Assembly (NCBI GenBank): GCA_033763455.1
Contig: JANRKO010000028.1
Coordinates: 128,001-192,000, forward strand
Direction of reading: 5' to 3'
Length of the DNA stretch: 64,000 bases
From: Polyangiaceae bacterium
Lineage (GTDB): Bacteria; Myxococcota_A; Polyangia; Polyangiales; Polyangiaceae
Part shown: one piece after another, positions 1-64,000 of the stretch
Numbering within the stretch: the stretch's first letter is position 1
Layout: every line of letters starts with the position of its first letter
Translations under genes and position numbers: made by a program
Notes under the pieces: generated by a model
What the model saw: only the letters and a program-made list of their open reading frames with translations
What the model was told of the DNA's origin: nothing
Databases searched by the model: none

Positions 1-83
1 TTGGCGTATTCGTACTTCACGAGTCGCCCAGGTGGCTCCCGAAGTTCGAAGAGTGGGCGGGAAACCTTGGGCTTCTCAGCTAA
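1..83 (+). CDS. possible 3' end of a gene entering from the left edge (partial)
   Basis: Frame 3 is open from the edge (GVFVLHESPRWLPKFEEWAGNLGLLS) to TAA at 81-83 and converges on the next gene; no homology recognised. Confidence 0.3.
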   Translation, partial: GVFVLHESPRWLPKFEEWAGNLGLLS

Positions 84-133
84 GCTTTGGATGCCGCACA
101 CGAGGTGGTTGCCGCTCGCGCGGTTACGCTGCT

Positions 134-655
134 TCAGGTGTCGCAAGATGTTGCAGACAAAGCTCGGGGAAGGCTGCGCCGGTGCCCAGCCTCTTGCCCC
201 GGGCGGGATGCAGCCCTGCGCTGAGCGCCTTCAAATGTAATCGAGATGACAACACCTCCCGCATCCAGATTCAGATCTCCAATGAGGCTCATAAAGTCGT
301 GGCGTACCCGGGGATCTCTCGGCTCGGGCAGAACCAGCTGGAGCACGGCGCCCCCCTTGCAGTGCAGGAGCCAGCTCACGGCTTCTTGGCATAGGCTCAT
401 TCGGGCGGTGCGAGCCGCCTCGGAGTGATCCTCACCAACGCGATAGACAACGCGAAGGCGTCGAGCGGACCTAGGCGTGATAAGCGAGAGCCTCCGCCGA
501 ACCCGGCGTCGCAAGCTCTCGACTGACTCCTCTTTGGCCTGAACAACGGTGGCGCACACAAGGCCAGAGAAGGCTCTTCCAAAGGCCTCGGTAGGGCATA
601 CGAGCGCCGCTTCGACGCAGTTCTTTTCCAAAATGGTGACACACGCGCAATCCAT
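134..655 (-). CDS. hypothetical protein (~173 aa)
   Basis: ORF 134..736; ATG at 655 (MDCACV...) follows GGGGAA; sigma54-like promoter upstream at 824-839. Confidence 0.5.
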   Translation of the reverse strand: MDCACVTILEKNCVEAALVCPTEAFGRAFSGLVCATVVQAKEESVESLRRRVRRRLSLITPRSARRLRVVYRVGEDHSEAARTARMSLCQEAVSWLLHCKGGAVLQLVLPEPRDPRVRHDFMSLIGDLNLDAGGVVISITFEGAQRRAASRPGQEAGHRRSLPRALSATSCDT

Positions 656-705
656 AAAGGTGTTCCCCAAAAAGCTGAAACAGCTAGACCTGGCCGGAGC
701 GGGAG

Positions 706-722
706 CGAGGCATTTTGCCCCG
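706..722. promoter_or_regulatory. palindromic island motif CGAGGCA-TTT-TGCCCCG
   Basis: Matches the recurrent TGNGGCA-N3-TGCCNCA motif. Confidence 0.5.
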
Positions 723-820
723 CCCCCGCCGGCCAAACCTTTGACCCCTCAGTCAAAGGCACTTACGTTCGAAGTCGGCCTCGCCGAGTACTTTGTGTGT
801 TGTCTCAATTCGGATGGAGG

Positions 821-2257
821 TTAAGCATGCGACGTGCCAATTGCTCGAAGGCGTACGGCGGGCAAAGCATGCCTATCTTCTGGCGCGCTTCGAGGCACCG
901 AGCGTGGGCTTTCCCCTCCAACAAGTGTAGAAGAATGCCCCGTCGGACTGTGCGCTGAGGCACCATAGACAGGTGGCATATGCGCCTCGTAAAGCAACCG
1001 TTCGTGCCGGCACCACCACCCCGCCCCGTCATTTTCGGGCAGCCGACCGTCCGCAAGCTCTCGAACAAGGGAAGCGACATCGGTTTCGACGGGGACTCCG
1101 CCCTCCAGTCGCAAGACTCCCGGTTCGTACTTTCCGCCGTCCTCGGTTACCAGCTTGTTCCAGCCGAAAGAGCCGAGGAGCGCCCAGGCTGTCACGGCTC
1201 TAATGTCTAAGCCTCGCGCTTGCGCCGCCAGGCAAGAGCGCCACACGTACGCCAACCAACTCGCTTGCTCGCTTGGGCTGCAGGCTAGATGTGCTTCCGT
1301 GATCGCCATGGGTAGCCCGAAGCGATCGGCGGCGGACTCTAGCAATTGCAACGGACCCATGAGGCCAACCGCACACACGCGTACGGCCTCCACATCCACA
1401 TACGCGTGCCGCGCATTTCCGCCTACCATCTCGGGTGGGTAAAGGTGCAGGCGATTATCCAGGAAGCGTTCGCTCGTCACATAGTAGTTGAACCCGATAA
1501 CATTCGGTATACAGGGGTCATCTAGAAAGTAACCCAAGTCCGCATCGGTGGCGCCATTTTTCCTCAAGTAAGCGTTAAGCGGGTGGTGCCGGTCCACTTT
1601 GCCACATAGAAGATCTAAGCTTAGCCAACGCCGCCGATTTTCGAATTCTGCTTGATAGGCAAGCTCGTCCACGCTAGTACACACAGCTAGATCCTCAGTT
1701 TGGATGAGCTCCGCGTGAGGGATGGAGCGGCGAATGGCACGCATGGCGAGCACGGTGCCGCGGCACTGAATTAATAGAGCTCGAACGAAAGCCGCATCAC
1801 TCCGCGCGTGGGGGTACCAATGGCCGTAAAGGCCGGTAAAGCGAGCTGTGGTAAGGGGTTCGTTGATCGGTGTGAACTTGGTGAGCCAAGGATAGCGCTC
1901 GGCCACCCTGCCGGCGTACGCTGCCAGGAGCTCGGGGAACGCTGGATCGAGGAGGGACGTATGCGGCGGGCCGCTACCATGGTGAACAAGCCCCACAATG
2001 GGTTCGATGCCCAGTGCGTACAGCCTCGCGAGGCGTTCATCGGCCCACGCGAAATCGAGTTCCCTTCCTCGCGCGGCGCGTTCCCAAAGGATCGGGTAGC
2101 GAAGGGTTCGTAGCCCTAGCTCGTAGAAACGGTCGAGGTCAGAAATGCGCTCCGCGTGACCACTGTATTCGAGTTGATCGAAGTAACGATCGCCGACGCG
2201 ATTGACGGTGCATTCAAGCCCCCCCCATAGCGCGAGCGATGCGGGATGTGGATCCAC
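821..2257 (-). CDS. family 1 glycoside hydrolase (beta-glucosidase-like)
   Basis: WGGLECTVNR N-terminus, LVHHGSGP, acid/base INEP and nucleophile AITEAH motifs; typical neighbour of glf. Confidence 0.85.
   Translation of the reverse strand: MDPHPASLALWGGLECTVNRVGDRYFDQLEYSGHAERISDLDRFYELGLRTLRYPILWERAARGRELDFAWADERLARLYALGIEPIVGLVHHGSGPPHTSLLDPAFPELLAAYAGRVAERYPWLTKFTPINEPLTTARFTGLYGHWYPHARSDAAFVRALLIQCRGTVLAMRAIRRSIPHAELIQTEDLAVCTSVDELAYQAEFENRRRWLSLDLLCGKVDRHHPLNAYLRKNGATDADLGYFLDDPCIPNVIGFNYYVTSERFLDNRLHLYPPEMVGGNARHAYVDVEAVRVCAVGLMGPLQLLESAADRFGLPMAITEAHLACSPSEQASWLAYVWRSCLAAQARGLDIRAVTAWALLGSFGWNKLVTEDGGKYEPGVLRLEGGVPVETDVASLVRELADGRLPENDGAGWWCRHERLLYEAHMPPVYGASAHSPTGHSSTLVGGESPRSVPRSAPEDRHALPAVRLRAIGTSHA
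824..839 (-). promoter_or_regulatory. sigma54 -24/-12 promoter TGGCACG-TCGC-ATGCT
   Basis: GG-N10-GC consensus inside the last codons of the GH1 gene, pointing at ORF 134..655. Confidence 0.55.
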
Positions 2258-3371
2258 TAAATACCTCCTTCGTGCGGGTTGGGGTTCCGGCTTCTTGGAT
2301 GCCAGCGTACAGAGTGAGTGCCTGCGCCACGACCTGGTCCATGTTGTAATATCTGTAGGTAGCGAGGCGTCCGACGAAGTGCACCGGGCTTCGATCGGCT
2401 AGCTCCTTGTATTTTTCATACAGCGCTGCGTTTTCCGGCATTGGAACGGGGTAATAGGGGTCGCCTTCGGCACGCGGGTACTCGTAGACTATGCTCGTCT
2501 TGGCATGAACTTGGCCAGTGAGATGCTTGAACTCGGTGATACGTGTGTAGGCGTTTTCGTTTGGATAGTTCACCGTTCCCACCGCTTGGAACTGAGCGGC
2601 ATGGTGAGTGACGTGGCGAAATTCGAGCGAGCGGTAGGGGAGCTTGCCGAACCGGTAGTCAAAAAAGGCGTCGACCGGGCCCGTGTAGACCATCTCCCGA
2701 TGCGGAATCTCATTCACGACTTCCCGGTAGTCGGTATTGAGCATCACCTTGATGTTCGGATGCCGAAGCATGTTCTCGAACATCCGCGTGTAGCCAAAGA
2801 GCGGCATGGCCTGATAGGTATCCGTGAAATAGCGGTCATCTCGATTCGTACGAACCGGAATGCGTGCTGCCACTGACGCGTCGAGCTCAGAAGCCTCCAG
2901 GCCCCATTGCTTCCGCGTATAGCCACGAAAGAACTTTTCGTAGAGCTCGCGGCCAACCTTGGAAACCACAACATCCTCAGACGTCTTCGCGCTTCGCTTC
3001 TCGCGGACGCTCTCGAAGAATTGCTCAAGCTCGTCCGGGTTGAGCTGGGTACCGCGTAGTTGATTGATGGTATTTAGGTTGATGGGTATAGGAACGAGCT
3101 GGCCATCTACTTGAGCTAGCACCCGATGCTGGTAATCCCGCCACTCAGTGAAACGGGAAAGGTAGCTGAATACGTCCGCCGAATTCGTGTGAAAGATGTG
3201 AGGCCCGTATTTGTGAACCAGGATGCCGTGGTCGTCGTAGTGATCGTAGGCATTGCCAGCCACATGCGGGCGCTTATCAACAATCAGCACCCTTTTGTTT
3301 AAGTCTGAAGCGAGCCGCTCTGCCAGAACGCTGCCTGCAAAGCCGGCGCCGACCACCAAGTAATCGAACAC
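2214..3371 (-). CDS. glf: UDP-galactopyranose mutase
   Basis: VVGAGFAGS FAD motif, HKYGPHIFHT, GDPYYP, GRLATYRYYNMDQ signature motifs. Confidence 0.97.
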   Translation of the reverse strand: MFDYLVVGAGFAGSVLAERLASDLNKRVLIVDKRPHVAGNAYDHYDDHGILVHKYGPHIFHTNSADVFSYLSRFTEWRDYQHRVLAQVDGQLVPIPINLNTINQLRGTQLNPDELEQFFESVREKRSAKTSEDVVVSKVGRELYEKFFRGYTRKQWGLEASELDASVAARIPVRTNRDDRYFTDTYQAMPLFGYTRMFENMLRHPNIKVMLNTDYREVVNEIPHREMVYTGPVDAFFDYRFGKLPYRSLEFRHVTHHAAQFQAVGTVNYPNENAYTRITEFKHLTGQVHAKTSIVYEYPRAEGDPYYPVPMPENAALYEKYKELADRSPVHFVGRLATYRYYNMDQVVAQALTLYAGIQEAGTPTRTKEVFSGSTSRIARAMGGA

Positions 3372-4522
3372 TAGCGTGCACCCGCAGCGAGCGGCAGCTC
3401 CACAGCCTTTTGCGAAATTCTTTTAACGCCGTGGCGTTTCAGAATCGCCTCCTTGATGCATTCGGACATTTGCCCCCAGGTGATATCCCACGAGAGCGTG
3501 GCCAGGTACGGATCTGCCTTGCGCAGGAGCACAGCATTTGGCTCACGCATGGCGTGCTCGCAGGCCAGCACGAAGTCCTTCACCGTGTCCGCGATACTGA
3601 CGAGGCCTTGAGCCTTGTAGGGGCGCACCACATCTTTTATGGAAGTCGATACAACAGGCCTGCCGGCGGCCAGGTATTCCGGCGTCTTGGTGGGGCTGAT
3701 GTACTTCGTGGACTCATTTTTGGCGAAGGGCATCAACGCAACATCCCAACCGCTAATGTAGCGAGGGAGCTCTGCATAAGACTTGCTGCCCAGGTAGTGG
3801 ATGTTGCCTAAAGCCGGTAGCTCGGCTTCGGAAATTTTCACGACAGGCCCCACCATGACCAATTGCCAATCCGGGCGAGCTTCTGCCACCCCTCGAACCA
3901 GCGCCAAATCCATCCGTTCGTCGATCACGCCGAAAAACCCCAAACGCGGCCGCGGGATGCAACGCATATCTTCCGGATCTTCCTGCGGAACGCGCGCCGT
4001 AGCGAAATGCGCTACGTCCACACTGCTCGGAAACGCATGAACGTTTGGATGTTGGGTTCTTTTCGCCTCGTAGAGCGACCAGCCTCCGGTAAAAACAACA
4101 TCTGCACGCGCCATGAGCTCAGCCTCTCGCTCCACGAGTTCGGGTGGCGCTCCTTTGAAGGCTGAAAGCTGATCCATGCAATCATAAATGGTAGCGATTG
4201 GGGAAAGGCACGTGCCAATTCCGAGCGCCATGGGCGTATAATACCACAGCAGGTAATCTTCCAGGTTGTAGGTTCGAACCAGCTCCAGAAGAAGCTTCCG
4301 CTGAATAGCTTCTGGATCTGCCGCGTTGCGTTCAATGTGAGGCACCGCAACGAACACGCCTTCTCGGCTGCGCGCTACGCGAAGCTCGCTCGACCCTTCG
4401 ATAAAGATCGGCTCTTCCACGAAGAACACTCTTCGAGTTTTCGCACAGCGGCTCAGCAGGTGCTGGGGGCGTTGAAACACAAAGTCCCAACGCAGGTGCG
4501 ACAGACAGATCAAGTCGTGCAT
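3371..4522 (-). CDS. GT-B (family 1/GT4-like) glycosyltransferase of the glf-linked type
   Basis: SHLRWDFVFQRPQHL N-terminus, YDCMD, SPTKTPEYLAAGRPVVST; stop overlaps glf start. Confidence 0.9.
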   Translation of the reverse strand: MHDLICLSHLRWDFVFQRPQHLLSRCAKTRRVFFVEEPIFIEGSSELRVARSREGVFVAVPHIERNAADPEAIQRKLLLELVRTYNLEDYLLWYYTPMALGIGTCLSPIATIYDCMDQLSAFKGAPPELVEREAELMARADVVFTGGWSLYEAKRTQHPNVHAFPSSVDVAHFATARVPQEDPEDMRCIPRPRLGFFGVIDERMDLALVRGVAEARPDWQLVMVGPVVKISEAELPALGNIHYLGSKSYAELPRYISGWDVALMPFAKNESTKYISPTKTPEYLAAGRPVVSTSIKDVVRPYKAQGLVSIADTVKDFVLACEHAMREPNAVLLRKADPYLATLSWDITWGQMSECIKEAILKRHGVKRISQKAVELPLAAGAR

Positions 4523-4573
4523 GGATGTGTCCTTTTTGAGGGGGTGAAAAACACTAGGCGCGAAACGCTCCTA

Positions 4574-4589
4574 AGCAGATTCCGTGCCG
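4574..4589 (-). promoter_or_regulatory. sigma54 promoter CGGCACG-GAAT-CTGCT for GT-glf-GH1 operon
   Basis: GG-N10-GC consensus ~50 bp upstream of the start codon. Confidence 0.7.
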
Positions 4590-4686
4590 AGTGTGCGTTC
4601 CCCGGGAGTTGAAAGGGCTGATGCCAATTCTCAGTTTTCGCGCACGCTGGGGCTTTTTGAAGGGGCGGGAACCCACCCGGTAAATC

Positions 4687-4711
4687 AGCCACAGCGTGGC
4701 AAAGTGTCACA
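4687..4711. promoter_or_regulatory. putative enhancer (UAS) AGCCACA-G-CGTGGCA-AAG-TGTCACA
   Basis: Island motif lying ~100 bp from each of two divergent sigma54 promoters. Confidence 0.6.
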
Positions 4712-4812
4712 CGTTGAACTCCGCCCCATCACTTGCGCCGGAGGCTACCGCGCAGTTGTTCAAAGACTCTTCGATAGTGGAACTCGTAGTTGGCTCTATC
4801 GCCGAGCCTATT

Positions 4813-4828
4813 TGGTACGCCGTGTGCA
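4813..4828 (+). promoter_or_regulatory. sigma54 promoter TGGTACG-CCGT-GTGCA for GH2 operon
   Basis: GG-N10-GC, near consensus, upstream of GH2. Confidence 0.55.
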
Positions 4829-4888
4829 ACTCACTTCAGTGCTATGCCCGCCCATAGAGGGTGACGCAGCGGCGGAAATGAGCGGGCA

Positions 4889-6769
4889 TTGCCACGAAGA
4901 CACTTCCAGCAGATCGGCCTAACGGACGCAAAGCCCCAAACGGGCAGCGAAACTGAGGTAGATCCCATGGGCTATCCGCGTCCCCAACTGCGGCGGAGCG
5001 AGTGGTTCACCTTGAACGGGCAGTGGCAGTTCGCCATGGACCCAGAAGGTGTCTTTACTGCGCCACACGAGGTCGCCTGGGATGGGACGATAAAGGTCCC
5101 GTTTGCGCCGGAAACCATCCAAAGCGGAGTAGGCTTCAACGGACTGTTTCGCGGCTGCTGGTATCGCCGCAAGTTTTTGGCTCCGGAGCTTTTAGACGGT
5201 CAGCGCCTCATCTTACACTTTGAAGCGGTCGATTATAGGGCCACGGTCTGGGTGGATGGATCTTTAGCGGTGCAACACGAAGGCGGCTATACGCCTTTTC
5301 AAGCTGACATTACAGCGTTGCTAACGTTCACAGGGGAACACGAAGTGGTGGTCTTTGCCGATGATGACCCGGCGGATTTGGCCAAGCCTCGCGGTAAGCA
5401 AGATTGGCAGCTCGAGCCGCACGCGATTTGGTACCAAAGAACGACCGGCATTTGGCAAACGGTGTGGCTTGAGCGGGTGCCTGCCACTCACATCCAGAGC
5501 TTGCAGTGGACTGCCAACTTGGAGCGCTGGGAAATTGCGGTGGACGCCACCATCTACGGAAAAGGTAGCGAAACGCGCTTTGTTAGCGTCAAGCTTTGGG
5601 TGGATGATTTAGTATTAGCTCAAGACCAATACACCGTTGTGGCCGGAGAGGTGCACCGCCGCATTACGCTTTCCGACCCAGGAATCGATGACTTTCGGAA
5701 CGAGCTCTTGTGGAGCCCTGAGAGCCCCAAGCTGATTGAGGCAGTGGTGGATTTGCTTGATGATGCGGGTAGAATCATCGATTCGGTGCGCAGCTATACG
5801 GCACTGCGCACCTTCTCCGTGCACGGTGATCGCTTTCTTTTAAATGGGCGTCCTTTTCAACTCCGTATGGTCCTGGATCAGGGCTATTGGCAGGGCTCCG
5901 GCCTCACCCCTCCGAACGATGCGGCCCTGCGCAAAGACATAAGGCTCGCCAAAGCCATGGGCTTTAATGGAGTGCGTAAGCATCAAAAGATCGAAGTGGC
6001 GCGCTACCTATATTGGGCCGATAGGATGGGTCTTTTGGTTTGGGAGGAAATGCCGAGCGCTTATCGGTTCACCAAGGGCTCCGTAGAGCGCCTGACGCAA
6101 CAGTGGCTAGAGGTGCTGAAGCGAGACATGAGCCACCCGTGTGTCATGGCCTGGGTGCCGTTCAACGAATCTTGGGGCGTGCCCAACCTGCCCAACAGCC
6201 TGCCAGAACGCAACTATGTGCGGGCGCTATATTATCTCACCAAGACGCAAGATCCCTCCCGCCCTGTGGTGGGCAATGACGGCTGGGAGAGTGTGGCAAC
6301 AGATATCATTGGTATTCATGACTACGATGATCGGCCAGAGCGTTTGGCGCGACGCTATCAGGTGCGCGATGTGCTACCGCAGCTTCTGAAGCGGGCGCGG
6401 CCGGGAGGTAGGAGCTTGGTCTTGGAGGGCCATTCCCGACGCGAGCATCCCATCGTTCTTTCGGAATTTGGTGGCATTGCGTTGAGTGATGATCGCGAGC
6501 ACACCTGGGGTTATTCCCGCACGGATACGCCTGCCAAGTTCGCTGAACAGTTTTCGGCTTTATTGGAAGTAGTGCGATCCTTGGAGGCGTTAGCGGGCTA
6601 CTGCTACACCCAATTCGCCGACACCTTTCAAGAGACGAACGGGCTACTGCATGCTGATCGTAGCCCCAAAATTCCCATCGAGCAGGTGGCTTGGGCAAAC
6701 CGAGGCGCACATGCCCGCGATGTTTCACCGTCGCCCATTGTGCTCGGTATCAACGACGACGACGGATAG
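4889..6769 (+). CDS. glycoside hydrolase family 2 (true start may be ATG 4967)
   Basis: YPRPQ..LNGQWQF, LHFEAVDY, HEGGYTPF, GIWQTVWLE, LDQGYW, RKHQK, WVPFNESW (acid/base), VLSEFGG (nucleophile). Confidence 0.92.
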   Translation: MPRRHFQQIGLTDAKPQTGSETEVDPMGYPRPQLRRSEWFTLNGQWQFAMDPEGVFTAPHEVAWDGTIKVPFAPETIQSGVGFNGLFRGCWYRRKFLAPELLDGQRLILHFEAVDYRATVWVDGSLAVQHEGGYTPFQADITALLTFTGEHEVVVFADDDPADLAKPRGKQDWQLEPHAIWYQRTTGIWQTVWLERVPATHIQSLQWTANLERWEIAVDATIYGKGSETRFVSVKLWVDDLVLAQDQYTVVAGEVHRRITLSDPGIDDFRNELLWSPESPKLIEAVVDLLDDAGRIIDSVRSYTALRTFSVHGDRFLLNGRPFQLRMVLDQGYWQGSGLTPPNDAALRKDIRLAKAMGFNGVRKHQKIEVARYLYWADRMGLLVWEEMPSAYRFTKGSVERLTQQWLEVLKRDMSHPCVMAWVPFNESWGVPNLPNSLPERNYVRALYYLTKTQDPSRPVVGNDGWESVATDIIGIHDYDDRPERLARRYQVRDVLPQLLKRARPGGRSLVLEGHSRREHPIVLSEFGGIALSDDREHTWGYSRTDTPAKFAEQFSALLEVVRSLEALAGYCYTQFADTFQETNGLLHADRSPKIPIEQVAWANRGAHARDVSPSPIVLGINDDDG

Positions 6770-6778
6770 GAGCTAACG

Positions 6779-8077
6779 ATGTCATTTGCCATGTTTTCAC
6801 CCACGGCGGGGGAGCCCGAGGTCACGCCGTTGCCTCTAGGACGCTACCGAAAATCTGAGGCCTTACTGCGCAAAGCTCAGCGCTTGATCCCGGGTGGGCA
6901 CCACCTCTCCGGGCGGCCGTTGCTCACCCCGGAGACTTCGCCCATGTACATGGAGCGTGGCGAGGGCTGTCGGGTGTGGGATGTCGACGGGCACGAGTAC
7001 CTCGATTACATCGGCGCCTACGGTCCGTGTCTGTTGGGTTATGCGCACCCCGTGGTTGATGCGGCTGCAATTCGACAAATTAGGAACGGTGCGCTTTTAT
7101 CGCTGAATCATCCGCTCCACGTAGCGTTTGCCGAGCGGCTCACCGAACTGTTAACTGGCGGGGAAATGGCCGCCTTCTTCAAAACGGGGTCAGAAGCCAC
7201 CACGGCCGCGCTGCGCGTAGCACGCCGTGCGACGGGACGACGCAAAGTAGTGCGCTGCGGTTACCATGGGTGGCACGATTGGTGTCTGCCCGGAGAGCCA
7301 TTTGTGCCGGAGATGGGGGAGCAGGTGCTGAGTTTCGATCCGAGGCGTAGTGCTTCTTTGTCTGAGATCCTGCAGCAACATCCGCATGAGGTTGCGGCTG
7401 TCATCGTCGCGCCTGAGATGATCTTGCCGACAAGCCAGGCCGTATTTGCTCAACTCGTAGAGGCGACGCATCGGGCAGGCGCCGTATTTATCCTCGATGA
7501 AGTGAAAACGGGCCTCCGGATCCGGCCTGGGTTCTTCCAACAGTACGTTGGAATCGTGCCGGACTTAACGACTCTCAGTAAGGCGCTGGGCAACGGGTGG
7601 CCCGTAGCAGCACTTGTGGGTTCGCGCGCCATCATGGAGCATGGCGCTGGGCTGCATATTTCGGCGACGTACCACGGGGAAACGGCCGGTATAGCTGCCG
7701 CCCTGGCAACGCTCGACATCGTGCAACAAGAAGACGTGTGTGGTCACGTTTGGAGGCTCGGGGAAATGCTCATCGACGGCCTCAACCATCTGGCTGTGTT
7801 CCATGGCATTCCGGCAAAGGCTTATGGTGAGCCATTGCCGCCCATGCCCTTTTTGCGGTTCAGCGTTCGAGATCCGGAGCTCACTCAGGCCCTTGAGAAC
7901 ACGTTCTATTCGGAGCTTTATGTGGCCGGGATCCTGTTTCACCCGCGGCACTTGTGGTTCATCAGCTATGCGCATCGAATGGGTGACATTGAACGCACCC
8001 TCGAGGCTGCCGATAAAGCCCTCAGGGTTACCGCTGAACGGCACGGTGCAGAGCTCGCAAGGGGGCTTTCTCCCTGA
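6779..8077 (+). CDS. class III PLP aminotransferase (glutamate-1-semialdehyde aminomutase-like)
   Basis: GEGCRVWDVDGHEYLD, FKTGSEA, GYHGWHD, FILDEVKTG, TLSKALGNG PLP-lysine motif. Confidence 0.9.
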   Translation: MSFAMFSPTAGEPEVTPLPLGRYRKSEALLRKAQRLIPGGHHLSGRPLLTPETSPMYMERGEGCRVWDVDGHEYLDYIGAYGPCLLGYAHPVVDAAAIRQIRNGALLSLNHPLHVAFAERLTELLTGGEMAAFFKTGSEATTAALRVARRATGRRKVVRCGYHGWHDWCLPGEPFVPEMGEQVLSFDPRRSASLSEILQQHPHEVAAVIVAPEMILPTSQAVFAQLVEATHRAGAVFILDEVKTGLRIRPGFFQQYVGIVPDLTTLSKALGNGWPVAALVGSRAIMEHGAGLHISATYHGETAGIAAALATLDIVQQEDVCGHVWRLGEMLIDGLNHLAVFHGIPAKAYGEPLPPMPFLRFSVRDPELTQALENTFYSELYVAGILFHPRHLWFISYAHRMGDIERTLEAADKALRVTAERHGAELARGLSP

Positions 8078-8089
8078 AACACGGCGGTG

Positions 8090-8122
8090 CGCCGAGCCCG
8101 GGCGCATGACCCGGACTCGGCG
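8090..8122. terminator. GC-rich hairpin between convergent genes
   Basis: CGCCGAGCCCGGG / CCCGGACTCGGCG inverted repeat. Confidence 0.5.
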
Positions 8123-8160
8123 TTTGGCTTCATTCCCCTTCTTCCGCCCCCTTTGCGGAT

Positions 8161-8895
8161 TTACGGGCGAGAAGAAGTGCTGGCAGGAGTATTCTTCGTC
8201 CCGCTGTTGGCGTGGTGCTCCGGCGCATCCGTGCCCATAATTTTATCCTTCAGCTCGGTCAGTATTGGCTTGGTCACTCGCACGTTGTTGCGGACGTCCT
8301 TCACTCCCTGAACGCTTTCGGCGATGTCCTCGGCCTGATGCTTCATGCTACGTGTTTGCACGGTTCCCTCTAGGATCACTTCACCAGCTTCAACGCGCAC
8401 TTCGATCTCGCTAGCGTCCACCCCGTCGTCTTGGCTGAGCCTATCACACACATCCTCGCGAATGCGGTCATCGGTCCGAGTGTATCCCTTAGGGCCGCGG
8501 CCGGAGAAAGAACTTCGGTCCCCTGTGCTGCTCAGCCCACCGTAGCTACGAGCGCGTGCGCCAGTAGAGGTTCCCGAACCGTAGCCGCCGCTAGATCCAG
8601 AAGTTACCCCATAATTGCCTGCGCCGTAGTTCTCGCGAGTTCCAAGGCTGCCGTACCCAGCTCCATAGCTGCCTGGAAAGCGCTGTCTGCTTGCGCCCCC
8701 TTCGCTCTCCCAATTGCGGTCTTGCTGATCGCGGTTCAGGGGATCTCGATCCCGGCCCGGTTGGCTGCCTCCGAGCCCTCCATCTTGATCTTGCCAGGGG
8801 CGATCTTGATCTTGCCAGGGGCGATCGCGGTCGTTGCGATCCTGATGTTCGAAGTCGTTTCTATTGCGTTCTTCTCGTCCGAATTTGTTGTTCAT
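8161..8895 (-). CDS. BON-domain protein with disordered hydrophilic N-terminus
   Basis: GRGPKGYTRTDDRIREDVCDRL...VDASEIEVRVEAGEVILEG BON signature; ATG 8895 lies downstream of the sigma54 site. Confidence 0.88.
   Translation of the reverse strand: MNNKFGREERNRNDFEHQDRNDRDRPWQDQDRPWQDQDGGLGGSQPGRDRDPLNRDQQDRNWESEGGASRQRFPGSYGAGYGSLGTRENYGAGNYGVTSGSSGGYGSGTSTGARARSYGGLSSTGDRSSFSGRGPKGYTRTDDRIREDVCDRLSQDDGVDASEIEVRVEAGEVILEGTVQTRSMKHQAEDIAESVQGVKDVRNNVRVTKPILTELKDKIMGTDAPEHHANSGTKNTPASTSSRP
8782..8826. repeat. 21-bp tandem duplication encoding DRPWQDQ x2
   Basis: ATCTTGATCTTGCCAGGGGCG repeated exactly twice. Confidence 0.9.
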
Positions 8896-8982
8896 TGGTA
8901 AATTCCAGTCTCTTAAGGTCCCTTTGGAATCATCGCACCACGCATACCCGGACCTTGTTGAGTGCGCGGTAAGGCGCTTCTC

Positions 8983-8998
8983 AGCAAACATCGTGCCC
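8983..8998 (-). promoter_or_regulatory. sigma54 promoter GGGCACG-ATGT-TTGCT
   Basis: Near-perfect -24/-12 consensus upstream of the BON gene. Confidence 0.75.
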
Positions 8999-9105
8999 CA
9001 CGCGTGACGACCATCCATCAAGAGACAACTCGTAATTCCTGCCGCCGCGGGCTAGCTACAACGGTGGCATCATGAGGACGTGCTGCAAGTCTGCTTCACC
9101 ACGAG

Positions 9106-9131
9106 TGCCTCAAGTGTGGCGGATTGCACAG
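9106..9131. promoter_or_regulatory. putative enhancer TGCCTCA-AG-TGTGGCG-GAT-TGCACAG
   Basis: 108 bp upstream of the -24 box; 9100-9128 matches 16809-16837 at 23/29 positions. Confidence 0.65.
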
Positions 9132-9242
9132 CCCCTTGCCTGGCCTCGCGTCTTTGGCGACGAGGAACTGAACAGGCGAAACGGGGAACGGCGACCCCCC
9201 ACAGTGGGAGGGCCGCCACCTCAATGGTCGGTCCAGCTATGG

Positions 9243-9812
9243 TTAGGTGCGTGGACCGTACTTTTCGTTTGTAGTGGCCTTGAGCGACGACGGGACAGCT
9301 TGCTCACCGGTTAATACGATGTCAGTGGCGCCGTGGGTTTGCAGAATCGCCTTGGCCCGGGCGCTCTCTTCGCCGCCCTCCACATGGATGGACATTAGAA
9401 TATTACCATTCTTGATTTTGCCTTCGTATTGCTTGGCTTCAAGCTCGGGGATCCCAAGCCCGATGACTGCCCCCGCGATGCCACCCACAGTCGCTCCGGC
9501 AGCGGCTCCGCTGAGCGCAGCCAAGATAGGGCCTGCGGCAATGAACGGGCCTACACCGGGAATGGCGAGGGCGCCTATGCCTGCCAGCAAACCGAGTGTT
9601 CCCCCGAGGGCACCACCGGCGCTCGCTCCTGCTACAGCCCCTTCTGGGGCTTTGGTGTTCTGTTCGTGGGCAAAGTCGCGTGTACCAGCCTTATCGGGGA
9701 AGAGCACCGAAATATCGTTGGTGGAGATCCCGGCTCGCTGGAGCTCACTAACGATTTGCTCTGCTTGAGTGGTGGACGCCACGAGCCCAATTACTGTTTT
9801 GTTAGATGCCAT
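9243..9812 (-). CDS. general-stress membrane protein (DUF3341/YflT-like with glycine-zipper)
   Basis: TRDFAHEQNTKAPEGA, GGALGGTLGLLAGIGALAIPGVGPFIAAGP, GLGIPELEAKQYE. Confidence 0.85.
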   Translation of the reverse strand: MASNKTVIGLVASTTQAEQIVSELQRAGISTNDISVLFPDKAGTRDFAHEQNTKAPEGAVAGASAGGALGGTLGLLAGIGALAIPGVGPFIAAGPILAALSGAAAGATVGGIAGAVIGLGIPELEAKQYEGKIKNGNILMSIHVEGGEESARAKAILQTHGATDIVLTGEQAVPSSLKATTNEKYGPRT

Positions 9813-9837
9813 GTTGAAAATCCTTATCCATCTTGCA

Positions 9838-10227
9838 CTAGTTGGTTGAAATTTCGAGTTGGTTGTCGATTCGTTGAACACCGTTAGTACGCTGCGCGAT
9901 ACTCGCGATGGTCGATTTTTGCTCGGCGCCGCTCACAGGTCCTCGCAGCGTGACTACGCCATTCACCGTTATGATCTTGATGTTCTTGCTCGTCATCGAA
10001 AGGCTGTCTTCCTTGATCACTGCCTGCCGAATCATCTGGGTGATGGTGCGGTCCGCCTCGCTGCCCCCCTGGTCTCCCGGAGTCAGGGTGAGGGAGTTGC
10101 GGTCGCGCTCGTTTATCCCGGTGTTTTCGGCCGATTTCGTCGCCTTAGATGCTTCGGACTCATGAGCCATTCCGCGGTCGCACGCGCTTGAGCCGAGCGC
10201 CAGAGTTAGAAGAATTGTAAATCGCAT
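9838..10227 (-). CDS. BON-domain lipoprotein (OsmY-like)
   Basis: Signal peptide with SSAC lipobox; ADRTITQMIRQAV...NIKIITVNGVVTLRGPV. Confidence 0.88.
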   Translation of the reverse strand: MRFTILLTLALGSSACDRGMAHESEASKATKSAENTGINERDRNSLTLTPGDQGGSEADRTITQMIRQAVIKEDSLSMTSKNIKIITVNGVVTLRGPVSGAEQKSTIASIAQRTNGVQRIDNQLEISTN

Positions 10228-10255
10228 GGTTGGATCCTTTCGGCAAAAGAGCATT

Positions 10256-10522
10256 TCAGACGAGCCGCCGCGAGGAGCCGCCAAAATAGCTGCCTATAGC
10301 CAACAGAATGATCGCGCCAATCACGCTACCGATGACGCCGGCAGTGTTGAAGTCAGCGGCGCGCTGATCCGAGATGATGCTGGCCACGAATCCGCCCAGA
10401 AATGAACCCGCGATGCCGAGCACTGCGGTCATGACGAGCCCCATTTTTTGCTCACCTGGCATTACAGCTCGCGCCACAAACCCAACAATCAAACCAAACA
10501 CTATGAATAGTAAAATTCCCAC
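10256..10522 (-). CDS. GlsB/YeaQ/YmgE stress-response (transglycosylase-associated) membrane protein
   Basis: GLIVGFVARAVMPG..MGL..T.VLGIAGSFLGG..SVIGAIILL pattern. Confidence 0.9.
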   Translation of the reverse strand: MGILLFIVFGLIVGFVARAVMPGEQKMGLVMTAVLGIAGSFLGGFVASIISDQRAADFNTAGVIGSVIGAIILLAIGSYFGGSSRRLV

Positions 10523-10593
10523 GACAGGCTCCTTGGGTGCCTAAAGGCACGCCTCCACGCGCCGCCGAGATTGGCGGTCGTGGAGCAAGCCCC

Positions 10594-10609
10594 AGCAAGG
10601 AGCGCGCCA
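10594..10609 (-). promoter_or_regulatory. sigma54 promoter TGGCGCG-CTCC-TTGCT
   Basis: Consensus match upstream of the GlsB-BON-DUF3341 operon; island motif CGTGGCA-AAG-CGCACCA at 10713-10729. Confidence 0.7.
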
Positions 10610-10772
10610 AACATGTGACTCTAAATCGACGGCTCTATTGCGTGTCACTCTGGCGCGGGTTGTGATTGGGGGTATCCGTTCAGATTTCGATATGCCTTTG
10701 GCATTTGGACGGCGTGGCAAAGCGCACCAGCGAGGGCTTTGTGCAACAAAAGGGTGCTGGCATGTTCGCCGA

Positions 10773-10788
10773 CGGCACGCGCTGTGCA
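10773..10788 (+). promoter_or_regulatory. sigma54 promoter CGGCACG-CGCT-GTGCA
   Basis: GG-N10-GC match upstream of GTG 10858. Confidence 0.55.
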
Positions 10789-10857
10789 CCGACTCGAAGC
10801 TATGGAAAAATCGGAATTACGCATTCCCCCTATCGGGGCGCGGTTGGGAGGCGAGGC

Positions 10858-11361
10858 GTGACCTTGCAACGGCTATTAATGGGCTGCCTTCTTGGACTGA
10901 TCGCTACGGTGCCAATGAGTGCCGTCATGCTGGGCGGGAAGCGTTTGTTGAGGCCGGGGGATCGGGGGCCGCTTCCTCCGCAGCAAATCACGCACGAGGT
11001 TTTGGAGCGGGTGCGCGCTGGCGATCCGCCGGAACATCGGTCCATGGTGCCGGTCGCTGCCGTCCTTTTGGCTGAATCCGCGCTCACTCGTCCGCTGTCA
11101 CGGCTCCTTCATTTCGGGTACGGGGCCGCGATGGGCGCCACCTATGTGGAACTTTGCCACGGGCTCCCGAACACACGCAGCGGGATCGCCTTTGGGCTCG
11201 GCGTGTGGACCGCGAGCTATTGTGGATGGCTCCCCGCTCTGAGGTTCTCGTCCGCCGCAAAGGCACAGAGTGCGGCGCGTAACACGTTGATGATTGCGGC
11301 ACACGTCACCTGGGGCGCCGCGGCTGGCGCACTCGGTCGCGCCTGGCGCCGCACATTATAA
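10858..11361 (+). CDS. membrane protein (DUF1440-like)
   Basis: GLIATVPMS, PLPPQQIT, LHFGYGAAMG, FGLGVWTASY.GWLP, AHVTWG; GTG start with GGAGG. Confidence 0.75.
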   Translation: MTLQRLLMGCLLGLIATVPMSAVMLGGKRLLRPGDRGPLPPQQITHEVLERVRAGDPPEHRSMVPVAAVLLAESALTRPLSRLLHFGYGAAMGATYVELCHGLPNTRSGIAFGLGVWTASYCGWLPALRFSSAAKAQSAARNTLMIAAHVTWGAAAGALGRAWRRTL

Positions 11362-11392
11362 CCCCAAGCGCGAGAAGCGCGGGCAGGGGCTG

Positions 11393-11408
11393 CGGCACGT
11401 ATATTGCT
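11393..11408 (+). promoter_or_regulatory. sigma54 promoter CGGCACG-TATA-TTGCT
   Basis: Near-perfect consensus upstream of the hemerythrin gene. Confidence 0.75.
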
Positions 11409-11484
11409 AATTCCACCCCAGTGCATGTTGAGTGCGCGCGTTTAAGCGTCACCAATAATCAGCTCCTAACTAAGGGAACCATTC

Positions 11485-11931
11485 ATGAACGCAATAGATC
11501 TGCTCAAAGAAGACCACACCCTCGTGCGCGACCTTTTGGAACAACTCACAGCAACGTCCTCACGGGCAAAAAAGTCGCGTGCCGATCTCTTGGTCAAAAT
11601 CGCCCGCGAAATCCGAGTGCATGCCCAGATTGAGGAGGATATTTTTTATCCAGCGTTCCGCAAGGTCGCCAAGGATGATGCCATGTTCTTTGAAGCGCTA
11701 GAGGAGCACCGCGCCGTGGAGCGCCTCGTTCTGCCTGACTTAGAGAAGACTCCCGTGGACTCGGAGCGTTTCAGTGGGCGCGCGAAGGTGCTCAAGGACT
11801 TGATCGAGCACCACGCGGATGAGGAAGAAGAGGAGATGTTTCCCAAGGCCAAGAAGCTCATGGCTCGGGAAGACTTGGAGATGCTAGGGAAACGCATGCT
11901 TGCTTTAAAGAGTGAGCTTAAAGCGGCGTAA
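11485..11931 (+). CDS. hemerythrin-domain protein
   Basis: MNAIDLLKEDH, HAQIEEDIFYP, EALEEH, IEHHADEEEEEMFP metal-ligand pattern. Confidence 0.92.
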   Translation: MNAIDLLKEDHTLVRDLLEQLTATSSRAKKSRADLLVKIAREIRVHAQIEEDIFYPAFRKVAKDDAMFFEALEEHRAVERLVLPDLEKTPVDSERFSGRAKVLKDLIEHHADEEEEEMFPKAKKLMAREDLEMLGKRMLALKSELKAA

Positions 11932-11984
11932 CACTTTCGAGGGAAAAGCGTCCCGCAAACGTGCGCAGGCAGCCAAAATTTGCG

Positions 11985-12010
11985 TTCCCCAAGTGTGGCA
12001 AAATGCCCCA
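11985..12010. promoter_or_regulatory. island motif TTCCCCA-AG-TGTGGCA-AAA-TGCCCCA upstream of hybrid kinase
   Basis: Best match to the palindromic consensus, with an adjacent extra half-site. Confidence 0.6.
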
Positions 12011-12078
12011 GCGAGGGGTTCTCGGGGTGCGTGTGGTGGAAGGGTGAATGCAGTGCTTTCCGTGAACCCAAGTCGTGT

Positions 12079-14982
12079 ATGCTGACGCCCATGCCGGCAC
12101 CCGAGCAGCTAGACGCCCTTCGCGATTTCGTCGAGACTTCTTCGATTGGCCTGCATTGGGTGGCAGCCGACGGCACAATTCTATGGGCTAATCCGGCCGA
12201 TTACGTACCTCTCGGTTATTCGGAGAAAGAATATATCGGGCGCAATATTACAGAATTTCATGCCGACGCTACGGCCGTTTCCGATATTCTTCGAAGGCTA
12301 ACGTCAGGGGAGCGTCTGCACAACTATGAAGCGCGTCTGCGTTGTAAGGACGGCACGACGCGCAGGGTGCTCATTACCTCCAGCGTAAAATTCGACGAAA
12401 GTGGCGAGTTTGTCCATACTCGGTGTTTCACGGTGGACGTCTCGGAGCGCTGCCACGAGGTTACTGAGTTGCAGTTTGAAGCACTCAACCGCGAGGTCGA
12501 GCGCCTGCGTGTGCTCGCCTCACGCAAGCGTGGGCTTCTTGCGGCGATTCTTCAGCACAGCCCCCATGGCATCATCGTGTGTGACACCGAGGGCAAGCTC
12601 ACACTGCAAAATGAGGCGGCCGAGAAGATTTGGGCCGGCAGCGCCACCGCAGATACTGTGGCCGGTTGGGGTAAGTACCGTGCGTTTCATCCCGATGGGC
12701 GCCCATTCGAGGCCACCGATTGGTCCATGGCTCGCGCCCTCAGCAAGCGGGAGGTGGTGGCCGCCGACGAAATTCACATTCTGCGCTTCGATGACAGGCC
12801 CGCTGTGCTTTTGGGCAGTTCGGCACCCATTTTCGACAGCGAAGGGAAGCTGGAAGGCGCGCTTTCGGTGTTTGCCGACATCACCGAGTTTAAGCGACAA
12901 GATGCTGAGCTGCGTGTGAGCGCGGAGCGCTACGCCACCACTTTGCGGAGCATTGGAGACGCCGTAATTGCGACCGACGCCGGCGGCCATGTTACTTTCA
13001 TGAACCCGGTTGGCGAGAGCCTTACCAAGTGGACTTTGGCTGACGCCCTAGGAAAGCCACTGCACGAGGTCTTCCGAATTGTTAACGAGCATACGCGCGA
13101 GGTGGTGGAGAGTCCGGTAGATAAGGTCATTCGAGCGGGTAAGATCGTCGGCCTCGCCAACCACACCATCCTCACCGCGCGTGATGGCTCGGAGGTAGCC
13201 ATTGATGACAGTGGAGCTCCCATTTTCGGTGATGATGGTGCGTTGGTGGGGGTGGTTCTTGTGTTTCGAGACGTCACCGAGAAGCGTCGCGAGGAAGATC
13301 GCCGCCAGTTTATCGCCGGAGCCAGTGCCCACCTGGTCTCAAGCCTGGATTACGTCGCGACACTAACCACTGTGGCGAACCTTTCGGTGCCGACCATCGC
13401 GGACTGGTGCGCCATAGACATGGTGGCCGGTGAGGGCCGCGTTGAGCGCCTGGCTGTCGCGCATGCTGACCCCGGGAAGGTTCGGTTTGCGAAGGAAGTG
13501 GAGCAGAAGTATCCGCCGGATCCGCAGTCTCCGTACGGTGTGCACGAGGTGATTCGAACCGGCAAGGCCCAGATGATGAGCGAAATCCCCGAGGCCCTCT
13601 TGATAGCGGCCGCCGTTGACGACGAACACCTGCGAATTATTGAGGAGTTGGGGTTGAAGTCTTCGATGGTGGTGCCGCTTCGCTGCCGGGGCAGGATCTT
13701 AGGGGCAATCACCTTCGTTGCCGCCGAGTCCAATCGCCGGTTTGGCCCGCTAGATTTGTCGCTCGCCGAGGAAATTGCTGGCATCGCCGCGCTCGCGGTT
13801 GACAACGCGCGCCTCTACCGCGAGGCGCAGAATGCCAATAGCGCTAAGGATGAGTTTCTGGCCACCGTATCGCACGAGCTTCGCACACCGCTCAGCGCAA
13901 TTCTTGGTTGGGCGCACCTCCTGAACAACAACGGGCTACCGGAGGAGAAACGGCAGCACGCCTTAGAGGTGATTGAACGCAATGCTCGAGCTCAGGCACA
14001 ACTCATTGAGGATCTGCTCGACGTTTCTCGGATCATATCGGGGAAATTAAGGCTAGAAACGCGAGCATTCGACCTCGCCACAATTATTAGCGCAGCAGTG
14101 GATGGTGTGCGGCCAGCTGCGGAGGCGAAAAACGTGAGGATCAGCCTTCAGGTTGATGACGCCGCACGCAACGCGGTGGGTGACCCCGACAGGCTTCAAC
14201 AAGTAGTTTGGAACTTACTGTCGAACGCTGTGAAGTTTACGGGGAAGAATGATACGGTTACGATCCAGCTTACGCGTGAGGGTTCTCACGCGGAGATTGG
14301 TGTTACCGATACCGGTATGGGTATTGAGCCGCAGCACTTACCGCACATTTTCGAGCGCTTTAAGCAGGCAAACGCGACCACGACCCGATCGCACGGCGGG
14401 TTAGGGCTGGGCCTTTCCATTGTGAAACACCTCGTTGAGCTACATGGGGGAACTGTCACCGCAGCCAGTGAAGGTGCGAACCGGGGCTCGTCGTTCAAAG
14501 TCAGGCTGCCGCTCGGCGGTGTTTCGCCTTCTCAAACAATCCTGCATGCATCCTCGCGGCATACTTGGGAAGCCCCCCGCCTTGAGGGGTTAAAAGTCCT
14601 CGTTGTCGATGATGAAGAAGATACTCGGCGTCTCGTTGTGACGGTGCTCGAGGCTCACGGAGCCATTGTCACCTCCGTCGGCTCCGCTGCGCACGCGCTA
14701 CGCGAAGTGGAACGGGAGCCTCCCGACGTGCTCGTCAGTGACGTTGGTATGCCCGAAGAAGACGGCTACAGCCTAATTCGCAAGGTACGCGTTGTGATGA
14801 AGGAGCGGGGCCGTCCGCTGCCTGCAGTTGCCCTCACAGCCTACGCTCGCCGGGAAGATAGGACACGCGCGCTCTTGGCGGGGTTTCAGTCACACGTGGT
14901 GAAACCGTTTTCGCCAGATGAGCTGTTGATCGTGGTGGCAACCCTTGCAGGCAGAACCGAAGAGTCTTGTCCGTTGGGCTGA
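12079..14982 (+). CDS. hybrid sensor histidine kinase (3xPAS-GAF-HisKA-HATPase-REC)
   Basis: FLATVSHELRTPL H-box, NLLSNAVKF, DTGMGI, GGLGLGL, receiver VVDDEED/LVSDVGMP/KP. Confidence 0.93.
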   Translation: MLTPMPAPEQLDALRDFVETSSIGLHWVAADGTILWANPADYVPLGYSEKEYIGRNITEFHADATAVSDILRRLTSGERLHNYEARLRCKDGTTRRVLITSSVKFDESGEFVHTRCFTVDVSERCHEVTELQFEALNREVERLRVLASRKRGLLAAILQHSPHGIIVCDTEGKLTLQNEAAEKIWAGSATADTVAGWGKYRAFHPDGRPFEATDWSMARALSKREVVAADEIHILRFDDRPAVLLGSSAPIFDSEGKLEGALSVFADITEFKRQDAELRVSAERYATTLRSIGDAVIATDAGGHVTFMNPVGESLTKWTLADALGKPLHEVFRIVNEHTREVVESPVDKVIRAGKIVGLANHTILTARDGSEVAIDDSGAPIFGDDGALVGVVLVFRDVTEKRREEDRRQFIAGASAHLVSSLDYVATLTTVANLSVPTIADWCAIDMVAGEGRVERLAVAHADPGKVRFAKEVEQKYPPDPQSPYGVHEVIRTGKAQMMSEIPEALLIAAAVDDEHLRIIEELGLKSSMVVPLRCRGRILGAITFVAAESNRRFGPLDLSLAEEIAGIAALAVDNARLYREAQNANSAKDEFLATVSHELRTPLSAILGWAHLLNNNGLPEEKRQHALEVIERNARAQAQLIEDLLDVSRIISGKLRLETRAFDLATIISAAVDGVRPAAEAKNVRISLQVDDAARNAVGDPDRLQQVVWNLLSNAVKFTGKNDTVTIQLTREGSHAEIGVTDTGMGIEPQHLPHIFERFKQANATTTRSHGGLGLGLSIVKHLVELHGGTVTAASEGANRGSSFKVRLPLGGVSPSQTILHASSRHTWEAPRLEGLKVLVVDDEEDTRRLVVTVLEAHGAIVTSVGSAAHALREVEREPPDVLVSDVGMPEEDGYSLIRKVRVVMKERGRPLPAVALTAYARREDRTRALLAGFQSHVVKPFSPDELLIVVATLAGRTEESCPLG

Positions 14983-15101
14983 GCTGAGCCCCATTCACGA
15001 GTGGCGCGGAGTTAAGGCGGGGTTCTCCTCCGCGGCCTCCATCTCCTCGATCCAATCGGAGAAAGTGGGCTCCACGGATGCGGCGGGGAAGTGGCGGACT
15101 G

Positions 15102-16661
15102 CTACTGATGCAAGATCCTCCACAGGCGCCCAGCTTTGTCGTCGCTCACATAGAGCGACCCATCTGGCCCCTCACCAACACCGACGGGCCGGTACATCGC
15201 CTGCTCCGGAAGCGGCCGGTTCGGTCCCGCAAAGCCATCTGCGAACATTTCGGCGGCAATCCCTGGTTGCCCATTGGTGAACGGCAGGAACATAACGCTG
15301 TAGCCGGGGAGGGCGCCGGGGGGATTGGGAGTGAACCGGGAGCCGTGAAACGCTACGAGTAGGCCGCCCTGATAGCGAGCAGGGAATTGATCACCCGTGT
15401 AGAAATGCATCCCCAAAGGCGCAAGGTGAGCCGGGAAGGCGAACTTAGGAAGGGGCACCGCACCGCAGCGTCCGGCATCCACGCCGTTTCCGCCATACTC
15501 CGGTGCCAACACGTTGCCACGGCCGCCGTCGTGATAGCAGTAGGGCCATCCATAGTCAGCGCCGTTCGCAATGAGGTACAGGGCTTCCGACGGTAGATTC
15601 TGATCTTGCGTGGCGGAAAAGAGGCCAGGCCAATTTTCATTTAATTGGTCCCGTCCATTTTGCACACCCCAGAGTTCGCTCGTGCCAGGCCTAATGGCGA
15701 GTGCGGTGGTATTTCTTAAACCGCTACCGTAGCGCAAACCGTCAGTTTGGATCTGCCCGAGCAAGCCCGGTTCGAAACGCCACACACCCGCTCGCGTGAG
15801 CAGCTCGGGGCAGGGGTCGATGCCGGGGGAGAGCAACGTGCGGTTCTGAAGCTGGCAAGAATTCGTGGCGGAACCAATATTCACAAATAGTCGCGCATCA
15901 GGGCCAAAAACGATCGATTTTGACGCATGATCGCCCGTGCCCGGCAACCCCGAAACAACCACTTCAGGGGCACTAGAAGGGGTCAGCACACCATTGGGGA
16001 GTGCCCAGCGAACTACCCGGGTATTTTCAGCGAAGTAAAGGTACCCGTCTCGCCATTCGATGCCATTTCCGCCCTCGTTACCGAACGTCTGCCGCTGATC
16101 GAGCTTTCCGTTCCCGGTGGTGTCGCGAAGAGCCACGACTTTTCCTTTGGTAATCCCGTCCGTCGAATTGTTGATCGCCACAAATACGTCACCGCTCGGA
16201 GCGATGGCAAAATGCCTCGCTGGGCCAAGATTGTCTGCCACAGCGAGGGCACAGAATCCCGGAGGCAACGTTAATCCGCCATTGTCAGCGTCACAGGCAA
16301 CTTGCACCGGTGCGCCCCCTGCGCCACCACTCCCACCTGCCATGCCGGCACTTCCTGCCATGCCAGCGCTTCCTGCAACGCCCCCCTGCCCGGCGCTTCC
16401 ACCTAAGCTATTGCTACCTCCGATGGTGGGGGTTCCAGCTGCGCCAGCGGCTGCTCCAGCTGCGCCGCCTGCGGGATTTGCCTTTCCTCCGCTGCCAGGA
16501 GTGCCGCCCGTGGCTTTGCCGCCGGTCCCACCGGTCCTCCCGCCCGTGGTACCAGTGCCGGGCCCTGGATCGTCCGTGTCATCGCTGCAAGCAATTGGAA
16601 CGGCGAGAAGAAGCAAAGGCAACAGGGAAACCTTGAGTAACTGCGAACGAGAGTATGACAT
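15102..16661 (-). CDS. sorbosone/glucose dehydrogenase-family beta-propeller lipoprotein with Gly-rich linker
   Basis: PIAC lipobox; GGLTLPPGFCA, GSATNSCQ, GLRNT, DYGWPYCY, AHLAPLGMHFY, AFHGS, GPDGSLYVSDD. Confidence 0.87.
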   Translation of the reverse strand: MSYSRSQLLKVSLLPLLLLAVPIACSDDTDDPGPGTGTTGGRTGGTGGKATGGTPGSGGKANPAGGAAGAAAGAAGTPTIGGSNSLGGSAGQGGVAGSAGMAGSAGMAGGSGGAGGAPVQVACDADNGGLTLPPGFCALAVADNLGPARHFAIAPSGDVFVAINNSTDGITKGKVVALRDTTGNGKLDQRQTFGNEGGNGIEWRDGYLYFAENTRVVRWALPNGVLTPSSAPEVVVSGLPGTGDHASKSIVFGPDARLFVNIGSATNSCQLQNRTLLSPGIDPCPELLTRAGVWRFEPGLLGQIQTDGLRYGSGLRNTTALAIRPGTSELWGVQNGRDQLNENWPGLFSATQDQNLPSEALYLIANGADYGWPYCYHDGGRGNVLAPEYGGNGVDAGRCGAVPLPKFAFPAHLAPLGMHFYTGDQFPARYQGGLLVAFHGSRFTPNPPGALPGYSVMFLPFTNGQPGIAAEMFADGFAGPNRPLPEQAMYRPVGVGEGPDGSLYVSDDKAGRLWRILHQ

Positions 16662-16704
16662 TCTAGATTCTCCAAAGTAATAAATCTTAACTTCGTGAGA
16701 GCTC

Positions 16705-16720
16705 TGCAACGAACGTGCCG
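16705..16720 (-). promoter_or_regulatory. sigma54 promoter CGGCACG-TTCG-TTGCA
   Basis: Near-perfect consensus 44 bp upstream of ATG 16661. Confidence 0.75.
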
Positions 16721-16814
16721 CCATTTCGAAACCATGTGTTGCTACAAGCACCTGAAAGCAACCGGAGCGTACGAAAGGCGCGCGAGGAAGATCCGCAAGA
16801 CGCTACATCACGAG

Positions 16815-16840
16815 TGCCACAGTTGTGGCAGGATGCATCC
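16815..16840. promoter_or_regulatory. putative enhancer TGCCACA-GT-TGTGGCA-GGA-TGCATCC
   Basis: Between two divergent sigma54 promoters; 23/29 identical to the 9100-9128 site. Confidence 0.65.
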
Positions 16841-16907
16841 TCGGCAATTGCCATTTAACCATTAAAGGGTATTGGCTGCGTGATTGCGGGACCTTATGCC
16901 CCAGTGC

Positions 16908-16923
16908 TGGCACACGCCTTGCT
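16908..16923 (+). promoter_or_regulatory. sigma54 promoter TGGCACA-CGCC-TTGCT
   Basis: Near-perfect consensus upstream of a small lipoprotein gene. Confidence 0.75.
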
Positions 16924-16981
16924 GGGGGAGGAGTAATGCGTCGCTTGTGGTCGATGCTTCCCAACATTAGGAGAATGAGAA

Positions 16982-17206
16982 ATGAAGATTGGATGGTATT
17001 TGGCAGTTCTTAGTCTATCTATGTGCGCTGCGTGTGGCGGAGGCCAGAAAGAGCCTGAAGATGCGGATGGTGCCGCTGAAAGGGCCGGCGAACGCATCGA
17101 TACCGCAGCGGAGAAGGCGGGCTCCGAAGCGGAGGAAGCCACCGAAGATGTTGGCGAAGCGGTGGAAGATGCAGGTGATGATATTCAGGAAAAATCTAAC
17201 GAGTAA
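16982..17206 (+). CDS. small acidic lipoprotein (LEA/CsbD-like amphipathic repeats)
   Basis: AGGAG upstream, CAAC lipobox, 11-residue-periodic E/A/D-rich body. Confidence 0.8.
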   Translation: MKIGWYLAVLSLSMCAACGGGQKEPEDADGAAERAGERIDTAAEKAGSEAEEATEDVGEAVEDAGDDIQEKSNE

Positions 17207-17250
17207 ATCCGCAAAGGTTAAAAGTCCAAAGAGTAAATCCGCAAAGGTTA
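17201..17250. repeat. 20-bp direct repeat x2, 30-bp period
   Basis: GAGTAAATCCGCAAAGGTTA at 17201-17220 and 17231-17250. Confidence 0.9.
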
Positions 17251-17313
17251 GAAGATTTGCAGACGCTCGTAGTGGGTGACCTGCGGAGACTTGGTATTTA
17301 GAAAGGTTCTACT

Positions 17314-17613
17314 ATGATTCAGCGAGTAATTGCGTTGTCGTTCTTGTTTTGTGCGGTCTCTCTTGGGTGCAGCGACGATCCCGTTGAGCAGATAACGAAC
17401 AAGATAACGTGCAGAGATGTGTGTGGGCGCTATAAGGATTGTATCGACTCCAACTACAATGTGGATATGTGCGTGAGCAAATGTGAGGCGGATGCTTCCG
17501 CGGAAGAGGCCAAGGAGCAGAAGCTCAACACGTGTGAAACCTGCTTGGATGACAAGTCCTGCACGGATTCGGTATTCAAGTGTGGAGTCGAATGTACGGG
17601 TGTGGTGCCGTAA
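17314..17613 (+). CDS. small Cys-rich lipoprotein
   Basis: SLGC lipobox followed by CxxxC/CxxC pairs; GAAAGG upstream. Confidence 0.8.
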   Translation: MIQRVIALSFLFCAVSLGCSDDPVEQITNKITCRDVCGRYKDCIDSNYNVDMCVSKCEADASAEEAKEQKLNTCETCLDDKSCTDSVFKCGVECTGVVP

Positions 17614-17672
17614 GCTTGCCTTCTTGCCATCGACCCAAGGCGGTCGCTTCACAGGGGGGTGTGATTCGTTGA

Positions 17673-17698
17673 GCCACCCCGGGCAAACCCGGGGTGGC
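17673..17698. terminator. perfect 11-bp hairpin
   Basis: GCCACCCCGGG-CAAA-CCCGGGGTGGC downstream of the lipoprotein genes. Confidence 0.6.
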
Positions 17699-17714
17699 AT
17701 TAGATGAGATCTCG

Positions 17715-17731
17715 GGTGGCAAATTGCCCCG
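17715..17731. promoter_or_regulatory. island motif GGTGGCA-AAT-TGCCCCG upstream of acnA
   Basis: Palindromic consensus match ~70 bp before ATG 17800. Confidence 0.55.
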
Positions 17732-17799
17732 CGGAAGAGTGCTTTCGGATTCTGACCTAGCCTGGCCGTTGTGCTCGTGGGATTTTGCTTCAACCGACA

Positions 17800-20487
17800 A
17801 TGACCATATCTTCCCACGACTCGTTTTCGACGTTCCGACAACTGCAGGTGCCGGCTGGCACCCGCGGCTACTTCAGCTTACCAGCGCTTGCTGAAAGTGT
17901 GCGGGTGGATCTCGCACGCCTCCCATACTGTCTTCGCGTTTTGCTTGAGAACTTGCTCCGATGCGAGGATGGAAAATCCGTGACGCGTCAAGATATTCTG
18001 GCGCTCGCGGCCTGGGAACCGCAGGGCAACGCCCATGGTGAGATCGCCTTTCACCCGGCACGCGTGGTGCTTCAGGATTTTACGGGCGTCCCCGTAATCG
18101 TAGATCTTGCAGCGTTGCGTGATGCCATGGCGGAAATGGGTGGGGATCCCTCAAAGATCAACCCGCTGTTTCCGCTTGAGCTAGTGATCGATCACTCAGT
18201 GCAAGTTGATTCCTACGGCAGCTTAGATTCTCTATTGGTAAATACACGCAAGGAGTACGAACGGAACACCGAGCGTTATACGTTGTTGCGCTGGGCGCAG
18301 AATGCCTTCAACAACCTGAAGGTGGTGCCCCCGCAAACAGGTATTGTGCACCAGGTGAACTTGGAGCATTTGGCGCGGGTAGTCTTTGACTCTGAGGGCC
18401 TGCTCTACCCGGACACACTGGTCGGCACGGACAGCCATACCACCATGATCAACGGGCTTGGCGTGCTGGGGTGGGGTGTCGGCGGTATTGAAGCGGAGGC
18501 TGCCATGCTTGGGCAGCCCATCAGCATATTGATTCCGGAAGTTGTGGGGTTTCGTTTGCGTGGCAAGTTACCGCCGGGTAGTACCGCTACGGACCTCGTG
18601 CTGACCATTACGCGTCTGTTGCGCGATGTGGGTGTGGTGGAAAAGTTTGTCGAATTCTTTGGCGAAGGCCTGGATGATTTGCCGCTCGCGGATCGCGCTA
18701 CGATTAGTAACATGAGCCCAGAATTCGGCTCAACTTGCGCCATTTTTCCGATTGATGAGCAGACGCTCCGCTACCTTCGCCTTACCGGAAGAACGGATGA
18801 AGAGGTGGCGGTTATTGAGGCGTACACGCGCGCGCAAGGCTTCTTCCGAACCGCAGATGCTGTGGAGCCTGTATTCACGCAGGTGCTTGAGCTCGATCTT
18901 GGCACTGTCGTTCCTAGCTTAGCGGGTCCGCGGCGGCCGGAAGATAAAGTGGCTTTGAGTGCCGCCAAAGCAACTTGGGAGTCAGAGCTTGCTACGCTCA
19001 TCTCCAGCGCTCGCGCTGAACCAGCCGCCGTCGCTTTTGTTAACGCATCCAACCAAACCTTTGCGTTGAGTCACGGCAGCATCGTAATAGCCGCCATCAC
19101 ATCCTGCACCAATACGTCCAATCCTGCCGTCATGATGGCAGCCGGCCTCTTAGCACGAAATGCTCGTGCACACGGCCTAGAAGTAAAACCCTGGGTGAAG
19201 ACAAGCTTGGCGCCCGGCTCGAAGGTGGTAACCCGTTACCTAGAAGATGCCGGCGTGCTTCAAGATCTGGAGGCTTTGCGGTTTAACGTGGTGGGGTACG
19301 GCTGTACTACGTGTATTGGAAATAGTGGCCCTCTAGACGCACCGATTTCAGAAGCCGTGAACGCTCACAATCTTGTGGTGGTAAGCGTGCTCAGCGGGAA
19401 CCGCAATTTTGAAGGTCGCATCAGCCCTGATGTGCGCGCTAATTTCCTTGCGAGCCCTCCTTTGGTAGTGGCCTACGCCTTGGTGGGTCGGATGGACGTG
19501 GACCTGTTGACGGAGCCGTTGGGAGTGGATAGGAGTGGCAATAACGTCTTCCTGAGGGACATTTGGCCGTCGCCAGAGGAGGTGCAACGAGCAGTTCAGG
19601 CCCACGTGCAGGTCAGCCTGTACCGGGAGGAATATGCGAGTGTCTTTGAAGGAGATGCGGTCTGGAAAGCTCTGCCGGTTCCTCGCGAGCGCCTTTTCGC
19701 GTGGGATGCGGGGAGCACCTACGTGAGGCGTCCGAGTTTTCTGGAAGGCATTCCTCGTGAGCCTGCACCACTTGATGACATCCGGGGCGCGCGCGTTCTC
19801 GCCAAGCTCGGGGACTCGGTAACCACCGATCATATCTCCCCAGCCGGGAATATCTCCAAGGCATCGCCCGCGGGCGCTTACCTGCAAATGCATGGCGTGA
19901 AAGTTGCGGACTTTAATTCCTACGGTGCTCGTCGAGGCAACCACGAGGTCATGGTGCGCGGCACGTTTGCCAACGTGCGGCTGCGAAATCAGCTAGCCCC
20001 TGGAACGGAGGGCGGCCTCACTCGTCTCCTTCCTGACGGAGGCATCACATCACTCTTCGACGCCGCAGAGGCCTATCAAGCCAGCGGAACGCCCCTCTTG
20101 GTCCTGGCCGGCAAAGATTACGGCACCGGCTCGTCGCGCGATTGGGCGGCCAAAGGTACACGGCTTTTGGGGGTGAAAGCTGTCCTCGCAGAATCCTTCG
20201 AGCGCATTCACCGCAGCAACTTGATCGGCATGGGGGTCTTGCCTCTGCAATTTTTGCCCGGCCAGAGTGCTTTTACGCTAGGCCTCTCCGGTGAGGAGCG
20301 TTTCGATATTCAAGGCATCGCGAGTGCGCTTAGCCTCTCCAAGCTGCTGGATGTCGCCGCAACGGCCTCCGATGGACAGGTAAAACATTTTCGGGTCGTG
20401 TGTCGCATCGATACGCTGGTGGAGCTGGACTACTACTCGCATGGCGGCATTTTGCCCTTCGTTTTGCGCCAACTGCTGAGGGCGTGA
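17800..20487 (+). CDS. acnA: aconitate hydratase A
   Basis: QDFTGVP, DHSVQVD, GTDSHT, AITSCTNTSNP, GYGCTTCIGNSG, TTDHISP, GSSRDWAAKG. Confidence 0.97.
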   Translation: MTISSHDSFSTFRQLQVPAGTRGYFSLPALAESVRVDLARLPYCLRVLLENLLRCEDGKSVTRQDILALAAWEPQGNAHGEIAFHPARVVLQDFTGVPVIVDLAALRDAMAEMGGDPSKINPLFPLELVIDHSVQVDSYGSLDSLLVNTRKEYERNTERYTLLRWAQNAFNNLKVVPPQTGIVHQVNLEHLARVVFDSEGLLYPDTLVGTDSHTTMINGLGVLGWGVGGIEAEAAMLGQPISILIPEVVGFRLRGKLPPGSTATDLVLTITRLLRDVGVVEKFVEFFGEGLDDLPLADRATISNMSPEFGSTCAIFPIDEQTLRYLRLTGRTDEEVAVIEAYTRAQGFFRTADAVEPVFTQVLELDLGTVVPSLAGPRRPEDKVALSAAKATWESELATLISSARAEPAAVAFVNASNQTFALSHGSIVIAAITSCTNTSNPAVMMAAGLLARNARAHGLEVKPWVKTSLAPGSKVVTRYLEDAGVLQDLEALRFNVVGYGCTTCIGNSGPLDAPISEAVNAHNLVVVSVLSGNRNFEGRISPDVRANFLASPPLVVAYALVGRMDVDLLTEPLGVDRSGNNVFLRDIWPSPEEVQRAVQAHVQVSLYREEYASVFEGDAVWKALPVPRERLFAWDAGSTYVRRPSFLEGIPREPAPLDDIRGARVLAKLGDSVTTDHISPAGNISKASPAGAYLQMHGVKVADFNSYGARRGNHEVMVRGTFANVRLRNQLAPGTEGGLTRLLPDGGITSLFDAAEAYQASGTPLLVLAGKDYGTGSSRDWAAKGTRLLGVKAVLAESFERIHRSNLIGMGVLPLQFLPGQSAFTLGLSGEERFDIQGIASALSLSKLLDVAATASDGQVKHFRVVCRIDTLVELDYYSHGGILPFVLRQLLRA

Positions 20488-20557
20488 CGCCCAACGTGGC
20501 CCCCTTCGGAGCCGGACGCCCCCCCTCGATTTCATGGAGTAATTGGGTGCGTGCAGG

Positions 20558-20710
20558 CTAAAGCGATGTCCGCCGACCGGTAATCAAGTTGATCAGCACC
20601 ACCACAATCGCCACTACCAATAACAGGTGAACGAACCCACCCATGGTATAGGAAGTGACCAGCCCGAGTGCCCAGAGCACCAACAGAATAACAGCAATTG
20701 TCCACAACAT
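20558..20710 (-). CDS. 50-aa lmo0937-family (DUF5670-like) membrane protein, absent from the ORF track
   Basis: Manual translation MLWTIAVILLVLWALGLVTSYTMGGFVHLLLVVAIVVVLINLITGRRTSL*; AAGGA SD; own sigma54 promoter. Confidence 0.9.
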   Translation of the reverse strand: MLWTIAVILLVLWALGLVTSYTMGGFVHLLLVVAIVVVLINLITGRRTSL

Positions 20711-20781
20711 GAGTATTTCCTTGAGTTTGCCTGAGAGGGGTTAGCCCCGGTTGCTTCCTTGTGGGGAGGTAAGTGCCATCC

Positions 20782-20797
20782 AGCAAGCATCGTGCCG
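20782..20797 (-). promoter_or_regulatory. sigma54 promoter CGGCACG-ATGC-TTGCT
   Basis: Near-perfect consensus upstream of the small membrane protein gene. Confidence 0.75.
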
Positions 20798-20897
20798 CTG
20801 GTGGAACAGGGCAGATGCGGTGTTCAGACGCCATGCCAACGCGGGATTCGCGTCCCACCCAAAGCCGGGAGACCATCACCGCGGTGCCATTGCGCAA

Positions 20898-20923
20898 CGG
20901 CGCAACTTGCCCCACGTGTGGCA
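20898..20923. promoter_or_regulatory. putative enhancer CGGCGCA-ACT-TGCCCCA-CG-TGTGGCA
   Basis: Island motif 100-125 bp upstream of the -24 box. Confidence 0.6.
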
Positions 20924-20953
20924 ATTCACACCGTTCTTCGATTCTCTTTTTGG

Positions 20954-22606
20954 TCAAGCTATCTGAGGCACAGCCGCGAGAACTTCTAGCAACTGATGCG
21001 CATCCACTGGCTTCACCAGATGCGCCTCAAATCCGGCCGCAGCGCTCCTTGCTTTGTCGCTCGTTTGACCGTAGCCGGTAAGCGCGACCATTCGGCAGCC
21101 GGTACAGCTTGGGAGTGCGTGGAGCTTTTTCGCAAGCGTGTAGCCGTCCATGACGGGCAAACCTATGTCGAGTACCGCGAACTCCGGTCGAAATTCACCA
21201 GCGAGTTCGAGAGCCGCGAGTGGTTCTGTGGCGACCGCGACCTCGTGACCAAAAGAGCGCAAAATGTCCCCAAGCACTTCGGCCGCGTCGACGTTGTCGT
21301 CAACCACGAGGATTCGCTTCGAAATACCAGGCTGGGAGCGTGCCACCTCTGCCCTAGGGATTTGAGAACTGGTAGAGCCCGCGCGAGCAGGTAGACGAAC
21401 CCGAAATTCACTACCCAGACCCAGGCCAGCACTCACTGCACTCACGCTGCCCCCATGAAGCTGAACTAGATTCTTAACGAGAGCTAGGCCAACGCCCAGG
21501 CCCCCTCCTGGTCGCCCTTGGCCGCGAGGTGCCTGCGCAAACATGTCGAAGATGTTCGGAAGAATATCGGGCGCGATGCCTATGCCGTCGTCCTTTACGC
21601 AGAGCACGATCTCATCTTTCTCTCGAAACGCGGAGAGCTCGATGTGGCCGCCTGGGTGCGTATAGCGTGCGGCGTTGGTTAACAGATTAGCGACAACTTG
21701 GGATATTCGCACGGCATCCACGCGAACCCGTAGCCCTGTCCGCGGGACGTGCACTAAAAGCGTACTGCCTCGATTTTCTAGCAGAAAGCTAGCCATCTCG
21801 ATCGCTTCGGCGACCACCGTCCCAAGCTCCACCCATTCTTTACGGAGCTGGACTTTGCCGCGGGTGATTTTGGAGACATCCAAAAGGTCGTCTACCAGGC
21901 GCACCAGGTGCGTCACATGCCGTTCGATAAGCGCAAGCTCACGAGTGAGCTTGCCAGAATTTCGGAGCTTCACGAGTCCAATCGCCGTCACGATTGGAGA
22001 AAGTGGGTTGCGGAGCTCGTGACCCAACATAGCAAAGAATTCGTCCTTCGCGTTGTTGGCGGCCTCAAGGTCGCGGAGCAATCGCTCTCGTTCTGAGTAA
22101 GAGCGCTCCACAACGTGTCGGGCGCTTGCGGGGTCACTGATTTCGAGGCCGGCGATCATCAGCCCACTCACTACCCCCTCCTGCTGGATGGGCTCGACGT
22201 TGAAGCAAAATAGCGCCTCTTGGGGCTGGCCCTCTCCCGTGCGGGTCAAACTCATCCGGAATTCTGAAGTCGAAAAAGGATTCCCCGTTCGATACACCTC
22301 GCTCAATATCCCAACAAATTCACTGCCTTCCAATTCAGGAAACACTGCCGAAAAAGGCTTGCCAACAATGTCTCTCCTTCCAGCGATCTGGCAGTACCGC
22401 TCATTGGCTAACTCAAACGTGAGGTTATCTCCAGATAGCACCGCCACCGCGAATGGTGCTCTGTGCAGCAGGCGGTCGAGCGCATCGGCACGAGTGCTAT
22501 CCGTTGGAGGCGATGAGCTTGACGATGGTTTGGCGGGCACGGAAGTAAGATGAGACGATTTGGAAGCAACGTTCAAGGTTTTCTCAGGCTCAATGTCATG
22601 GGGCAA
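20954..22606 (-). CDS. hybrid sensor histidine kinase (PAS-HisKA-HATPase-REC); start uncertain
   Basis: FFAMLGHELRNPL, NLLTNAARY, DDGIGI, GGLGVGL, receiver VVDDNVD/VLDIGLP/KP. Confidence 0.92.
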   Translation of the reverse strand: MPHDIEPEKTLNVASKSSHLTSVPAKPSSSSSPPTDSTRADALDRLLHRAPFAVAVLSGDNLTFELANERYCQIAGRRDIVGKPFSAVFPELEGSEFVGILSEVYRTGNPFSTSEFRMSLTRTGEGQPQEALFCFNVEPIQQEGVVSGLMIAGLEISDPASARHVVERSYSERERLLRDLEAANNAKDEFFAMLGHELRNPLSPIVTAIGLVKLRNSGKLTRELALIERHVTHLVRLVDDLLDVSKITRGKVQLRKEWVELGTVVAEAIEMASFLLENRGSTLLVHVPRTGLRVRVDAVRISQVVANLLTNAARYTHPGGHIELSAFREKDEIVLCVKDDGIGIAPDILPNIFDMFAQAPRGQGRPGGGLGVGLALVKNLVQLHGGSVSAVSAGLGLGSEFRVRLPARAGSTSSQIPRAEVARSQPGISKRILVVDDNVDAAEVLGDILRSFGHEVAVATEPLAALELAGEFRPEFAVLDIGLPVMDGYTLAKKLHALPSCTGCRMVALTGYGQTSDKARSAAAGFEAHLVKPVDAHQLLEVLAAVPQIA

Positions 22607-22615
22607 ATTGCCTCA
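22599..22615. promoter_or_regulatory. island motif TGGGGCA-AAT-TGCCTCA at the 5' end of the kinase gene
   Basis: Near-perfect palindromic consensus. Confidence 0.55.
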
Positions 22616-22711
22616 GTGTGGTGGTCTTGTGGTCTGCAGTTCCTCAACGCTCTTGCGCTGATGAGGGGTCTCGCGGCCAAACAACGCGGGAAGGTCATCC
22701 TGCAGATCGTG

Positions 22712-22727
22712 TGCAATTGCCGGACCA
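22712..22727 (-). promoter_or_regulatory. possible sigma54 promoter TGGTCCG-GCAA-TTGCA
   Basis: GG-N10-GC with perfect -12 box, upstream of the kinase. Confidence 0.5.
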
Positions 22728-22769
22728 GCCATGAAGTGTCGCGCACTTGGCGCTTTGCCGGCGTCACCT

Positions 22770-22870
22770 CAGGCAGCGCGTGCACAAGGTGGATGCAGCA
22801 GCGAACGCAAAGTCCAAGCAGAGTGAGCGCGAGGTGGATGCAGCAGCGAACGCATGTCCAGGCAGCGCGT
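22770..22870. repeat. ~45-bp degenerate tandem repeat with exact 23-bp core
   Basis: AGGTGGATGCAGCAGCGAACGCA at 22787 and 22832; CAGGCAGCGCGT at 22770 and 22859. Confidence 0.85.
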
Positions 22871-22905
22871 TTGCAAGATCCCGGTGGCGCGTAGTCAAGC
22901 GGGCT

Positions 22906-22921
22906 TGGCATGAGGGGTGCA
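22906..22921 (+). promoter_or_regulatory. possible sigma54 promoter TGGCATG-AGGG-GTGCA
   Basis: GG-N10-GC match upstream of the holin-like gene pair. Confidence 0.5.
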
Positions 22922-22932
22922 AGCACTTAGCC

Positions 22933-23331
22933 GTGACTCCCCACGACTCAAGTGTGACCAGTGCACCGGCAGAGGTCATTCACGGCGCGCTTGACCTGCT
23001 ACGCGCCGAAATCAAAGTGGGGGTGGCCCACGCACGAGCCTTCGGAGTCCACGCCGGAATCGCTGTGGTGTTGGCCCTATTCAGTGCCGTCGTGCTGCAA
23101 GCTGCGGTCATTCTAACGGTGCTCTCCCCGCTTTGGTTTGATCATCTGCCGGTATCGAGAGCGTTGTTGGCTCTCGCAGCCCCGTACGTTGCAGCGGTTT
23201 TGGCGGCCGGGGGAGCGTACTTGGTCTGGCGGAAGGCATGCGAACCACCCCCTTTCCGCGATATTCACCACCCACATTTGCAAGTGAGAAACAACGATGA
23301 CGAACGAGCCCGGAAATCAGAAGCCCTTTGA
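22933..23331 (+). CDS. two-TM membrane protein resembling the YqjE/DUF1469 'holin-X' stress family (start 22933 or 22954)
   Basis: LDLLRAEIKVG helix followed by two hydrophobic segments. Confidence 0.6.
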   Translation: MTPHDSSVTSAPAEVIHGALDLLRAEIKVGVAHARAFGVHAGIAVVLALFSAVVLQAAVILTVLSPLWFDHLPVSRALLALAAPYVAAVLAAGGAYLVWRKACEPPPFRDIHHPHLQVRNNDDERARKSEAL

Positions 23332-23680
23332 AAATGGCGTAAATGAAGCGGAGCGGGAGTTAATTCAAGCCCGAGAACACTTTAGCGAAACACTGCGTGA
23401 TGCGTCGGCAGCATCCAAGATAGTAGTTAGGCAGGTGTGGCAATCCGGCAAGCCTGTGCTCCTGGGTGCAGCAATTCTGACTGGGGTTGTGGTGCTTGTT
23501 GCAGCACGAAGAGCGAGGGCACCCCGTTCATTTATCGAAATTCGAGTCACGGCCCCCACGGGCACGGCCTCGGTGCAAAAGAGCCTCCTAACGCTCGCGG
23601 CGAGGCTCGCGGTCGCTCTGTTGATTCAGCGCGTTGGCAAGGCGCGTTCACGGGGCTTCGAACTCGCTCAAGCCAGCTAA
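23297..23680 (+). CDS. small single-TM protein (DUF3618/YqjK-like partner)
   Basis: AERELIQAREHFSETL coiled coil plus KPVLLGAAILTGVVVLV TM; overlaps the upstream gene. Confidence 0.6.
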   Translation: MTNEPGNQKPFENGVNEAERELIQAREHFSETLRDASAASKIVVRQVWQSGKPVLLGAAILTGVVVLVAARRARAPRSFIEIRVTAPTGTASVQKSLLTLAARLAVALLIQRVGKARSRGFELAQAS

Positions 23681-23991
23681 TCTTGGACTTCCCCCAGTAA
23701 ATCCTGAAGCTCACCCAGCGCTTTGGAATCCCCTTTCGCGGCCGCCGCTTCGAGCCCCTCTTCCAGCCACAGTCGTGCTTTGGCCGGCTCCCCAAGCTCG
23801 ACAAGAAGCTGCGCCGCCATAAGGTACACCGGAACGTAAGTTGCGTCGCGTTCACGAAGGGAAGTGAAACTTGCGAGGGCGTCCGCGTGACGGCCGAGCT
23901 TCTTATACTCGAGCCCAAGTGCGTACTCGGCGAACGCATCGGCGGACCCGCTTTTTACTAACTTCTCAAGCATTTCAAGGCGTTTGTTCAT
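23677..23991 (-). CDS. small TPR protein
   Basis: DAFAEYALGLEY..LGRHADAL..F..L...D..YVPVYLMAAQ pattern; ATG 23991. Confidence 0.82.
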   Translation of the reverse strand: MNKRLEMLEKLVKSGSADAFAEYALGLEYKKLGRHADALASFTSLRERDATYVPVYLMAAQLLVELGEPAKARLWLEEGLEAAAAKGDSKALGELQDLLGEVQD

Positions 23992-24251
23992 TGGGGTTCG
24001 CTGGGCAGAAGGGCTGTGGGCGAAAGCTGCACGGAGGCAGGATTTGTGCGGCGAGGGCCTGCTCGCGTCTATGATGGTCATCCGTTGAGTGCCTTTTCAA
24101 GCTCGGCGGTCATGGTTCTATTCTCGACGAGGCTTTGAGGGCCAAAGGGGTTTGGCCTAGCCTCCCCATTGCACATCGGGGGGTGCTTCCGTAGGCGCCG
24201 AATCACGCGTGACGGCGCCTCGGATTTGCCTCTACGCTGTGCCACAGAAAC

Positions 24252-24851
24252 GTGGCACCTCCGTTCCTAGTTGTGATGGCTCTCGAAATAGAAAGCCAAG
24301 GGCTGTTCGCTGCTGAGGGCGTTCCGGTTATCTACACGGGTATCGGGAAGGTGAACGCGGCGTATCGTCTGACGCGGGAGCTTTCGGCGCACCGAGCGAA
24401 GTTTGGGGTGGTCCCGCGGGTGCTCAACTTCGGAACCGTGGGAAGCCCGAAGCTCCGTGCGGGAACTGTCGTTTCGTGTCGTCGCTTTGTGCAGCGAGAT
24501 ATGGATGTTTCCGGGCTTGGATTTGACATCGGAATTACGCCTTTCGAAGAGGTGCCGGCGATGCTTGAGTTTGCATCGCTCTTTCCGGGTTTAGCAGAGG
24601 CTGTGTGCGGCACCGGAGATCGATTTGAGACCGGAAAGCCCCGTGTTGATTGCGACGTGATCGACATGGAAGCATACGCTCTGGCCAAGGTGTGTCACCT
24701 GGAAGGCGCCGCTTTCGGTGCCGTGAAGTTTGTTACTGATGGGGCCGATGGTGATGCCGGGGCGGACTGGGCTGCGAATCTGCCGCGAGCTGCGCGAGCA
24801 TTCTTGGAGCACTATCGGGATGCGATGGGGCGCTTGGGAGTGGTGCGATAA
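24252..24851 (+). CDS. MTA/SAH nucleosidase-like protein (PNP_UDP_1 family)
   Basis: VMALEIE, YTGIGKVNAA, LNFGTVG, TGDRF, IDMEAYALA, KFVTD. Confidence 0.88.
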   Translation: MAPPFLVVMALEIESQGLFAAEGVPVIYTGIGKVNAAYRLTRELSAHRAKFGVVPRVLNFGTVGSPKLRAGTVVSCRRFVQRDMDVSGLGFDIGITPFEEVPAMLEFASLFPGLAEAVCGTGDRFETGKPRVDCDVIDMEAYALAKVCHLEGAAFGAVKFVTDGADGDAGADWAANLPRAARAFLEHYRDAMGRLGVVR

Positions 24852-24925
24852 TTGGCGGCCCTTCGCTTCGTTCGTCGCTTACGCAGGGCAGCGATCTCCC
24901 CGTCGATCTGCCTCTGAGCCCAACC

Positions 24926-26338
24926 CTACACTAAAGTCGAGATCGGCGAGCTGCAATAATCTCTGCCGGGTTCTTGGTAAGTAGTTCTTGGATCACCGAA
25001 GAGGTTCAGGATCGCCACAAGCAGATTGTTGTGGGGAATGCCGGGGTCTTCGTCGTTGCTCTTGTTTGACCGAAAGTCTAGGTGGCGCCCTGTCTTGAGG
25101 CCGCCGCCGCTACCAGCTAACATTAGCGGAAGGTTGTCCTTGGCGTGGCTTTCGGGCCAGCCCAACTCCGAGCCGAAGAAAACCACACTTTCGTCGAGTA
25201 GGCTGTGGCCGCCCATATCCACCTTGGCCATCTCGCCGAGCAGGTACGCATGTTGCTCGCTATACCAGGTGCCAATTTTCTCAAGCTCAGCCGGGCGGTA
25301 ACCTCCATCATGCTGATAGAAGTGGTGATGTTCAGATAGGCCGAGCCACGGAAATGTGTGTTTGGCTTCGGCATCCGTCCACTGCAGCGTGCCAACTGCC
25401 GTGATGTCGCAGGCGAAGGCCATGACCATCATGTCCATCATGTATTTGCCGACCACAGGAATGAGCGAATCTGTAGCAACGTCCTTCGCAACGGTGACAC
25501 TCGGGTTGTAGCCGGTCGTGTCAACGCGTGTTGGCGGCTGACACTTGCCGCCAGTCGCGGCTGTGGCGGAAAGCCCTTGCTCTACTTCCCGAATTTTCTC
25601 CAGATGCTGCTCTAGCTTGGCGCGATCCGCTGTGCCCAGGCGAGCACCAAGTGCCACAAATTTTCTGTCCACGAAATCCAAGATCGACTTCTTGCGCAGT
25701 ATGCGCTGGTCCGGTTGTCCCGGGGTGGTACCGGGCGTCGGTGCGAGCTGGCCGAAGAGGTCATTGTAGATCGCGACTGGATCCACGCTCGGCGGGATCT
25801 GCGCTGCGCCCGCGGCATCTTCGAAGTTGAGGCAGTTCATGTAATCGAGCCTGCCAGCGGACTCTCCGGTAGCCCAACGAATGGCAAACTGCAGGCTCGT
25901 TCTGGCTTTCTTGCCTTTTGAAATGCGCGTTGCGATTACCTGATCGATCGAAGGCAACACGGAGTGCTCATTGGGAGTGTTCTCCAGTTCTGCTCCCGTT
26001 AAGAGGCCATTCATGCCAGCTCCGTGTTGCTCACCAAGAGCACAAGCAAGGTTCAGTCCGCGAATCGTGAGGAGACGCTCTTGAACAGGAGCGAGCGGCG
26101 CCAAAATTGGGCTCAGAGCGGGCGCCGTTTCGGTTCCCGTTGGCCAGTAGCGTTGGCTGCCGTTCTGCGGAGCCTGCAGTGCACCACCTGGCGTAAAGAC
26201 CGTTAGAAAGCGATTGGCAGGCAACACGGCTTGGGCCTGCGCTGGCTCCACACCCATGGCTTCAAGCCAAGGTAGAGCTACAGCGATCGACCCCATGCCA
26301 CGCATCACCGCTCTACGGCTCAGTCGAAAACGGGTCAT
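24926..26338 (-). CDS. DUF1552-family protein with Tat signal
   Basis: LSRRAVMRGMGSIAVALPWLEAM, SIDQVIA, KSILDFV...LG.ADR.KL..HL..IRE.E, SLLDESVV. Confidence 0.9.
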   Translation of the reverse strand: MTRFRLSRRAVMRGMGSIAVALPWLEAMGVEPAQAQAVLPANRFLTVFTPGGALQAPQNGSQRYWPTGTETAPALSPILAPLAPVQERLLTIRGLNLACALGEQHGAGMNGLLTGAELENTPNEHSVLPSIDQVIATRISKGKKARTSLQFAIRWATGESAGRLDYMNCLNFEDAAGAAQIPPSVDPVAIYNDLFGQLAPTPGTTPGQPDQRILRKKSILDFVDRKFVALGARLGTADRAKLEQHLEKIREVEQGLSATAATGGKCQPPTRVDTTGYNPSVTVAKDVATDSLIPVVGKYMMDMMVMAFACDITAVGTLQWTDAEAKHTFPWLGLSEHHHFYQHDGGYRPAELEKIGTWYSEQHAYLLGEMAKVDMGGHSLLDESVVFFGSELGWPESHAKDNLPLMLAGSGGGLKTGRHLDFRSNKSNDEDPGIPHNNLLVAILNLFGDPRTTYQEPGRDYCSSPISTLV

Positions 26339-26345
26339 TTTCAGG

Positions 26346-28130
26346 TTACTCCTTCACCGCGCTGAGATAGAGAAAAGCATCTGACTGAGAAAGGGCAGTC
26401 AGCATGGATTTGATGTCGTAGTTCGACTGCACAAATGTGTTTTGCACCGACGCTTGCGTGCACTGATCGGCCGCCCCCAACGTGCGGCCGTAGGCGTAAT
26501 TCATGAAATGGCTGGCGAAGCACGCCTTCACTTCCGGTGTGGCAGCGACCCGCTGGGCGAGTTCAACCGGGCCATTGAAAGGCGCACCCAAGATGGGTAC
26601 CTGACCACTAGCATCAATGGCGACGCCATTTTCGGTGTCGCGCCACAAGCCCACGGCATCGATGTTTTCCTGGGCAAGCCCGATTGGGTCCATGAGCGAG
26701 TGGCAGCCTGCGCAACCGGGATCCTGGGAGTGCGCTCGGAAGCGATCTCTTGCAGTGGCTCCCTGGTAGGGATCCGGCGGCTTGATGGAGGCCGCAACCG
26801 CCGCGCTCGGCGGGGGAATTGGTTGGCACAAGAGCTCTTTCATCAGAAATGCACCGCGCTTTACGGGATTGGTATGATTGGAGTGCACAGTGCCCGCCAA
26901 GACTCCGCCTTGTGTGAGCAGCCCCAAGCGCCGAACGCCATCAAGAGGTACCTTCTGAAATGCCTCCCCCGTTACAGGGGTGTAGCCATAATACGCTGCA
27001 AGCTCGGCGTTCACCAACGTGTAGGGTGCGGTGAAAATTGATTCAAACCGACCATCACCCTCGAAGATAACGTGCCTCAGGAACGTGAGCGTTTCTTCCC
27101 GGAGGAGCTCACCTATTCTAGGCGTAAACGTCGGATACGCGACTGGATCTCGCGTAAGGCCCGCGAGGCCTGAGATCGGCAGCTGGTTATCAAAAAAGTA
27201 GCGCAAGCTCACGTCCGACCGCGGATCGTTCAGCATGCGCGTTGCATGCGTGAGTACGCCCTCCTTGGTGTCAAGTTCGCCGCGTGCGGCTGCTGCAATA
27301 AGGTCAGGGTCAGGCGTGGAGGCCCAATAGGTGTAGGCGAGGCGAGTTGCCATTTCGTTCCCCGTGGGCCGCAAGAGGTCCGGCCTCCCCGATACGGCTA
27401 CACCGAACTCTGGGCGATACAGAAAATCAGGGGAGAGAAGGAGCCCTTCTAAGACTGCGGCGAGGCTCCGAGCAAAGTCTTCGCCGCCAGATCTCACCGC
27501 TTGGAACAGAATAACGAGGTCGTCCACTTCAGCTTGTAGTAATTGGCGACGATAGATGCGCGGAGCGAAGGACTGTGCGAGCGAGCGAACGCACTCAAGC
27601 TCTGTTGCCGCGCTGGGCGTGGCAACAAGATCCGCAGCACACGGAGCGAGGTGCGCGATCTGAGTAGCAGCAGTCGCCCTTTGCGCCACATCTTCGGCTA
27701 CGGCGATGTACTGCTGCGCCAGCAACGACGACACCGACTGGCTATCGGCGTCATTGCCAAAGCCATTGCCTGATTGTTCACCCGGAAGCAGGTTGCCAGG
27801 TGCTGTGAGATCGTTGAAGAGATCACGTGCCGTATTGGAATACTCGAAGCGCGTAAGGCGCCGGAGTGGGGCCCGTGGTGGAACGGGTACATCGCAGCCA
27901 ACAGGAACTAAAGCGCCTCCTGTGCCAGGTGTCGCACCGCCTGCGCCCGGCACAGAGCCACCCCCTACAGTATCTCCCACGCCTGACGGTGCCCCACCTG
28001 CACCTGGCGTCGCGGAGTTCGCCCGCGCGTGATTTCTCGGAGCGGGCTCTTGGGTACACCCCAGTACCAGCGCACCTGCTGCGATAATCGTTGAAATACA
28101 CTGATGCGCGCGCAGGGTCGAGATAAGCAT
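26346..28130 (-). CDS. DUF1587/1595/1592/1588/1585 (PSD-type) lipoprotein with CxxCH
   Basis: LVLGC lipobox, LRRLTRFEYSNT, LLLSPDFLYR, GLLTQGG, NPVKRG, CAGCH. Confidence 0.9.
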   Translation of the reverse strand: MLISTLRAHQCISTIIAAGALVLGCTQEPAPRNHARANSATPGAGGAPSGVGDTVGGGSVPGAGGATPGTGGALVPVGCDVPVPPRAPLRRLTRFEYSNTARDLFNDLTAPGNLLPGEQSGNGFGNDADSQSVSSLLAQQYIAVAEDVAQRATAATQIAHLAPCAADLVATPSAATELECVRSLAQSFAPRIYRRQLLQAEVDDLVILFQAVRSGGEDFARSLAAVLEGLLLSPDFLYRPEFGVAVSGRPDLLRPTGNEMATRLAYTYWASTPDPDLIAAAARGELDTKEGVLTHATRMLNDPRSDVSLRYFFDNQLPISGLAGLTRDPVAYPTFTPRIGELLREETLTFLRHVIFEGDGRFESIFTAPYTLVNAELAAYYGYTPVTGEAFQKVPLDGVRRLGLLTQGGVLAGTVHSNHTNPVKRGAFLMKELLCQPIPPPSAAVAASIKPPDPYQGATARDRFRAHSQDPGCAGCHSLMDPIGLAQENIDAVGLWRDTENGVAIDASGQVPILGAPFNGPVELAQRVAATPEVKACFASHFMNYAYGRTLGAADQCTQASVQNTFVQSNYDIKSMLTALSQSDAFLYLSAVKE

Positions 28131-28342
28131 GCGTAACTCCAGCGTTTGCGCAACCAATGCGCACGCTTCGCTGAAGTCAGTATGAAGTGCGGGGATGCCT
28201 GCGTAAAGGGCGAGAGTCCGCCAAAATCTGGCGTAACTGCGCCACGGTTGGAGCGTGAGGCGAAGTTAGCGTTTGCACCTCTGGGCATCTTGCTGGGTAA
28301 GGTCTGCAAAGTCGATTTGCACTGGCCATGAGCTAGCCCAAA

Positions 28343-30610
28343 TCAGACGCGCTCTAGATATTGAGCCGCTACGCGCTTCGTACCCACTTTTGGGAATTCT
28401 GCTGTGATGAACGGCTGGGAGCCAAGCTCTACGCGGCGCACGATGCCGCGTCCGAAGTGTTTGTGGAAAACGCGATCGCCTGGGTGTACGGGTTCGCCCG
28501 TGTCGTCCCCGGGGATGTCGTCAACGTCGCGCTCAATGATGCGTTCGCCGGGCATGAGTGGCGTGCGTGTGGGCAAAGAGGGGCGTTCGTAGTGGTCGTA
28601 GGAGCCGCCTCGGTCACCCGCATATGGGCTTCCGTAATTCGGGCGAAAGCTGGAGTGGCCTGTGCCGTGATGCTCCACCACATCGCTCGGGATGTCCGCC
28701 AAAAACCGGCTTTTTACGAGGTAGCGAGTTCTGCCGAACAACATGCGCGCGGACACATGGCTTAAGATGAGGTTTCGCCGAGCGCGGGTTAAAGCCACGT
28801 AGGCCAGGCGGCGCTCTTCATCGAGCTCTTCGGAATTTTCACCGTCTACGCCTCGGTAGGGGAACACTTCTTCTTCCAGGCCTGTCACGAATACGGTGTC
28901 AAATTCGAGGCCCTTGGCGCTGTGTACCGTCATTAGGGATACTTGCGAGCCCGCTTGCAGATTATCTACCGCAGCCACGAGCGAGATGCGCTCTAGATAC
29001 CCGCTCAGAGTGGGTGGCTCTCCATTTTGCTCCACTTCTTTTTCGTATTCGGCAAGCGAGCCCACAAGCTCTTCCATATTGCCGAGCCGGGCGTCCGCTT
29101 CGGCGGAATCTTGGGCTTGCAGAGAGGAGCGGTAGCCTGTGCGATCCAAGATGGCGTTAGCCAATTCGTGCGGCAGAAGCTTTTGGGCATCGGCGCGAAA
29201 ATCCTCCAGAAGCTCGTAAAATTCAGCCAGCTTCTTCTTGGCTCCGCGCGCCAAAACATCATCTTTGGCAGATAGGCGCAGCGCTTCGTACACGCTCACG
29301 CTATTTTCTCCCGCCAGGTCGAGCACGCGTTCCACTGTTTTATTGCCAATGCCGCGGACGGGTACATTGATGATACGCAGAAGATCCGTATCGCTTCTTG
29401 GGTTCTCGATGAGCCGGAGGTAGCTGAGGAGGTCTTTCACCTCCGCGCGCTCAAAGAATTTCATGCCCCCAATGATTTGGTAGGGAATGTTGTAGCCGCG
29501 CAACATGTCTTCAATAACGCGCGATTGGGCGTGCACGCGGTAGAAAATGGCGATGTCCGCTGGGTCCGTACCGTGCTCGGTGGCTCGACGGATCGAATCC
29601 GCCACACTTCGGGCTTCCTCGCGTTCGTCGCCGAGGGCGCGAACTATCACTTTGTTGCCCGGTGGCTCTGCCGTCCACAGGTTCTTCTCTTCGCGCTGAT
29701 GAGCGGGTGCGATAACGCCCATGGCGGCGCGCACAATGTTGGCGCTGGAACGGTAATTTTGTTCGAGCTTGATCACCTCAGCATCGGGGAAATCGCGCCG
29801 AAATCCGCGAATGAGCCGCACATCGGCCCCGCGCCAGCCGTAGATGCTCTGATCGTCGTCACCCACCACACACACATTGCGTGTGCGTTCGGAAAGCGCA
29901 CGGATTAGGCGATATTGAATCATGTTGGTGTCTTGGAATTCATCCACCAACACAAAATCGAAACGGCTACGAAGCTCTTGTGCCACCGGGTTGGCCGTGT
30001 TCTCCACGAGCTCGGTCATGTAGAGGATCAGATCCTCGAAATCGACGGCGTTGGCCTGCAACAGCGCTCGCTCATAGTCGGCGTAGAGCTCGGCTAGAGT
30101 GTTATCGGATTCGGCCAAATCCTGGGCGTGCCGTGCCCTTCTCCCTTCGCGCTTTTCATGGCCAATTTTTCCCAACACCACTTTTGGTGGGTATTCTTTA
30201 TCGTCGAGGCTGCGCCGCTTCAGGATTCGCGTCAGCACGGCTTTCTGATCCGAGTCGTCGTAAATAACGTAATCGCGCGTGAGGCCTACTTGATCGGCGT
30301 AGCGGCGTAGGAGCTTGGCGCAGACGGAGTGAAAAGTTCCGATCCAGAGGTCCCGTGTTATCTCGGGCCCGGCCAGGCTATCCAACCGTGCCCGCATCTC
30401 GCCGGCGGCTTTGTTGGTGAACGTGACGGCCAAAATGCGATACGGGGGCACTCGGTGCGTGCTGAGGAGGTTTGCGATGCGGTAGATAAGCGTGCGTGTT
30501 TTGCCGCTCCCCGCGCCGGCAAAGATGATGAGCGGGCCATGGCCGTGGAGCACCGCTTGTTTTTGGGGATCATTCAACAAAACTTCTGACTGGGCGCTCA
30601 CGCTCGACAC
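28343..30610 (-). CDS. uvrD: UvrD/PcrA superfamily 1 DNA helicase (start ~30610 or 30601)
   Basis: LNDPQ, AGAGSGKT, TFTNKAA, VDEFQDTN, GDDDQSIYGWRGA, LEQNYRS, TVHSAKGLEF, EERRLAYVALTRA, C-terminal Tudor-like domain. Confidence 0.95.
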   Translation of the reverse strand: MSSVSAQSEVLLNDPQKQAVLHGHGPLIIFAGAGSGKTRTLIYRIANLLSTHRVPPYRILAVTFTNKAAGEMRARLDSLAGPEITRDLWIGTFHSVCAKLLRRYADQVGLTRDYVIYDDSDQKAVLTRILKRRSLDDKEYPPKVVLGKIGHEKREGRRARHAQDLAESDNTLAELYADYERALLQANAVDFEDLILYMTELVENTANPVAQELRSRFDFVLVDEFQDTNMIQYRLIRALSERTRNVCVVGDDDQSIYGWRGADVRLIRGFRRDFPDAEVIKLEQNYRSSANIVRAAMGVIAPAHQREEKNLWTAEPPGNKVIVRALGDEREEARSVADSIRRATEHGTDPADIAIFYRVHAQSRVIEDMLRGYNIPYQIIGGMKFFERAEVKDLLSYLRLIENPRSDTDLLRIINVPVRGIGNKTVERVLDLAGENSVSVYEALRLSAKDDVLARGAKKKLAEFYELLEDFRADAQKLLPHELANAILDRTGYRSSLQAQDSAEADARLGNMEELVGSLAEYEKEVEQNGEPPTLSGYLERISLVAAVDNLQAGSQVSLMTVHSAKGLEFDTVFVTGLEEEVFPYRGVDGENSEELDEERRLAYVALTRARRNLILSHVSARMLFGRTRYLVKSRFLADIPSDVVEHHGTGHSSFRPNYGSPYAGDRGGSYDHYERPSLPTRTPLMPGERIIERDVDDIPGDDTGEPVHPGDRVFHKHFGRGIVRRVELGSQPFITAEFPKVGTKRVAAQYLERV

Positions 30611-30693
30611 TATTGCGGGAGTCCCCGCTTTTGGCCAGACTCGCCTTTGGGCGTACCGTTTTGGGCTTTTCGAGCCCTCGCCCGAATGCATCG

Positions 30694-31755
30694 ATGACCC
30701 CGACTTCCCCCAACGATTCGTCAGAGCAAAAGCCGGGTGTTGGGTGGGCCCTGGCCGATTGCGCGCCAGAGCTTGTAGCGCCGTCGGTGTGCGCGTGTTG
30801 TTTGGCGCCCGCTACCCTGGCGCGCGCCGAACGCTCGGTGCGTGGCGGCTCGGCATTTGTAGCGCCTTACTGTGATGCGTGTTTGGGACATCGCACTCTT
30901 GCCTCGACACGTGTGCTCGCCGCGGCGCTCGCCTCGGTGGTGCTCGCGCTGGGGCTCTCGGTGCTCTTGCCCTTGGCAGTGGGTTGGTCGAGCGCTTGGG
31001 TGTGGCTTGCTTCTGTGGTGGGTGCACTTCTACCGAGCGCTGTGCTTCGGCTTTGGCAGCCCGAGGTGCCAGAGGGGCACACCAGTTGGGGGGCGGCCGC
31101 GTTTTTCAATCAAAACGGAGAGCTGGTGTTTTCGAATGCAGCTTTCGCGGAAATGGTTGCGGCTGAGAAGGCGGGCGTGCTCGTGCCGAGGTCGAGCGTG
31201 GAGCGCCCTTCGCTTTGGGTAGCATCTGGCGCGGTCTGTGTGCTCGTGGTGTCACCGTTCTTGTACTGGTTGTATCACCCGCCGGTGCGCATCTTAAACT
31301 TGGGGGATGAACCTGTGAGTGTGTGGGTGGACGGCGCCATGCTCGCCCGTGTGGAGCCTACAAGTCTCGAACACCCCGACGCAGGGGTTAAGTTGAGAGT
31401 TCGCCTTGGGGAACGCGCCATCGAAGCACGAGCCCTTTCAGGCAAGGTGGTGGACGCGCGCCGGGTGCGTGTAAAAGTGGCCGAGGAGCACCTTTACGTG
31501 CCAGTTGCGGATGGTTACTGCTTCTGGCTGGAGATGACGCACTACGGACGAACCATTGCGGGTGAGCCGGAGCGTACGGCGCTCGGTTCAAGCCACAATT
31601 TCTTCCAGATCCCGGTTGGGGTGGATAATTGGTTCAGTCCGAATCCCGCCCCAGGAAGTGGGGATCGCCGCTCCACCGGCGGGGTGCTCACGGCACTGAG
31701 GCAAGCCCGCTGTCGGGATGCTCCGCCCGATGCCGTTTTTCCCGGGAGATTCTGA
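30694..31755 (+). CDS. hypothetical membrane protein with N-terminal CxxC/CxxC zinc-ribbon-like motif and 3 TM segments
   Basis: VCACCLAP...PYCDAC, hydrophobic segments, beta-rich C-terminal domain. Confidence 0.7.
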   Translation: MTPTSPNDSSEQKPGVGWALADCAPELVAPSVCACCLAPATLARAERSVRGGSAFVAPYCDACLGHRTLASTRVLAAALASVVLALGLSVLLPLAVGWSSAWVWLASVVGALLPSAVLRLWQPEVPEGHTSWGAAAFFNQNGELVFSNAAFAEMVAAEKAGVLVPRSSVERPSLWVASGAVCVLVVSPFLYWLYHPPVRILNLGDEPVSVWVDGAMLARVEPTSLEHPDAGVKLRVRLGERAIEARALSGKVVDARRVRVKVAEEHLYVPVADGYCFWLEMTHYGRTIAGEPERTALGSSHNFFQIPVGVDNWFSPNPAPGSGDRRSTGGVLTALRQARCRDAPPDAVFPGRF

Positions 31756-31758
31756 AGA

Positions 31759-31786
31759 TTGGCAAGGGGGGTCAAACTACTATACT
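31759..31786 (+). promoter_or_regulatory. sigma70-type promoter TTGGCA-N16-TATACT for grpE-dnaK
   Basis: -35/-10 match ending 11 bp before the grpE GTG (near-leaderless). Confidence 0.5.
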
Positions 31787-31797
31787 GAGCCGCCACC

Positions 31798-32361
31798 GTG
31801 ACAGACACATCTGCTACCGACCTCGATACCACCACCTCTGATGCCGAAGGCGCACCCCAAGAAGCGCAGCCAGATCCGCTTGAGGTAGCTCGTGCCGAAC
31901 AAGCCCGGCTAAAGGACCAGCTTTTGCGGGTGGCGGCCGATTTCGACAACTTTAGAAAACGTTCTCGTCGCGACATCATGGATGCTGAGCGGAAGGTCCG
32001 CGAAGATCAGCTGCGCGACTTGTTGCCTGTGTTCGATAACCTGGAACGTGCGGCGGCTCATGCTGGGTCCGCCACGGACGTGAAAGCGTTGCTAGATGGC
32101 CTTCAAATGGTGATGCGCCAGTTCCAGGATGCGCTCAGCAAGCTCGGGGTGGAGCGGCTGGTTGGAGTCGGTCAGGCTTTTGATCCTGCCCTTCACGAAG
32201 CGATTCAGCATATCGAGACGGCGGAGTATCCCCCCGGCGTTGTGGCTGCCGAGGCGCAGGCGGGCTATCGCATGAATGATCGCGTGATTCGTCCGGCGCT
32301 GGTAGTTGTCGCCAAGGCTCCCGTTTCTGCTCCCGCCCAAACGTCTGAGTCAGACGCATAA
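31798..32361 (+). CDS. grpE: nucleotide exchange factor GrpE
   Basis: LRVAADFDNFRKR, LLPVFDNLERA, FDPALHEAI, GYRMNDRVIRPALVVV. Confidence 0.96.
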   Translation: MTDTSATDLDTTTSDAEGAPQEAQPDPLEVARAEQARLKDQLLRVAADFDNFRKRSRRDIMDAERKVREDQLRDLLPVFDNLERAAAHAGSATDVKALLDGLQMVMRQFQDALSKLGVERLVGVGQAFDPALHEAIQHIETAEYPPGVVAAEAQAGYRMNDRVIRPALVVVAKAPVSAPAQTSESDA

Positions 32362-32436
32362 CGCACGCGGTCACCGGGCCGGGTGTGCTAGGGCGCTTAG
32401 CACCCGGTGGTCCTCGGGCTATCTTACTGGGTCATT

Positions 32437-34266
32437 ATGGGAAAGGTGATCGGCATCGACCTTGGCACCACCAACTCGTGTGTTGCGGTCGTGGTGGGGA
32501 CGACAGCGGCGGGTGAGCTGGACGTTAAGGTGATCCCCAATGCTGAAGGCGCACGCACGACTCCTTCAGTAGTTGCGTTTTCGGCGAAGGGCGAGCGCTT
32601 GGTGGGGCAAGTTGCCAAACGCCAAGCCACCACTAACCCAGAAAACACGATCCACGCGGTGAAGCGTTTGATGGGCAGGAAGTTCACCGATGCGGACGTT
32701 ACCCATCAAGCGGGTATCGTGGCCTACCAAGTGATGGCGCATGAAAACGGCGACGCTTGGGTAAAGCTAAATGGCAAGCCGATGTCGCCTCCAGAAGTTT
32801 CTTCTGTAGTGCTGGCGTCGCTCAAGCAGGTTGCGGAGCGCTACTTGGGTGAGCCCATCACCGAAGCCATCATCACTGTTCCCGCCTACTTCGATGATGC
32901 CCAGCGCCAGGCCACCAAAGACGCCGGAGCCGTGGCGGGGCTTGACGTGAAGCGCATCATCAACGAGCCGACAGCTGCGGCGGTTGCCTACGGCTTGGAC
33001 AAATCCAAAGCCGAGAAGGTTGCCGTGTACGATCTTGGCGGTGGCACGTTCGATATCTCGATATTGGAGATTTCAGGTGGTGTTTTCAACGTCAAAGGCA
33101 CAGGCGGCGACACCCACCTAGGCGGCGAAGACTTCGACAACCGGGTGATCGAAAAGCTTCTGGAAGAGTTCAAAGCAGCCAACAACTTCGATCTCAGCGC
33201 TGATCGCATGGCGCTGCAGCGCCTGCGCGAAGCCGCCGAGAAGGCGAAACACGAACTTAGCTCGTCGCTTGAAACGGAAATCAATATTCCGTTCATTGCT
33301 TCCGGGCCAACTGGGCCCTTGCATCTTGAGCGCACCCTGAAGCGCAATGAGCTCGAAACGCTCACGCGTGATCTTGTGGAGCGTACCTTGGTTGCGTGTC
33401 GCCAAGTGCTGAAAGACGTGGGCTTCGCGCCCAAAGATGTTGACCAAGTGGTCTTGGTGGGGGGCATGACGCGCATGCCCGCGGTGCAGAAGGCCGTAAA
33501 GGAGCTTTTTCAGCGGGAGCCGAGCAAAGAGGTCGACCCAGACGAAGTAGTAGCCGTTGGGGCCGCGATTCAAGGTGCTGCCCTTTCCGGGGTAATCGAC
33601 GAAGTATTGCTGCTCGATGTAACACCGCTTTCGATTGGTGTCGAAACCGGAGGTGGCGTTTTCACCCGGCTTATTCCACGCAACACTACCGTACCGACGG
33701 AGCAGAGCGAGATATTCACTACGAGCGTCGATAATCAGCACTTTGTTCCGATTCACGTACTCCAGGGCGAGCGTGAGATGGCGGTAGATAATCGTAGCCT
33801 CGCGCAATTCGAGCTCACGGGCATCCCACCGGCGCCGCGCGGAGTGCCCAAGATCGAAGTGAAGTTCCAGGTGGATGCGAACGGCATTTTGTCTGTGAAG
33901 GCGACGGACCTCGGCACCCAAAAATCTCAGGAAATCAAGGTGCGCCCCACAAGTGGCCTCTCTGAAGCTGAAGTGGAGCAATTGGTGAGTGAGGGGGATA
34001 AGTTCAAGGAGACCGACCAACTCCGGCGCGATCTGGCGGAGATCAAGAACCAATCCGAAACGCTCATCTACACCACTGAGCAAGCGCTAGATGCTTACAG
34101 TGATCTGCTTGGCGATAAATGCGAGCCGGTGCGCAAAGACATGGAGCGGTTGCGCCAGATGCTGGACTCAGGCGCGGATCTCACGCTTGTCCGAGAGGCG
34201 TACGCACGGCTTGAGAATGCGACGTTTGAGCTCGCGGAAGCGATGTACGGCGAGCCGGGAGCCTGA
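32437..34266 (+). CDS. dnaK: Hsp70 chaperone DnaK (short C-terminal tail)
   Basis: [58 protein letters not shown]. Confidence 0.97.
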
Positions 34267-34276
34267 GTAACCGCAC

Positions 34277-37200
34277 GTGGTCGACTACGGACGCTACCAG
34301 CTAACCGCTCCTATCGGTCGCGGTCGCGTTGCCGAGGCTTTCAAGGCGAAGAGTTTTGGCGTCGAGGGTTTCGAAAAGGCCCTCGTTATCAAGCGGATTT
34401 TGCCAGAAGTAGCCGAAGATCCGGCGCGGCTAACAGCGGTGCTTCACGCCGCTCGGCGCTCGATGCGCCTGAGCCACGCCAATGTGGCTCAGGTGTTTGA
34501 TATGGGGGACGTGGTGGATGGCGCGAAAACAAGCCACTACCTCGCGACAGAATACGTTCCGGGCGTGACCCTCTCCGCGGTGCTTGAACGTTGCCGCATT
34601 TCGGGGACGGGCTTGCCTGCCCGGGTGGCCTTATTTGTAGCCACCGAGGTTGCCAAAGGTTTGGATCACGCCCACCGGTGTCGGGATGAGGGCGGTTTGC
34701 CGCATGGCGTTGTTCACGGGGCTCTCACACCCAACAATATACTGTTAAGTTGGGACGGCGAGGTGAAGCTGAGTGACTTCGGTTTGGTTCTGGCTGCGGA
34801 ATCTTCTGGCGCATCAGCGGCTGATGATCTCCGCTCCCTCGGGCAGCTCTTGCTGGATATTCTTGAAGCCCCCAGAAGCGTTCAGGACGAGAGTGCCCCT
34901 CCTTCAGAGCGTGAAGTGACGGGTGAAGCTGTGCGCGCACTCCTAGCGGCCATACCTCCTTTATCGCTCTCCGCAGCGGGCTTCTACGAGGCCTTGATGG
35001 AGCACGCCTACGCGATTCGAGCTCCGCTCAACGCCGACGCTTTGGCAGAATTCGTCGAAAAGAGCCGAACCACCCCGCTCACGAATCCGCCGACGCTCTT
35101 TGAAGGTGCATTGGCGTACGTGGGTGAATCCCTTCCACCGCGAATTAGCGCGGCAGGCTCGACGCCCCTTCCTCCCGCACTTTCGGCGTCAGCACCCTTT
35201 GTGGGTCAGGGAGTTGCTGCGCTTTCTCTCCGGCTTGGGAATGGCTCTGGGCTCGAAGTTGTGCGGGAGTTGGCTGAGGAGTGGCTAGCTCGGCACGGCG
35301 CAACCGTGGTGACTCATTCTTCACGTGAGCTTGAGGCGTATTTTCTACAGGGCCAAGACCCAGTGCTGGCCACAACCCTTGCTGCTCGGACCGCGCTTGA
35401 GATCCTCACTCGTGGGGCCAAGCTGGATCCCACGTTGAGCGCTGGGCTGGATCTCGGAGAGGTGAACCTGAATGCAGATGCTTCAATCGTCGATGACGAA
35501 AAGCGCCGCCTGGTGTTTGCTTCCACGCGCTCGCTCTCATCTTCGTCTTCAGGGCGTCTTGGCGTGAGCGCTGGCGTTGCTACCTACCTGCAAACCTGGT
35601 TCGAGCTCGAAACGTTAGAGCCTGATGCGGGCGTTTGGTTGGTGGGGCAGTTGCGCCCGCTTCATAGCGCTACCCGTTTTGTTGGACGAAAGAGTGAGCT
35701 CGGGGAACTTGGGAATCGTTTGGTACAGGCCGTGCGCGGTACTCCCTCGGCGGTAGGGGTTGTGGGTGAAGGGGGCATCGGCAAATCCCGACTCCTGCGC
35801 GAAATGCGCCGACGTCTTAAGAAGGGCACGGTGAACGTCGGCTTCTACATGGTCAATTGCCGCGCCAACTCGAGCACGGTACCCTATTCTGCGGTGGGGG
35901 ACATGTTGCGAAAGCTTTGTGGCGTACGCGAAAACGACGTGGGCGATTGGACTTCAGTGGTTCAGCCCCGGTTGCGCACACTTGGTCTGGGTGAGGACGA
36001 GATCCAGAGTGTGTTGATAGCTCTGGGGGCGCGCTCGCTCGCCACGGCCCAGTTCAATCCGGCGTTTCTCGAAGGTGGCATGGCCAAGATGATGCATAGC
36101 CTCTCTTTGGAGCGCCCACATCTCTTTGCCTTTGATCGCGCCGAACACTTAGACGTCCAAAGCGCAGACCTTTTAGGGAGCGTAGTAGCGCGTTTGAAGC
36201 ACTCGCGCACTCTTTTGGTATTTGCGGGCCGCGCTGGAAGTGTGGGTTTTCTGCGGGAAATACCGGGATATTCCGAATTTTCGCTGGGTACGCTCCTTAG
36301 CGAGGACATTACTCGGCTGGTGCAATTCGGCACAGGCGTTGCGAACGTTCCGGACGAGCTCGTTGAATTTGTTATCGAGCAGAGCGCGGGGCATCCGATG
36401 GTGGCCATCGAACTGTTGCGTGAAGGCATTGAACGAGGGGCTATCCAGACGCTGGACGAACATAGCGTCAAGTTCTCGGTTCCCTTTGATGCGGAGGTGC
36501 GTTCGCTCCGCGAGTTCTTAGAGGCGCGGCTTCTGGCTTTGAGCGAAGCCGAGCGGGCCGTGCTCACGGCGGTGGTCGTGCTGGATGAGCCCGTGGCCTT
36601 GGCTGCAATCTCAACTGTGAGTGAGTTATCGCTCGCGGAAGTAGCATCTGTGGTAGATGATCTTGAAGTCCGCGGGATGCTGCAGAGGCTTTCGCCCGGC
36701 ACAGTGGCCATTGCGGTGCAGGTGTTGGCTGAGGTGGTGGCCGTCGCTACCGAGCGCGCGCACTGGCAGAAGCTGCATGAGCGGGCCGCTCGCTATTATC
36801 AGGGCCTTCTGGGCGGTTTAGGCTTCGAAGCTGGGGCGCGCGTGGCGCAACATTTGGATGCAGCTGGCAAGCGCGACGAGGCGCGCCTGGCTTATGGCGA
36901 ACACGGCCTCAACCTGGTCCATTGTGGGCTGCTCGAGCAAGCCGCATGGCACCTTAGCCGGGCGCTTGGGTTGACGGCGTCGGATGGTGAGGACATTGAG
37001 CGCGTGGCAAGCTGGGTGTCGGCCTTGCTGCTCTGCGTTTCGCGAAGCTCCTTCCCCGAACTTGCTCCCGCACTAGTCGCCTCGGCGGAGCTCCTGTTGC
37101 AGCAGAACACAACCGATCCGTCACGCCTCAAGGCGGCGCTCGACGCGGCCGAAGCGCTGTCGGAGTTGCACCGTTTCCGTGAGGCGGAATCGGTGCTGGG

Positions 37201-37981
37201 CGTGGTGGTTGCCCGAGCCGACGGTCTGCCTGGCTTGGTGCGTCGCGCGTTAACGCTAGAGGCGACGCTGGCGGCTCAGCTCGGCCAATTCCCGAGGGCC
37301 GTGCGGGCCCTCGAACGAACAGCCGAGTTCGGGCAGGGCTCTACGAGCGACCAACACCGAGTGTTGGTGACGCTGGCACAAGCGCTTGCGGGCGCAGGCG
37401 AACATTCGCGTGCCCTCGCCACGTTGGCCGAAGCTGAGGCGCTTGCCCCAAAGGTTGGAACACTCGAAGCCTGCCAGCGTGCGCGCTCTCGAGCTTTTCT
37501 CTTGGCCTGCCAAGGTGACGACGCCGCTGCGGCAGTGGCAGCGGCGCGTGCGGTGGGGCTTGCAGAGAGCGCCGGTATCTTGTCCGAATTGGCCCAATCG
37601 CTGCACGACGAAGGGGTCGCGCTTTTGCTGGCAAATGATCTGCCCAAGTGCTTCGCCACTTGTAGCCGCGCGGCTCTTGTGGCGTCGCAGACGGGCTCCG
37701 AGCGACTCATCAACGCAAGCCGCTTGCTGCTTGCGTACCTCGATGGCCAGCGAGACGGGGTGGAAGCTGAGCGCCAACTTCGGCAGGGCGTTGAGGTTGC
37801 TACTGACGAAGGTTGGCCCGGCGATGCCGTGCTTGCCAGGTACCTGCTGGGGCGAATGCTGCTTGAGTCCGATCAGCCGAGCCGAGGTCGTGATGAGCTT
37901 AGCCTTGCTCTCCAAGCAGCCGACGCCCTTGGCAATCAGCGCTGGGCCCGCTTGTGCCGGCTCGCAGCGACGAGCACCTAG
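34277..37981 (+). CDS. Ser/Thr pseudokinase + AAA ATPase + TPR multidomain protein
   Basis: Kinase N-lobe AKSFGVEGFEKALVIKRILP, degenerate catalytic loop HGALTPNN, DFG; FVGRKSEL..GEGGIGKS Walker A; helical TPR-like C-terminus. Confidence 0.85.
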   Translation: MVDYGRYQLTAPIGRGRVAEAFKAKSFGVEGFEKALVIKRILPEVAEDPARLTAVLHAARRSMRLSHANVAQVFDMGDVVDGAKTSHYLATEYVPGVTLSAVLERCRISGTGLPARVALFVATEVAKGLDHAHRCRDEGGLPHGVVHGALTPNNILLSWDGEVKLSDFGLVLAAESSGASAADDLRSLGQLLLDILEAPRSVQDESAPPSEREVTGEAVRALLAAIPPLSLSAAGFYEALMEHAYAIRAPLNADALAEFVEKSRTTPLTNPPTLFEGALAYVGESLPPRISAAGSTPLPPALSASAPFVGQGVAALSLRLGNGSGLEVVRELAEEWLARHGATVVTHSSRELEAYFLQGQDPVLATTLAARTALEILTRGAKLDPTLSAGLDLGEVNLNADASIVDDEKRRLVFASTRSLSSSSSGRLGVSAGVATYLQTWFELETLEPDAGVWLVGQLRPLHSATRFVGRKSELGELGNRLVQAVRGTPSAVGVVGEGGIGKSRLLREMRRRLKKGTVNVGFYMVNCRANSSTVPYSAVGDMLRKLCGVRENDVGDWTSVVQPRLRTLGLGEDEIQSVLIALGARSLATAQFNPAFLEGGMAKMMHSLSLERPHLFAFDRAEHLDVQSADLLGSVVARLKHSRTLLVFAGRAGSVGFLREIPGYSEFSLGTLLSEDITRLVQFGTGVANVPDELVEFVIEQSAGHPMVAIELLREGIERGAIQTLDEHSVKFSVPFDAEVRSLREFLEARLLALSEAERAVLTAVVVLDEPVALAAISTVSELSLAEVASVVDDLEVRGMLQRLSPGTVAIAVQVLAEVVAVATERAHWQKLHERAARYYQGLLGGLGFEAGARVAQHLDAAGKRDEARLAYGEHGLNLVHCGLLEQAAWHLSRALGLTASDGEDIERVASWVSALLLCVSRSSFPELAPALVASAELLLQQNTTDPSRLKAALDAAEALSELHRFREAESVLGVVVARADGLPGLVRRALTLEATLAAQLGQFPRAVRALERTAEFGQGSTSDQHRVLVTLAQALAGAGEHSRALATLAEAEALAPKVGTLEACQRARSRAFLLACQGDDAAAAVAAARAVGLAESAGILSELAQSLHDEGVALLLANDLPKCFATCSRAALVASQTGSERLINASRLLLAYLDGQRDGVEAERQLRQGVEVATDEGWPGDAVLARYLLGRMLLESDQPSRGRDELSLALQAADALGNQRWARLCRLAATST

Positions 37982-38205
37982 ACGACTTTTTTTACGCCAG
38001 GCGTGGGTTCTTCACCCACCACCTGACGGAGGCTGACTTTGGCGACGCCGGGGCCGGCCGGAGTACCCGTCCACAGTGTTACCGTCGTCTCGTTGGACGG
38101 AAAAGAGGTGTCTACCCGTACGATCGAGCCCACGCGCCCGTCTTCGAGCCTCACCTTCGAGCGTGAGGTCATGAAACGGTGGAGGTGGCGGAGCGACGTG
38201 CTCAT
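37978..38205 (-). CDS. small hypothetical beta-rich protein
   Basis: 75-aa ORF with GAGG SD; KVRLEDGRVGSIVRVD SH3/KOW-like pattern; fills the gap downstream of dnaA. Confidence 0.6.
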   Translation of the reverse strand: MSTSLRHLHRFMTSRSKVRLEDGRVGSIVRVDTSFPSNETTVTLWTGTPAGPGVAKVSLRQVVGEEPTPGVKKVV

Positions 38206-38324
38206 GCCTCACTTATACCCCACCGCACGGAGCTTGTCAGATTTCAGGCAAGTTCCAGCATTGTGACCTACGGCTCGGGCCTCCCCCAAACCCCGGAGCG
38301 CCCTCTGCTGCGGCTCAAAAACGG

Positions 38325-39791
38325 TCAGCTGTCCGAGGAAGCCAGCCTGCGCTCTAGCTCTTCGAGGTGAGCCTTCACCTGCGGATCTGTTCCCCGCAGC
38401 GACTCCACCTTGCGCACGGCGCTCATGACAGTGGTGTGGTCGCGATCGCCGAACGCACGCCCAAGCTCGGGGAAGCTCGACCGTAGCCGCTGCCGGCATA
38501 GGTACATGGCAACCTGGCGGGCAAAGGCGACGCTCTTGTGGCGATCTTTGCCGAGCAGATCCGTATTGCTCAGCCGGAAGTGGTGACACACGGCCTTCTG
38601 AATGTCGCTGACGCTCAGCAAATCAGGACGCTGCGGAGCTACAACGGAAATTTCCCGCTGCATAAATGCCAGATCGATCGGCTGCCCGGTGAGCGATGAT
38701 TTGGCGGCCAGACGAATCAGCACCCCTTCGAGCTCACGCACGTTGCTCTGAATCGTTTGCGCCAGCGCCACCGCTATTTCGTCGGTAATCGTGATATTTT
38801 CCAGCTCTGCCTTCTTCCGTACGATGGCGACGCGGGTTTCGAGCTGAGGGATCTGAATATCTGCAACTAGGCCCGAGGTGAAACGCGAGACGAGACGCTC
38901 GGGCATGCGCTGAAGCTGCTGCGGATATTTATCGCTGGTAACCACGATGGGCTTGTCCGCATCGCGGAGCGCGTTGAACGTGTGGAAGAATTCTTCCTGG
39001 GTTTGTTCGCGCCCTGCGAGAAACTGAATGTCGTCGAGCAGTAGCAAATCGCAATCACTGCGATAGCGTGCGCGGAACTCATCCATTCGGTGGTTCTGGA
39101 GGGCCTCGATGAATTCGTTGGTGAAGTGCTCGGCAGATACGTAAACGATGCGAGCCTCAGGCTGGCGATCCAACACACGGTGGGCGATGGCGTGCATCAA
39201 GTGGGTCTTGCCGAGACCCGTGCCGCCTGCAATGAAAAGCGGATTGTAACGTGGCCCTCCACCGCCAGCTGAGCCCAGGGCCGCTGCATAAGCGAGCTCA
39301 TTGGAGGGCCCCACTACGAAGTTCGGGAAGGTGAACTTCGGCATCAGTGTGGCCATCAAGCGCGCCCGCGCGGCGACGCTCTGGGCGCTTGCTGGGCGCT
39401 CGCTTCGAGGCCTAGGCCGGACGCTACCGCTGCCACTCGGAACGGCCTCAGAGCGGGGATGAGAAACTTCCGCAGGGGCTTCGCACACAGGGGTTTGGAT
39501 GTCAGAGCGGATTTGCCAGACCACCTGGACTGGTGCGGCTGCCAAGCGCTCAAGCTCGCCTTGCAGCGCGGGAAGGAAGTGAGCCTTCACCCAATCCATA
39601 ACGAACTCATTGCGCGCAACGAGCTCAAGACGTTCACCATCGAACGCCTGGAACTGCACACTTGAGAACCACTGCTCAAACGACGCGGGTGAACGTTTGC
39701 GCGTGTGGTCCACAGCCTGCGCCCACATTGCCTGGAACACCGATGAGTGCGCGGGAGAAGAACGGAGAAGCGACGGCAATTCGAGAGCCAC
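38325..39791 (-). CDS. dnaA: chromosomal replication initiator DnaA
   Basis: FTFPNFVVGPSN, YNPLFI.GGTGLGKTHL, LLLDDIQF, TQEEFFHTFN, SNVRELEG, RQVAMYL, FGDRDHTTV. Confidence 0.97.
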   Translation of the reverse strand: MALELPSLLRSSPAHSSVFQAMWAQAVDHTRKRSPASFEQWFSSVQFQAFDGERLELVARNEFVMDWVKAHFLPALQGELERLAAAPVQVVWQIRSDIQTPVCEAPAEVSHPRSEAVPSGSGSVRPRPRSERPASAQSVAARARLMATLMPKFTFPNFVVGPSNELAYAAALGSAGGGGPRYNPLFIAGGTGLGKTHLMHAIAHRVLDRQPEARIVYVSAEHFTNEFIEALQNHRMDEFRARYRSDCDLLLLDDIQFLAGREQTQEEFFHTFNALRDADKPIVVTSDKYPQQLQRMPERLVSRFTSGLVADIQIPQLETRVAIVRKKAELENITITDEIAVALAQTIQSNVRELEGVLIRLAAKSSLTGQPIDLAFMQREISVVAPQRPDLLSVSDIQKAVCHHFRLSNTDLLGKDRHKSVAFARQVAMYLCRQRLRSSFPELGRAFGDRDHTTVMSAVRKVESLRGTDPQVKAHLEELERRLASSDS

Positions 39792-40268
39792 TAGTAGAAA
39801 ACCCCTATGTTTTCAAAAGGGAACGGGACACGAATCCGCTCCCTCACGAGCACGTAATAATGTTGCAGCCTGGGTCCCAGACGCCCCACTGTTTGTGGAA
39901 AGAACCAATCCAGGAAGCGCTGGCGAGTACCACTCCTTCACCAAGAACCGCAAGCCCGACGATCGCTCTTCGTATGTCTCTCTCGAACAAAGACGGCACA
40001 AACGTGTCACAGAAAAATTGAGCTCACCACGACTCGTGGATGCGTGAGCAAGCACGCCGCGGATCACACTTCCGGAGCACCGTGAAATCAGCCCTCTTGA
40101 AGTGGCAACGCGCTTCCGAGAGCAAATGCTCGGGGTTTGGTGCGTCAAGCGTAAGTCATCCGCGAGATGCATTTTTGTTGGCCCGTGTGTTGCTGTGCGT
40201 TCAACAATGCCGCGTTTGGGAACCGGCCGCGCTACCAATAAGTTTTCGGTTGCTAGCGAGAGCGTTCG

Positions 40269-41378
40269 ATGCTTCCGATGCGCGGCATGATGAAGAGCGC
40301 GCGTGTCAGCCCCCTGCCGAAGTTCGTCCGGCTTTGGACAGAAACGCGGGGCTGCCGCTCAGCTGAGAGCGCATTGAGCGGAAGGCCGTTCCAAAGAGTC
40401 CACGGGCGACTGAGGCCGCTCACGACGGGTGCACTGTGGCTCTTGGCAATTGGGTTTGGTGTGGAGCAGGGACACGCCGAACCGAGCAAGCTGCCTCCCG
40501 AAGTTGGCTACAACTATGGCGAGGTTGAGACCGCGCGCATTGCAGGGACCGCTCAATCACAGCGTGCTTTGTCGAACTCTGCGAGTGCCTTGTATTCCAA
40601 CCCCGCCAACATCGTCGCCACCCGCGTTTACCATATAGCTGGGCTGCTCGAACTTCACACGCCGGAGGCGCAGCGCCGGACACTCGGCCTCGCGGCGGTG
40701 GACTCGGTAACTAATGGATCCATCGGCGCTGGGCTCGGCCTCAATTGGTCCCGCCAGGATACGGAGGGCATCAACCGCGACTACATGGATGCTCGCCTTG
40801 CTATTGCTGCGCCAGTTTCGGATAGCCTAGCAATTGGCGTGGGTGGCCGCTATTTGAAGCTAAAACAGCTCGGCCAGGGGCCACTCGGAGTGAGCCTTGC
40901 ATCCTCGGGATTGGGTGCAGATCCCATAGTGAGTGATCTTGGTTTAGACGCAGGAGCCACGGTGAAGTTGACGCCGGAATTTTCCATCGCAGCCGTGGGA
41001 ATGAATATCAACAATCCGGACAACGGTTTTATGCCCACGAGTGCTTCTTTGGCGCTCGGGCTTTCGCTTCCCAACGTGGCCGTGGGAGCGGATCTTACTT
41101 TTGATTTTACCACCTGGCAGAAAACAACGCTGCGCCCAGCGTTGGGTGTGGAGGCCCTCTTGGGTGATAACTTCCCAGTGCGCGCAGGTTACCGTTACGA
41201 CGAAGGTGCAAGGAGCCACGCCGTCGCAGCGGGGGTTGGTTATTTAGATACGTCGATCGGGATAGACATCGCTGGCCGTCGCGTGGTGAGTGGGGACACC
41301 TCCACGGCTTTCATGGCAACGTTTACGTATTTTCTTGAGTCCAGTGGGCTCGCATCGTCACCCACCGAGTCTTTTTGA
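40269..41378 (+). CDS. probable outer-membrane beta-barrel protein (PorV/FadL-like); start uncertain
   Basis: Signal-like segment, ASALYSNPA motif, alternating beta strands, VRAGYRYD, terminal aromatic strand. Confidence 0.65.
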   Translation: MLPMRGMMKSARVSPLPKFVRLWTETRGCRSAESALSGRPFQRVHGRLRPLTTGALWLLAIGFGVEQGHAEPSKLPPEVGYNYGEVETARIAGTAQSQRALSNSASALYSNPANIVATRVYHIAGLLELHTPEAQRRTLGLAAVDSVTNGSIGAGLGLNWSRQDTEGINRDYMDARLAIAAPVSDSLAIGVGGRYLKLKQLGQGPLGVSLASSGLGADPIVSDLGLDAGATVKLTPEFSIAAVGMNINNPDNGFMPTSASLALGLSLPNVAVGADLTFDFTTWQKTTLRPALGVEALLGDNFPVRAGYRYDEGARSHAVAAGVGYLDTSIGIDIAGRRVVSGDTSTAFMATFTYFLESSGLASSPTESF

Positions 41379-41382
41379 GGGC

Positions 41383-42699
41383 TCAATCGAGCGCGTCGGA
41401 AATCCAGCGCTCTAGCTGTGCGGCTCCCGCTTCAATCGCTTCGCTCGGTGTTTCTGTTTCAGGCATGCGCGGAGCTTCCGAGCGCAACTGATCGATCGCC
41501 TTGGGGTTGCGAAAGAAGTCGTCGTTGTGGGTTTCAATCATTTGCATGAGCCGCGTGTGCCCCAAAAATAGCCCAGAGAAGCGCTGAGCGTCATCCACGT
41601 TGAGGCGCAGGGAAGCTCCGAAGTTCTGGAGCTTGAGCGGGAAGCCTAGCGTGTGGAAGGTGAGATCCTCAATTTTGCTCCCAAGTACCCGTGGGCCCTG
41701 TTGGGCCAGGGGCCGCAAAAGGATGCGCAAAGCCGCGGCTCGGCTATATGCCAAAAGTGTGAGGCCGAGCACTTGCCGGTGCACGTGGATGTCGCGTTTT
41801 CCGAGCGAAAGCGTTTGCTGTAGGAAGGCGGGTGTGCTCAAGAGCAGGCCAAACATGGCGCCGTAGGTTCTCCGCTTGAGCCCGTACGGATCGTGCGCAA
41901 TAACGAACGGTTGGTTCGTGGGAGCTGTGGCGTCCACCCAGGCTGAGCCCAAGCGTGCCATGCCTCGCAAATAGCTTGAAGCTCCGTAGGCTCTCGGCAG
42001 TGGGCCAGGGTCCAGGTTAAGCGAAGTGAACAGATGCCCTTTTCGGAACCAATCCAAGAGGGCGTCGCTAGTAAGGCGGACGGGCCAGCCAGCATCCGCT
42101 TTTTTGCCCAGCGTGGCGTTCACGTATTCAGAGTAGCGAGGTTTCCGAAACACTTCCCAAATACGTTGGGTCACATTCAACCAATCTTCGGCGTGCTTTT
42201 CCAAGTCCGGGCAACAACCTTCAATCTCGGCCGGCGATGTTAGGCCCATTCGGATCGCTACTTCACGGCGTCGTTCCCACACTCTGAGGTGCGCCGCTGA
42301 TAAGTCTCCACTCAAACGGGCAAAGGTATGCACCCAACTTAGGCGCCTGGGATCATCCAGTAAGATCTGGTGAAAGATCTGCTGAAGCGAAAGGCGGTTG
42401 TGTTCCGGTTCGTCGAACACGAACGGTGTCGATCGGTAGCCGTGCTCAATTTGCAGGAGGGTGTATTGATTGATGCGCTGCTCCGCTAGGCGATAGATCC
42501 AGCGGCGGGCCGCAGCGAGCACCGGATCATCTGGCGCACTGCTTGCTGCCAGAAAGGTTTCCCGGGTGGAAACCCAACGAGTGGCCTCGAACGGATCGAA
42601 CGCCTCCTCTCCATTTCTTAAATCACGCTGGAAAGTTTGCCAGCGCCGCACCGTGAGGCGGAGGTCCCGGTCGAGTCGCAGAAAGTCGAGGTCGCTCAT
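41383..42699 (-). CDS. hypothetical helical protein (possibly degenerate M3-peptidase-like fold)
   Basis: 438-aa ORF; no intact catalytic motif recognised. Confidence 0.7.
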   Translation of the reverse strand: MSDLDFLRLDRDLRLTVRRWQTFQRDLRNGEEAFDPFEATRWVSTRETFLAASSAPDDPVLAAARRWIYRLAEQRINQYTLLQIEHGYRSTPFVFDEPEHNRLSLQQIFHQILLDDPRRLSWVHTFARLSGDLSAAHLRVWERRREVAIRMGLTSPAEIEGCCPDLEKHAEDWLNVTQRIWEVFRKPRYSEYVNATLGKKADAGWPVRLTSDALLDWFRKGHLFTSLNLDPGPLPRAYGASSYLRGMARLGSAWVDATAPTNQPFVIAHDPYGLKRRTYGAMFGLLLSTPAFLQQTLSLGKRDIHVHRQVLGLTLLAYSRAAALRILLRPLAQQGPRVLGSKIEDLTFHTLGFPLKLQNFGASLRLNVDDAQRFSGLFLGHTRLMQMIETHNDDFFRNPKAIDQLRSEAPRMPETETPSEAIEAGAAQLERWISDALD

Positions 42700-42827
42700 A
42701 GTCAGAGAAAGGTTCAGGGCAACGCTTAGCGCAGAACTCGCGCAGCGGGTGAGGGTGTGGGGCCGAATGTGCAGATTCTGGCCCTTGAGTGGACCAACTG
42801 GGCACCCGGGGCTACGCTAGGCGGGCC

Positions 42828-43499
42828 ATGGCACATGTAGACGACGAGCTTTTGCAGGCGCTCAAAGACTCCGAAGAGCAGGCGGCAACCGAGCCGATGG
42901 TGGCTCCCGTTCAGTCGCGGCCGGAGGGGGTGAGGAAGCCAGCTTCCAAAGGTAATCTGGGGTTGCTCTTGGGCCTGTTGGTAGCAGCTGGCGGCGTTCT
43001 CACCCTTGTGCTCAACAACGTGGATGATTCAGCAGCCTACTCCAAGACCGTGAGCGAGTTTTTCCGCGATAAGGAGCGCCTCAAGGATCGCACCGTGAAC
43101 TTGAAAGGGATGCTCGTGAAGGGCACTCTGGTTTCGAACCTTGCAACGCGCGGGAAGGAGCCCTGCGAATACCGTTTCGTACTTTACGAGAAGGATGGCC
43201 CCAAGCTGCCCGTGCGCTTTGGAGGCTGCGTGATCCCCGACACTTTCCGGGACCTGCCGGAGATGGACGTCGAGGTGACGGCGACGGGCAAGCTCTCGCC
43301 CGAGGGCTATTTCGCAGCGGACCACATCATGGCCAAGTGCCCGTCCAAATACGAGATGAAGCAGAGGCAGGCCGCGGGCGAAAAGGCACCGCACAAGGGT
43401 GCTGCCCCAGAGCTGTTTCCCTCGGTAGGGCCGCTCGACAACATGGACACCCACAAAAAGTCTCCACTAGTGGTGTCAGGCAGCGGCAAAGAGGGCTAG
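42828..43499 (+). CDS. ccmE: cytochrome c maturation heme chaperone CcmE, CxxxY type
   Basis: TM anchor, IPDTFRD, EVTATGKL, F.ADHIMAKCPSKY. Confidence 0.88.
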   Translation: MAHVDDELLQALKDSEEQAATEPMVAPVQSRPEGVRKPASKGNLGLLLGLLVAAGGVLTLVLNNVDDSAAYSKTVSEFFRDKERLKDRTVNLKGMLVKGTLVSNLATRGKEPCEYRFVLYEKDGPKLPVRFGGCVIPDTFRDLPEMDVEVTATGKLSPEGYFAADHIMAKCPSKYEMKQRQAAGEKAPHKGAAPELFPSVGPLDNMDTHKKSPLVVSGSGKEG

Positions 43500-43509
43500 T
43501 TTCTAGCCC

Positions 43510-44541
43510 ATGTGGGATCGCTTCCTTCGTGCAGCCCGGCGAGAGCCGGTGGATACAACTCCCGTTTGGTTCATGCGACAAGCCGGCCGCTATATGGCCG
43601 AGTACCGCGAGATCCGTAAGAAGCGGACGCTGCTTGAGATCTGCAAAAATCCCGAGCTTGCCACCGAGGTCACGCTCCAGCCAGTGAAGGCTTTGGAGGT
43701 GGATGCCGCGATTCTTTTTGCCGATATCTTGCTGCCGTTAGAGCCCATGGGTGCGCCCTTTGAGTTCGCGGCTGGCGAAGGCCCCGTGATTCATAGTCCG
43801 GTGCGCGATCGGGAGGGTGTCGATCGCTTGCGAGTGATCGAACCCGAAGAAGGCCTCGGCTACGTGTTGGAGGCCATTCGGCTAATTCGCCGAGAGCTTG
43901 ACGGCAAAACTCCGCTCATTGGCTTTGCTGGCGCGCCCTTCACCCTCGCAAGTTACCTGATCGAAGGTGGCAAGAGCACGCATTATACGCTCACCAAATG
44001 TATGATGTACAACGAGCCTGCCACCTGGCATGCACTCATGGAGAAATTCTCTGAGGTGGTGCGCCGTTATTTGCACGCCCAAATCGCAGCCGGTGCGCAA
44101 GCTGTGCAGCTCTTTGATTCTTGGGTGGGTGCGCTCGGCCCGGAGGATTACCGGGAGTATATTTTGCCTCATGTTCAGCACATCTTGAAAAGTGTGGAAA
44201 CGGCCAATGTGCCCGTGATTCACTTTGGAACGGGAACGGGTTCGCTCCTTGAGCTACAGCGCGAAGCGGGTGGTACCGTGATTGGCGTAGATTGGCGCAC
44301 TCCTCTCTCGCAAGCGATTGAACGTTTACCTGGCGTGGCGCTCCAGGGCAACCTGGACCCTTTGCTGATGTTTGCGGACGATGAGCTTTTGAAGCGGCGC
44401 GTGCAGGGCGTAGTGGAGCAAGGGCGCGGCGCCGCCGGCCACATTTTCAATCTGGGGCATGGAATTTTGCCGGAAATGTCTTTGGAGAAGGTGCAGAAGG
44501 TCGCGCGCTGGGTGCACGAGTTTGGGAAACGCGGGGCCTAA
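43510..44541 (+). CDS. hemE: uroporphyrinogen decarboxylase
   Basis: TPVWFMRQAGRY, DAAILFADIL, LIGFAGAPFTLASY, QLFDSW, IFNLGHGI. Confidence 0.97.
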   Translation: MWDRFLRAARREPVDTTPVWFMRQAGRYMAEYREIRKKRTLLEICKNPELATEVTLQPVKALEVDAAILFADILLPLEPMGAPFEFAAGEGPVIHSPVRDREGVDRLRVIEPEEGLGYVLEAIRLIRRELDGKTPLIGFAGAPFTLASYLIEGGKSTHYTLTKCMMYNEPATWHALMEKFSEVVRRYLHAQIAAGAQAVQLFDSWVGALGPEDYREYILPHVQHILKSVETANVPVIHFGTGTGSLLELQREAGGTVIGVDWRTPLSQAIERLPGVALQGNLDPLLMFADDELLKRRVQGVVEQGRGAAGHIFNLGHGILPEMSLEKVQKVARWVHEFGKRGA

Positions 44542-44543
44542 GC

Positions 44544-46022
44544 GTGTCGCCCAAGTCCATTGCCGTGATCGGCGGGGGCATCACGGGTTTAGCCGCTGCG
44601 TATTACCTGAAGCAGCAGAGCCCGGAACATCGCGTACAGCTCTTCGAGTCCAATACTCGCCTGGGCGGTAACATTATTACGGAAGAACGCGACGGCTTCG
44701 TGATCGACGGTGGGCCAGATTCCTTCCTGCGTACGAAGCCTTACGCCGTGAACTTGTGTCGTGAATTGGGGCTAGCCCCAAAGCTCATCACCACCCGCCC
44801 GGAGGCGCGAAAAGTCTATATTGCGCACCAGGGCCGGCTGGAATTAATGCCCGGCGGGATGGCGCTCGCTATTCCCACGCGCATTTCACCGATGCTAAAG
44901 ACGCCCATCTTGAGTTGGCTCGGTAAGCTCCGAATTTTGGGTGATTTGATGTTGGATGCCCGGGAAAGCGCACCCGACGACGATGAATCCATAGAAGGCT
45001 TCGTGGCGCGTCGATTTGGCCAAGAAGTGGCCGATAAGATTGCGGGGCCGCTCCTCGGGGGCATTTATGCGGGTGACGTTGGGCAGCTGAGCCTGCGTTC
45101 CACCTTTCCGCAATTGGCTGAGCTGGAGGCGAAATATCGCAGTGTTATCTTGGGAATGCTGCTGTCGCAAAAGCCCCCGGACCGTGCCGGCGCGCAAACC
45201 TTGGGCCAGCTTTCACCCCAAGAAATCTTCCAATGGCTCACGCGCGCGGAGGCCGCCGCCCCTAGCCCTTTCTACTCGTTGGAGGGCGGAATGGGCAGCT
45301 TGATTGCGGCTTTGCACAGGAGCCTTCGCCCCGAGGATGTGCATGTGGGAGCGCGCGTAGAGCGGCTTTTGCAGCTTCCTGGAAAGCGCTGGCAGCTACA
45401 GTTTTCGGGTAATTCGAGCGAAGCACCCGTTCGAGAACCTTGCGATGTGGACGCGATACTCTTGGCAGCTCCCGCACGTGTGGCGGCCAAGCTGCTCGCT
45501 CAACGAGAGTTGGCAGAGGAGCTTTCGTCTATTCCGTACGTTTCAACAGCCACAGTTTTCTTTGCGCTGAACCAAGAGGATGTTGCGCATCCGCTCGATG
45601 GCCTTGGGTTTATTGCGCCGAAAGGTGAGGCGGAGATTTTGGCGGGCACTTGGGTGTCCAGCAAATGGGAGCATCGGGCGCCTCCTGGCAAAGCGTTGGT
45701 GCGGGCGTTTTTGGGGGGTAGTCGCGGAACCGTGAAGCTCGCAGGGGCTGCCGATGCTGAACTTGAGGGCGTGGCCTTATCAGAGCTGGAGCGCCTGATG
45801 GGGCCTCTTGGTACACCGCTTTTCTCAAAGGTCTTCCGTTATATGAATTCCAATCCACAGCCCGTGGTGGGGCACATGGGCCGCCTTGCCCGGATTCGAG
45901 CCCACGCTTCTCGGCTCGGGCGCCTTGAGCTCGCGGGGGCAGCCTACGAGGGGGTGGGCATTCCGGACTGTATTCGCCAGGCAAAAACGGCAGCCGAGCG
46001 GCTTCTGCAAGAATTGTGTTGA
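44544..46022 (+). CDS. hemY: HemY-type FAD-dependent protoporphyrinogen/coproporphyrinogen oxidase
   Basis: VIGGGITGLAAA, DGGPDSF, GGIYAGD..LS..STFP, SSKW..RAP, YEGVGIPDCI. Confidence 0.92.
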   Translation: MSPKSIAVIGGGITGLAAAYYLKQQSPEHRVQLFESNTRLGGNIITEERDGFVIDGGPDSFLRTKPYAVNLCRELGLAPKLITTRPEARKVYIAHQGRLELMPGGMALAIPTRISPMLKTPILSWLGKLRILGDLMLDARESAPDDDESIEGFVARRFGQEVADKIAGPLLGGIYAGDVGQLSLRSTFPQLAELEAKYRSVILGMLLSQKPPDRAGAQTLGQLSPQEIFQWLTRAEAAAPSPFYSLEGGMGSLIAALHRSLRPEDVHVGARVERLLQLPGKRWQLQFSGNSSEAPVREPCDVDAILLAAPARVAAKLLAQRELAEELSSIPYVSTATVFFALNQEDVAHPLDGLGFIAPKGEAEILAGTWVSSKWEHRAPPGKALVRAFLGGSRGTVKLAGAADAELEGVALSELERLMGPLGTPLFSKVFRYMNSNPQPVVGHMGRLARIRAHASRLGRLELAGAAYEGVGIPDCIRQAKTAAERLLQELC

Positions 46023-46058
46023 ACTTGGCGGCGGTCTGCTAGGCTCCGCGCGCTTTTT

Positions 46059-46129
46059 TCGGGCGTCGTCTAAAGGTAGGACAAGGGACTTTGAATCCCT
46101 TTATCTAGGTTCGAATCCTAGCGCCCGAG
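46059..46129 (+). tRNA. tRNA-Gln(TTG), CCA not encoded
   Basis: Acceptor TCGGGCG/CGCCCGA, anticodon arm AGGGA-CTTTGAA-TCCCT, T arm CTAGG-TTCGAAT-CCTAG. Confidence 0.96.
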
Positions 46130-46339
46130 CTACAGCTCACGCTTCGCGTGAGCGGAGCGGGTGCGTTAGGGTTTAGTCCTTATTTCGGATGCCGAGGAAG
46201 GTGCCGTCGGCGGGCTGAGTAAGTGTGAGAAGTATGGTCAGCGGAGCGAATCCTAGCTCGCGGGTCACACGAACGGAAAGCAGCTCACGGCGTCACACGC
46301 ACGGAGAGGCGATGTGCCCTTCGCAAGTTAAATGAGAAT

Positions 46340-46353
46340 CTTAGCATGCTAAG
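46340..46353. promoter_or_regulatory. perfect 14-bp palindrome CTTAGCATGCTAAG (operator-like)
   Basis: Located in an AT-rich intergenic patch. Confidence 0.5.
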
Positions 46354-46538
46354 TATTTCTATCGCACTTGGCGGAACAGAGTGCCGGATGGAATGTCCGG
46401 GGCAACTCCCCTAGCTGCTATCTCTCAGAGAGCGTTACTTACGTTCTTTATCAGGCGCGGCGCAATACACCGGGTGGAGCAGCTGCTCGTTTCTGATCGC
46501 ACATTGCCGTTTCGCGTAGCGACCGGCGGACGAATCGA

Positions 46539-47369
46539 TCAACCGAAGTGGTACGCCGAAAGGCGCGCTCCCCAGAAAAGCTCGCTGTACGCCACCGTGC
46601 CGATATCTTGCCCGGCCGCGCCTGCGATTACCATGAGAGGCAGGAGATGCTCTTCGCGCGGATGTGCAGCGCGCGCGGCGGGCGCTTTGGCCCAAGCTTT
46701 GAGCAGTTCATCGCGCTCGGCTGGAGAACGAACAGCTACATCGCTCAGCCACGCATCGAACGTCTCCGATGCAGGGCCTCCTTTAGATGCCATGTAATCT
46801 CGAAGGTTGTGAAAGCTGGAGCCGCTGCCAATGATGAATACGCCTTCATCGCGCAAGGGTGAAAGCGCGCGCCCAATGGCTAAATGTTCCGCGGGATCTA
46901 AGCCTGCCTTCAAGGAAAGCTGCGTGGTGGGGATATTCGGCTCGGGGTAGGCGAGCTTCAGCGGCACAAATGTTCCATGATCGAATCCGCGCGCGGCGTC
47001 CGCTTTGGATTGCATGCCAGCCTCGCCGAGCAACGCCTGCACACGCGCAGCCAGAGCCGGAGCACCCGGAGCCGGCCACTGAATTTCATAGGATGCCGGT
47101 GGAAACCCGTAATAATCGTAGAGCATGGGCGGATTCGGGTGCGTCATCACACTTGGCACGGGTTCTTCCCAATGTGCCGACACCACCAACAACCCTTTTG
47201 GCTTCATTGGCGGAACGGAACCTACGCTTTGCAGATAAGCGGTGAGCTCATCCATGCCACCGCGCGCGCGCATTCCCATTTCCACAAACGGCCAAGGACC
47301 TCCTCCGTGCGGAAGATAGATGACAGGCATACGCTCGGTTGGGGAGGGTGATGTGGGTGCGGTGGCCAT
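46539..47369 (-). CDS. DODA/YgiD-type class III extradiol dioxygenase (LigB family)
   Basis: YLPHGGGP, VVSAHWE, YDYYGFP, RGFDHG.FVPL, GSGSSFHN, AHPREEHLLPL. Confidence 0.92.
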   Translation of the reverse strand: MATAPTSPSPTERMPVIYLPHGGGPWPFVEMGMRARGGMDELTAYLQSVGSVPPMKPKGLLVVSAHWEEPVPSVMTHPNPPMLYDYYGFPPASYEIQWPAPGAPALAARVQALLGEAGMQSKADAARGFDHGTFVPLKLAYPEPNIPTTQLSLKAGLDPAEHLAIGRALSPLRDEGVFIIGSGSSFHNLRDYMASKGGPASETFDAWLSDVAVRSPAERDELLKAWAKAPAARAAHPREEHLLPLMVIAGAAGQDIGTVAYSELFWGARLSAYHFG

Positions 47370-47609
47370 TCTGGGGTCCGTGGTTTTCCGGGCGTGGTTC
47401 AACAGGGAGAGCTAGTCGGTCCGACGTGAATACCTATCTACCCCAGAGTGCCAGGTCTGGCTCGTCGTTTTGCAGACGCACCCGCACATCGAGCGAAATG
47501 TCCTTGTCGCTCACGGCAAGGCGCCCCGGCTGGCCGTGCCGCACCTCCACGCCTTCGATAGGGACTGGCGGGTTGAGGACCTCGTTGGGTAGCGAAATGA
47601 TTAACTCGC

Positions 47610-48470
47610 TCAGTGTCCTGGCTTGGCGATAAATTCGCGAATTTCCGCAAGCGCAGCCTCGCTTTTGAGCAGTGCGGTGTGCCCTACGCCTTGTAACTCT
47701 ACGTAGCGCGCGCGCTTGCCCAGCTTTGCTGCAATGGCCCGACCTTGGGCGGGGCCGTTCAGCGCTTCATCCGCGCTGCCCTGGAGCACCAACACAGGTT
47801 TCTGAATGTCTATGAGGAGTGGGCGAGTTTGGTAGTCGTCCCCTGAATCCAATCGTTGCCAAAGGGAGGGGCGCACCATCACGATGTCGTCCACGCTGGC
47901 CAGCAATGTAAGCGACGCTACCTTGGTGCCGCGGCGAGCGGTCGCACCCACGGCGTGTACGGCGAAGTGCCCGCCAATCGAAAAACCAAGTACGTTAAGT
48001 TGTGAGGGTGCAATGCGTTCCGATTTCAACAAGCTTTCCAAAATCCGCGGTGCATCTTGCGCCAGTGCCGCCAGCTCAGAAGTGCCCTCGGAAGAATCAA
48101 AGCCCCGATAGGCGAAGGTGGCCAGACCGAAATCACGCGCGCCAGCCAGGCGTGTGAGAAAAGCCTGGCCACGTTTGAGCTGGGCTTCATCGTTGCCAGG
48201 ATAAAATAGCAACCACGGGGCCACCGCGGATTGGGGTACGCGGATGAGGCCACGTAGGCTCACGCCTTGAGCCACGGTGATTGCGGCCTTTTTCCAGCCC
48301 GGCTGGCTCGCCAAGCTCTGGTAGCTCACCTCGCTCATGGGCGTTCCAAGGTAGGGGAAGCGCAGCCGTGTGCGGCCGGAAAATCGCGAATACGTTCCAA
48401 GCGCCATGGCAACCGCTACCAGTCCCAGAAGTACTAAAGCTACCCGTTTACGCGTCATCAATGCCACCAC
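47610..48470 (-). CDS. alpha/beta hydrolase with N-terminal anchor
   Basis: LLFYPGN, FAYRGFDSSEG, GFSIG nucleophile, LQGSADE, GVGH. Confidence 0.85.
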   Translation of the reverse strand: MVALMTRKRVALVLLGLVAVAMALGTYSRFSGRTRLRFPYLGTPMSEVSYQSLASQPGWKKAAITVAQGVSLRGLIRVPQSAVAPWLLFYPGNDEAQLKRGQAFLTRLAGARDFGLATFAYRGFDSSEGTSELAALAQDAPRILESLLKSERIAPSQLNVLGFSIGGHFAVHAVGATARRGTKVASLTLLASVDDIVMVRPSLWQRLDSGDDYQTRPLLIDIQKPVLVLQGSADEALNGPAQGRAIAAKLGKRARYVELQGVGHTALLKSEAALAEIREFIAKPGH

Positions 48471-48773
48471 CGGCTAACACTTCAAGTTGAACGGCCGGGG
48501 AGCCTCCGATGGTTACCGGATTGCGAACCACCGAGCCTGCTCGCCGCTCTTTGGAATCCAGCTCGTGAGTGCTCGTGAGGATCATCAGCTAGATTTCTCA
48601 TGACGCATCTTCTTGAAGCGATGGCCAAATTGATCGTCCTCCGACAATTCAACCCAGGGTGGTATTTGGTAATTGGCTCGGCGCCCTCGGCAAAATGCGT
48701 TCATGCGCAGCTTGAAAGCAGGCAGAGGCTCGGGCGTGTGCAGGCTGAAATGAGCTCCGACCATTTGCTCCCA

Positions 48774-48923
48774 TCAGACGACGCCGAGTGAATCGAGCAC
48801 GGCGTCTTTGCCGACCCACACGGTGTCTGCGTTGAGGGCTTCGGGTAAAGGGAGATCGCTCTGCGCAAATACCTCGCGGACGCTTGCTATCACGATTGCT
48901 AGTGCGGTGTTTTGATCTAACAT
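48774..48923 (-). pseudogene. truncated acyl carrier protein
   Basis: MLDQNTALAIVIASVREVF...DTVWVGKDAVLDSLGVV* stops just after the LDSL phosphopantetheine motif. Confidence 0.65.
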
Positions 48924-49243
48924 AGGAGCTCTTTTTTGTTTGCTACAGGCTAGCGCCAACGCACCAGTGAAACACTGCGATTGCCGGAAAGCCAGGCCCA
49001 ATCACCGATCTCGATGGGCTTTGAACCAAGTGGCCGCGCGGCGTCAATTCAGGGAGCCGGTATGCCGCCCCCTGCGTGTTTTCGCCATTTCTGGAGGCAG
49101 GCGCAGAGTTGGGGCCCGGAGTCGGGGAACGAGCAGCCTCCCGGGGACCAGCCCGCAGGGCCTAAGTGCTTTCGACAGTTGAGCTCGGCTCGGCGCAAGC
49201 TACTGTTTGCCGCTATCCCCTCGCAAGTGAAGGAATTTTGCCG

Positions 49244-50146
49244 ATGCAAGTTGAAATAGTCGCCCAGGCGAATTGCCTCCTTGCGGAGAATCCGCTCTGG
49301 AACGTAAGCGAACAGGCCCTCTATTGGACCGATATCCCCGGCCGAAGGCTCTATCGGTACTTTCCCGACACCCGCCGATATGAGTGTTTCTATGAAGGGG
49401 AGGTAGTAGGCGGATTCACGTTTCAAGAAGATAACTCGCTGTTGCTGTTTGGGGCTAACAGCATCGCTCGGCTATCTTCTGAGGGTGTTCGTACGGTTCT
49501 TCGCGAAGGCATTGATACTGCCATGAAGCGCTTCAACGATGTGATTGCCGATCCATTCGGGAGAGTATTTGCTGGAAGCATCGGAGCCACCAAGGAGAGT
49601 GGAGGGCTCTATCGTGTCGATCCCGACGGGGCCATAAGCTTGTTGTTCCAAGGAACCGGCTGCAGCAACGGCTTGGCTTTCTCCCCGGATCTTCAATACC
49701 TGTATTGGACGTGCACCACCACAAGCACTCTCTTCCGGTTCAAATACAACTTGGAAAACGGCGAGCTCTCCGAGCGCACTACCTTCTACGTGGCGCCAGG
49801 ATCAGAAGGCAACCCCGATGGAATGACCATCGATACCGAAGGGAACCTCTGGACCTGCCGCTATGCAGGAAGCACTGTGCTGAAGCTGAATAGCTCAGGA
49901 AAATTGGTAGATCGCGTGGAGTTGCCTGTTCGCGACATCACCTCCGCCGTATTTGGCGGTCCAAACCTCGACGAACTCTACGTTACAACCGCTGGTGGCA
50001 AGCCTGACGTGGTTGGTTTGGAAGGCGGGATCTTTAAGGTTTCGGGCTTGGGGCGGGGCCTTCCGGAGTTTCGTTCAAAGTATCTCCTCGGAACAGCATC
50101 AAGCGCCCCTGAAAACGCTATGGGCGCGGCCTCACAGCAGAGCTAG
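49244..50146 (+). CDS. SMP-30/gluconolactonase (regucalcin) family protein
   Basis: LAENPLW, LYWTDI, RFND..ADP.GR, SNGLAFSPD, PDGMTIDTEGNLW, FGGPNLDELYVTTA. Confidence 0.93.
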   Translation: MQVEIVAQANCLLAENPLWNVSEQALYWTDIPGRRLYRYFPDTRRYECFYEGEVVGGFTFQEDNSLLLFGANSIARLSSEGVRTVLREGIDTAMKRFNDVIADPFGRVFAGSIGATKESGGLYRVDPDGAISLLFQGTGCSNGLAFSPDLQYLYWTCTTTSTLFRFKYNLENGELSERTTFYVAPGSEGNPDGMTIDTEGNLWTCRYAGSTVLKLNSSGKLVDRVELPVRDITSAVFGGPNLDELYVTTAGGKPDVVGLEGGIFKVSGLGRGLPEFRSKYLLGTASSAPENAMGAASQQS

Positions 50147-50223
50147 ATCCGAGGCTTCACGTTGTCGAATCGCGGTGGTGGCTGCCCCAGCCGCTTCTCG
50201 CTTTGGCACACCCGAGGAGTCAA

Positions 50224-51150
50224 ATGTCCGTGAGAAGTTCTCGATCAGAATGGGTTCGAGTGAGCATCGTCTTAGCTCTGGGCTGCAGCAGCCCGACGCC
50301 GGATAACGGTGCGATGAGCGCTGGGCAACAGCCCAGAGGGGGCGGTTCTGGCGTGAACAACGCCACAACTGGCGGAAAAGGCGCGATTCAGAGTGGAGGA
50401 AGTTCCGCAGCGATTACGGGTGGCCGTTCGGGCAGCGGAGGTATTTCAAGTGTGGGGGTTGGTGGGGCCGCAAATTCGGCAATAGGGGGCAGTGGAGGCA
50501 CGGCAATTGTCGACGTGAGTGGGGGCGCTCCCTCCACGTCGGGAGGAACGAGTGCGAGCGGAGGTACGTCGAATTCGGGCGCAGGCGGTAGCTCCCCGGG
50601 AGTGGGTGCAGCGTTGGACGGTCAGCGCTGGGAGTCAAACTGCGGCGCAGTGGCCGAAGGTGACGATAGCCTGTGTTTCAACTATCCTCCGAATACGTCG
50701 AGCTGCCCAGAAGGTGGGTACGTAATGCTCGATAAGCAGGTGGCTTTTGGCGGCACTCCAGGAATTACGTACGACGTGACGCTGCGCTTCCGCGGCGTGG
50801 TAGAGCCGAAGATCTACACGGGCGGCACCTCAGATGGGATGCACTTCTCTATTGGCGGGCTTGCAAGCGATTCTAACTACAACGTCTACAGCCTCGAAGT
50901 CTCCTCGCCACACCAGGTTTACTTTGTGAATTCGGACACCGACGAGGGGCACTATGTGTTCGCCATCGACACTACCCGCACCATTAAGATCGAGGGTGGT
51001 GCCACGCTCAAGCTGTACGGCCTGGATAACAACTGCATTTCTATCGCCAATGTTGACGGAGTGGTAGCGCCCGCCGGCGTCGCGCCGGCGCCAACGCCCA
51101 AAGGCCAGTTTGTCGAGGTAAATGTAGTCTCGCTAACGCCCGCCAATTAG
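50224..51150 (+). CDS. lipoprotein with Gly/Ser linker and unknown beta-rich domain
   Basis: GAGGAG SD, LALGC lipobox, YDVTLRFRGVVEPK. Confidence 0.8.
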   Translation: MSVRSSRSEWVRVSIVLALGCSSPTPDNGAMSAGQQPRGGGSGVNNATTGGKGAIQSGGSSAAITGGRSGSGGISSVGVGGAANSAIGGSGGTAIVDVSGGAPSTSGGTSASGGTSNSGAGGSSPGVGAALDGQRWESNCGAVAEGDDSLCFNYPPNTSSCPEGGYVMLDKQVAFGGTPGITYDVTLRFRGVVEPKIYTGGTSDGMHFSIGGLASDSNYNVYSLEVSSPHQVYFVNSDTDEGHYVFAIDTTRTIKIEGGATLKLYGLDNNCISIANVDGVVAPAGVAPAPTPKGQFVEVNVVSLTPAN

Positions 51151-51275
51151 CCCGCGAGCCGCACAGGAATCGAAGCCAGGCGATTCCGACCTAATTTCGC
51201 CACTTCTTGTCGTGAAACATGGCTGACATGCCCATCGCGTTGACCTGAATCAGAAGCTCTGGTCTACCGAGCCCC

Positions 51276-51971
51276 GTGAGCCAAATACACTTCATAGGTG
51301 GCGAAAAGGGCGGAGTTGGCAAAAGCGTGGTTGCGCGGTTGTTGGCCCAATATTGGATTGATCGCGGTCGTCCATTTGCTGGTATAGACGCGGATCTTTC
51401 TCACGGCGCACTGCTGCGCCATTACGGCGACTTCAGTCAAGCCGTGGATCTTACCTCTCCAGACAGCGCCGATCAGATTTTGGATCGTGCTTTGGGCGGC
51501 GAACGCCGCGTGTTGGTGGATCTTCCGGCGCAGAGCGCCCGCGCCCTGAAGGAGTGGATCTTCGGAGCTAACGTGCTCGGCTTAGCACACGAGCTCGGAG
51601 CGACAGTTACCTTCTGGCACGTAACCGACGGAGGCTATGCTTCGGTGGGCGAAGTGGAACGGGCGCTTGAGCTCTACGGCGATCAGGCGCACCACATTGT
51701 GGTGAAGAACCACGCGCGCTCCAAGAATTTCAGCCAGTGGGAGGCATCTGCCGGACGCCGCAAGCTCGACGCACTTTCCGGAAAGGTGATGGATTTCCCG
51801 GAGCTCGAGTCCACCGCCATGTTCAAGATCGATAGCGCTGGGTTGAGCTTCTGGGCAGGCGCACACATGAGCGATGGCGAAGGAGCTTTGAAGCCGCTTG
51901 AGCGTCAACGCGTTAATCTGTGGATTAATAGCTGTTATGCACAGCTCGATGCACAGCTTGATGCCGTGTGA
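51276..51971 (+). CDS. ParA/MinD-like P-loop NTPase (often labelled mobilization protein)
   Basis: Deviant Walker A GGEKGGVGKS, IDAD, VLVDLPAQ. Confidence 0.85.
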   Translation: MSQIHFIGGEKGGVGKSVVARLLAQYWIDRGRPFAGIDADLSHGALLRHYGDFSQAVDLTSPDSADQILDRALGGERRVLVDLPAQSARALKEWIFGANVLGLAHELGATVTFWHVTDGGYASVGEVERALELYGDQAHHIVVKNHARSKNFSQWEASAGRRKLDALSGKVMDFPELESTAMFKIDSAGLSFWAGAHMSDGEGALKPLERQRVNLWINSCYAQLDAQLDAV

Positions 51972-52077
51972 GCGTCGACGCGGCGTGAGAGCATCTGCGG
52001 CTTAAGACAGCTGCAGCGCTCGGGGGGGCGTGTCCCTGAAGCATGCCGCGTCGGGGGCGGTAGCCCTCGTTCTTCGT

Positions 52078-52114
52078 ATTCATCAAATGAAATTCATACT
52101 TTCATTTAGTGAAT
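52078..52114. promoter_or_regulatory. AT-rich inverted repeat upstream of the AAA/DUF4143 gene
   Basis: ATTCATCAAATGAAA-N7-TTTCATTTAGTGAAT (13/15 arms). Confidence 0.7.
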
Positions 52115-52127
52115 GTAGCCGTATCCT

Positions 52128-53315
52128 TTGGATGTGATTGAGAGAAATGCCGCTCCTGCCCTGCGGAGGTTGGCCACCCAGTACCCAGTTCTAACGGTTA
52201 CCGGCCCAAGGCAGTCGGGCAAGACCACGCTTTGCCGTGCGCTGTTCCCGAACCACCCGTACGTCAATTTGGAGCCTATCGACACCCGTGACGAGGTGCG
52301 GAGAGATCCGCGTGGGTTCTTGGCGGCTCACGCCAAGGGTGCCGTGGTGGATGAGGTTCAGCACGTCCCCGAATTGTTATCCTACCTTCAAGCGGAGGTA
52401 GATGTGGACCCTACACGGGGGCGTTTCATCCTTACAGGCTCTCAGCACTTTGGGTTGAGCGAGCAGGTGGCCCAGTCTTTGGCGGGGCGGACGGCAGTTT
52501 TTCAATTACTTCCGCTTAGCTTGGACGAGATCCGTCGCTTTGACGGCGCCTCTCTCGATCTCATGACAACGTTGTGGACGGGTGCCTATCCTCGGATCTT
52601 CGATCGGGGTATCGAACCGTCGCGTTGGTATGCGGATTACACCACCACTTATATCCAGAGAAACGTTCGGCAATTGCTCAATGTCTCCAACCTGGAGGCG
52701 TTTACCACCTTCCTTAGGCTCTGCGCGGGGCGGTCATCGCAGGAGCTCGTGCTGAGCTCACTGGGTGCTGACGCGGGCGTGTCTCAGCCAACGGCGCGCG
52801 CTTGGCTCTCTGTGCTGGAAACAAGCTTCCTCTGCCACAGAGTATCGCCGTGGCACCGGAATTTCAGGAAGCAAACGGTGAAGGCCCCCAAGCTACACTT
52901 TTTGGATACTGGCCTAGTGTGTTTCCTTCTCGGCATTGGCTCGCCCGATCAACTGCGTTCGCATCCCCTCCGCGGCGCCATTTTCGAGACCTGGGTAGCT
53001 TCCGAGATTTACAAAGCGAGAGCGAATGCCGGTCAAACCGTGCGCCTCGCTCACTACCGACAGGCACGAGGCCCTGAAGTGGATCTTTTGGTCGAGGCGT
53101 CGCGGGCTCTGTTCTTGGTGGAAGCGAAAAGTGGAGCCACCGTCGCTGCCGACTTCTTTGCCGGGTTGGATGGCTTGGCTGCGCTCATCGCCAGAGCCGA
53201 GCCGCATCGAACCACCGAACGCGTACTTGTCTACGGCGGCGACGAACCCCGAAAGCACCAGCAAGTTTCGGTTGTACCTTGGAGCAGGCTCCCTGATGTG
53301 CGCTGGTGCGACTGA
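52128..53315 (+). CDS. AAA_14 ATPase with DUF4143 and C-terminal PD-(D/E)xK-like domain
   Basis: TGPRQSGKTT, VVDEVQ, FILTGS, SLAGR, KAPKLHFLDTGL, GAIFET, EVDLLV..LVEAK. Confidence 0.92.
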   Translation: MDVIERNAAPALRRLATQYPVLTVTGPRQSGKTTLCRALFPNHPYVNLEPIDTRDEVRRDPRGFLAAHAKGAVVDEVQHVPELLSYLQAEVDVDPTRGRFILTGSQHFGLSEQVAQSLAGRTAVFQLLPLSLDEIRRFDGASLDLMTTLWTGAYPRIFDRGIEPSRWYADYTTTYIQRNVRQLLNVSNLEAFTTFLRLCAGRSSQELVLSSLGADAGVSQPTARAWLSVLETSFLCHRVSPWHRNFRKQTVKAPKLHFLDTGLVCFLLGIGSPDQLRSHPLRGAIFETWVASEIYKARANAGQTVRLAHYRQARGPEVDLLVEASRALFLVEAKSGATVAADFFAGLDGLAALIARAEPHRTTERVLVYGGDEPRKHQQVSVVPWSRLPDVRWCD

Positions 53316-53357
53316 TCGATGCAGGGATCACCACACCGAGCCTGAGCCGGCTGCCCT

Positions 53358-54755
53358 TCAGCCGTAAAGCCCACCCAGAGGCCCTTTGTTCCAGAAAGGG
53401 TCCCCGTGCACGGGCTTGTTGTAGCCAAAGCGTTTGAAGGTTTCGACCCAGAGATCTGCGTGGGTGCGCCCCGTGTATTGCAGATAACTACCGGTGTTGA
53501 GCCCGAGGGTTTTTCCACCGAAAAGTAAGATCGGGTTGTCTTCAATGGAGTGGGCGCTCCCTACGCAGCACTCATTGAAGTAAACCACGAGGGTATTGTC
53601 GAGCATGCTCCCATTGCCTTCGGGAGTGTTCTTGAGATCGAGGAGTAGTTTAGCAGTAGTTTGATTGTAGAATAGCTCAAAGGCCTCATGGGTGGCTATT
53701 GCGCCATCATCGTGAGATGCTTCATGGTGGCCACTCAAGCCAGCGCCGCCCACCGCGCTGGCGATGATGTCACTGTTCCCATAAGAGTACGTTAGAGTAA
53801 CGACGCGGGTGAGGTCACACTTGAAAGCGGATTGAATGATGTCCGTCTGTTCCACTGCTGCCAATGCGTGGCGAGCATCATCGTTGTCGTTTTCGGTGGT
53901 ACTGGCAGGGAGCGCGCCCAAGATCGGCTTTGAGCAGCCGACGCTCGGCCCGGAAGTAACCTGCGCTTCGAGTGCACGAATGGCCGTCAGATGGGAGTCC
54001 AGCTTGGGCAGTTGAGAGCTTGGAACCTTCGCACGGATCGCCGTAAGATCCCTGATGACGAAATCGAGAATGCTCTTATTCTTCGCGCGTACGCGATCGA
54101 TGGCACCCTGATCCCCCCCGAGCACTAAGTTGGCGAAGATGTTGTTAAAGGCCGTTTCTGGCCGACTTTCTGGCCATAGGGCTTGATTGAAGCCGGCGTA
54201 GGAGATCACTCTCAAGCACTCGGGCCCGGCACCTTTCATGGAGTGCAGCGAGGCGCCGAGTTGGAGCGACGCTATGGAGGTTCCCTGGAGGGAAGTGACG
54301 TTCTTCAGGAGTTCTTGGTCCACCGAGGCCGCAGTTCCAGTGAAGGCCTTGCCGTTGTCGTCTTGTACCTCTTCCGGGGGACTGCCGGGAATGTACTTCC
54401 AGCCGTCCGTTGGTGAAGGCGAAGGGCACATAATGGCAACCATGCCAGCCCCGTGTTTATCGCCCAGCCAATTGTCTGACCTCGGAATATCAATCCCTTT
54501 GAGCACAACCATGTCGTTGCGCAGTGCTTCGAAAGGCTTCAAAAGCTCAGTCATGCCCCAATCCTTCACGCCGCCCGCAGTGGGGAACCACTTTTCGGGG
54601 CGGGTGCCACAGGGGCGATGAATGATGAGCAAACGTTGCGGCCCCACACTTTGTGCCTCTGCACGCAAGAGGGGCGCAACCAGTGCTGCGAGGCCGCTGC
54701 CGCCTACGCCAGAGAGAAACGCGCGTCGCAGGAAGCGAGAGTTGGAGGTGGTCAT
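53358..54755 (-). CDS. DUF1552-family protein with Tat signal
   Basis: FLRRAFLSG, SVDQ, KSILDFV...KLDSHL.AIR.LE, AFKCDLTRV, SMLDNTLV. Confidence 0.9.
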   Translation of the reverse strand: MTTSNSRFLRRAFLSGVGGSGLAALVAPLLRAEAQSVGPQRLLIIHRPCGTRPEKWFPTAGGVKDWGMTELLKPFEALRNDMVVLKGIDIPRSDNWLGDKHGAGMVAIMCPSPSPTDGWKYIPGSPPEEVQDDNGKAFTGTAASVDQELLKNVTSLQGTSIASLQLGASLHSMKGAGPECLRVISYAGFNQALWPESRPETAFNNIFANLVLGGDQGAIDRVRAKNKSILDFVIRDLTAIRAKVPSSQLPKLDSHLTAIRALEAQVTSGPSVGCSKPILGALPASTTENDNDDARHALAAVEQTDIIQSAFKCDLTRVVTLTYSYGNSDIIASAVGGAGLSGHHEASHDDGAIATHEAFELFYNQTTAKLLLDLKNTPEGNGSMLDNTLVVYFNECCVGSAHSIEDNPILLFGGKTLGLNTGSYLQYTGRTHADLWVETFKRFGYNKPVHGDPFWNKGPLGGLYG

Positions 54756-54772
54756 ACTGAAAAGGACCTTTC

Positions 54773-56569
54773 TTATTTGAGCGCTGGGTCTCGCACCATG
54801 AAGCCGGGCGCCGTGAGGAGGGCCCGAAAAAAGTCAGCAAAAGAGCCACTGGTCGCGAACTTGCTGCGAGCATCGGCAAGATCGCAGGACTCAACAGCGG
54901 AGGTGAATCCAAGTGAATACTTGGCGAGTGTTTGCGTTGCACAATTGGCGGTTGCGGGGCGATTTGCCAAGCGCTGCGCTAAGTCCACGACACCCGTGAT
55001 CGGCCCATCGAGATCGGCACCGAGGCCAGCCAAAGTGGCGCTCGAATCGATCGCCATTCCGTTCGCATCCTGAGGTTTGAAGCGGCCGATGGGGTCGAAC
55101 TGCTCAAAGGCCAATCCCAGCGGATCAAATAAGCTGTGACAACCCGCACAAGTGGGCAAAGCCGCTCGCTTGGCGGCGAGCTCACGCGCAGTGCCCGTCA
55201 TGGTCTTACTCACGTCGAGTGCTCCCGCAGGTGGAGCGGGAACTGTGCCGCCGCACACGAAAGAGTTGTAAACAAACAGCCCGCGGTGGATCGGATCCCC
55301 GCTATCCTTGTGTTGGTTTGAGGCAGCCAAGACGCCCGGCTGGGTCAAGAGCCCCGCTGCGGGCTGCGACGCGGCGATATCCACAGCCACGAGCTCACTG
55401 CCGGCTACGGCGGGTAACCCGTAAACAGAGGCGAGCTCGTTGTTCGCGTAGACTTTGCGCGAACTAAAGAGATCGGAGAATTTTCCGCTCCAAACGGTGT
55501 CGCGCAGGAATGCGGAGGCGCCCGCGTAGAGGCTTTCTTTGAGCGAAGGAGTGTACTCTGGGAAAAGACCCAGATCTTTTGCGCTCGAGCGAATGCGTTC
55601 AACACCTGCCCAATACCTCACGAGTTCGGACACGTTGTCTCGAACCCGCTGAACTGCCAGCAGACGATCCACTTCTGCGGTGAGCACTGCCGGTTGGAGT
55701 AGTGTGCCGGAATTGGCCGCTGCCCAGAGCGCGTCGTCAGGTGCGGAATCCAGCAACAAGAAGGATATGGCTGAGGCCACTTCGTTGGCGGTGAGGGCTA
55801 CAGGTGCTGTCGCCGCTGAGGCATCCACGCCAATTTCAGTTCGATACAGAAAAGAGCCAGATTGCAGCGCGGCTTGGATAACCATGCTGAGCGCTTCATC
55901 GCCACCTTCTGTAGCTGAGAAGTCGTTGTAGATTTTCATTAGTCCGGCGGTTTCGGCGGCCGCAAGTGGTCTCCGCCAAGCGCGGGCGATCTTGTCATGG
56001 ATGAACTGCTCCACGCACGCGGCCGCAACAGCGGAGCCGCAAGGCTTCACTTGTTGTGCGATCTTCTGCGCTGCGCGCTGATATCCTTGGGCGGCCGTAA
56101 CATCCACCTGAAAGGCTTCGGAAAAATTGGTGTAGTTGCCGCTTACACCGTTGGCCGTCGTGATCTGTGCGTCCCCGCCCGTGAGCGTTACGCCAAAGAC
56201 ATCACTGCTCACCTTGACGACCTGTTCGTCGCTCAGCAACCAAACGCGCGCTGGAGCAAGTGGTGCGCCTGGTGCACAAGGCGTGCCGTTCGGGCCGGGA
56301 ATTAGTGGTGCATCGCCGCCCCCGGTGCCTGCTCCCGTTCCGCCACCGACACCAGGCATGCCTGTTCCCGGCACAGATCCATCACCACCGGTTCCGGCTG
56401 CAACGGGCATACCATCCGGGCCAATCGCAGGACTAACGCCGCTGCTCCGCGGTACGTTGGCGCTGCATGCCAACGCAAGGAGCGCCAGGCCCGGAACCAC
56501 ACCTAGCAGTAGACGCGAAGACCCTTCAGATATCGAGCGTCGCTCGACTTCAGGGCACGATGTTGACAT
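54773..56569 (-). CDS. DUF1592/1588-family (PSD-type) lipoprotein with CxxCH
   Basis: LALAC lipobox, ALQSGSFLYRTE, GLLTQPG, DPIHRG, CAGCH, FDPIGRF; ATG 56569 with GAAAGG. Confidence 0.88.
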   Translation of the reverse strand: MSTSCPEVERRSISEGSSRLLLGVVPGLALLALACSANVPRSSGVSPAIGPDGMPVAAGTGGDGSVPGTGMPGVGGGTGAGTGGGDAPLIPGPNGTPCAPGAPLAPARVWLLSDEQVVKVSSDVFGVTLTGGDAQITTANGVSGNYTNFSEAFQVDVTAAQGYQRAAQKIAQQVKPCGSAVAAACVEQFIHDKIARAWRRPLAAAETAGLMKIYNDFSATEGGDEALSMVIQAALQSGSFLYRTEIGVDASAATAPVALTANEVASAISFLLLDSAPDDALWAAANSGTLLQPAVLTAEVDRLLAVQRVRDNVSELVRYWAGVERIRSSAKDLGLFPEYTPSLKESLYAGASAFLRDTVWSGKFSDLFSSRKVYANNELASVYGLPAVAGSELVAVDIAASQPAAGLLTQPGVLAASNQHKDSGDPIHRGLFVYNSFVCGGTVPAPPAGALDVSKTMTGTARELAAKRAALPTCAGCHSLFDPLGLAFEQFDPIGRFKPQDANGMAIDSSATLAGLGADLDGPITGVVDLAQRLANRPATANCATQTLAKYSLGFTSAVESCDLADARSKFATSGSFADFFRALLTAPGFMVRDPALK

Positions 56570-56854
56570 ATCACACCTTTCAGAATGCACAGAACCACGC
56601 CACGCACGGCGAACCGCGGGCATAAATGCCAAGAGCCTGCTCGCCATCAGTGGTGGGCTGAAGACTCAGGTAAGGTAACAAGTCGATATATCTGTCGCCA
56701 TAGCGTTCTCCGGGGTGCGTTGTGTCGAAGCCTGGCGGGAAATGATCCTGAGAGTCCTTGTTTTTGGCTTGGTTCGCGTATGCCCGCCTTTTCGCCTAAC
56801 ACCTGGAAGTACCAGCGGAGACGCGGCTTCTGCGCGGTGCTAGCCTAGCTCTGC

Positions 56855-58021
56855 GTGGCCGGTGAAGCAGTGTTGACTCGTCGTTCTGTCATTGTGAAGG
56901 TGCCGCTTTCGGTTGGCCACGGGCGTGCCATCTTGGAGGGCGTCTCGGAATACGCGCGCAATCGCAAAGATTGGTGGATCACGGTGCTCAACGAAGAAGC
57001 TACCGTGGAAGTGGTGGCCAACGCCCAACCTTCAGGTGTGATCGCGTTCACCTTTACCCGTGAAATCGAAGATAGCCTTCGGGCGATTGGCGTACCTGTT
57101 GTCAGTGTCGCAAACACCGTGGAGCATTCCCTGTTGCCCGCGGTTTACTTCGATGATCATGAGGCCGGGCGCCTGGCAGCTGAGCATTTGATGACGTGTG
57201 GCCTGCGGCACTATGCATTCATGGGCGATCTGGATCCCATAAATGGGCGGCTTCGCTTGGAGGGGTTCCGCGCTGCGCTCGAGAGGGCGGGCCATTCTGT
57301 GGCAGTTCTTGAGTGCACGAACAATTTCAGTTGGATACCGTTCAACCCAGAGGACGTGATTCGCCAGCTTGTGGCCCTGCCCAAGCCCTGCGGCGTTTTC
57401 GCGCCTTGGGACCTCATTGCCTATCACGTGGCTCGCGTGTGCGAACACGCCAGCATCCGCGTGCCTGAGGAAATTGCCATCATTGGGGTCGACAACGATC
57501 CGTTGCTTTGCAACGTCTCACGGCCACCGCTCACCAGCGTCCGCATCCCTGCGTTTGAAATTGGGTTTCGTGCCGCCGAAATGCTCGACCATTTGATGAC
57601 CGGAGGTGCGGTGCCCGAGCAGCCCGTGATCTTGCCCCCCTTGCCTCCGGTAGTGCGCCAATCAACAGAGGTGATCGCCGTTCCCGACGAGAAGGTGGCC
57701 ATGGCGCTGCGCTATGTTCGCGAACACGCTCATGAATCCGTAGGCGTGACGCAGATGTGGGAAGCTCTAGCTGTTGATCGCAAGGAAATGGAAGCGCGCT
57801 TTCGTAAATTTCTCGGTCGCTCTGCTGGGCAGGAATTCACGCGTGTACGGGTCGAGCGTGCGAAGCAGCTCGCGCTTGATACCAACTACACTGCAGAAGA
57901 GTTAGCTCGCGCTTGTGGGTTTGCCACAGCTTCGTATCTTATTAGTGTTTTTCGGAAGCACGTGGGTGTCACGCCTCAGGCGTACCGCGAGACATTTCGT
58001 AGAGTGCCCGTAGCTAGCTAA
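56855..58021 (+). CDS. XylR-type regulator (LacI-like sugar-binding domain + AraC HTH)
   Basis: AGRLAAEHL, RVPEEIAIIGVDND, PPLTSV, VVRQST, LARACGF...F.K..GVTP..YR. Confidence 0.92.
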   Translation: MAGEAVLTRRSVIVKVPLSVGHGRAILEGVSEYARNRKDWWITVLNEEATVEVVANAQPSGVIAFTFTREIEDSLRAIGVPVVSVANTVEHSLLPAVYFDDHEAGRLAAEHLMTCGLRHYAFMGDLDPINGRLRLEGFRAALERAGHSVAVLECTNNFSWIPFNPEDVIRQLVALPKPCGVFAPWDLIAYHVARVCEHASIRVPEEIAIIGVDNDPLLCNVSRPPLTSVRIPAFEIGFRAAEMLDHLMTGGAVPEQPVILPPLPPVVRQSTEVIAVPDEKVAMALRYVREHAHESVGVTQMWEALAVDRKEMEARFRKFLGRSAGQEFTRVRVERAKQLALDTNYTAEELARACGFATASYLISVFRKHVGVTPQAYRETFRRVPVAS

Positions 58022-58201
58022 CCTCTAAGCTTGCCGCCTGTGCGCCGCCCAAGCGTGAGCGCGCCGCGCGTTGGTGAGGCGGGTGACGAGAGTATCTTTC
58101 TGATTCACTCCCGCATCTTTCGATTCTGCTCAGGGGGTTGTAGGAAATACTGAAGAAGTGGCAGTTTGACCGTGTCATCTTCGCGTGTAAGCCTTGGGGG
58201 A

Positions 58202-61200
58202 ATGGTTCACGCTCACACCGACATTCGTCGGCAACGCCTTATTAACTTTCGTCAGCAGCTAGCCCGGAGCGTGATCGAGGAATGGATCCCGCTTCACGCT
58301 GAGTGTGCCCTGGCCGATGGACCCATGGCGTTCGGTGAAAGGGAGACGCTGAAATACCGTCCTATCAAGGAGGGTGAATCTTGGGGTAGTGCTTGGCAGA
58401 GCGCATGGTTTCACCTGCAGGGCAAGGTGCCGGCGCATTGGGCTGGGAGTGAGGTAGTGGCACGCATTGACCTCAACGGTGAGATATTGGTGTTTGACGC
58501 CCAAGGTTGCCCGAAAATGGGGCTCACCAACGGGTCCGTGTTTGATGGCCACTACAACAAGGATATTCTGCGGCTCTACAGTCGCTGTGTGGGTGGCGAG
58601 TCGGTTTCTGTGTGGCTTGAGTCGGTCGCTAACGGACTCTTCGGGGTTCACCGTGAGGATCCGGAGCGCCTTGAAGACCAGGGGCATCTTCACGGAAAAC
58701 ACGATGGTCGCGCCGTGGCTCTGCGCCTGTGCCGTTTCAACCGCGAGATGTGGCATCTGTGGCTCGATGTGGATGTCCTGTTTTCTCTCTGGGAAGCACT
58801 CCCGAACGATAGTCGGCGCAAGCGCAAGGTGTTTCGAGCACTTAACCAAGCGGCGGATGTGTTCGTCGGTGAAGGGCGAGTGGAAGCAGCGCGGGGCGCG
58901 CTGGCTCCTCAGTTGGCAATCCCCGCAGATGCCTCCGCGCTCTGCTTAACTGCCGTGGGCCACGCGCACATCGATACAGCCTGGCTCTGGCAGGTGAAAG
59001 AGTCGGTCAGAAAGTGTGCGCGCACATTCTCAAGTCAGATAGATCTGATCGAGCGCTACCCGGGCTATGTGTTCGGCGCCTCCCAAGCACAGCACTATCA
59101 GTTCGTGAAAGACCACTACCCGCAGCTTTACACCAAGATCAAAGCTGCAGTTGCCGCTGGAAGTTGGGAGGTGCAAGGCGGCATGTGGGTGGAGGCAGAC
59201 GCTAACCTCATTTCCGGCGAATCTATGGTGCGCCAGTTTGTCATCGGCAAGAATTTCTTTCGGGCTGAGTTCGGGGTCGAAGTTAAGAATTTGTGGTTGC
59301 CGGATGTTTTTGGCTATTCGGGTAATTTGCCGCAGATCTTGGCAAAATCCGGCTGCCCTTACTTCCTCACGCAGAAGATGAGTTGGAGCCGCTACAATAA
59401 GTTCCCCCACAATACTTTCAATTGGCGTGGTATCGATGGCAGCGAGGTGTTGGCGCACTTCCCACCAGAGAACAACTACAACGCCAGCGTGATGCCATCT
59501 TCATTGCTCACCGCCGATCGTGAATACGCTGAAACGGCTATTTGTGACGAAGCTATCTCCCTGTTCGGCATCGGCAATGGCGGCGGCGGGCCAAAGGATG
59601 AATACTTGGAGCGCGCAAAGCGGGTAGCCAATCTGAACGGCCTTCCGAGCTATCAACTCGGAGCGGCTCAACCCGCACTCGAAAGGTTGAGCGCCCATAA
59701 AGCAGAATTGAGCACCTGGGTGGGCGAGCTTTACCTAGAAGCACATCGCGGCACCTTTACCACCCAAGCAAACATCAAGCGCCTCAATCGCCGCTTAGAA
59801 GAAGCCTTGCGTGCCACAGAAATGTTGTGCGCCACGGCTGGCTTGGCCAGCTACCCCTCCTGGGACTTGGATCAGAACTGGAAAGCGCTGCTCCTCAATC
59901 AATTCCACGACATCATTCCGGGCTCTTCAATCCACGCCGTGTATGAGGTCACCACGAAGGAGTTAGAAGGAGCCCTTTCTTCCTGTCAAGCGTTGGCCGC
60001 CAATGCGGTTGCGGCGCTCAGCACCAGCGATAGCGAAGCGCTCTCCGTGTTCAATCCGGCAAGCACGCCATATGTAGGCACCTTCCAGCTGCCTGCCGGG
60101 TTCGGCAGCGTTGCCCTTTCTGATGGCACTCCGCTGGTTTGTCAGGCCACAGCGAGCGGGTCTGTATGCCATATCATGGTGCCGGCGCAGGGCTTCCTTT
60201 CTTTGCGTAGGCTTTCGAATGCGCCGGTGGCTGCCAGCGTTGCTGGCAACGGTAGCTCGGCCAACGTGCAGGTGCTGGAGAACCAGTGGGTGCGCTACGA
60301 ATTTGACGGCAACCTTCGCTTGGTGCGCGCGTTTGATAAGGAGCTTAGTCGTGAGATCTTGGTGCCCAACGAGCGTGGCAATGAGCTTGCGCTCTACGAA
60401 GATAGGCCCCACGCGTTTGATGCTTGGGAGGTGGACGAATATTACGAGCAGCAGAAGGTCGACGTGGCCAAAGTGGTGCCGGGCAGCATTTCTCGGATTA
60501 CCGGCCCCGTACGCCAGGGGTTGGAGGCTCGGCTCACGGTGGGCCAGTCCACTCTTAAGCAGCGCGTTTGGCTCGGTGAGCACAGCCGCCGGGTGGACTT
60601 CGTAACAGAGGTAGATTGGGCGGAAAATCACAAAATGTTGCGCGTTTCTTTCCCTACCACGCTGCGCGCCAATGAAGCCAACTTCGAAATACAGTACGGC
60701 TTTGTGCCCCGCCCCACGCATCGCAATACCGCGTGGGATCACGCTCGCTTCGAAGTGGTTGGCCACCGTTACGCCGACCTTTCAGAAGGGGATTGGGGTG
60801 TGGCGCTTTTGAACGACTGCAAATACGGCTACAAGGTTCACGGCGGCGTTTTAGATCTCAATCTTCTGCGCGCCCCAACCGATCCAGATCCCATCGCTGA
60901 TCGCGGGCAGCACCGCTTCACCTACAGCCTCTTGCCGCACGTAGGTCAGCTCGCTGAAAGCGTTGTCTTCCAGGAGGCAGCGGTCTTGAATCAAGGCCTC
61001 CTGAGCTTTGCAGGTGTGCGCTGGAACGCCACAGCGCTCCCGGTAACGCTGCAGGGGGAAGGCGTCGAGCTTTCGGTCGCGAAGAAGGCTGAAAACGATG
61101 AGTGTTACGTCGTGCGCGTCGTGGAAACCCGCGGCTATCGAGCTCAAGCCGTGCTCCAAGCGGCCGATCCCCAGGCGCGGATTGTGCCCACCAACCTCAT

Positions 61201-61297
61201 CGAATGGGAAGATGTTGAAAGCGAAGCGAGTGTCGGAAAGAAGGCGCTTGTTCTCGGTCCATTCGAAATTCAGACGTTCAAGGTTTGGGCCAGGTAG
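58202..61297 (+). CDS. alpha-mannosidase, glycoside hydrolase family 38
   Basis: VGHAHIDTAWLW, GGMWVEAD, WLPDVFGYS, GNGGGGP, WVGELYLEAHRGT, NQFHDIIPGSSI, LLNDCKYG. Confidence 0.95.
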   Translation: MVHAHTDIRRQRLINFRQQLARSVIEEWIPLHAECALADGPMAFGERETLKYRPIKEGESWGSAWQSAWFHLQGKVPAHWAGSEVVARIDLNGEILVFDAQGCPKMGLTNGSVFDGHYNKDILRLYSRCVGGESVSVWLESVANGLFGVHREDPERLEDQGHLHGKHDGRAVALRLCRFNREMWHLWLDVDVLFSLWEALPNDSRRKRKVFRALNQAADVFVGEGRVEAARGALAPQLAIPADASALCLTAVGHAHIDTAWLWQVKESVRKCARTFSSQIDLIERYPGYVFGASQAQHYQFVKDHYPQLYTKIKAAVAAGSWEVQGGMWVEADANLISGESMVRQFVIGKNFFRAEFGVEVKNLWLPDVFGYSGNLPQILAKSGCPYFLTQKMSWSRYNKFPHNTFNWRGIDGSEVLAHFPPENNYNASVMPSSLLTADREYAETAICDEAISLFGIGNGGGGPKDEYLERAKRVANLNGLPSYQLGAAQPALERLSAHKAELSTWVGELYLEAHRGTFTTQANIKRLNRRLEEALRATEMLCATAGLASYPSWDLDQNWKALLLNQFHDIIPGSSIHAVYEVTTKELEGALSSCQALAANAVAALSTSDSEALSVFNPASTPYVGTFQLPAGFGSVALSDGTPLVCQATASGSVCHIMVPAQGFLSLRRLSNAPVAASVAGNGSSANVQVLENQWVRYEFDGNLRLVRAFDKELSREILVPNERGNELALYEDRPHAFDAWEVDEYYEQQKVDVAKVVPGSISRITGPVRQGLEARLTVGQSTLKQRVWLGEHSRRVDFVTEVDWAENHKMLRVSFPTTLRANEANFEIQYGFVPRPTHRNTAWDHARFEVVGHRYADLSEGDWGVALLNDCKYGYKVHGGVLDLNLLRAPTDPDPIADRGQHRFTYSLLPHVGQLAESVVFQEAAVLNQGLLSFAGVRWNATALPVTLQGEGVELSVAKKAENDECYVVRVVETRGYRAQAVLQAADPQARIVPTNLIEWEDVESEASVGKKALVLGPFEIQTFKVWAR

Positions 61298-61426
61298 TGG
61301 AGAGCCTCGGGTTTGGGGGCCGACTTTGGTGCACCACCTCATACGGAGCCGGCGCGGCTTCGTACGGCACCCGGGAATGCCAGAGAAACGCCTGAAGATC
61401 TGAATTCTGGGTTGGCGCCCTGTGAT

Positions 61427-61536
61427 ATGACCATTAATAGATGACTATGGTCGTGAAACGGGCTTACCAAATGGCCGCCGGAGAATTCAAGGCGACATGC
61501 CTCAAGGTTATGGACGATGTTGCCAAGCTCAGGCGT
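61427..61536 (+). pseudogene. Phd/YefM antitoxin N-terminal remnant with operator-like repeats
   Basis: MAAGEFKATCLKVMDDVAKLRR then loss of similarity; ATGACCAT/ATGACTAT/ATGGTCGT at 61427, 61441, 61447. Confidence 0.65.
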
Positions 61537-61612
61537 CGACACCCACGCATTGATTTGCTGGGTGATGGATCCCTCTCATCACCAAGGACGATCGGATCCA
61601 CGCTAGCAAGAC

Positions 61613-62431
61613 GTGTCGGGCCGTTTGGTGAGCTTGCAACCAAACGCCTCAGTGCACCCTCCTCTTGAGCAGCTTGGCTTTTGGGGCTCGCCCACGTCAA
61701 CGGTGGATTGGTGCGAGTCCAACTACGCCGTTTCTCGCTACATTGCTGAGTTCTTCAATACTACTTCAAGCTTGGTGATCCTGGCTGTCGCGCTCTTCGG
61801 AGGTCTTCTGCACTATCGAGGCGTAGAGCGGCGGTTCACGGCGGCCTTTGCGGCACTCGGCGTAGTGGGCGTGGGCAGCACGGCGTTTCACGCGACGCTC
61901 CGCTTCGAGCTGCAGCTGCTGGATGAGCTGCCAATGTTGTATACCGCGCTGATCTTAGTCTACGTTTTAGTGGAAAATCGCGCTTCGCGTCGCTTCGGCA
62001 AGTGGTTCTTGGCGCTCTTGCTCGCTCATGGCGTACTGGTCACAGTGCTCACCGCGTGGACTCGGAGCTCCATCCAGTTTTACCTCTTTCACGCGAGCTT
62101 CGGCTCGCTTGAGCTCTTCGCTCTAGTTTCTTGCATTCGAATCGGGCTGAGGCAAAGCTCGCAAGCGCTCCGTCGCGTTTTTCACATTGGCATAGGGTCG
62201 TACGTTTTGGGGATCGTGCTTTGGTTCATTGACCTAAAATACTGCAGCTTGGTGTCGTTTATGTTGCCAGGTTTGGGGCTCGTTAACCCGCAGCTTCATG
62301 CCGTGTGGCACGTCTTGGTTGCCTTGGGTTTTTACCATTTGCTGGTGCTGCTGATGTTCGATCGTTCGACAACGCTTGGCCAAAGTGCGCAGCTCCGGCG
62401 CCGCTTTTGGTTACCCGTTGTGGTGCATTGA
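61613..62431 (+). CDS. alkaline ceramidase-like CREST-family membrane hydrolase
   Basis: GFWGSPTSTVDWCESNY...AEFFNT, GSTAFHATL, QLLDELPM, QLHAVWH; ~7 TM segments. Confidence 0.88.
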   Translation: MSGRLVSLQPNASVHPPLEQLGFWGSPTSTVDWCESNYAVSRYIAEFFNTTSSLVILAVALFGGLLHYRGVERRFTAAFAALGVVGVGSTAFHATLRFELQLLDELPMLYTALILVYVLVENRASRRFGKWFLALLLAHGVLVTVLTAWTRSSIQFYLFHASFGSLELFALVSCIRIGLRQSSQALRRVFHIGIGSYVLGIVLWFIDLKYCSLVSFMLPGLGLVNPQLHAVWHVLVALGFYHLLVLLMFDRSTTLGQSAQLRRRFWLPVVVH

Positions 62432-62688
62432 GTAGCGCCCCCGGCTCCCTTGATGCCCTAAAATCGCTCGCTCCCCTGGAGTCCCGTGCACGTTGCCTCG
62501 GCTTTCACCGTGGGTTCGTGGCCTTCGCACAAGGGCAAACGCCGGATTCACGGGACCTTGCCAACCTGTTTGCGTACTTGCGCTCTCTTTGAGCGGAAGA
62601 TTGGGATTAGAACACCCATCCTCTCTCGGACGGAGGGCGCTGTTTACAGCCTAGCCCGCTTCAAACAGATCGAGAAATGCTCCCCAAG

Positions 62689-63161
62689 CTACAGCTTTGA
62701 CCCGGGGGCGAGAGCCGTGGAGCGGGTCGGCGATCGTGGCGGCCGATGCACCAAGTAGAGATCCAGCTCCGTGCCCTGCCTGCCTGCAGCTTGGTTCCAC
62801 GCGGACGCGAGCCTGTTCATGGGGGTCGCCATCTCAGGTTTCGGCGTGTGCGTGGCCTTCGCCTCAATCAGCCATGTTTTGCCTTTGTTGGGTACGACAA
62901 AATCGATCTCAAGGCCCTGTTGATCCCGAAAAAAATAGAGCTCGCGGCGATGCCCAGAATTGACCTGGCTCTTCACTATCTCGCAAGCAATGAACCCCTC
63001 GAACAGGCTCCCCACAAAAGGTGAACGCTCCTGGCCTTAGGAAACATTTTCCTGAGGAGGAAGGTCTTCCCCGAACGCCTTGGCCCCGTGAGCACCACTG
63101 CGGGGAAGTTCTTGAAGGCGGATTTCAACGCCGGAGACAGCTCACGTTCGACACTCCGCAT
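62689..63161 (-). pseudogene. AAA_14/DUF4143 ATPase with large internal deletion and frameshift
   Basis: N-terminus with TGPRRSGKT joined near 63030 in another frame to SPFVGSLFEG...LEIDFVV..LIEAK C-terminus. Confidence 0.85.
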
Positions 63162-63198
63162 TTGAGAAATCTAACATTAAAATGTTAGATTTTTCAAA
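63161..63198. promoter_or_regulatory. AT-rich inverted repeat abutting the start of the AAA/DUF4143 pseudogene
   Basis: TTTGAGAAATCTAACATT-AA-AATGTTAGATTTTTCAAA (17/18 arms). Confidence 0.75.
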
Positions 63199-63406
63199 CC
63201 TCGCTCGGGCCCTCGCCCCGGTGGGACGCGGTAAACCTTTGTAATTCTTCAGCCTGGCCCTATGCCCTGCTGGGCGACGGCGGCTTCCCAGCATGCTCGC
63301 AGCCGCCGTATTTCCTTCCGGCAGAACGATCGTTGACCGTCCCGTTACCTTGAGGCACCTAATCCTAGCAACTGGCCGCGCAACTGGCCGAGGGGGGAGG
63401 ACCATC

Positions 63407-64000
63407 ATGAGATTCTCAAGAAATCTGGCGTATAAGTTTCACGCTCTCCGCCTTCAGTGGGGACTCTGCGTCGTTGTTTCATGCCTGCTGGCTTGTGAAC
63501 CAGCTTTTCAAAACTGCGCAACAACCTACACGTGCCCCCCGCGTGCGGGGATTGGAGGTGCAAGTCAGCTGGGTGCAGCAGGCGCGGGTGGGCAGGCCGG
63601 AATGCTAGGGGGAGCGGGCGAAGCTCTGACAACTAACACTCCTGATGTTCGTGGTGGCGGCACGAGTAGCGGTGGCACGAGTAGCGGTGGAGTAAGCAGT
63701 GGTGGAGTAAGCAGTGGTGGAGAAAACAGCAGTCCGACCTGCCCCCGGTGCGTTGGACTGGAGACCTGTGGGGGAACTGGCATTCCAAACGTATGCGGAT
63801 TACCCAAGTACAAGGTAACCATCACGCGTAGCGCGGAACCAGGATCAGGGGCAGCTGGAATTGTAGCTGGGGGCGGCCTGTCGTGTGGCAGCACTTGCGA
63901 GGTTACCGTCGATGCGGGCACGACGCTTTCGTTGCTTGCCAGCCCTCAAGTGGGATTTTATTTCAGCTCTTGGGCAGGTGGCGGATGTGGTTCAGACCCG
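63407..64000 (+). CDS. surface lipoprotein with Gly/Ser repeats and InlB-B/Flg_new-like repeat; runs off the window and is absent from the ORF track
   Basis: GGAGG SD, MRFSRN...CLLAC lipobox, GGTSS/GGVSS repeats, SCGSTCEVTVDAGTTLSLLASPQVGFYFSSWAG. Confidence 0.82.
   Translation, partial: MRFSRNLAYKFHALRLQWGLCVVVSCLLACEPAFQNCATTYTCPPRAGIGGASQLGAAGAGGQAGMLGGAGEALTTNTPDVRGGGTSSGGTSSGGVSSGGVSSGGENSSPTCPRCVGLETCGGTGIPNVCGLPKYKVTITRSAEPGSGAAGIVAGGGLSCGSTCEVTVDAGTTLSLLASPQVGFYFSSWAGGGCGSDP

Follow-up and report, generated by a model that had tools for sequence, protein, structure and literature searches.

A 17-bp palindromic motif upstream of sigma-54 promoters of stress genes in Polyangiaceae and a candidate NtrC-type activator that may bind it

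We found that a 17-bp palindrome occurs repeatedly, 50-130 bp ahead of sigma-54 promoters that serve stress genes, in an island of the window (the whole 64,000-nucleotide stretch that was analyzed) and elsewhere in the same genome. Its dyad geometry, location and pairing, together with a putative cognate activator and rpoN in the genome, fit the upstream activating site of a sigma-54 enhancer-binding protein, with the location agreeing for five of the nine window copies and disagreeing for four. The motif is probably bound by one NtrC-type activator, for which the protein encoded at C33:2409-3776 is the best candidate. Genes linked to the motif encode BON/OsmY, GlsB, YflT, DUF5670, DUF1328 and DUF4136 proteins and a catalase operon. 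The control logic is textbook, a well-known kind of switch.

The motif and its copies in the window

The motif was recovered de novo from 13 intergenic regions of the island with the sigma-54 sites masked. A palindromic EM search of width 17 returned nGgGGCA-N3-TGCCcCn with a log-likelihood of 58, compared with at most 34 in 12 shuffles, so that the motif discovery proposed in an earlier sequence-only reading gave a strong result. The consensus is YGDGGCA-N3-TGCCHCR; positions G2 and C16 are nearly invariant and G is rare at position 14 (3%). An alternative 16-bp primary site, TGCCNCA-N2-TGNGGCA, was dropped because EM gave 36 at width 16 (at most 30 in shuffles) against 58 at width 17, and because the spacer between half-sites varies between 1 and 2 bp.

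The sequence-only reading had listed nine copies of TGNGGCA-N3-TGCCNCA. Copies are present at all nine places, though most are degenerate. Six of the nine starts are correct; those at 9106, 11985 and 16815 are starts of half-sites, the 17-mers beginning at 9115, 11994 and 16824. Two copies (11994 and 22599) match that pattern exactly, five (706, 4695, 16824, 17715 and 20898) have two mismatches and 10713 has three. The copy at 9115 is taken to have more than two, because it is absent from the list of matches with up to two mismatches. The highest scores (19-23 bits) belong to 706, 11994, 17715 and 22599. Further copies are a tandem partner at 20917 and intragenic matches at 11145 and 1590. The extra half-site that had been described is seen at several copies, e.g. 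4687-4711, 9106-9131, 11985-12010 and 16815-16840, and the 23/29 identity between 9100-9128 and 16809-16837 is exact. The features are as follows.

134-655, minus strand: 173-aa ORF, target of the 824-840 promoter; G002 has a match with 42% identity
706-722: 17-bp site, 19.4 bits; 124 bp downstream of 824-840, in the leader of ORF 655-134
824-840, minus strand: sigma-54 -24/-12 site before ORF 655-134, 15.4 bits; kept upstream of the G002 and G003 orthologues
4574-4590, minus strand: sigma-54 site of a glycosyltransferase / UDP-galactopyranose mutase operon (Pfam), 16.0 bits; kept in G001 and G002
4687-4711: half-site and 17-bp site (4695-4711) between divergent sigma-54 promoters, 17.4 bits; centre at 115 and 111 bp
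4812-4828, plus strand: sigma-54 site of a GH2 glycosidase / aminotransferase operon, 13.3 bits
8983-8999, minus strand: sigma-54 site of a BON (OsmY-like) gene (Pfam, NCBIfam), 16.6 bits
9106-9131: half-site and 17-bp site (9115-9131), 12.5 bits (leave-one-out 9.4); centre 126 bp from the BON promoter
10594-10610, minus strand: sigma-54 site of a GlsB/transglycosylase-associated, BON, YflT operon, 18.7 bits; kept in G001-G003
10713-10729: 17-bp site, 15.7 bits; centre 113 and 53 bp from divergent sigma-54 promoters
10772-10788, plus strand: sigma-54 site of a DUF1440 gene, 16.2 bits
11392-11408, plus strand: sigma-54 site of a hemerythrin-domain (PA2171-like) gene, 15.8 bits
11985-12010: half-site and exact 17-bp site (11994-12010) upstream of the PAS-GAF hybrid kinase gene, 22.0 bits
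12091-14982, plus strand: cytoplasmic PAS-GAF-HisKA-HATPase-REC hybrid kinase (Pfam)
16705-16721, minus strand: sigma-54 site of a glucose/sorbosone dehydrogenase gene, 14.9 bits; kept in G001
16815-16840: half-site and 17-bp site (16824-16840), 12.6 bits; centre 113 and 77 bp from divergent sigma-54 promoters
16907-16923, plus strand: sigma-54 site of a small lipoprotein-like gene, 20.4 bits
17715-17731: 17-bp site upstream of aconitase AcnA, 20.7 bits
20782-20798, minus strand: sigma-54 site of a DUF5670 small membrane protein gene (Pfam), 17.4 bits
20898-20933: two abutting 17-bp sites (20898 and 20917, period 19), 17.7 and 13.2 bits
20954-22447, minus strand: HisKA-HATPase-REC hybrid kinase (Pfam)
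22599-22623: exact 17-bp site and partial half-site upstream of a hybrid kinase gene, 22.6 bits
22905-22921, plus strand: sigma-54 site of a holin-X-like gene pair, 15.0 bits; kept in G001-G003, nearest strong site 300 bp off

The count of the original pattern in the 64 kb (10 at up to two mismatches, 4.8 expected; 10 is reached in 4 of 100 shuffles) is by itself weak, marginal evidence. Such a count could arise by chance or from a repeat family within GC-rich intergenic DNA, and in genomes outside the class several strict copies indeed lie inside ORFs or identical repeats. This explanation is scarcely credible in view of the EM significance on the island and on an independent set, the out-of-sample bias towards sigma-54 sites and the conserved footprints in diverged spacers (both described below). 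An unrelated repeat family, which the sequence-only reading named as a possible refutation, was not matched either: an Rfam search of window positions 1-25000 returned no family. The chance or repeat explanation is thus already largely refuted, set aside by the independent de novo recovery, and the motif is real.

Half-sites adjoin a site at offsets of 18-19 on 5 of 60 sides in this genome, 7 of 64 in congeners and 15 of 108 in other genera, while any other single offset from 12 to 35 occurs on 0-3 sides. Abutting 17-mers are separated by 1-2 bp. Strong sites mostly stand without a strong neighbour.

Site geometry at the island promoters

The sequence-only reading placed the motif about 100 bp upstream of the promoters. 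This stands for five of the nine copies, which start 96-109 bp from the first G of the -24 box (centre-to-G distances 115/111, 126, 113, 113 and 110 bp), and fails as a general rule. The site at 4687-4711 is, as had been noted, nearly midway between two divergent promoters (99 and 103 bp). None of the copies at 706, 11994, 17715 and 22599 reads towards a sigma-54 site at enhancer distance; the 706 copy is 124 bp downstream of the 838 promoter, and the copy at 22599 is 300 bp from 22907. Three island sigma-54 promoters (838, 11394 and 22907) are without a strong upstream intergenic site. For the promoter at 11392-11408 the closest match is the intragenic one at 11145, 241 bp off. The 706 site may be a downstream enhancer or a negative site; the congener orthologue of ORF 655-134, an ORF without a Pfam family match, has a site 105 bp upstream instead.

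Conservation in congeners varies from site to site. The GlsB-BON-YflT promoter has a match 71-73 bp upstream in G001-G003, and the block at 16815-16840 is a conserved footprint in G001, there at 153 bp. The centres of the abutting sites at 20898-20933 lie 110 and 129 bp from the DUF5670 promoter; G001 has a similar pair, with a period of 18, after the orthologous kinase gene. Congeners give weak matches only for the 4687-4711 site, and the GH2 glycosidase / aminotransferase locus has a different gene order there. The site at 22599, which has no sigma-54 promoter in the direction of the hybrid kinase gene, is kept upstream of the orthologous kinase gene in G001 and G002. The sites at 11985-12010 (no sigma-54 promoter, best sigma-54-like score 5.3) and 17715-17731 (no sigma-54 promoter found) are not kept in congeners. 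Scanning 11900-23000 for sigma-70 promoters yielded 5 sites where 3.5 were expected, and none of them could be assigned to the four orphan copies. IHF-like matches occur in 2 of 8 site-promoter intervals, each needing two mismatches to the IHF consensus.

Within the window, score and promoter type separate cleanly. The copies could therefore fall into two overlapping classes, in which degenerate tandem copies are sigma-54 enhancers and near-perfect single copies (706, 11994, 17715 and 22599) belong to another factor or are non-functional. The loss of 11994 and 17715 in congeners agrees with such a division, as do the strict copies of G200, five of six of which lack a sigma-54 site. Near-perfect copies do occur at enhancer distance elsewhere, however (C59:57755 at 52 bp and both G031 copies), 22599 is conserved, and 11994 has the same abutting half-site as the degenerate copies. 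We consider two classes improbable.

Association with sigma-54 promoters beyond the window

Sigma-54 enhancers typically lie about 80-150 bp upstream of -24/-12 sites, according to excerpts of PMC7910581. The co-occurrence with sigma-54 sites that the sequence-only reading had proposed as a check holds out of sample. Outside the training island, 8 of 23 non-coding matches scoring 14 bits or more are found 45-135 bp from a sigma-54 site, against a background of 1.7% (7.3% for the adjoining stretch of the contig). Orthologous regions of three congeners, 319 kb in all, contain 24 matches located 40-160 bp upstream of 112 sigma-54 sites, where 3.2 were expected. Among copies sampled from four other genera, 10 of 20 have a sigma-54 site at enhancer distance. 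The p-values of such comparisons are overstated because the genomes are related. Several sites are nearer to the promoter (50-75 bp). When no gene model is applied, enrichment across the genome is modest (13 matches 40-160 bp upstream of 410 sites, about 5 expected). Genes were called with a hexamer caller that missed some starts and ORFs (ORF 655-134 was missed and the activator start was wrong).

In congeners, motif footprints are conserved in otherwise diverged spacers. Not every island promoter has a site, several window sites are not kept in congeners, and many orthologous promoters there show no match of at least 10 bits.

Site-promoter distances cluster near a period of 10-10.5 bp (Rayleigh p 4e-4 at period 10, n = 42; seven periods were tried, and related genomes are not independent). 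The window's own eight distances show no helical phasing, which is thus a lead only.

A candidate activator

Listing the enhancer-binding proteins, as had been suggested, yielded one rpoN and 29 full activators in this genome. The activator had been placed outside the window; the promoter of one specific candidate there carries the motif, and candidate and motif tend to occur in the same genomes. This candidate, C33:2409-3776, is a REC-AAA+(GAFTDA)-HTH protein with phospho-Asp, Walker A/B, GAFTDA and HTH_8 all intact. The GAFTDA variant is listed as compatible with activation in the accessible part of PMC4641369. Among NCBIfam models it scores best against AtoC, NtrC and ZraR, without reaching the cut-off of any. 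In G001-G003 its sigma-54 promoter is preceded by tandem sites, at distances of 113 and 95 bp; in this genome a site lies at 71 bp. One contig of G001 carries both the activator gene and the island orthologues.

The distribution of the motif tracks the activator subfamily. Of 39 subfamily loci, 15 have a flanking site scoring 13 bits or more and 24 have none, while 83 of 3853 ordinary genes have such a site; among further subfamily loci, 9 of 27 are flanked. EM on 30 regions from other genera, upstream of sigma-54 sites beside subfamily genes and with the window's matrix unused, returned the same motif (99, at most 31 in 4 shuffles). Within the class, 16 of 26 genomes with the subfamily contain the strict pattern (10 have no strict match), against 2 of 22 without it; reversed-pattern controls occur in 6 genomes of each kind. 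In a tree of 72 activators built by a quick method, the motif-flanked genes gather in one inner group.

The EM search was restricted to regions upstream of sigma-54 sites because on whole activator flanks another signal prevailed, one rich in TTC/GAA that is probably coding sequence.

The enhancer could also, or instead, be read by the paralogue C20:54519-55892 or another of the 29 activators. The paralogue has GAFTDA and the same RRTLYRKL recognition helix, and two further activators, C92:87846 (15.6 bits) and C28:37011 (13.2 bits), have one upstream match each. The paralogue, however, belongs to a chemotaxis/flagellin cluster in which 30 kb contain no site scoring more than 10.4 bits. We rejected the other two as cognate activators: their matches are absent upstream of the orthologues examined (0 of 3 and 0 of 4), and G010, the motif-richest genome, yielded neither protein at the thresholds applied. 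Another reader from this set is unlikely, though it keeps some weight.

A RegA/PrrA/RegR-type site would be read at sigma-70 promoters by an AAA-less REC-HTH_8 protein such as C38:44854-45405, whose best NCBIfam model (below cut-off) is ActR/PrrA/RegA. The published RegR box GNGRCRTTNNGNCGC (excerpts of PMC5506826) is equally long and departs from the motif chiefly at position 14; it is otherwise compatible with the motif, which has G there in 3%. The four best window copies also lack a sigma-54 promoter. We regard this assignment as very unlikely, and it is just as doubtful that closeness to sigma-54 sites is a by-product of a promoter-dense island. The 11 genomes with the subfamily but no RegA match hold 41 copies (9 controls), and the 7 with RegA but no subfamily member hold 9 (7 controls). 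No site of at least 13 bits was found at any of 12 regA loci, and the motif persists in draft genomes without regA. A RegA-type reader was rejected on these grounds, and C33:2409-3776 remains our preferred candidate.

A search of main texts found no paper with this motif or activator; a match to another Myxococcus xanthus or Desulfovibrio site is possible.

The partner pseudo-kinase

The neighbouring gene, C33:3788-4579, encodes the activator's partner, a kinase from which the sensor and the ATP-binding boxes are missing. Across the four genomes of the genus and G005 the His is invariant, the Glu at H+1 is replaced by Ala and the N, G1 and G2 boxes are lost; G225 has the same H-box. The Thr at H+4 is kept. 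An intact AHE(L/I)GTPL box is present in 27 of the 29 loci where a partner was seen, and the form without sensor and ATP-binding boxes occurs in this genus and two others. The predicted structure (pLDDT 79) has a DHp and catalytic-domain fold and matches histidine-kinase cores; the best PDB match of the family is ZraS. ChpT is not among the Foldseek matches listed for the model. Judged from sequence and model, C33:3788-4579 appears to combine the features of a ChpT-like pseudo-kinase: the fold, the retained His, the lost ATP boxes and the missing sensor. It may relay phosphate or, just as plausibly given the Thr at H+4, act only as a phosphatase.

Proposed mechanism

Based on these results we propose the following model. 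As established for the family at large, HTH dimers occupy upstream sites, phosphorylation of the receiver permits oligomerisation, and the AAA+ ring reaches the sigma-54 closed complex by looping and opens it. Two activator dimers would occupy abutting sites with a period of 18-19 bp, and the activator would boost its own gene. The regulon, about 16 promoters in this genome, would serve as a general-stress programme. The copies in front of the two hybrid kinase genes and the aconitase gene may be feedback sites on non-sigma-54 promoters. The hybrid kinases at 12091-14982 and 20954-22447 are candidate signal inputs; more speculatively, phosphate might pass from the island hybrid kinases to the sensor-less pseudo-kinase beside the activator and on to the activator.

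The complete picture, in which Polyangiaceae run general stress through sigma-54 and one autoregulated activator, with a decayed kinase funnelling phosphate from PAS/GAF hybrid kinases, abutting sites and feedback on kinase genes, is a speculative one and less likely than not. If true, an ancestral membrane-sensor two-component system was rewired as its kinase decayed to a sensor-less, ATP-blind form, and a ChpT-like phosphorelay serving a sigma-54 stress master switch arose independently. For general-stress-type genes of Polyangiaceae, the analysis supplies a motif, a candidate for the activator and a list of putative target promoters. What is unusual is that sites abut in pairs, that strong sites lie at kinase promoters not of the sigma-54 type, and that the partner kinase has decayed. 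The model is testable in cultured members of the family, because Sorangium cellulosum So ce56 and Minicystis rosea carry the same activator subfamily.

Comparison with known systems

NmpR of Myxococcus xanthus, as described in excerpts of PMC11841059, is likewise a REC-AAA+-HTH activator with paired dyad sites upstream of sigma-54 promoters, autoregulation, multi-kinase input and stress-type targets (hemerythrin, CBS). Its site is GCGCA-N5-TGCGC, mostly 14-15 bp apart in those excerpts, in contrast to GGCA-N3-TGCC and 1-2 bp here; the motif differs from it at positions 5 and 6. NmpR-type sites occur in this genome at a separate protoglobin-kinase/activator locus (C23:153490-156638). None was found in the island intergenic DNA, and two one-mismatch matches in window 1-24000 are both inside genes. 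NmpR was rejected as the reader since the site differs and the protoglobin kinase adjoins a different activator, at C23 and not C33:2409-3776.

LuxO is also of the REC-AAA+-HTH type and acts as the last component of a phosphorelay that receives its input from hybrid kinases. Its Vibrio cholerae sites share the GCA-N3-TGC core geometry (ttgca-N3-tgcaa), with TT/AA flanks instead of GG/CC and different targets, as far as excerpts of PMC10328515 describe them. The candidate activator scores 366 against a LuxO cut-off of 800. RegR/PrrA/RegA boxes have a similar 15-bp core, GNGRCR-N3-NGNCNC, and a Fis-type HTH (PMC5506826, in part). RegA has no AAA+ domain, unlike the candidate activator.

The two-component sigma-54 activators ZraS/ZraR and AtoS/AtoC resemble the present pair in that AtoC, NtrC and ZraR are the best models and the partner family is ZraS-like. 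The candidate, however, falls in an unnamed subfamily and its partner is decayed in this genus and two others. The RpoS, SigB and EcfG stress regulons comprise OsmY/BON, CsbD, long catalase, YflT, GlsB, LigD, AcnA and DUF1328 genes, and the motif-linked genes share this content. Unlike in those regulons, the promoters here are of the -24/-12 type with an enhancer, and the switch would be a phosphorylated activator working with sigma-54 rather than an alternative sigma-70 factor.

Genomic setting

The best matches of the window's DnaA are Polyangiaceae/Myxococcales records (identity up to 73–76%). Its gene, dnaA, lies in the stretch 38325–41378 and is divergent from a 369-aa ORF at 40269, which has no Pfam match at 1e-5; no dnaN was seen among the ORFs scanned. 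The first part of the window (the island) carries a gene set typical of general stress islands:

1–24000, stress genes: two BON/OsmY proteins, a transglycosylase-associated (GlsB-like) protein, YflT, a hemerythrin-domain protein, DUF5670
1–24000, further genes: sorbosone dehydrogenase, aconitase AcnA, sugar-modifying enzymes, two hybrid histidine kinases

A long catalase, CsbD, LigD, YtxH and DUF4398/OmpA extend the island leftward on the same contig. The genome encodes one rpoN and 29 full sigma-54 activators. Short direct duplications (~25–30 bp, two copies each) occur in intergenic or leader DNA at 17201–17262 and 22787–22862.

Motif copies in the island

The sequence-only reading had placed nine copies of a palindrome in the island. 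A copy is present at all nine places, and the identity of 23/29 nucleotides it gave for two of them is exact. Its literal pattern matches only at 11994 and 22599, the other seven copies being inexact, and its positions 9106, 11985 and 16815 are not starts of the 17-bp palindrome (YGDGGCA-N3-TGCCHCR) but mark an extra half-site 9 bp before it. A plain count of that pattern was weak (10 found, 4.8 expected). The motif discovery it had called for, a palindromic EM run over 13 intergenic regions after masking of their sigma-54 sites, recovered the motif at widths of 15, 17 and 19 (log-likelihood 49, 58 and 66; best among 12 shuffles 28, 34 and 38) and was far weaker at widths 16 and 18.

A sigma-54 matrix trained on the genome yielded 11 good intergenic sites in 1–23000, leaving aside a weak site at 347. 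The proposed enhancer distance holds for five copies, centred 110–126 bp from the first G of the -24 box, and three of these serve divergent promoter pairs; the four best-scoring copies are exceptions. Copy 706 falls within the leader of a genuine ORF (655–134), whose promoter at 838 lies 124 bp upstream of the copy. Copies 11994, 17715 and 22599 precede a hybrid kinase, the aconitase and the second hybrid kinase, respectively, and no sigma-54 site was found from them toward these genes. The ORF at 134–655 (minus strand, 173 aa), behind a sigma-54 promoter, is unannotated and has no Pfam family; homologues occur in two congeners (G002, G003) and a paralogue on contig C39. An 18.6-bit match at 32603–32619, inside the dnaK coding sequence, is probably due to chance.

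Position and conservation of sites outside the island

The expected bias toward sigma-54 sites is also seen outside the island. With a scoring matrix built from the nine window copies, 8 of 23 non-coding matches of at least 14 bits have a sigma-54 site 45–135 bp away (background 1.7%; 7.3% in the adjacent part of C28, the window's contig). The signal is only modest when no gene model is applied: upstream of 410 sigma-54 sites, 13 matches lie at 40–160 bp versus ~5 expected, and the downstream side has a total of 9 within 300 bp. The orthologous regions of three congeners, 319 kb in total, contain 112 sigma-54 sites, with 24 matches at 40–160 bp upstream where local density predicts 3.2. Individual sites turn over between congeners: those at GlsB and 22599 are retained, as is the sorbosone dehydrogenase footprint, those at 4695, 11994 and 17715 are not retained in the congeners compared, and a match of 10 bits is absent at many orthologous promoters.

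Among offsets 12 to 35, half-site neighbours of strong sites are commonest at 18 or 19 (5/60 sides in the source genome, 7/64 in congeners, 15/108 in other genera). Because of this preference, we regard the extra half-site as belonging to another, weaker 17-mer, of which it is the near half. Site-to-promoter distances span ~50–150 bp and hint at 10–10.5 bp phasing, which we treat as a lead only.

One gene on contig C54 (L229:1066–1953) matches the NCBIfam ice-binding-protein family IBP_CFB at 229 bits, below the cut-off of 400; it has a sigma-54 site in front and the motif 52 bp upstream of that site.

A candidate activator

An upstream match of at least 13 bits was found for 3 of the 29 activators (C33:2409–3776, C92:87846 and C28:37011). 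The latter two were rejected, as their match is lost in all orthologues examined. The match of C33:2409–3776 is kept in orthologues, and the gene has its own sigma-54 site. In the three congeners tandem sites precede this promoter at 113 and 95 bp, in the source genome at 71 bp; the nine bases where the two sites meet do not vary, although the DNA around them has diverged. In congener G001 the gene and the orthologues of the island lie on one contig. Receiver, Walker A and B and GAFTDA loop of the protein are intact, followed by an HTH_8 domain; no NCBIfam equivalog cut-off was reached. The protein falls in a subfamily that has expanded in Polyangia (quick tree, support 99).

Of 39 subfamily loci, a count that includes three congeners but neither the gene of the source genome nor two loci excluded as non-members, 15 have a site of at least 13 bits within 400 bp, as do 9 of 27 further loci, versus 83 of 3853 ordinary genes. 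EM on 30 regions beside activator genes in other genera, drawn from 25 of 61 loci with a sigma-54 site beside the activator gene as sole criterion, gave nGngGC(A/G)-N3-(T/C)GCcnCn with a log-likelihood of 99, whereas four shuffles, given half the number of starts, reached no more than 31. A stringent motif pattern, applied to 48 genomes of the class, was present in 16 of the 26 that carry the subfamily (E below 1e-130) versus 2 of the 22 that do not; reversed-pattern controls occurred in six of each. Fisher's p of 2e-4 overstates the significance, because the pattern was designed after the matches upstream of the 29 activators had been seen, no more than six candidates were scored in each genome, two genomes counted as lacking the subfamily contain truncated matches that may belong to it, and kin are not independent. 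Stringent copies have a sigma-54 site downstream in 10 of 20 cases in four other-genus genomes with the subfamily (chance 9.4%) and in 2 of 20 in nine out-of-class genomes without a close member (chance 3.5%), where the majority lie within ORFs or repeats. The other-genus genes behind sites include a triple-BON protein, DUF1328, DUF4136, a Rho_N small protein and a DAG-kinase-like protein.

Two further arrangements were observed. In G022, a stand-alone HTH_8 protein (L095:2932–3396, 155 aa) directly follows the activator gene and precedes a short kinase. In G200, five near-identical stringent copies with A/T-rich spacers (L187, L189–L192), some with a partner ~21 bp away, lie near gene starts without sigma-54 sites and perhaps reflect a second mode of motif use.

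The paralogue C20:54519–55892, whose recognition helix is identical to that of the candidate, may be a second reader of the motif, but it is found among chemotaxis and flagellin genes without sites. At this locus (L146, C20:53500–57500) a flagellin-like gene with a sigma-54 site is divergent from this GAFTDA paralogue within a large chemotaxis cluster (gene names judged by eye from translations). Judged by sequence, a RegA-type reader had to be taken seriously as a rival: the RegR box (GNGRCRTTNNGNCGC; PMC5506826) shares the geometry of the motif. The distribution rejects it: there are 41 motif copies versus 9 controls in the 11 genomes that have the activator but lack a RegA match, 9 versus 7 in the seven that have a RegA match but no activator, and a motif site at 0 of 12 regA loci. 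NmpR, which recognises a different palindrome (GCGCA-N5-TGCGC), was rejected as well.

Partner kinase

Where a partner kinase beside the activator is visible (29 of 73 loci examined), the AHE(L/I)GTPL box is intact in 27, and those intact-box kinases checked have a HAMP domain. In the source genome, three congeners, G005 and G225 the partner comprises 240–265 residues and lacks a sensor:

L081:3788–4579 (source genome, contig C33): sensor-less partner
L117, L127, L132, L089, L252: its orthologues

Here the His and the H+4 Thr are retained and the H+1 Glu is replaced by Ala; the five proteins aligned all lack the N, G1 and G2 boxes. In the predicted model (pLDDT 79) the core fold of a histidine kinase is preserved. 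Judged by the known motifs of kinases, the protein should not autophosphorylate. Two roles are equally conceivable: that of a phosphotransferase receiving phosphate from the cytoplasmic hybrid kinases of the island, and that of a dedicated phosphatase. A derivation from a HAMP sensor kinase is possible.

Proposed mechanism and relation to known systems

Based on the motif, its positions and conservation, its co-occurrence with the subfamily and the domain content of the candidate, we propose the following mechanism. Proteins of this family bind upstream sites as dimers, are controlled by the receiver and open sigma-54 promoters by AAA+ activity (PMC7175178). C33:2409–3776 would read the motif, amplify its own expression and switch on about 16 promoters in the source genome, eight in the window and eight outside. 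Those near-perfect copies that precede the kinase genes would be occupied earliest and provide feedback. As for the inducing signal, the genes present suggest general stress and not just low oxygen.

In the literature searched, neither the motif nor the activator was found; the control logic is textbook. A separate locus of the source genome (C23:152487–157132), which holds a protoglobin kinase, an activator and flanking Usp-like ORFs (by eye), is likely an NmpR-like oxygen system in Polyangiaceae. It carries sites of the NmpR type (GCGCA-N5-TGCGC; PMC11841059) at its own sigma-54 promoter and also provides a positive control for the autoregulation argument.

Follow-up and report, generated by a model that had tools for sequence, protein, structure and literature searches.

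Stress-type genes behind predicted sigma-54 promoters form a cluster in a Polyangiaceae bacterium, with a candidate NtrC-type activator and operator

A stress-gene cluster spanning ~55 kb of the genome of an uncultured myxobacterium, Polyangiaceae bacterium GCA_033763455.1 (G000), is probably a general-stress regulon read by sigma-54 polymerase and switched by at least one NtrC-type activator, not by a stress sigma factor. The window, meaning the whole stretch of DNA analysed, comprises 64,000 nt of contig JANRKO010000028.1 (C28, positions 128,001-192,000), and ~30 kb of the cluster lies to its left. New here is a palindromic candidate activator site, GCCHC-N3/4-GDGGC, which occurs in four of the window's promoter regions and also precedes the gene of a putative NtrC-type activator on contig C33. 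Since the stress genes stand behind sigma-54-type promoter sequences, several of which have this palindrome in common, the programme is likely switched on via an ATP-driven activator instead of a dedicated stress sigma factor.

KatE, CsbD, OsmY/BON, YflT, GlsB, YtxH, YqjE, Ku/LigD, and AcnA are general stress cargo of RpoS, SigB, or EcfG. The cluster encodes families typical of those regulons (families from profile matches), specifically two BON-domain proteins, YflT, GlsB, a PA2171-family protein, lmo0937, a YqjE-like protein, and AcnA in the window, and KatE, CsbD, YihY, DUF1003, LigD, Gfo/Idh, and YtxH to its left. The general-stress character given to the cargo by an earlier sequence-only reading was borne out by these matches in the window and its left extension, but the ~23-kb extent proposed there was too small, as the cluster continues beyond the left edge of the window. 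A mobile genomic island, the other sense of the "island" described previously, was not supported: the sole tRNA gene of C28 (174,059) is 22 kb from the cluster, no integrase was found among the cluster genes scanned (two genes crossing the locus borders were left out), and the GC content (56-60% vs. 59.3%) is not deviant.

All 12 previously listed GG-N10-GC sites were found at their coordinates and strands (each named here by the lowest plus-strand base of its 16-mer), and all are oriented toward a gene, with 15-172 nt, mostly 44-88 nt, between box and start codon. Closeness to the consensus held for nine (14.6-18.1 bits), whereas 22906+, 4813+, and 22712- proved weak when scored with a matrix trained solely on leaders outside C28:100,000-151,700, for which boxes of at least 12 bits were considered strong. 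Gene calls were made with our own hexamer-based caller, and leader counts are therefore approximate. A fixed consensus (at least six of eight positions) matched 11/14 leaders in window positions 1-23.7 kb, in line with the claim that most transcription units there are boxed, although no separate box precedes the kinase gene at 12079, the lipoprotein gene at 17314, or acnA. With the stretch extended 14 kb to the left, 20/24 leaders matched, compared with 263/3494 in the remaining genome and 3.3% of shuffled leaders; altering the spacer by 1 or 2 bases left matches in 0-2 of the 24. Antisense matches were found in 11 of the 24 leaders, but the sharing of leaders by divergent genes makes this a poor control.

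At the 12-bit threshold, 17/31 leaders in C28:94,000-151,700 were boxed vs. 159/3487 elsewhere (Fisher p 5e-15, with borders picked after seeing the data), which is ~12 times the genome-wide rate and agrees with the local excess that the sequence-only reading implied. When labels were shuffled 1000 times, no run of 31 leaders contained more than 10 boxed ones, and the cluster is the densest in the genome, with 10 boxes per 25 kb vs. at most 5 on other contigs. The earlier statement that intergenic regions in the remaining 41 kb of the window have no box holds for 22 of 23 non-cluster leaders, the exception being the intergenic box 40179+ (16.1 bits).

At the left end of the window, box 824..839 (-; 16.8 bits) overlaps the last codons of a GH1-like ORF and points to a gene at 134-652 (-), which encodes a 172-aa protein of no known family; its homologues in the clusters of two congeners (G002 and G003; 34-42%) are likewise boxed, one paralogue is located on C39, and an Atlas search with this protein gave no usable match. 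Box 4574..4589 (-; 17.1 bits) is 52 nt before the glycosyltransferase gene (3371-4522) of an operon (821..4522, -) that continues with the UDP-galactopyranose mutase Glf (2214-3371) and the GH1-like protein (821-2257), for which a weak TIGR03356 match was far under the cut-off. Between this box and the divergent weak box 4813..4828 (+; 9.0 bits) is a candidate activator site at 4684..4704 (GCCAC-N3-GTGGC, 15.0 bits); the weak box precedes genes at 4967..8077 (+) for a GH2 glycoside hydrolase (4967-6769) and a class III aminotransferase (6779-8077). Box 8983..8998 (-; 16.5 bits), with a candidate activator site ~105 nt upstream (9103..9124; 17.5 bits), precedes a gene at 8161..8895 (-) for a BON-domain protein with a low-complexity N-terminus. 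Box 10594..10609 (-; 16.3 bits) precedes an operon (9243..10522, -) encoding GlsB/YeaQ (10256-10522), a BON-domain protein with a signal-like N-terminus (9838-10227), and a YflT-domain protein (9243-9812).

Two plus-strand boxes follow, 10773..10788 (14.6 bits) before a gene for a DUF1440-like membrane protein (10804..11361, +; under the Pfam cut-off, start uncertain) and 11393..11408 (16.2 bits) before a gene for a hemerythrin-fold protein of the PA2171 family (11485..11931, +; NF053874, 192.1 bits vs. a cut-off of 190); the next gene (12079..14982, +) encodes the unboxed PAS/GAF hybrid histidine kinase with receiver. Boxes 16705..16720 (-; 15.2 bits) and 16908..16923 (+; 18.1 bits) are divergent and have in common a candidate activator site at 16812..16833 (13.6 bits; 92 and 75 nt away, respectively). 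The former precedes a gene for a glucose/sorbosone dehydrogenase-family protein with a lipoprotein-like N-terminus (15102..16661, -), and the latter a set of genes (16982..20487, +) for small lipoprotein-like proteins (16982-17206 and 17314-17613) and the aconitase AcnA (ending at 20487), the last two of which may be expressed by read-through from 16908+. Farther right, box 20782..20797 (-; 15.3 bits), with a candidate activator site 108 nt upstream (20905..20926; 16.4 bits), faces a gene for an lmo0937/DUF5670 small membrane protein (20558..20710, -), and a gene for a PAS hybrid histidine kinase with receiver lies at 20954..22606 (-). The box at 22712..22727 (-; 3.5 bits) is by position a copy of the box before ytxH; a short remnant of ytxH comes after it, and it may be vestigial. 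Finally, box 22906..22921 (+; 10.3 bits) precedes genes at 22936..23680 (+) for a YqjE-like holin-X family protein (to 23331) and a 127-aa partner (23297-23680), and a similar box (10.9 bits) precedes the same gene pair in the congener G001. Overall, the palindrome is found 75-110 nt upstream of five strong boxes in the window.

In an unbiased search for enriched k-mers and dyads, no pattern of the 62,427 examined surpassed p 8e-6; the palindrome was first spotted by eye in this output and then checked on held-out sets. A palindrome matrix trained on congeners only, with strong boxes masked in training, matched 6/17 cluster promoters of G000, 13/159 other boxed promoters, and 4/500 unboxed leaders. 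The half-site resembles the -24 element, and of 24 strong intergenic palindromes in G000, 16 are more than 230 nt from any box.

The putative activator gene (C33:2409-3776) encodes REC, AAA+ (sigma-54 interaction), and Fis-type HTH domains, a layout shared with AtoC, NtrC, and ZraR, which were its best NCBIfam matches, all under cut-off; in a quick tree, it fell in its own Myxococcota clade. All three congeners encode the protein at 80% identity, its orthologue lies within the cluster in G001, and a box and palindrome precede the gene in all four genomes; it is probably autoregulated. A paralogue at C20:54519 has identical recognition-helix letters, and the kinase-like protein encoded next to the activator matched PDB sequences at no better than E 0.025. 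The loop reads GAFTDA, not GAFTGA, with the central F and T kept, residues whose importance is stressed in excerpts of a comparative paper (PMC3162934).

Beside genes of the activator clade, the palindrome was present in 10/25 boxed promoters (strong boxes not masked), or 8/23 without the training locus and 6/19 without the genus. The control comprised generic NtrC loci, 80 of which (37-50% identity) were obtained by a genome-contig scan with the activator that also served as the entry to other phyla; beside these genes the palindrome occurred in 0/20 boxed promoters. It was also found in 0/20 boxed promoters of csbD loci and was absent from 11/12 boxed PA2171-like promoters. The csbD result makes it likely that more than one activator serves the cluster.

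The boxes could be real sigma-54 promoters that, instead of one stress programme, belong to several small regulons with different activators, a patchwork brought together by chance. On this reading, myxobacteria employ sigma-54 broadly for envelope and accessory genes; G000 has ~160 other boxed leaders, many before lipoprotein-like genes and some before flagellar-, pilin-, and rpoN-like genes (labels from N-terminal sequences, rpoN by family scan), and with ~4.6% of all leaders boxed, envelope genes would be expected to show some enrichment. Only about one third of the boxed promoters of the cluster have the palindrome, gene order varies among congeners, the genome has 29 strong activator matches, and excerpts of a comparative paper describe sigma-54 as controlling the exterior of bacteria (PMC3162934). 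We nevertheless consider a patchwork unlikely: cytoplasmic cargo (catalase, PA2171-like, CsbD, and Gfo/Idh) is boxed too, six of the eight intergenic palindrome-plus-box sites of the genome belong to the cluster or the activator locus, and the same gene families are boxed across families and in planctomycetes, far over local baselines.

This conservation, which the sequence-only reading had suggested checking for orthologues, holds within the genus and, for csbD and PA2171-like genes, across families (counts leave out the source genome, the contig-edge loci L244 and L414, and all loci of G522 and G652). Boxes precede glsB in 3/3 congeners (G001-G003; 18.7-19.5 bits) and the BON-yflT operon in 6/6 loci from four genera. 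Among Myxococcota, csbD is boxed in 13/30 loci and 9/16 families (0.1 expected by shuffling, 0-1 at wrong spacing), and PA2171-like genes are boxed in 12/27 loci and 6/8 families of the order, with all controls at 0. With csbD matches under the family cut-off left out, planctomycete csbD is boxed in 12/23 loci vs. 0/99 random leaders, and gammaproteobacterial csbD in 0/17 loci. A second dense cluster was found in a distant family (G087; 7/21 leaders boxed vs. 1/21 random). DUF5670 genes are near a box in 2/28 loci (4/28 allowing operons) and ku in 2/30; the ku control reflects background rather than a regulon failure, because the ku set is mostly of the stand-alone type, not the cluster type. 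A clustered stress programme run through sigma-54 agrees with the predicted wiring, but the pattern extends to planctomycetes and sigma-54 is used genome-wide, beyond what had been ascribed to this lineage. Myxobacteria and planctomycetes are common in soil and sediment.

The genome contains rpoN with an intact RpoN box, as the sigma-54 reading presupposed. The best match to RpoS in this 93.7% complete genome scored 297 bits against a cut-off of 378.7, and the best to SigB/F/G 137 against 234. Extra sigma factors comprise two RpoD-like, three RpoH-like, and many ECF factors, and a PhyR-sigma2 search gave three matches, two of which were scanned and are ECF factors under EcfG-related cut-offs. 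The RpoD-like, RpoH-like, and ECF factors may act on the cluster genes as well. In a different reading, a sigma-70-family factor (RpoD-like group 2 or ECF) accounts for most stress expression, leaving the boxes a secondary or repressive role; the two RpoD-like factors, the 48 sigma-70 region-2 matches in G000, and the ECF gene at C78:5180, which resembles EcfG-related families under cut-off and is itself boxed, speak for it. Such a role is highly improbable given the prevailing distance of boxes to start codons and the typical distance of the candidate activator site, and no excess of housekeeping sigma-70 sites was seen (5 vs. 6.7 in shuffles, in a scan for the housekeeping type and not for alternative factors).

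The RpoS (Gammaproteobacteria), SigB (Bacillota), and EcfG-PhyR-NepR (Alphaproteobacteria) regulons have cargo families in common with the cluster. In contrast to those systems, G000 has no RpoS or SigB above cut-off and no PhyR fusion among the matches examined, and the cluster promoters are of the -24/-12 type, which would require an ATP-driven activator. The Pseudomonas aeruginosa PA2134-PA2190 cluster likewise brings katE together with genes for end-joining and for a member of the PA2171 family, which in P. aeruginosa binds ribosomes and FtsZ and promotes persisters; the PA2171 paper names no settled regulator (PMC9262955, PMC13041383). Unlike csbD in the present system, csbD in the 17 gammaproteobacterial loci compared is unboxed.

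Parallels also exist in Myxococcus xanthus, where Nla28, NmpR, and PexR also use sigma-54 promoters with upstream activator sites at stress-related genes (PMC9765219, PMC11841059, PMC12754779) and Nla28 is termed part of a starvation-induced general stress response (PMC9765219). Such narrow regulons, with overlapping gene types including hemerythrin, CBS, and Usp genes for NmpR (PMC11841059) and the catalase katB for PexR (PMC12754779), suggest that the cluster could serve one specific cue rather than general stress, such as oxygen limitation or the transition to spores or resting cells; CBS, Hsp20, and BON genes adjoin the C33 activator, and the kinases have PAS and GAF domains. We give this little credence, as the cargo covers DNA repair, peroxide, envelope, and translation functions, and the palindrome differs by inspection from the published sites of NmpR (GCGCA-N5-TGCGC), PexR (CACCG-n6-CGGTG), and Nla28 (CT(C/G)CG(C/G)AG) (PMC11841059, PMC12754779, PMC9765219). 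Excerpts of the same papers do not describe a CsbD/BON/YflT-type gene cluster for any of the three.

For the general-stress regulon that we favor, the following mechanism is proposed. As sigma-54 polymerase waits at its promoters as a closed complex, it would sit at the boxes in this form, and a stress or stationary-phase signal would probably be sensed by cluster-associated PAS/GAF hybrid kinases, of which several are encoded within and near the cluster, leading to phosphorylation of the activator. The phosphorylated activator would bind the palindrome, open the promoters with ATP, and boost its own production. Where the palindrome is missing (the csbD, PA2171-like, and glsB promoters in G000), either a second activator or weaker sites would be required. 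More tentatively, and with somewhat less than even confidence in the proposal as a whole, this may be a fourth general-stress architecture, in which Myxococcota and Planctomycetota cargo (CsbD, BON/OsmY, YflT, KatE, PA2171-like, and YqjE) is wired directly to sigma-54. RpoS, SigB, or EcfG would be replaced in this myxobacterial group by another master switch, namely an NtrC-type activator that amplifies itself, takes input from several hybrid kinases, and has GCCHC-N3/4-GDGGC as its operator. A literature search found no published description of a sigma-54-wired stress cluster.

In the known general stress responses, the switch is a dedicated sigma factor that is newly made or set free. Sigma-54 wiring, if true, would instead keep polymerase pre-bound and silent until a phosphorylated ATPase triggers opening, with room for input from many kinases, and would explain how survival genes are controlled in myxobacteria and planctomycetes where RpoS and SigB are not found. 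The finding supplies a concrete candidate activator and operator, and the promoter signature offers a handle for new stress genes among unannotated small proteins.

All 12 GG-N10-GC sites listed by a sequence-only reading of the window are present as it described them. Genes were called with a simple hexamer model, a leader was defined as the stretch preceding a gene where the gap was 50 nt or more, and the matrix for -24/-12 sigma-54-type sites (boxes, each named by its lowest forward-strand base and its strand) was trained on leaders outside the cluster. A fixed consensus, required at 6 or more of 8 positions, was matched in 11 of 14 leaders at 1-23.7 kb of the window, compared with 263 of 3,494 elsewhere and 3.3% after shuffling; when the spacer was altered by 1 or 2 bases, 0-2 of 24 leaders still matched. 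Nine of the 12 sites scored 14.6-18.1 bits by the matrix, with 22906+ at 10.3, 4813+ at 9.0, and 22712- at 3.5 bits. For the nine higher-scoring boxes, transcription is predicted to begin ∼12 nt past the GC, near 813-, 4563-, 8972-, 10583-, 10799+, 11419+, 16694-, 16934+, and 20771-. Site 22712- may be vestigial, as it is a positional copy of the ytxH box with a short ytxH remnant downstream. The remaining 41 kb, where no intergenic site had been noticed, contain one good intergenic box at 40179-40194 (+). This isolated box (16.1 bits) sits in the gap that precedes a dnaA-like gene, ∼250 nt ahead of a gene for a 311-aa outer-membrane-like protein.

The dense clustering of sites proved real, but the ∼23 kb first assigned to it is too small, as the cluster spans about C28:94,000-151,700 on the contig that holds the window (at C28:128,001-192,000). 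Within these limits 17 of 31 leaders are boxed, versus 159 of 3,487 elsewhere in the genome, and under label shuffling any run of 31 leaders held at most 10 boxed. The cargo in the window comprises a glycosyltransferase-Glf-GH1-like operon, GH2, an aminotransferase, a sorbosone-dehydrogenase-like protein, and AcnA, together with two BON proteins, YflT, GlsB, a PA2171-family protein, lmo0937, a YqjE-like protein, and two hybrid kinases. Left of the window are TamA/TamB, a zinc peptidase, KatE, CsbD, YihY, DUF1003, a truncated LigD, Gfo/Idh, DUF4398-OmpA, YtxH, and further kinases.

The GC content of the cluster equals that of the genome, no bordering tRNA was found, and gene order is reshuffled in the congeners; by these features the cluster is plastic, and a mobile element is not demonstrated. 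The ligD open reading frame at C28:110605-112341 (L002:2605-4341) opens with 12 residues that match the start of a Ku protein and are fused in frame to LigD from residue 272 onward (numbering of the protein in congener G001), and is by its sequence a deletion product that has lost the bulk of ku together with the beginning of ligD; a second, separate ku-ligD pair at C33:67363-70936 has no box. A divergent unit of ytxH and yqjE plus a partner is present twice, both copies decayed: the one at window positions 22650-23680 retains only a ytxH remnant, with a short duplicated stretch between its boxes, and the one at C28:125534-126301 is without yqjE.

The genome (6.56 Mb, 93.7% complete) contains rpoN with an intact RpoN box, as well as 29 strong matches to sigma-54 activators, a feature in keeping with a polyangial myxobacterium, and at this completeness none of its proteins attains the family cut-offs for RpoS or SigB/F/G. 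Three PhyR-sigma2 hits were obtained, and both of the two scanned are ECF factors. Additional sigma factors, two of them RpoD-like and three RpoH-like, are possible co-regulators of the cluster. Boxes precede ∼4.6% of leaders genome-wide, and the cluster is therefore an extreme case of a promoter type in wide use. The rpoN gene itself (C19:14861-16393, stretch L001) has a 17.5-bit box just upstream, which suggests autoregulation. An ECF sigma factor gene at C78:5180-5701 (stretch L402), whose best matches are EcfG-related families at scores below cut-off, has a 19-bit box 22 nt upstream, making a sigma-54-to-ECF cascade possible.

The motif is retained before orthologues within the genus and, for csbD and PA2171-like genes, across families. 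In three congeners the same families are clustered, each stretch having 3-13 boxes that score 12 bits or more, and boxed leaders at 10/15, 9/25, 5/12, 3/19, and 13/32. As the genomes are kin and the loci best hits, these and the following conservation counts describe the pattern and should not be read as independent trials. The glsB gene is boxed in all three congeners and, across four genera, the BON-yflT operon is boxed at 6/6 loci. For the kinase at 20954, 0/6 homologues have a box in their own leader. In a 200-genome sample of the same-phylum group (Myxococcota), csbD was found in 47 genomes, with a box within 250 nt at 13 of the 30 best loci and in 9 of 16 families (0.1 expected by shuffling). 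Near boxes were found for 2/28 DUF5670 and 2/30 ku genes in the phylum, many DUF5670 and csbD genes lying inside operons longer than the flank examined. PA2171-like genes in the order were boxed in 12/27 cases, with all controls at 0. Random stretches gave baselines of 1/21, 2/12, 2/37, and 0/19 boxed leaders. A genome of a distant family (G087) has its own cluster of YflT-like, Usp, CsbD, PRC-barrel, and BON genes, with 7/21 leaders boxed.

Outgroup samples were centred on Anatilimnocola, Geobacter, and Halomonas. Planctomycete csbD is boxed at 12/23 loci in 11/17 genomes, over a baseline of 0/99 leaders in three genomes; the corresponding counts are 2/19 loci for the phylum to which Geobacter belongs and 0/17 for gammaproteobacterial loci. 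One planctomycete cluster (L381, G317:C1:4006001-4026000) contains two csbD genes with DUF1328, PRC-barrel, YqjE-like, and AI-2E genes; 3/19 of its leaders are boxed, and it encodes an NtrC-type activator of its own, which a quick tree places apart from the myxobacterial clade.

A palindrome, GCCHC-N3/4-GDGGC, was spotted by reading upstream sequences. With a matrix built from the three congeners alone, matches of at least 12 bits accompany 6/17 boxed promoters of the cluster, two of which share one site, compared with 13/159 other boxed promoters and 4/500 unboxed leaders in the genome. The four matches in the window, at 4684-4704, 9103-9124, 16812-16833, and 20905-20926, lie 75-108 nt from strong boxes and are candidate activator sites. 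In G001 an NtrC-type activator gene lies inside that genome's own cluster; its orthologue in the genome studied (C33:2409-3776, 80% identity) adjoins DUF4398-OmpA, CBS, BON, and Hsp20 genes. In 4/4 genomes (this one and the congeners) a box and the palindrome also precede the activator gene itself, a pattern suggestive of positive autoregulation. Beside genes of the activator clade the palindrome occurs at 10/25 boxed promoters (6/19 without the genus), versus 0/20 beside generic NtrC genes; half-sites in tail-to-tail form occur in 14/24 versus 0/19, and in 9/1,505 unboxed leaders. Three observations count against a single master: the palindrome occurs at 0/20 boxed promoters in csbD loci and at 1/12 boxed PA2171-like promoters, and a paralogue of the activator on contig C20 has identical recognition-helix letters. 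In two closed 10-Mb genomes (L448 in G604, L449 in G649) a boxed PA2171-like gene with the palindrome is divergent from an operon that resembles glgE-treS-glgB by size and N-terminus.

Adjoining the activator, C33:3788-4579 (stretch L054) encodes a sensor-less kinase-like protein with HisKA at the Pfam cut-off, no HATPase match, and ATP-box motifs that look degenerate; it has a 40% identical homologue near the G001 activator and may serve in phosphotransfer or as a phosphatase. The left contig end (C33:1-650) holds a repeat with copies on >25 contigs (73-100% identity); it is probably a mobile element, at which the assembly was interrupted beside this locus.

In a search missing most subscription papers, no literature on sigma-54 control of CsbD/BON-type general-stress clusters was found. 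In the passages and 11 supplements searched of a sigma-54 regulon matrix survey (PMC12316311), CsbD, OsmY, and general stress are unmentioned, and six COG numbers of the cargo are likewise absent. A planctomycete stress study (PMC2754498) puts forward a single sigma-54 promoter, upstream of a thioredoxin gene, and names a general stress cluster for which it gives no regulator, and PA2171 is described as binding ribosomes and FtsZ, with its regulator left open (PMC13041383). The sites described in reports on Nla28 (PMC9765219), NmpR (PMC11841059), and PexR (PMC12754779) are unlike the palindrome.

The boxes, their enrichment and conservation, the cargo identity, and the palindrome association are features of the sequence itself; this pattern is real, well controlled, and wider than first held. 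Sigma-54 promoters are established to require an ATP-driven activator bound upstream (PMC12754779). Stress signals would pass through PAS/GAF hybrid kinases, linked by neighbourhood alone, to the receiver of the activator, which, on the palindrome, would open the cluster promoters and increase its own level; the promoters left over would be served by a second activator. All the parts are of known kinds; their wiring appears undescribed, and the pattern offers a candidate activator and operator that are testable.
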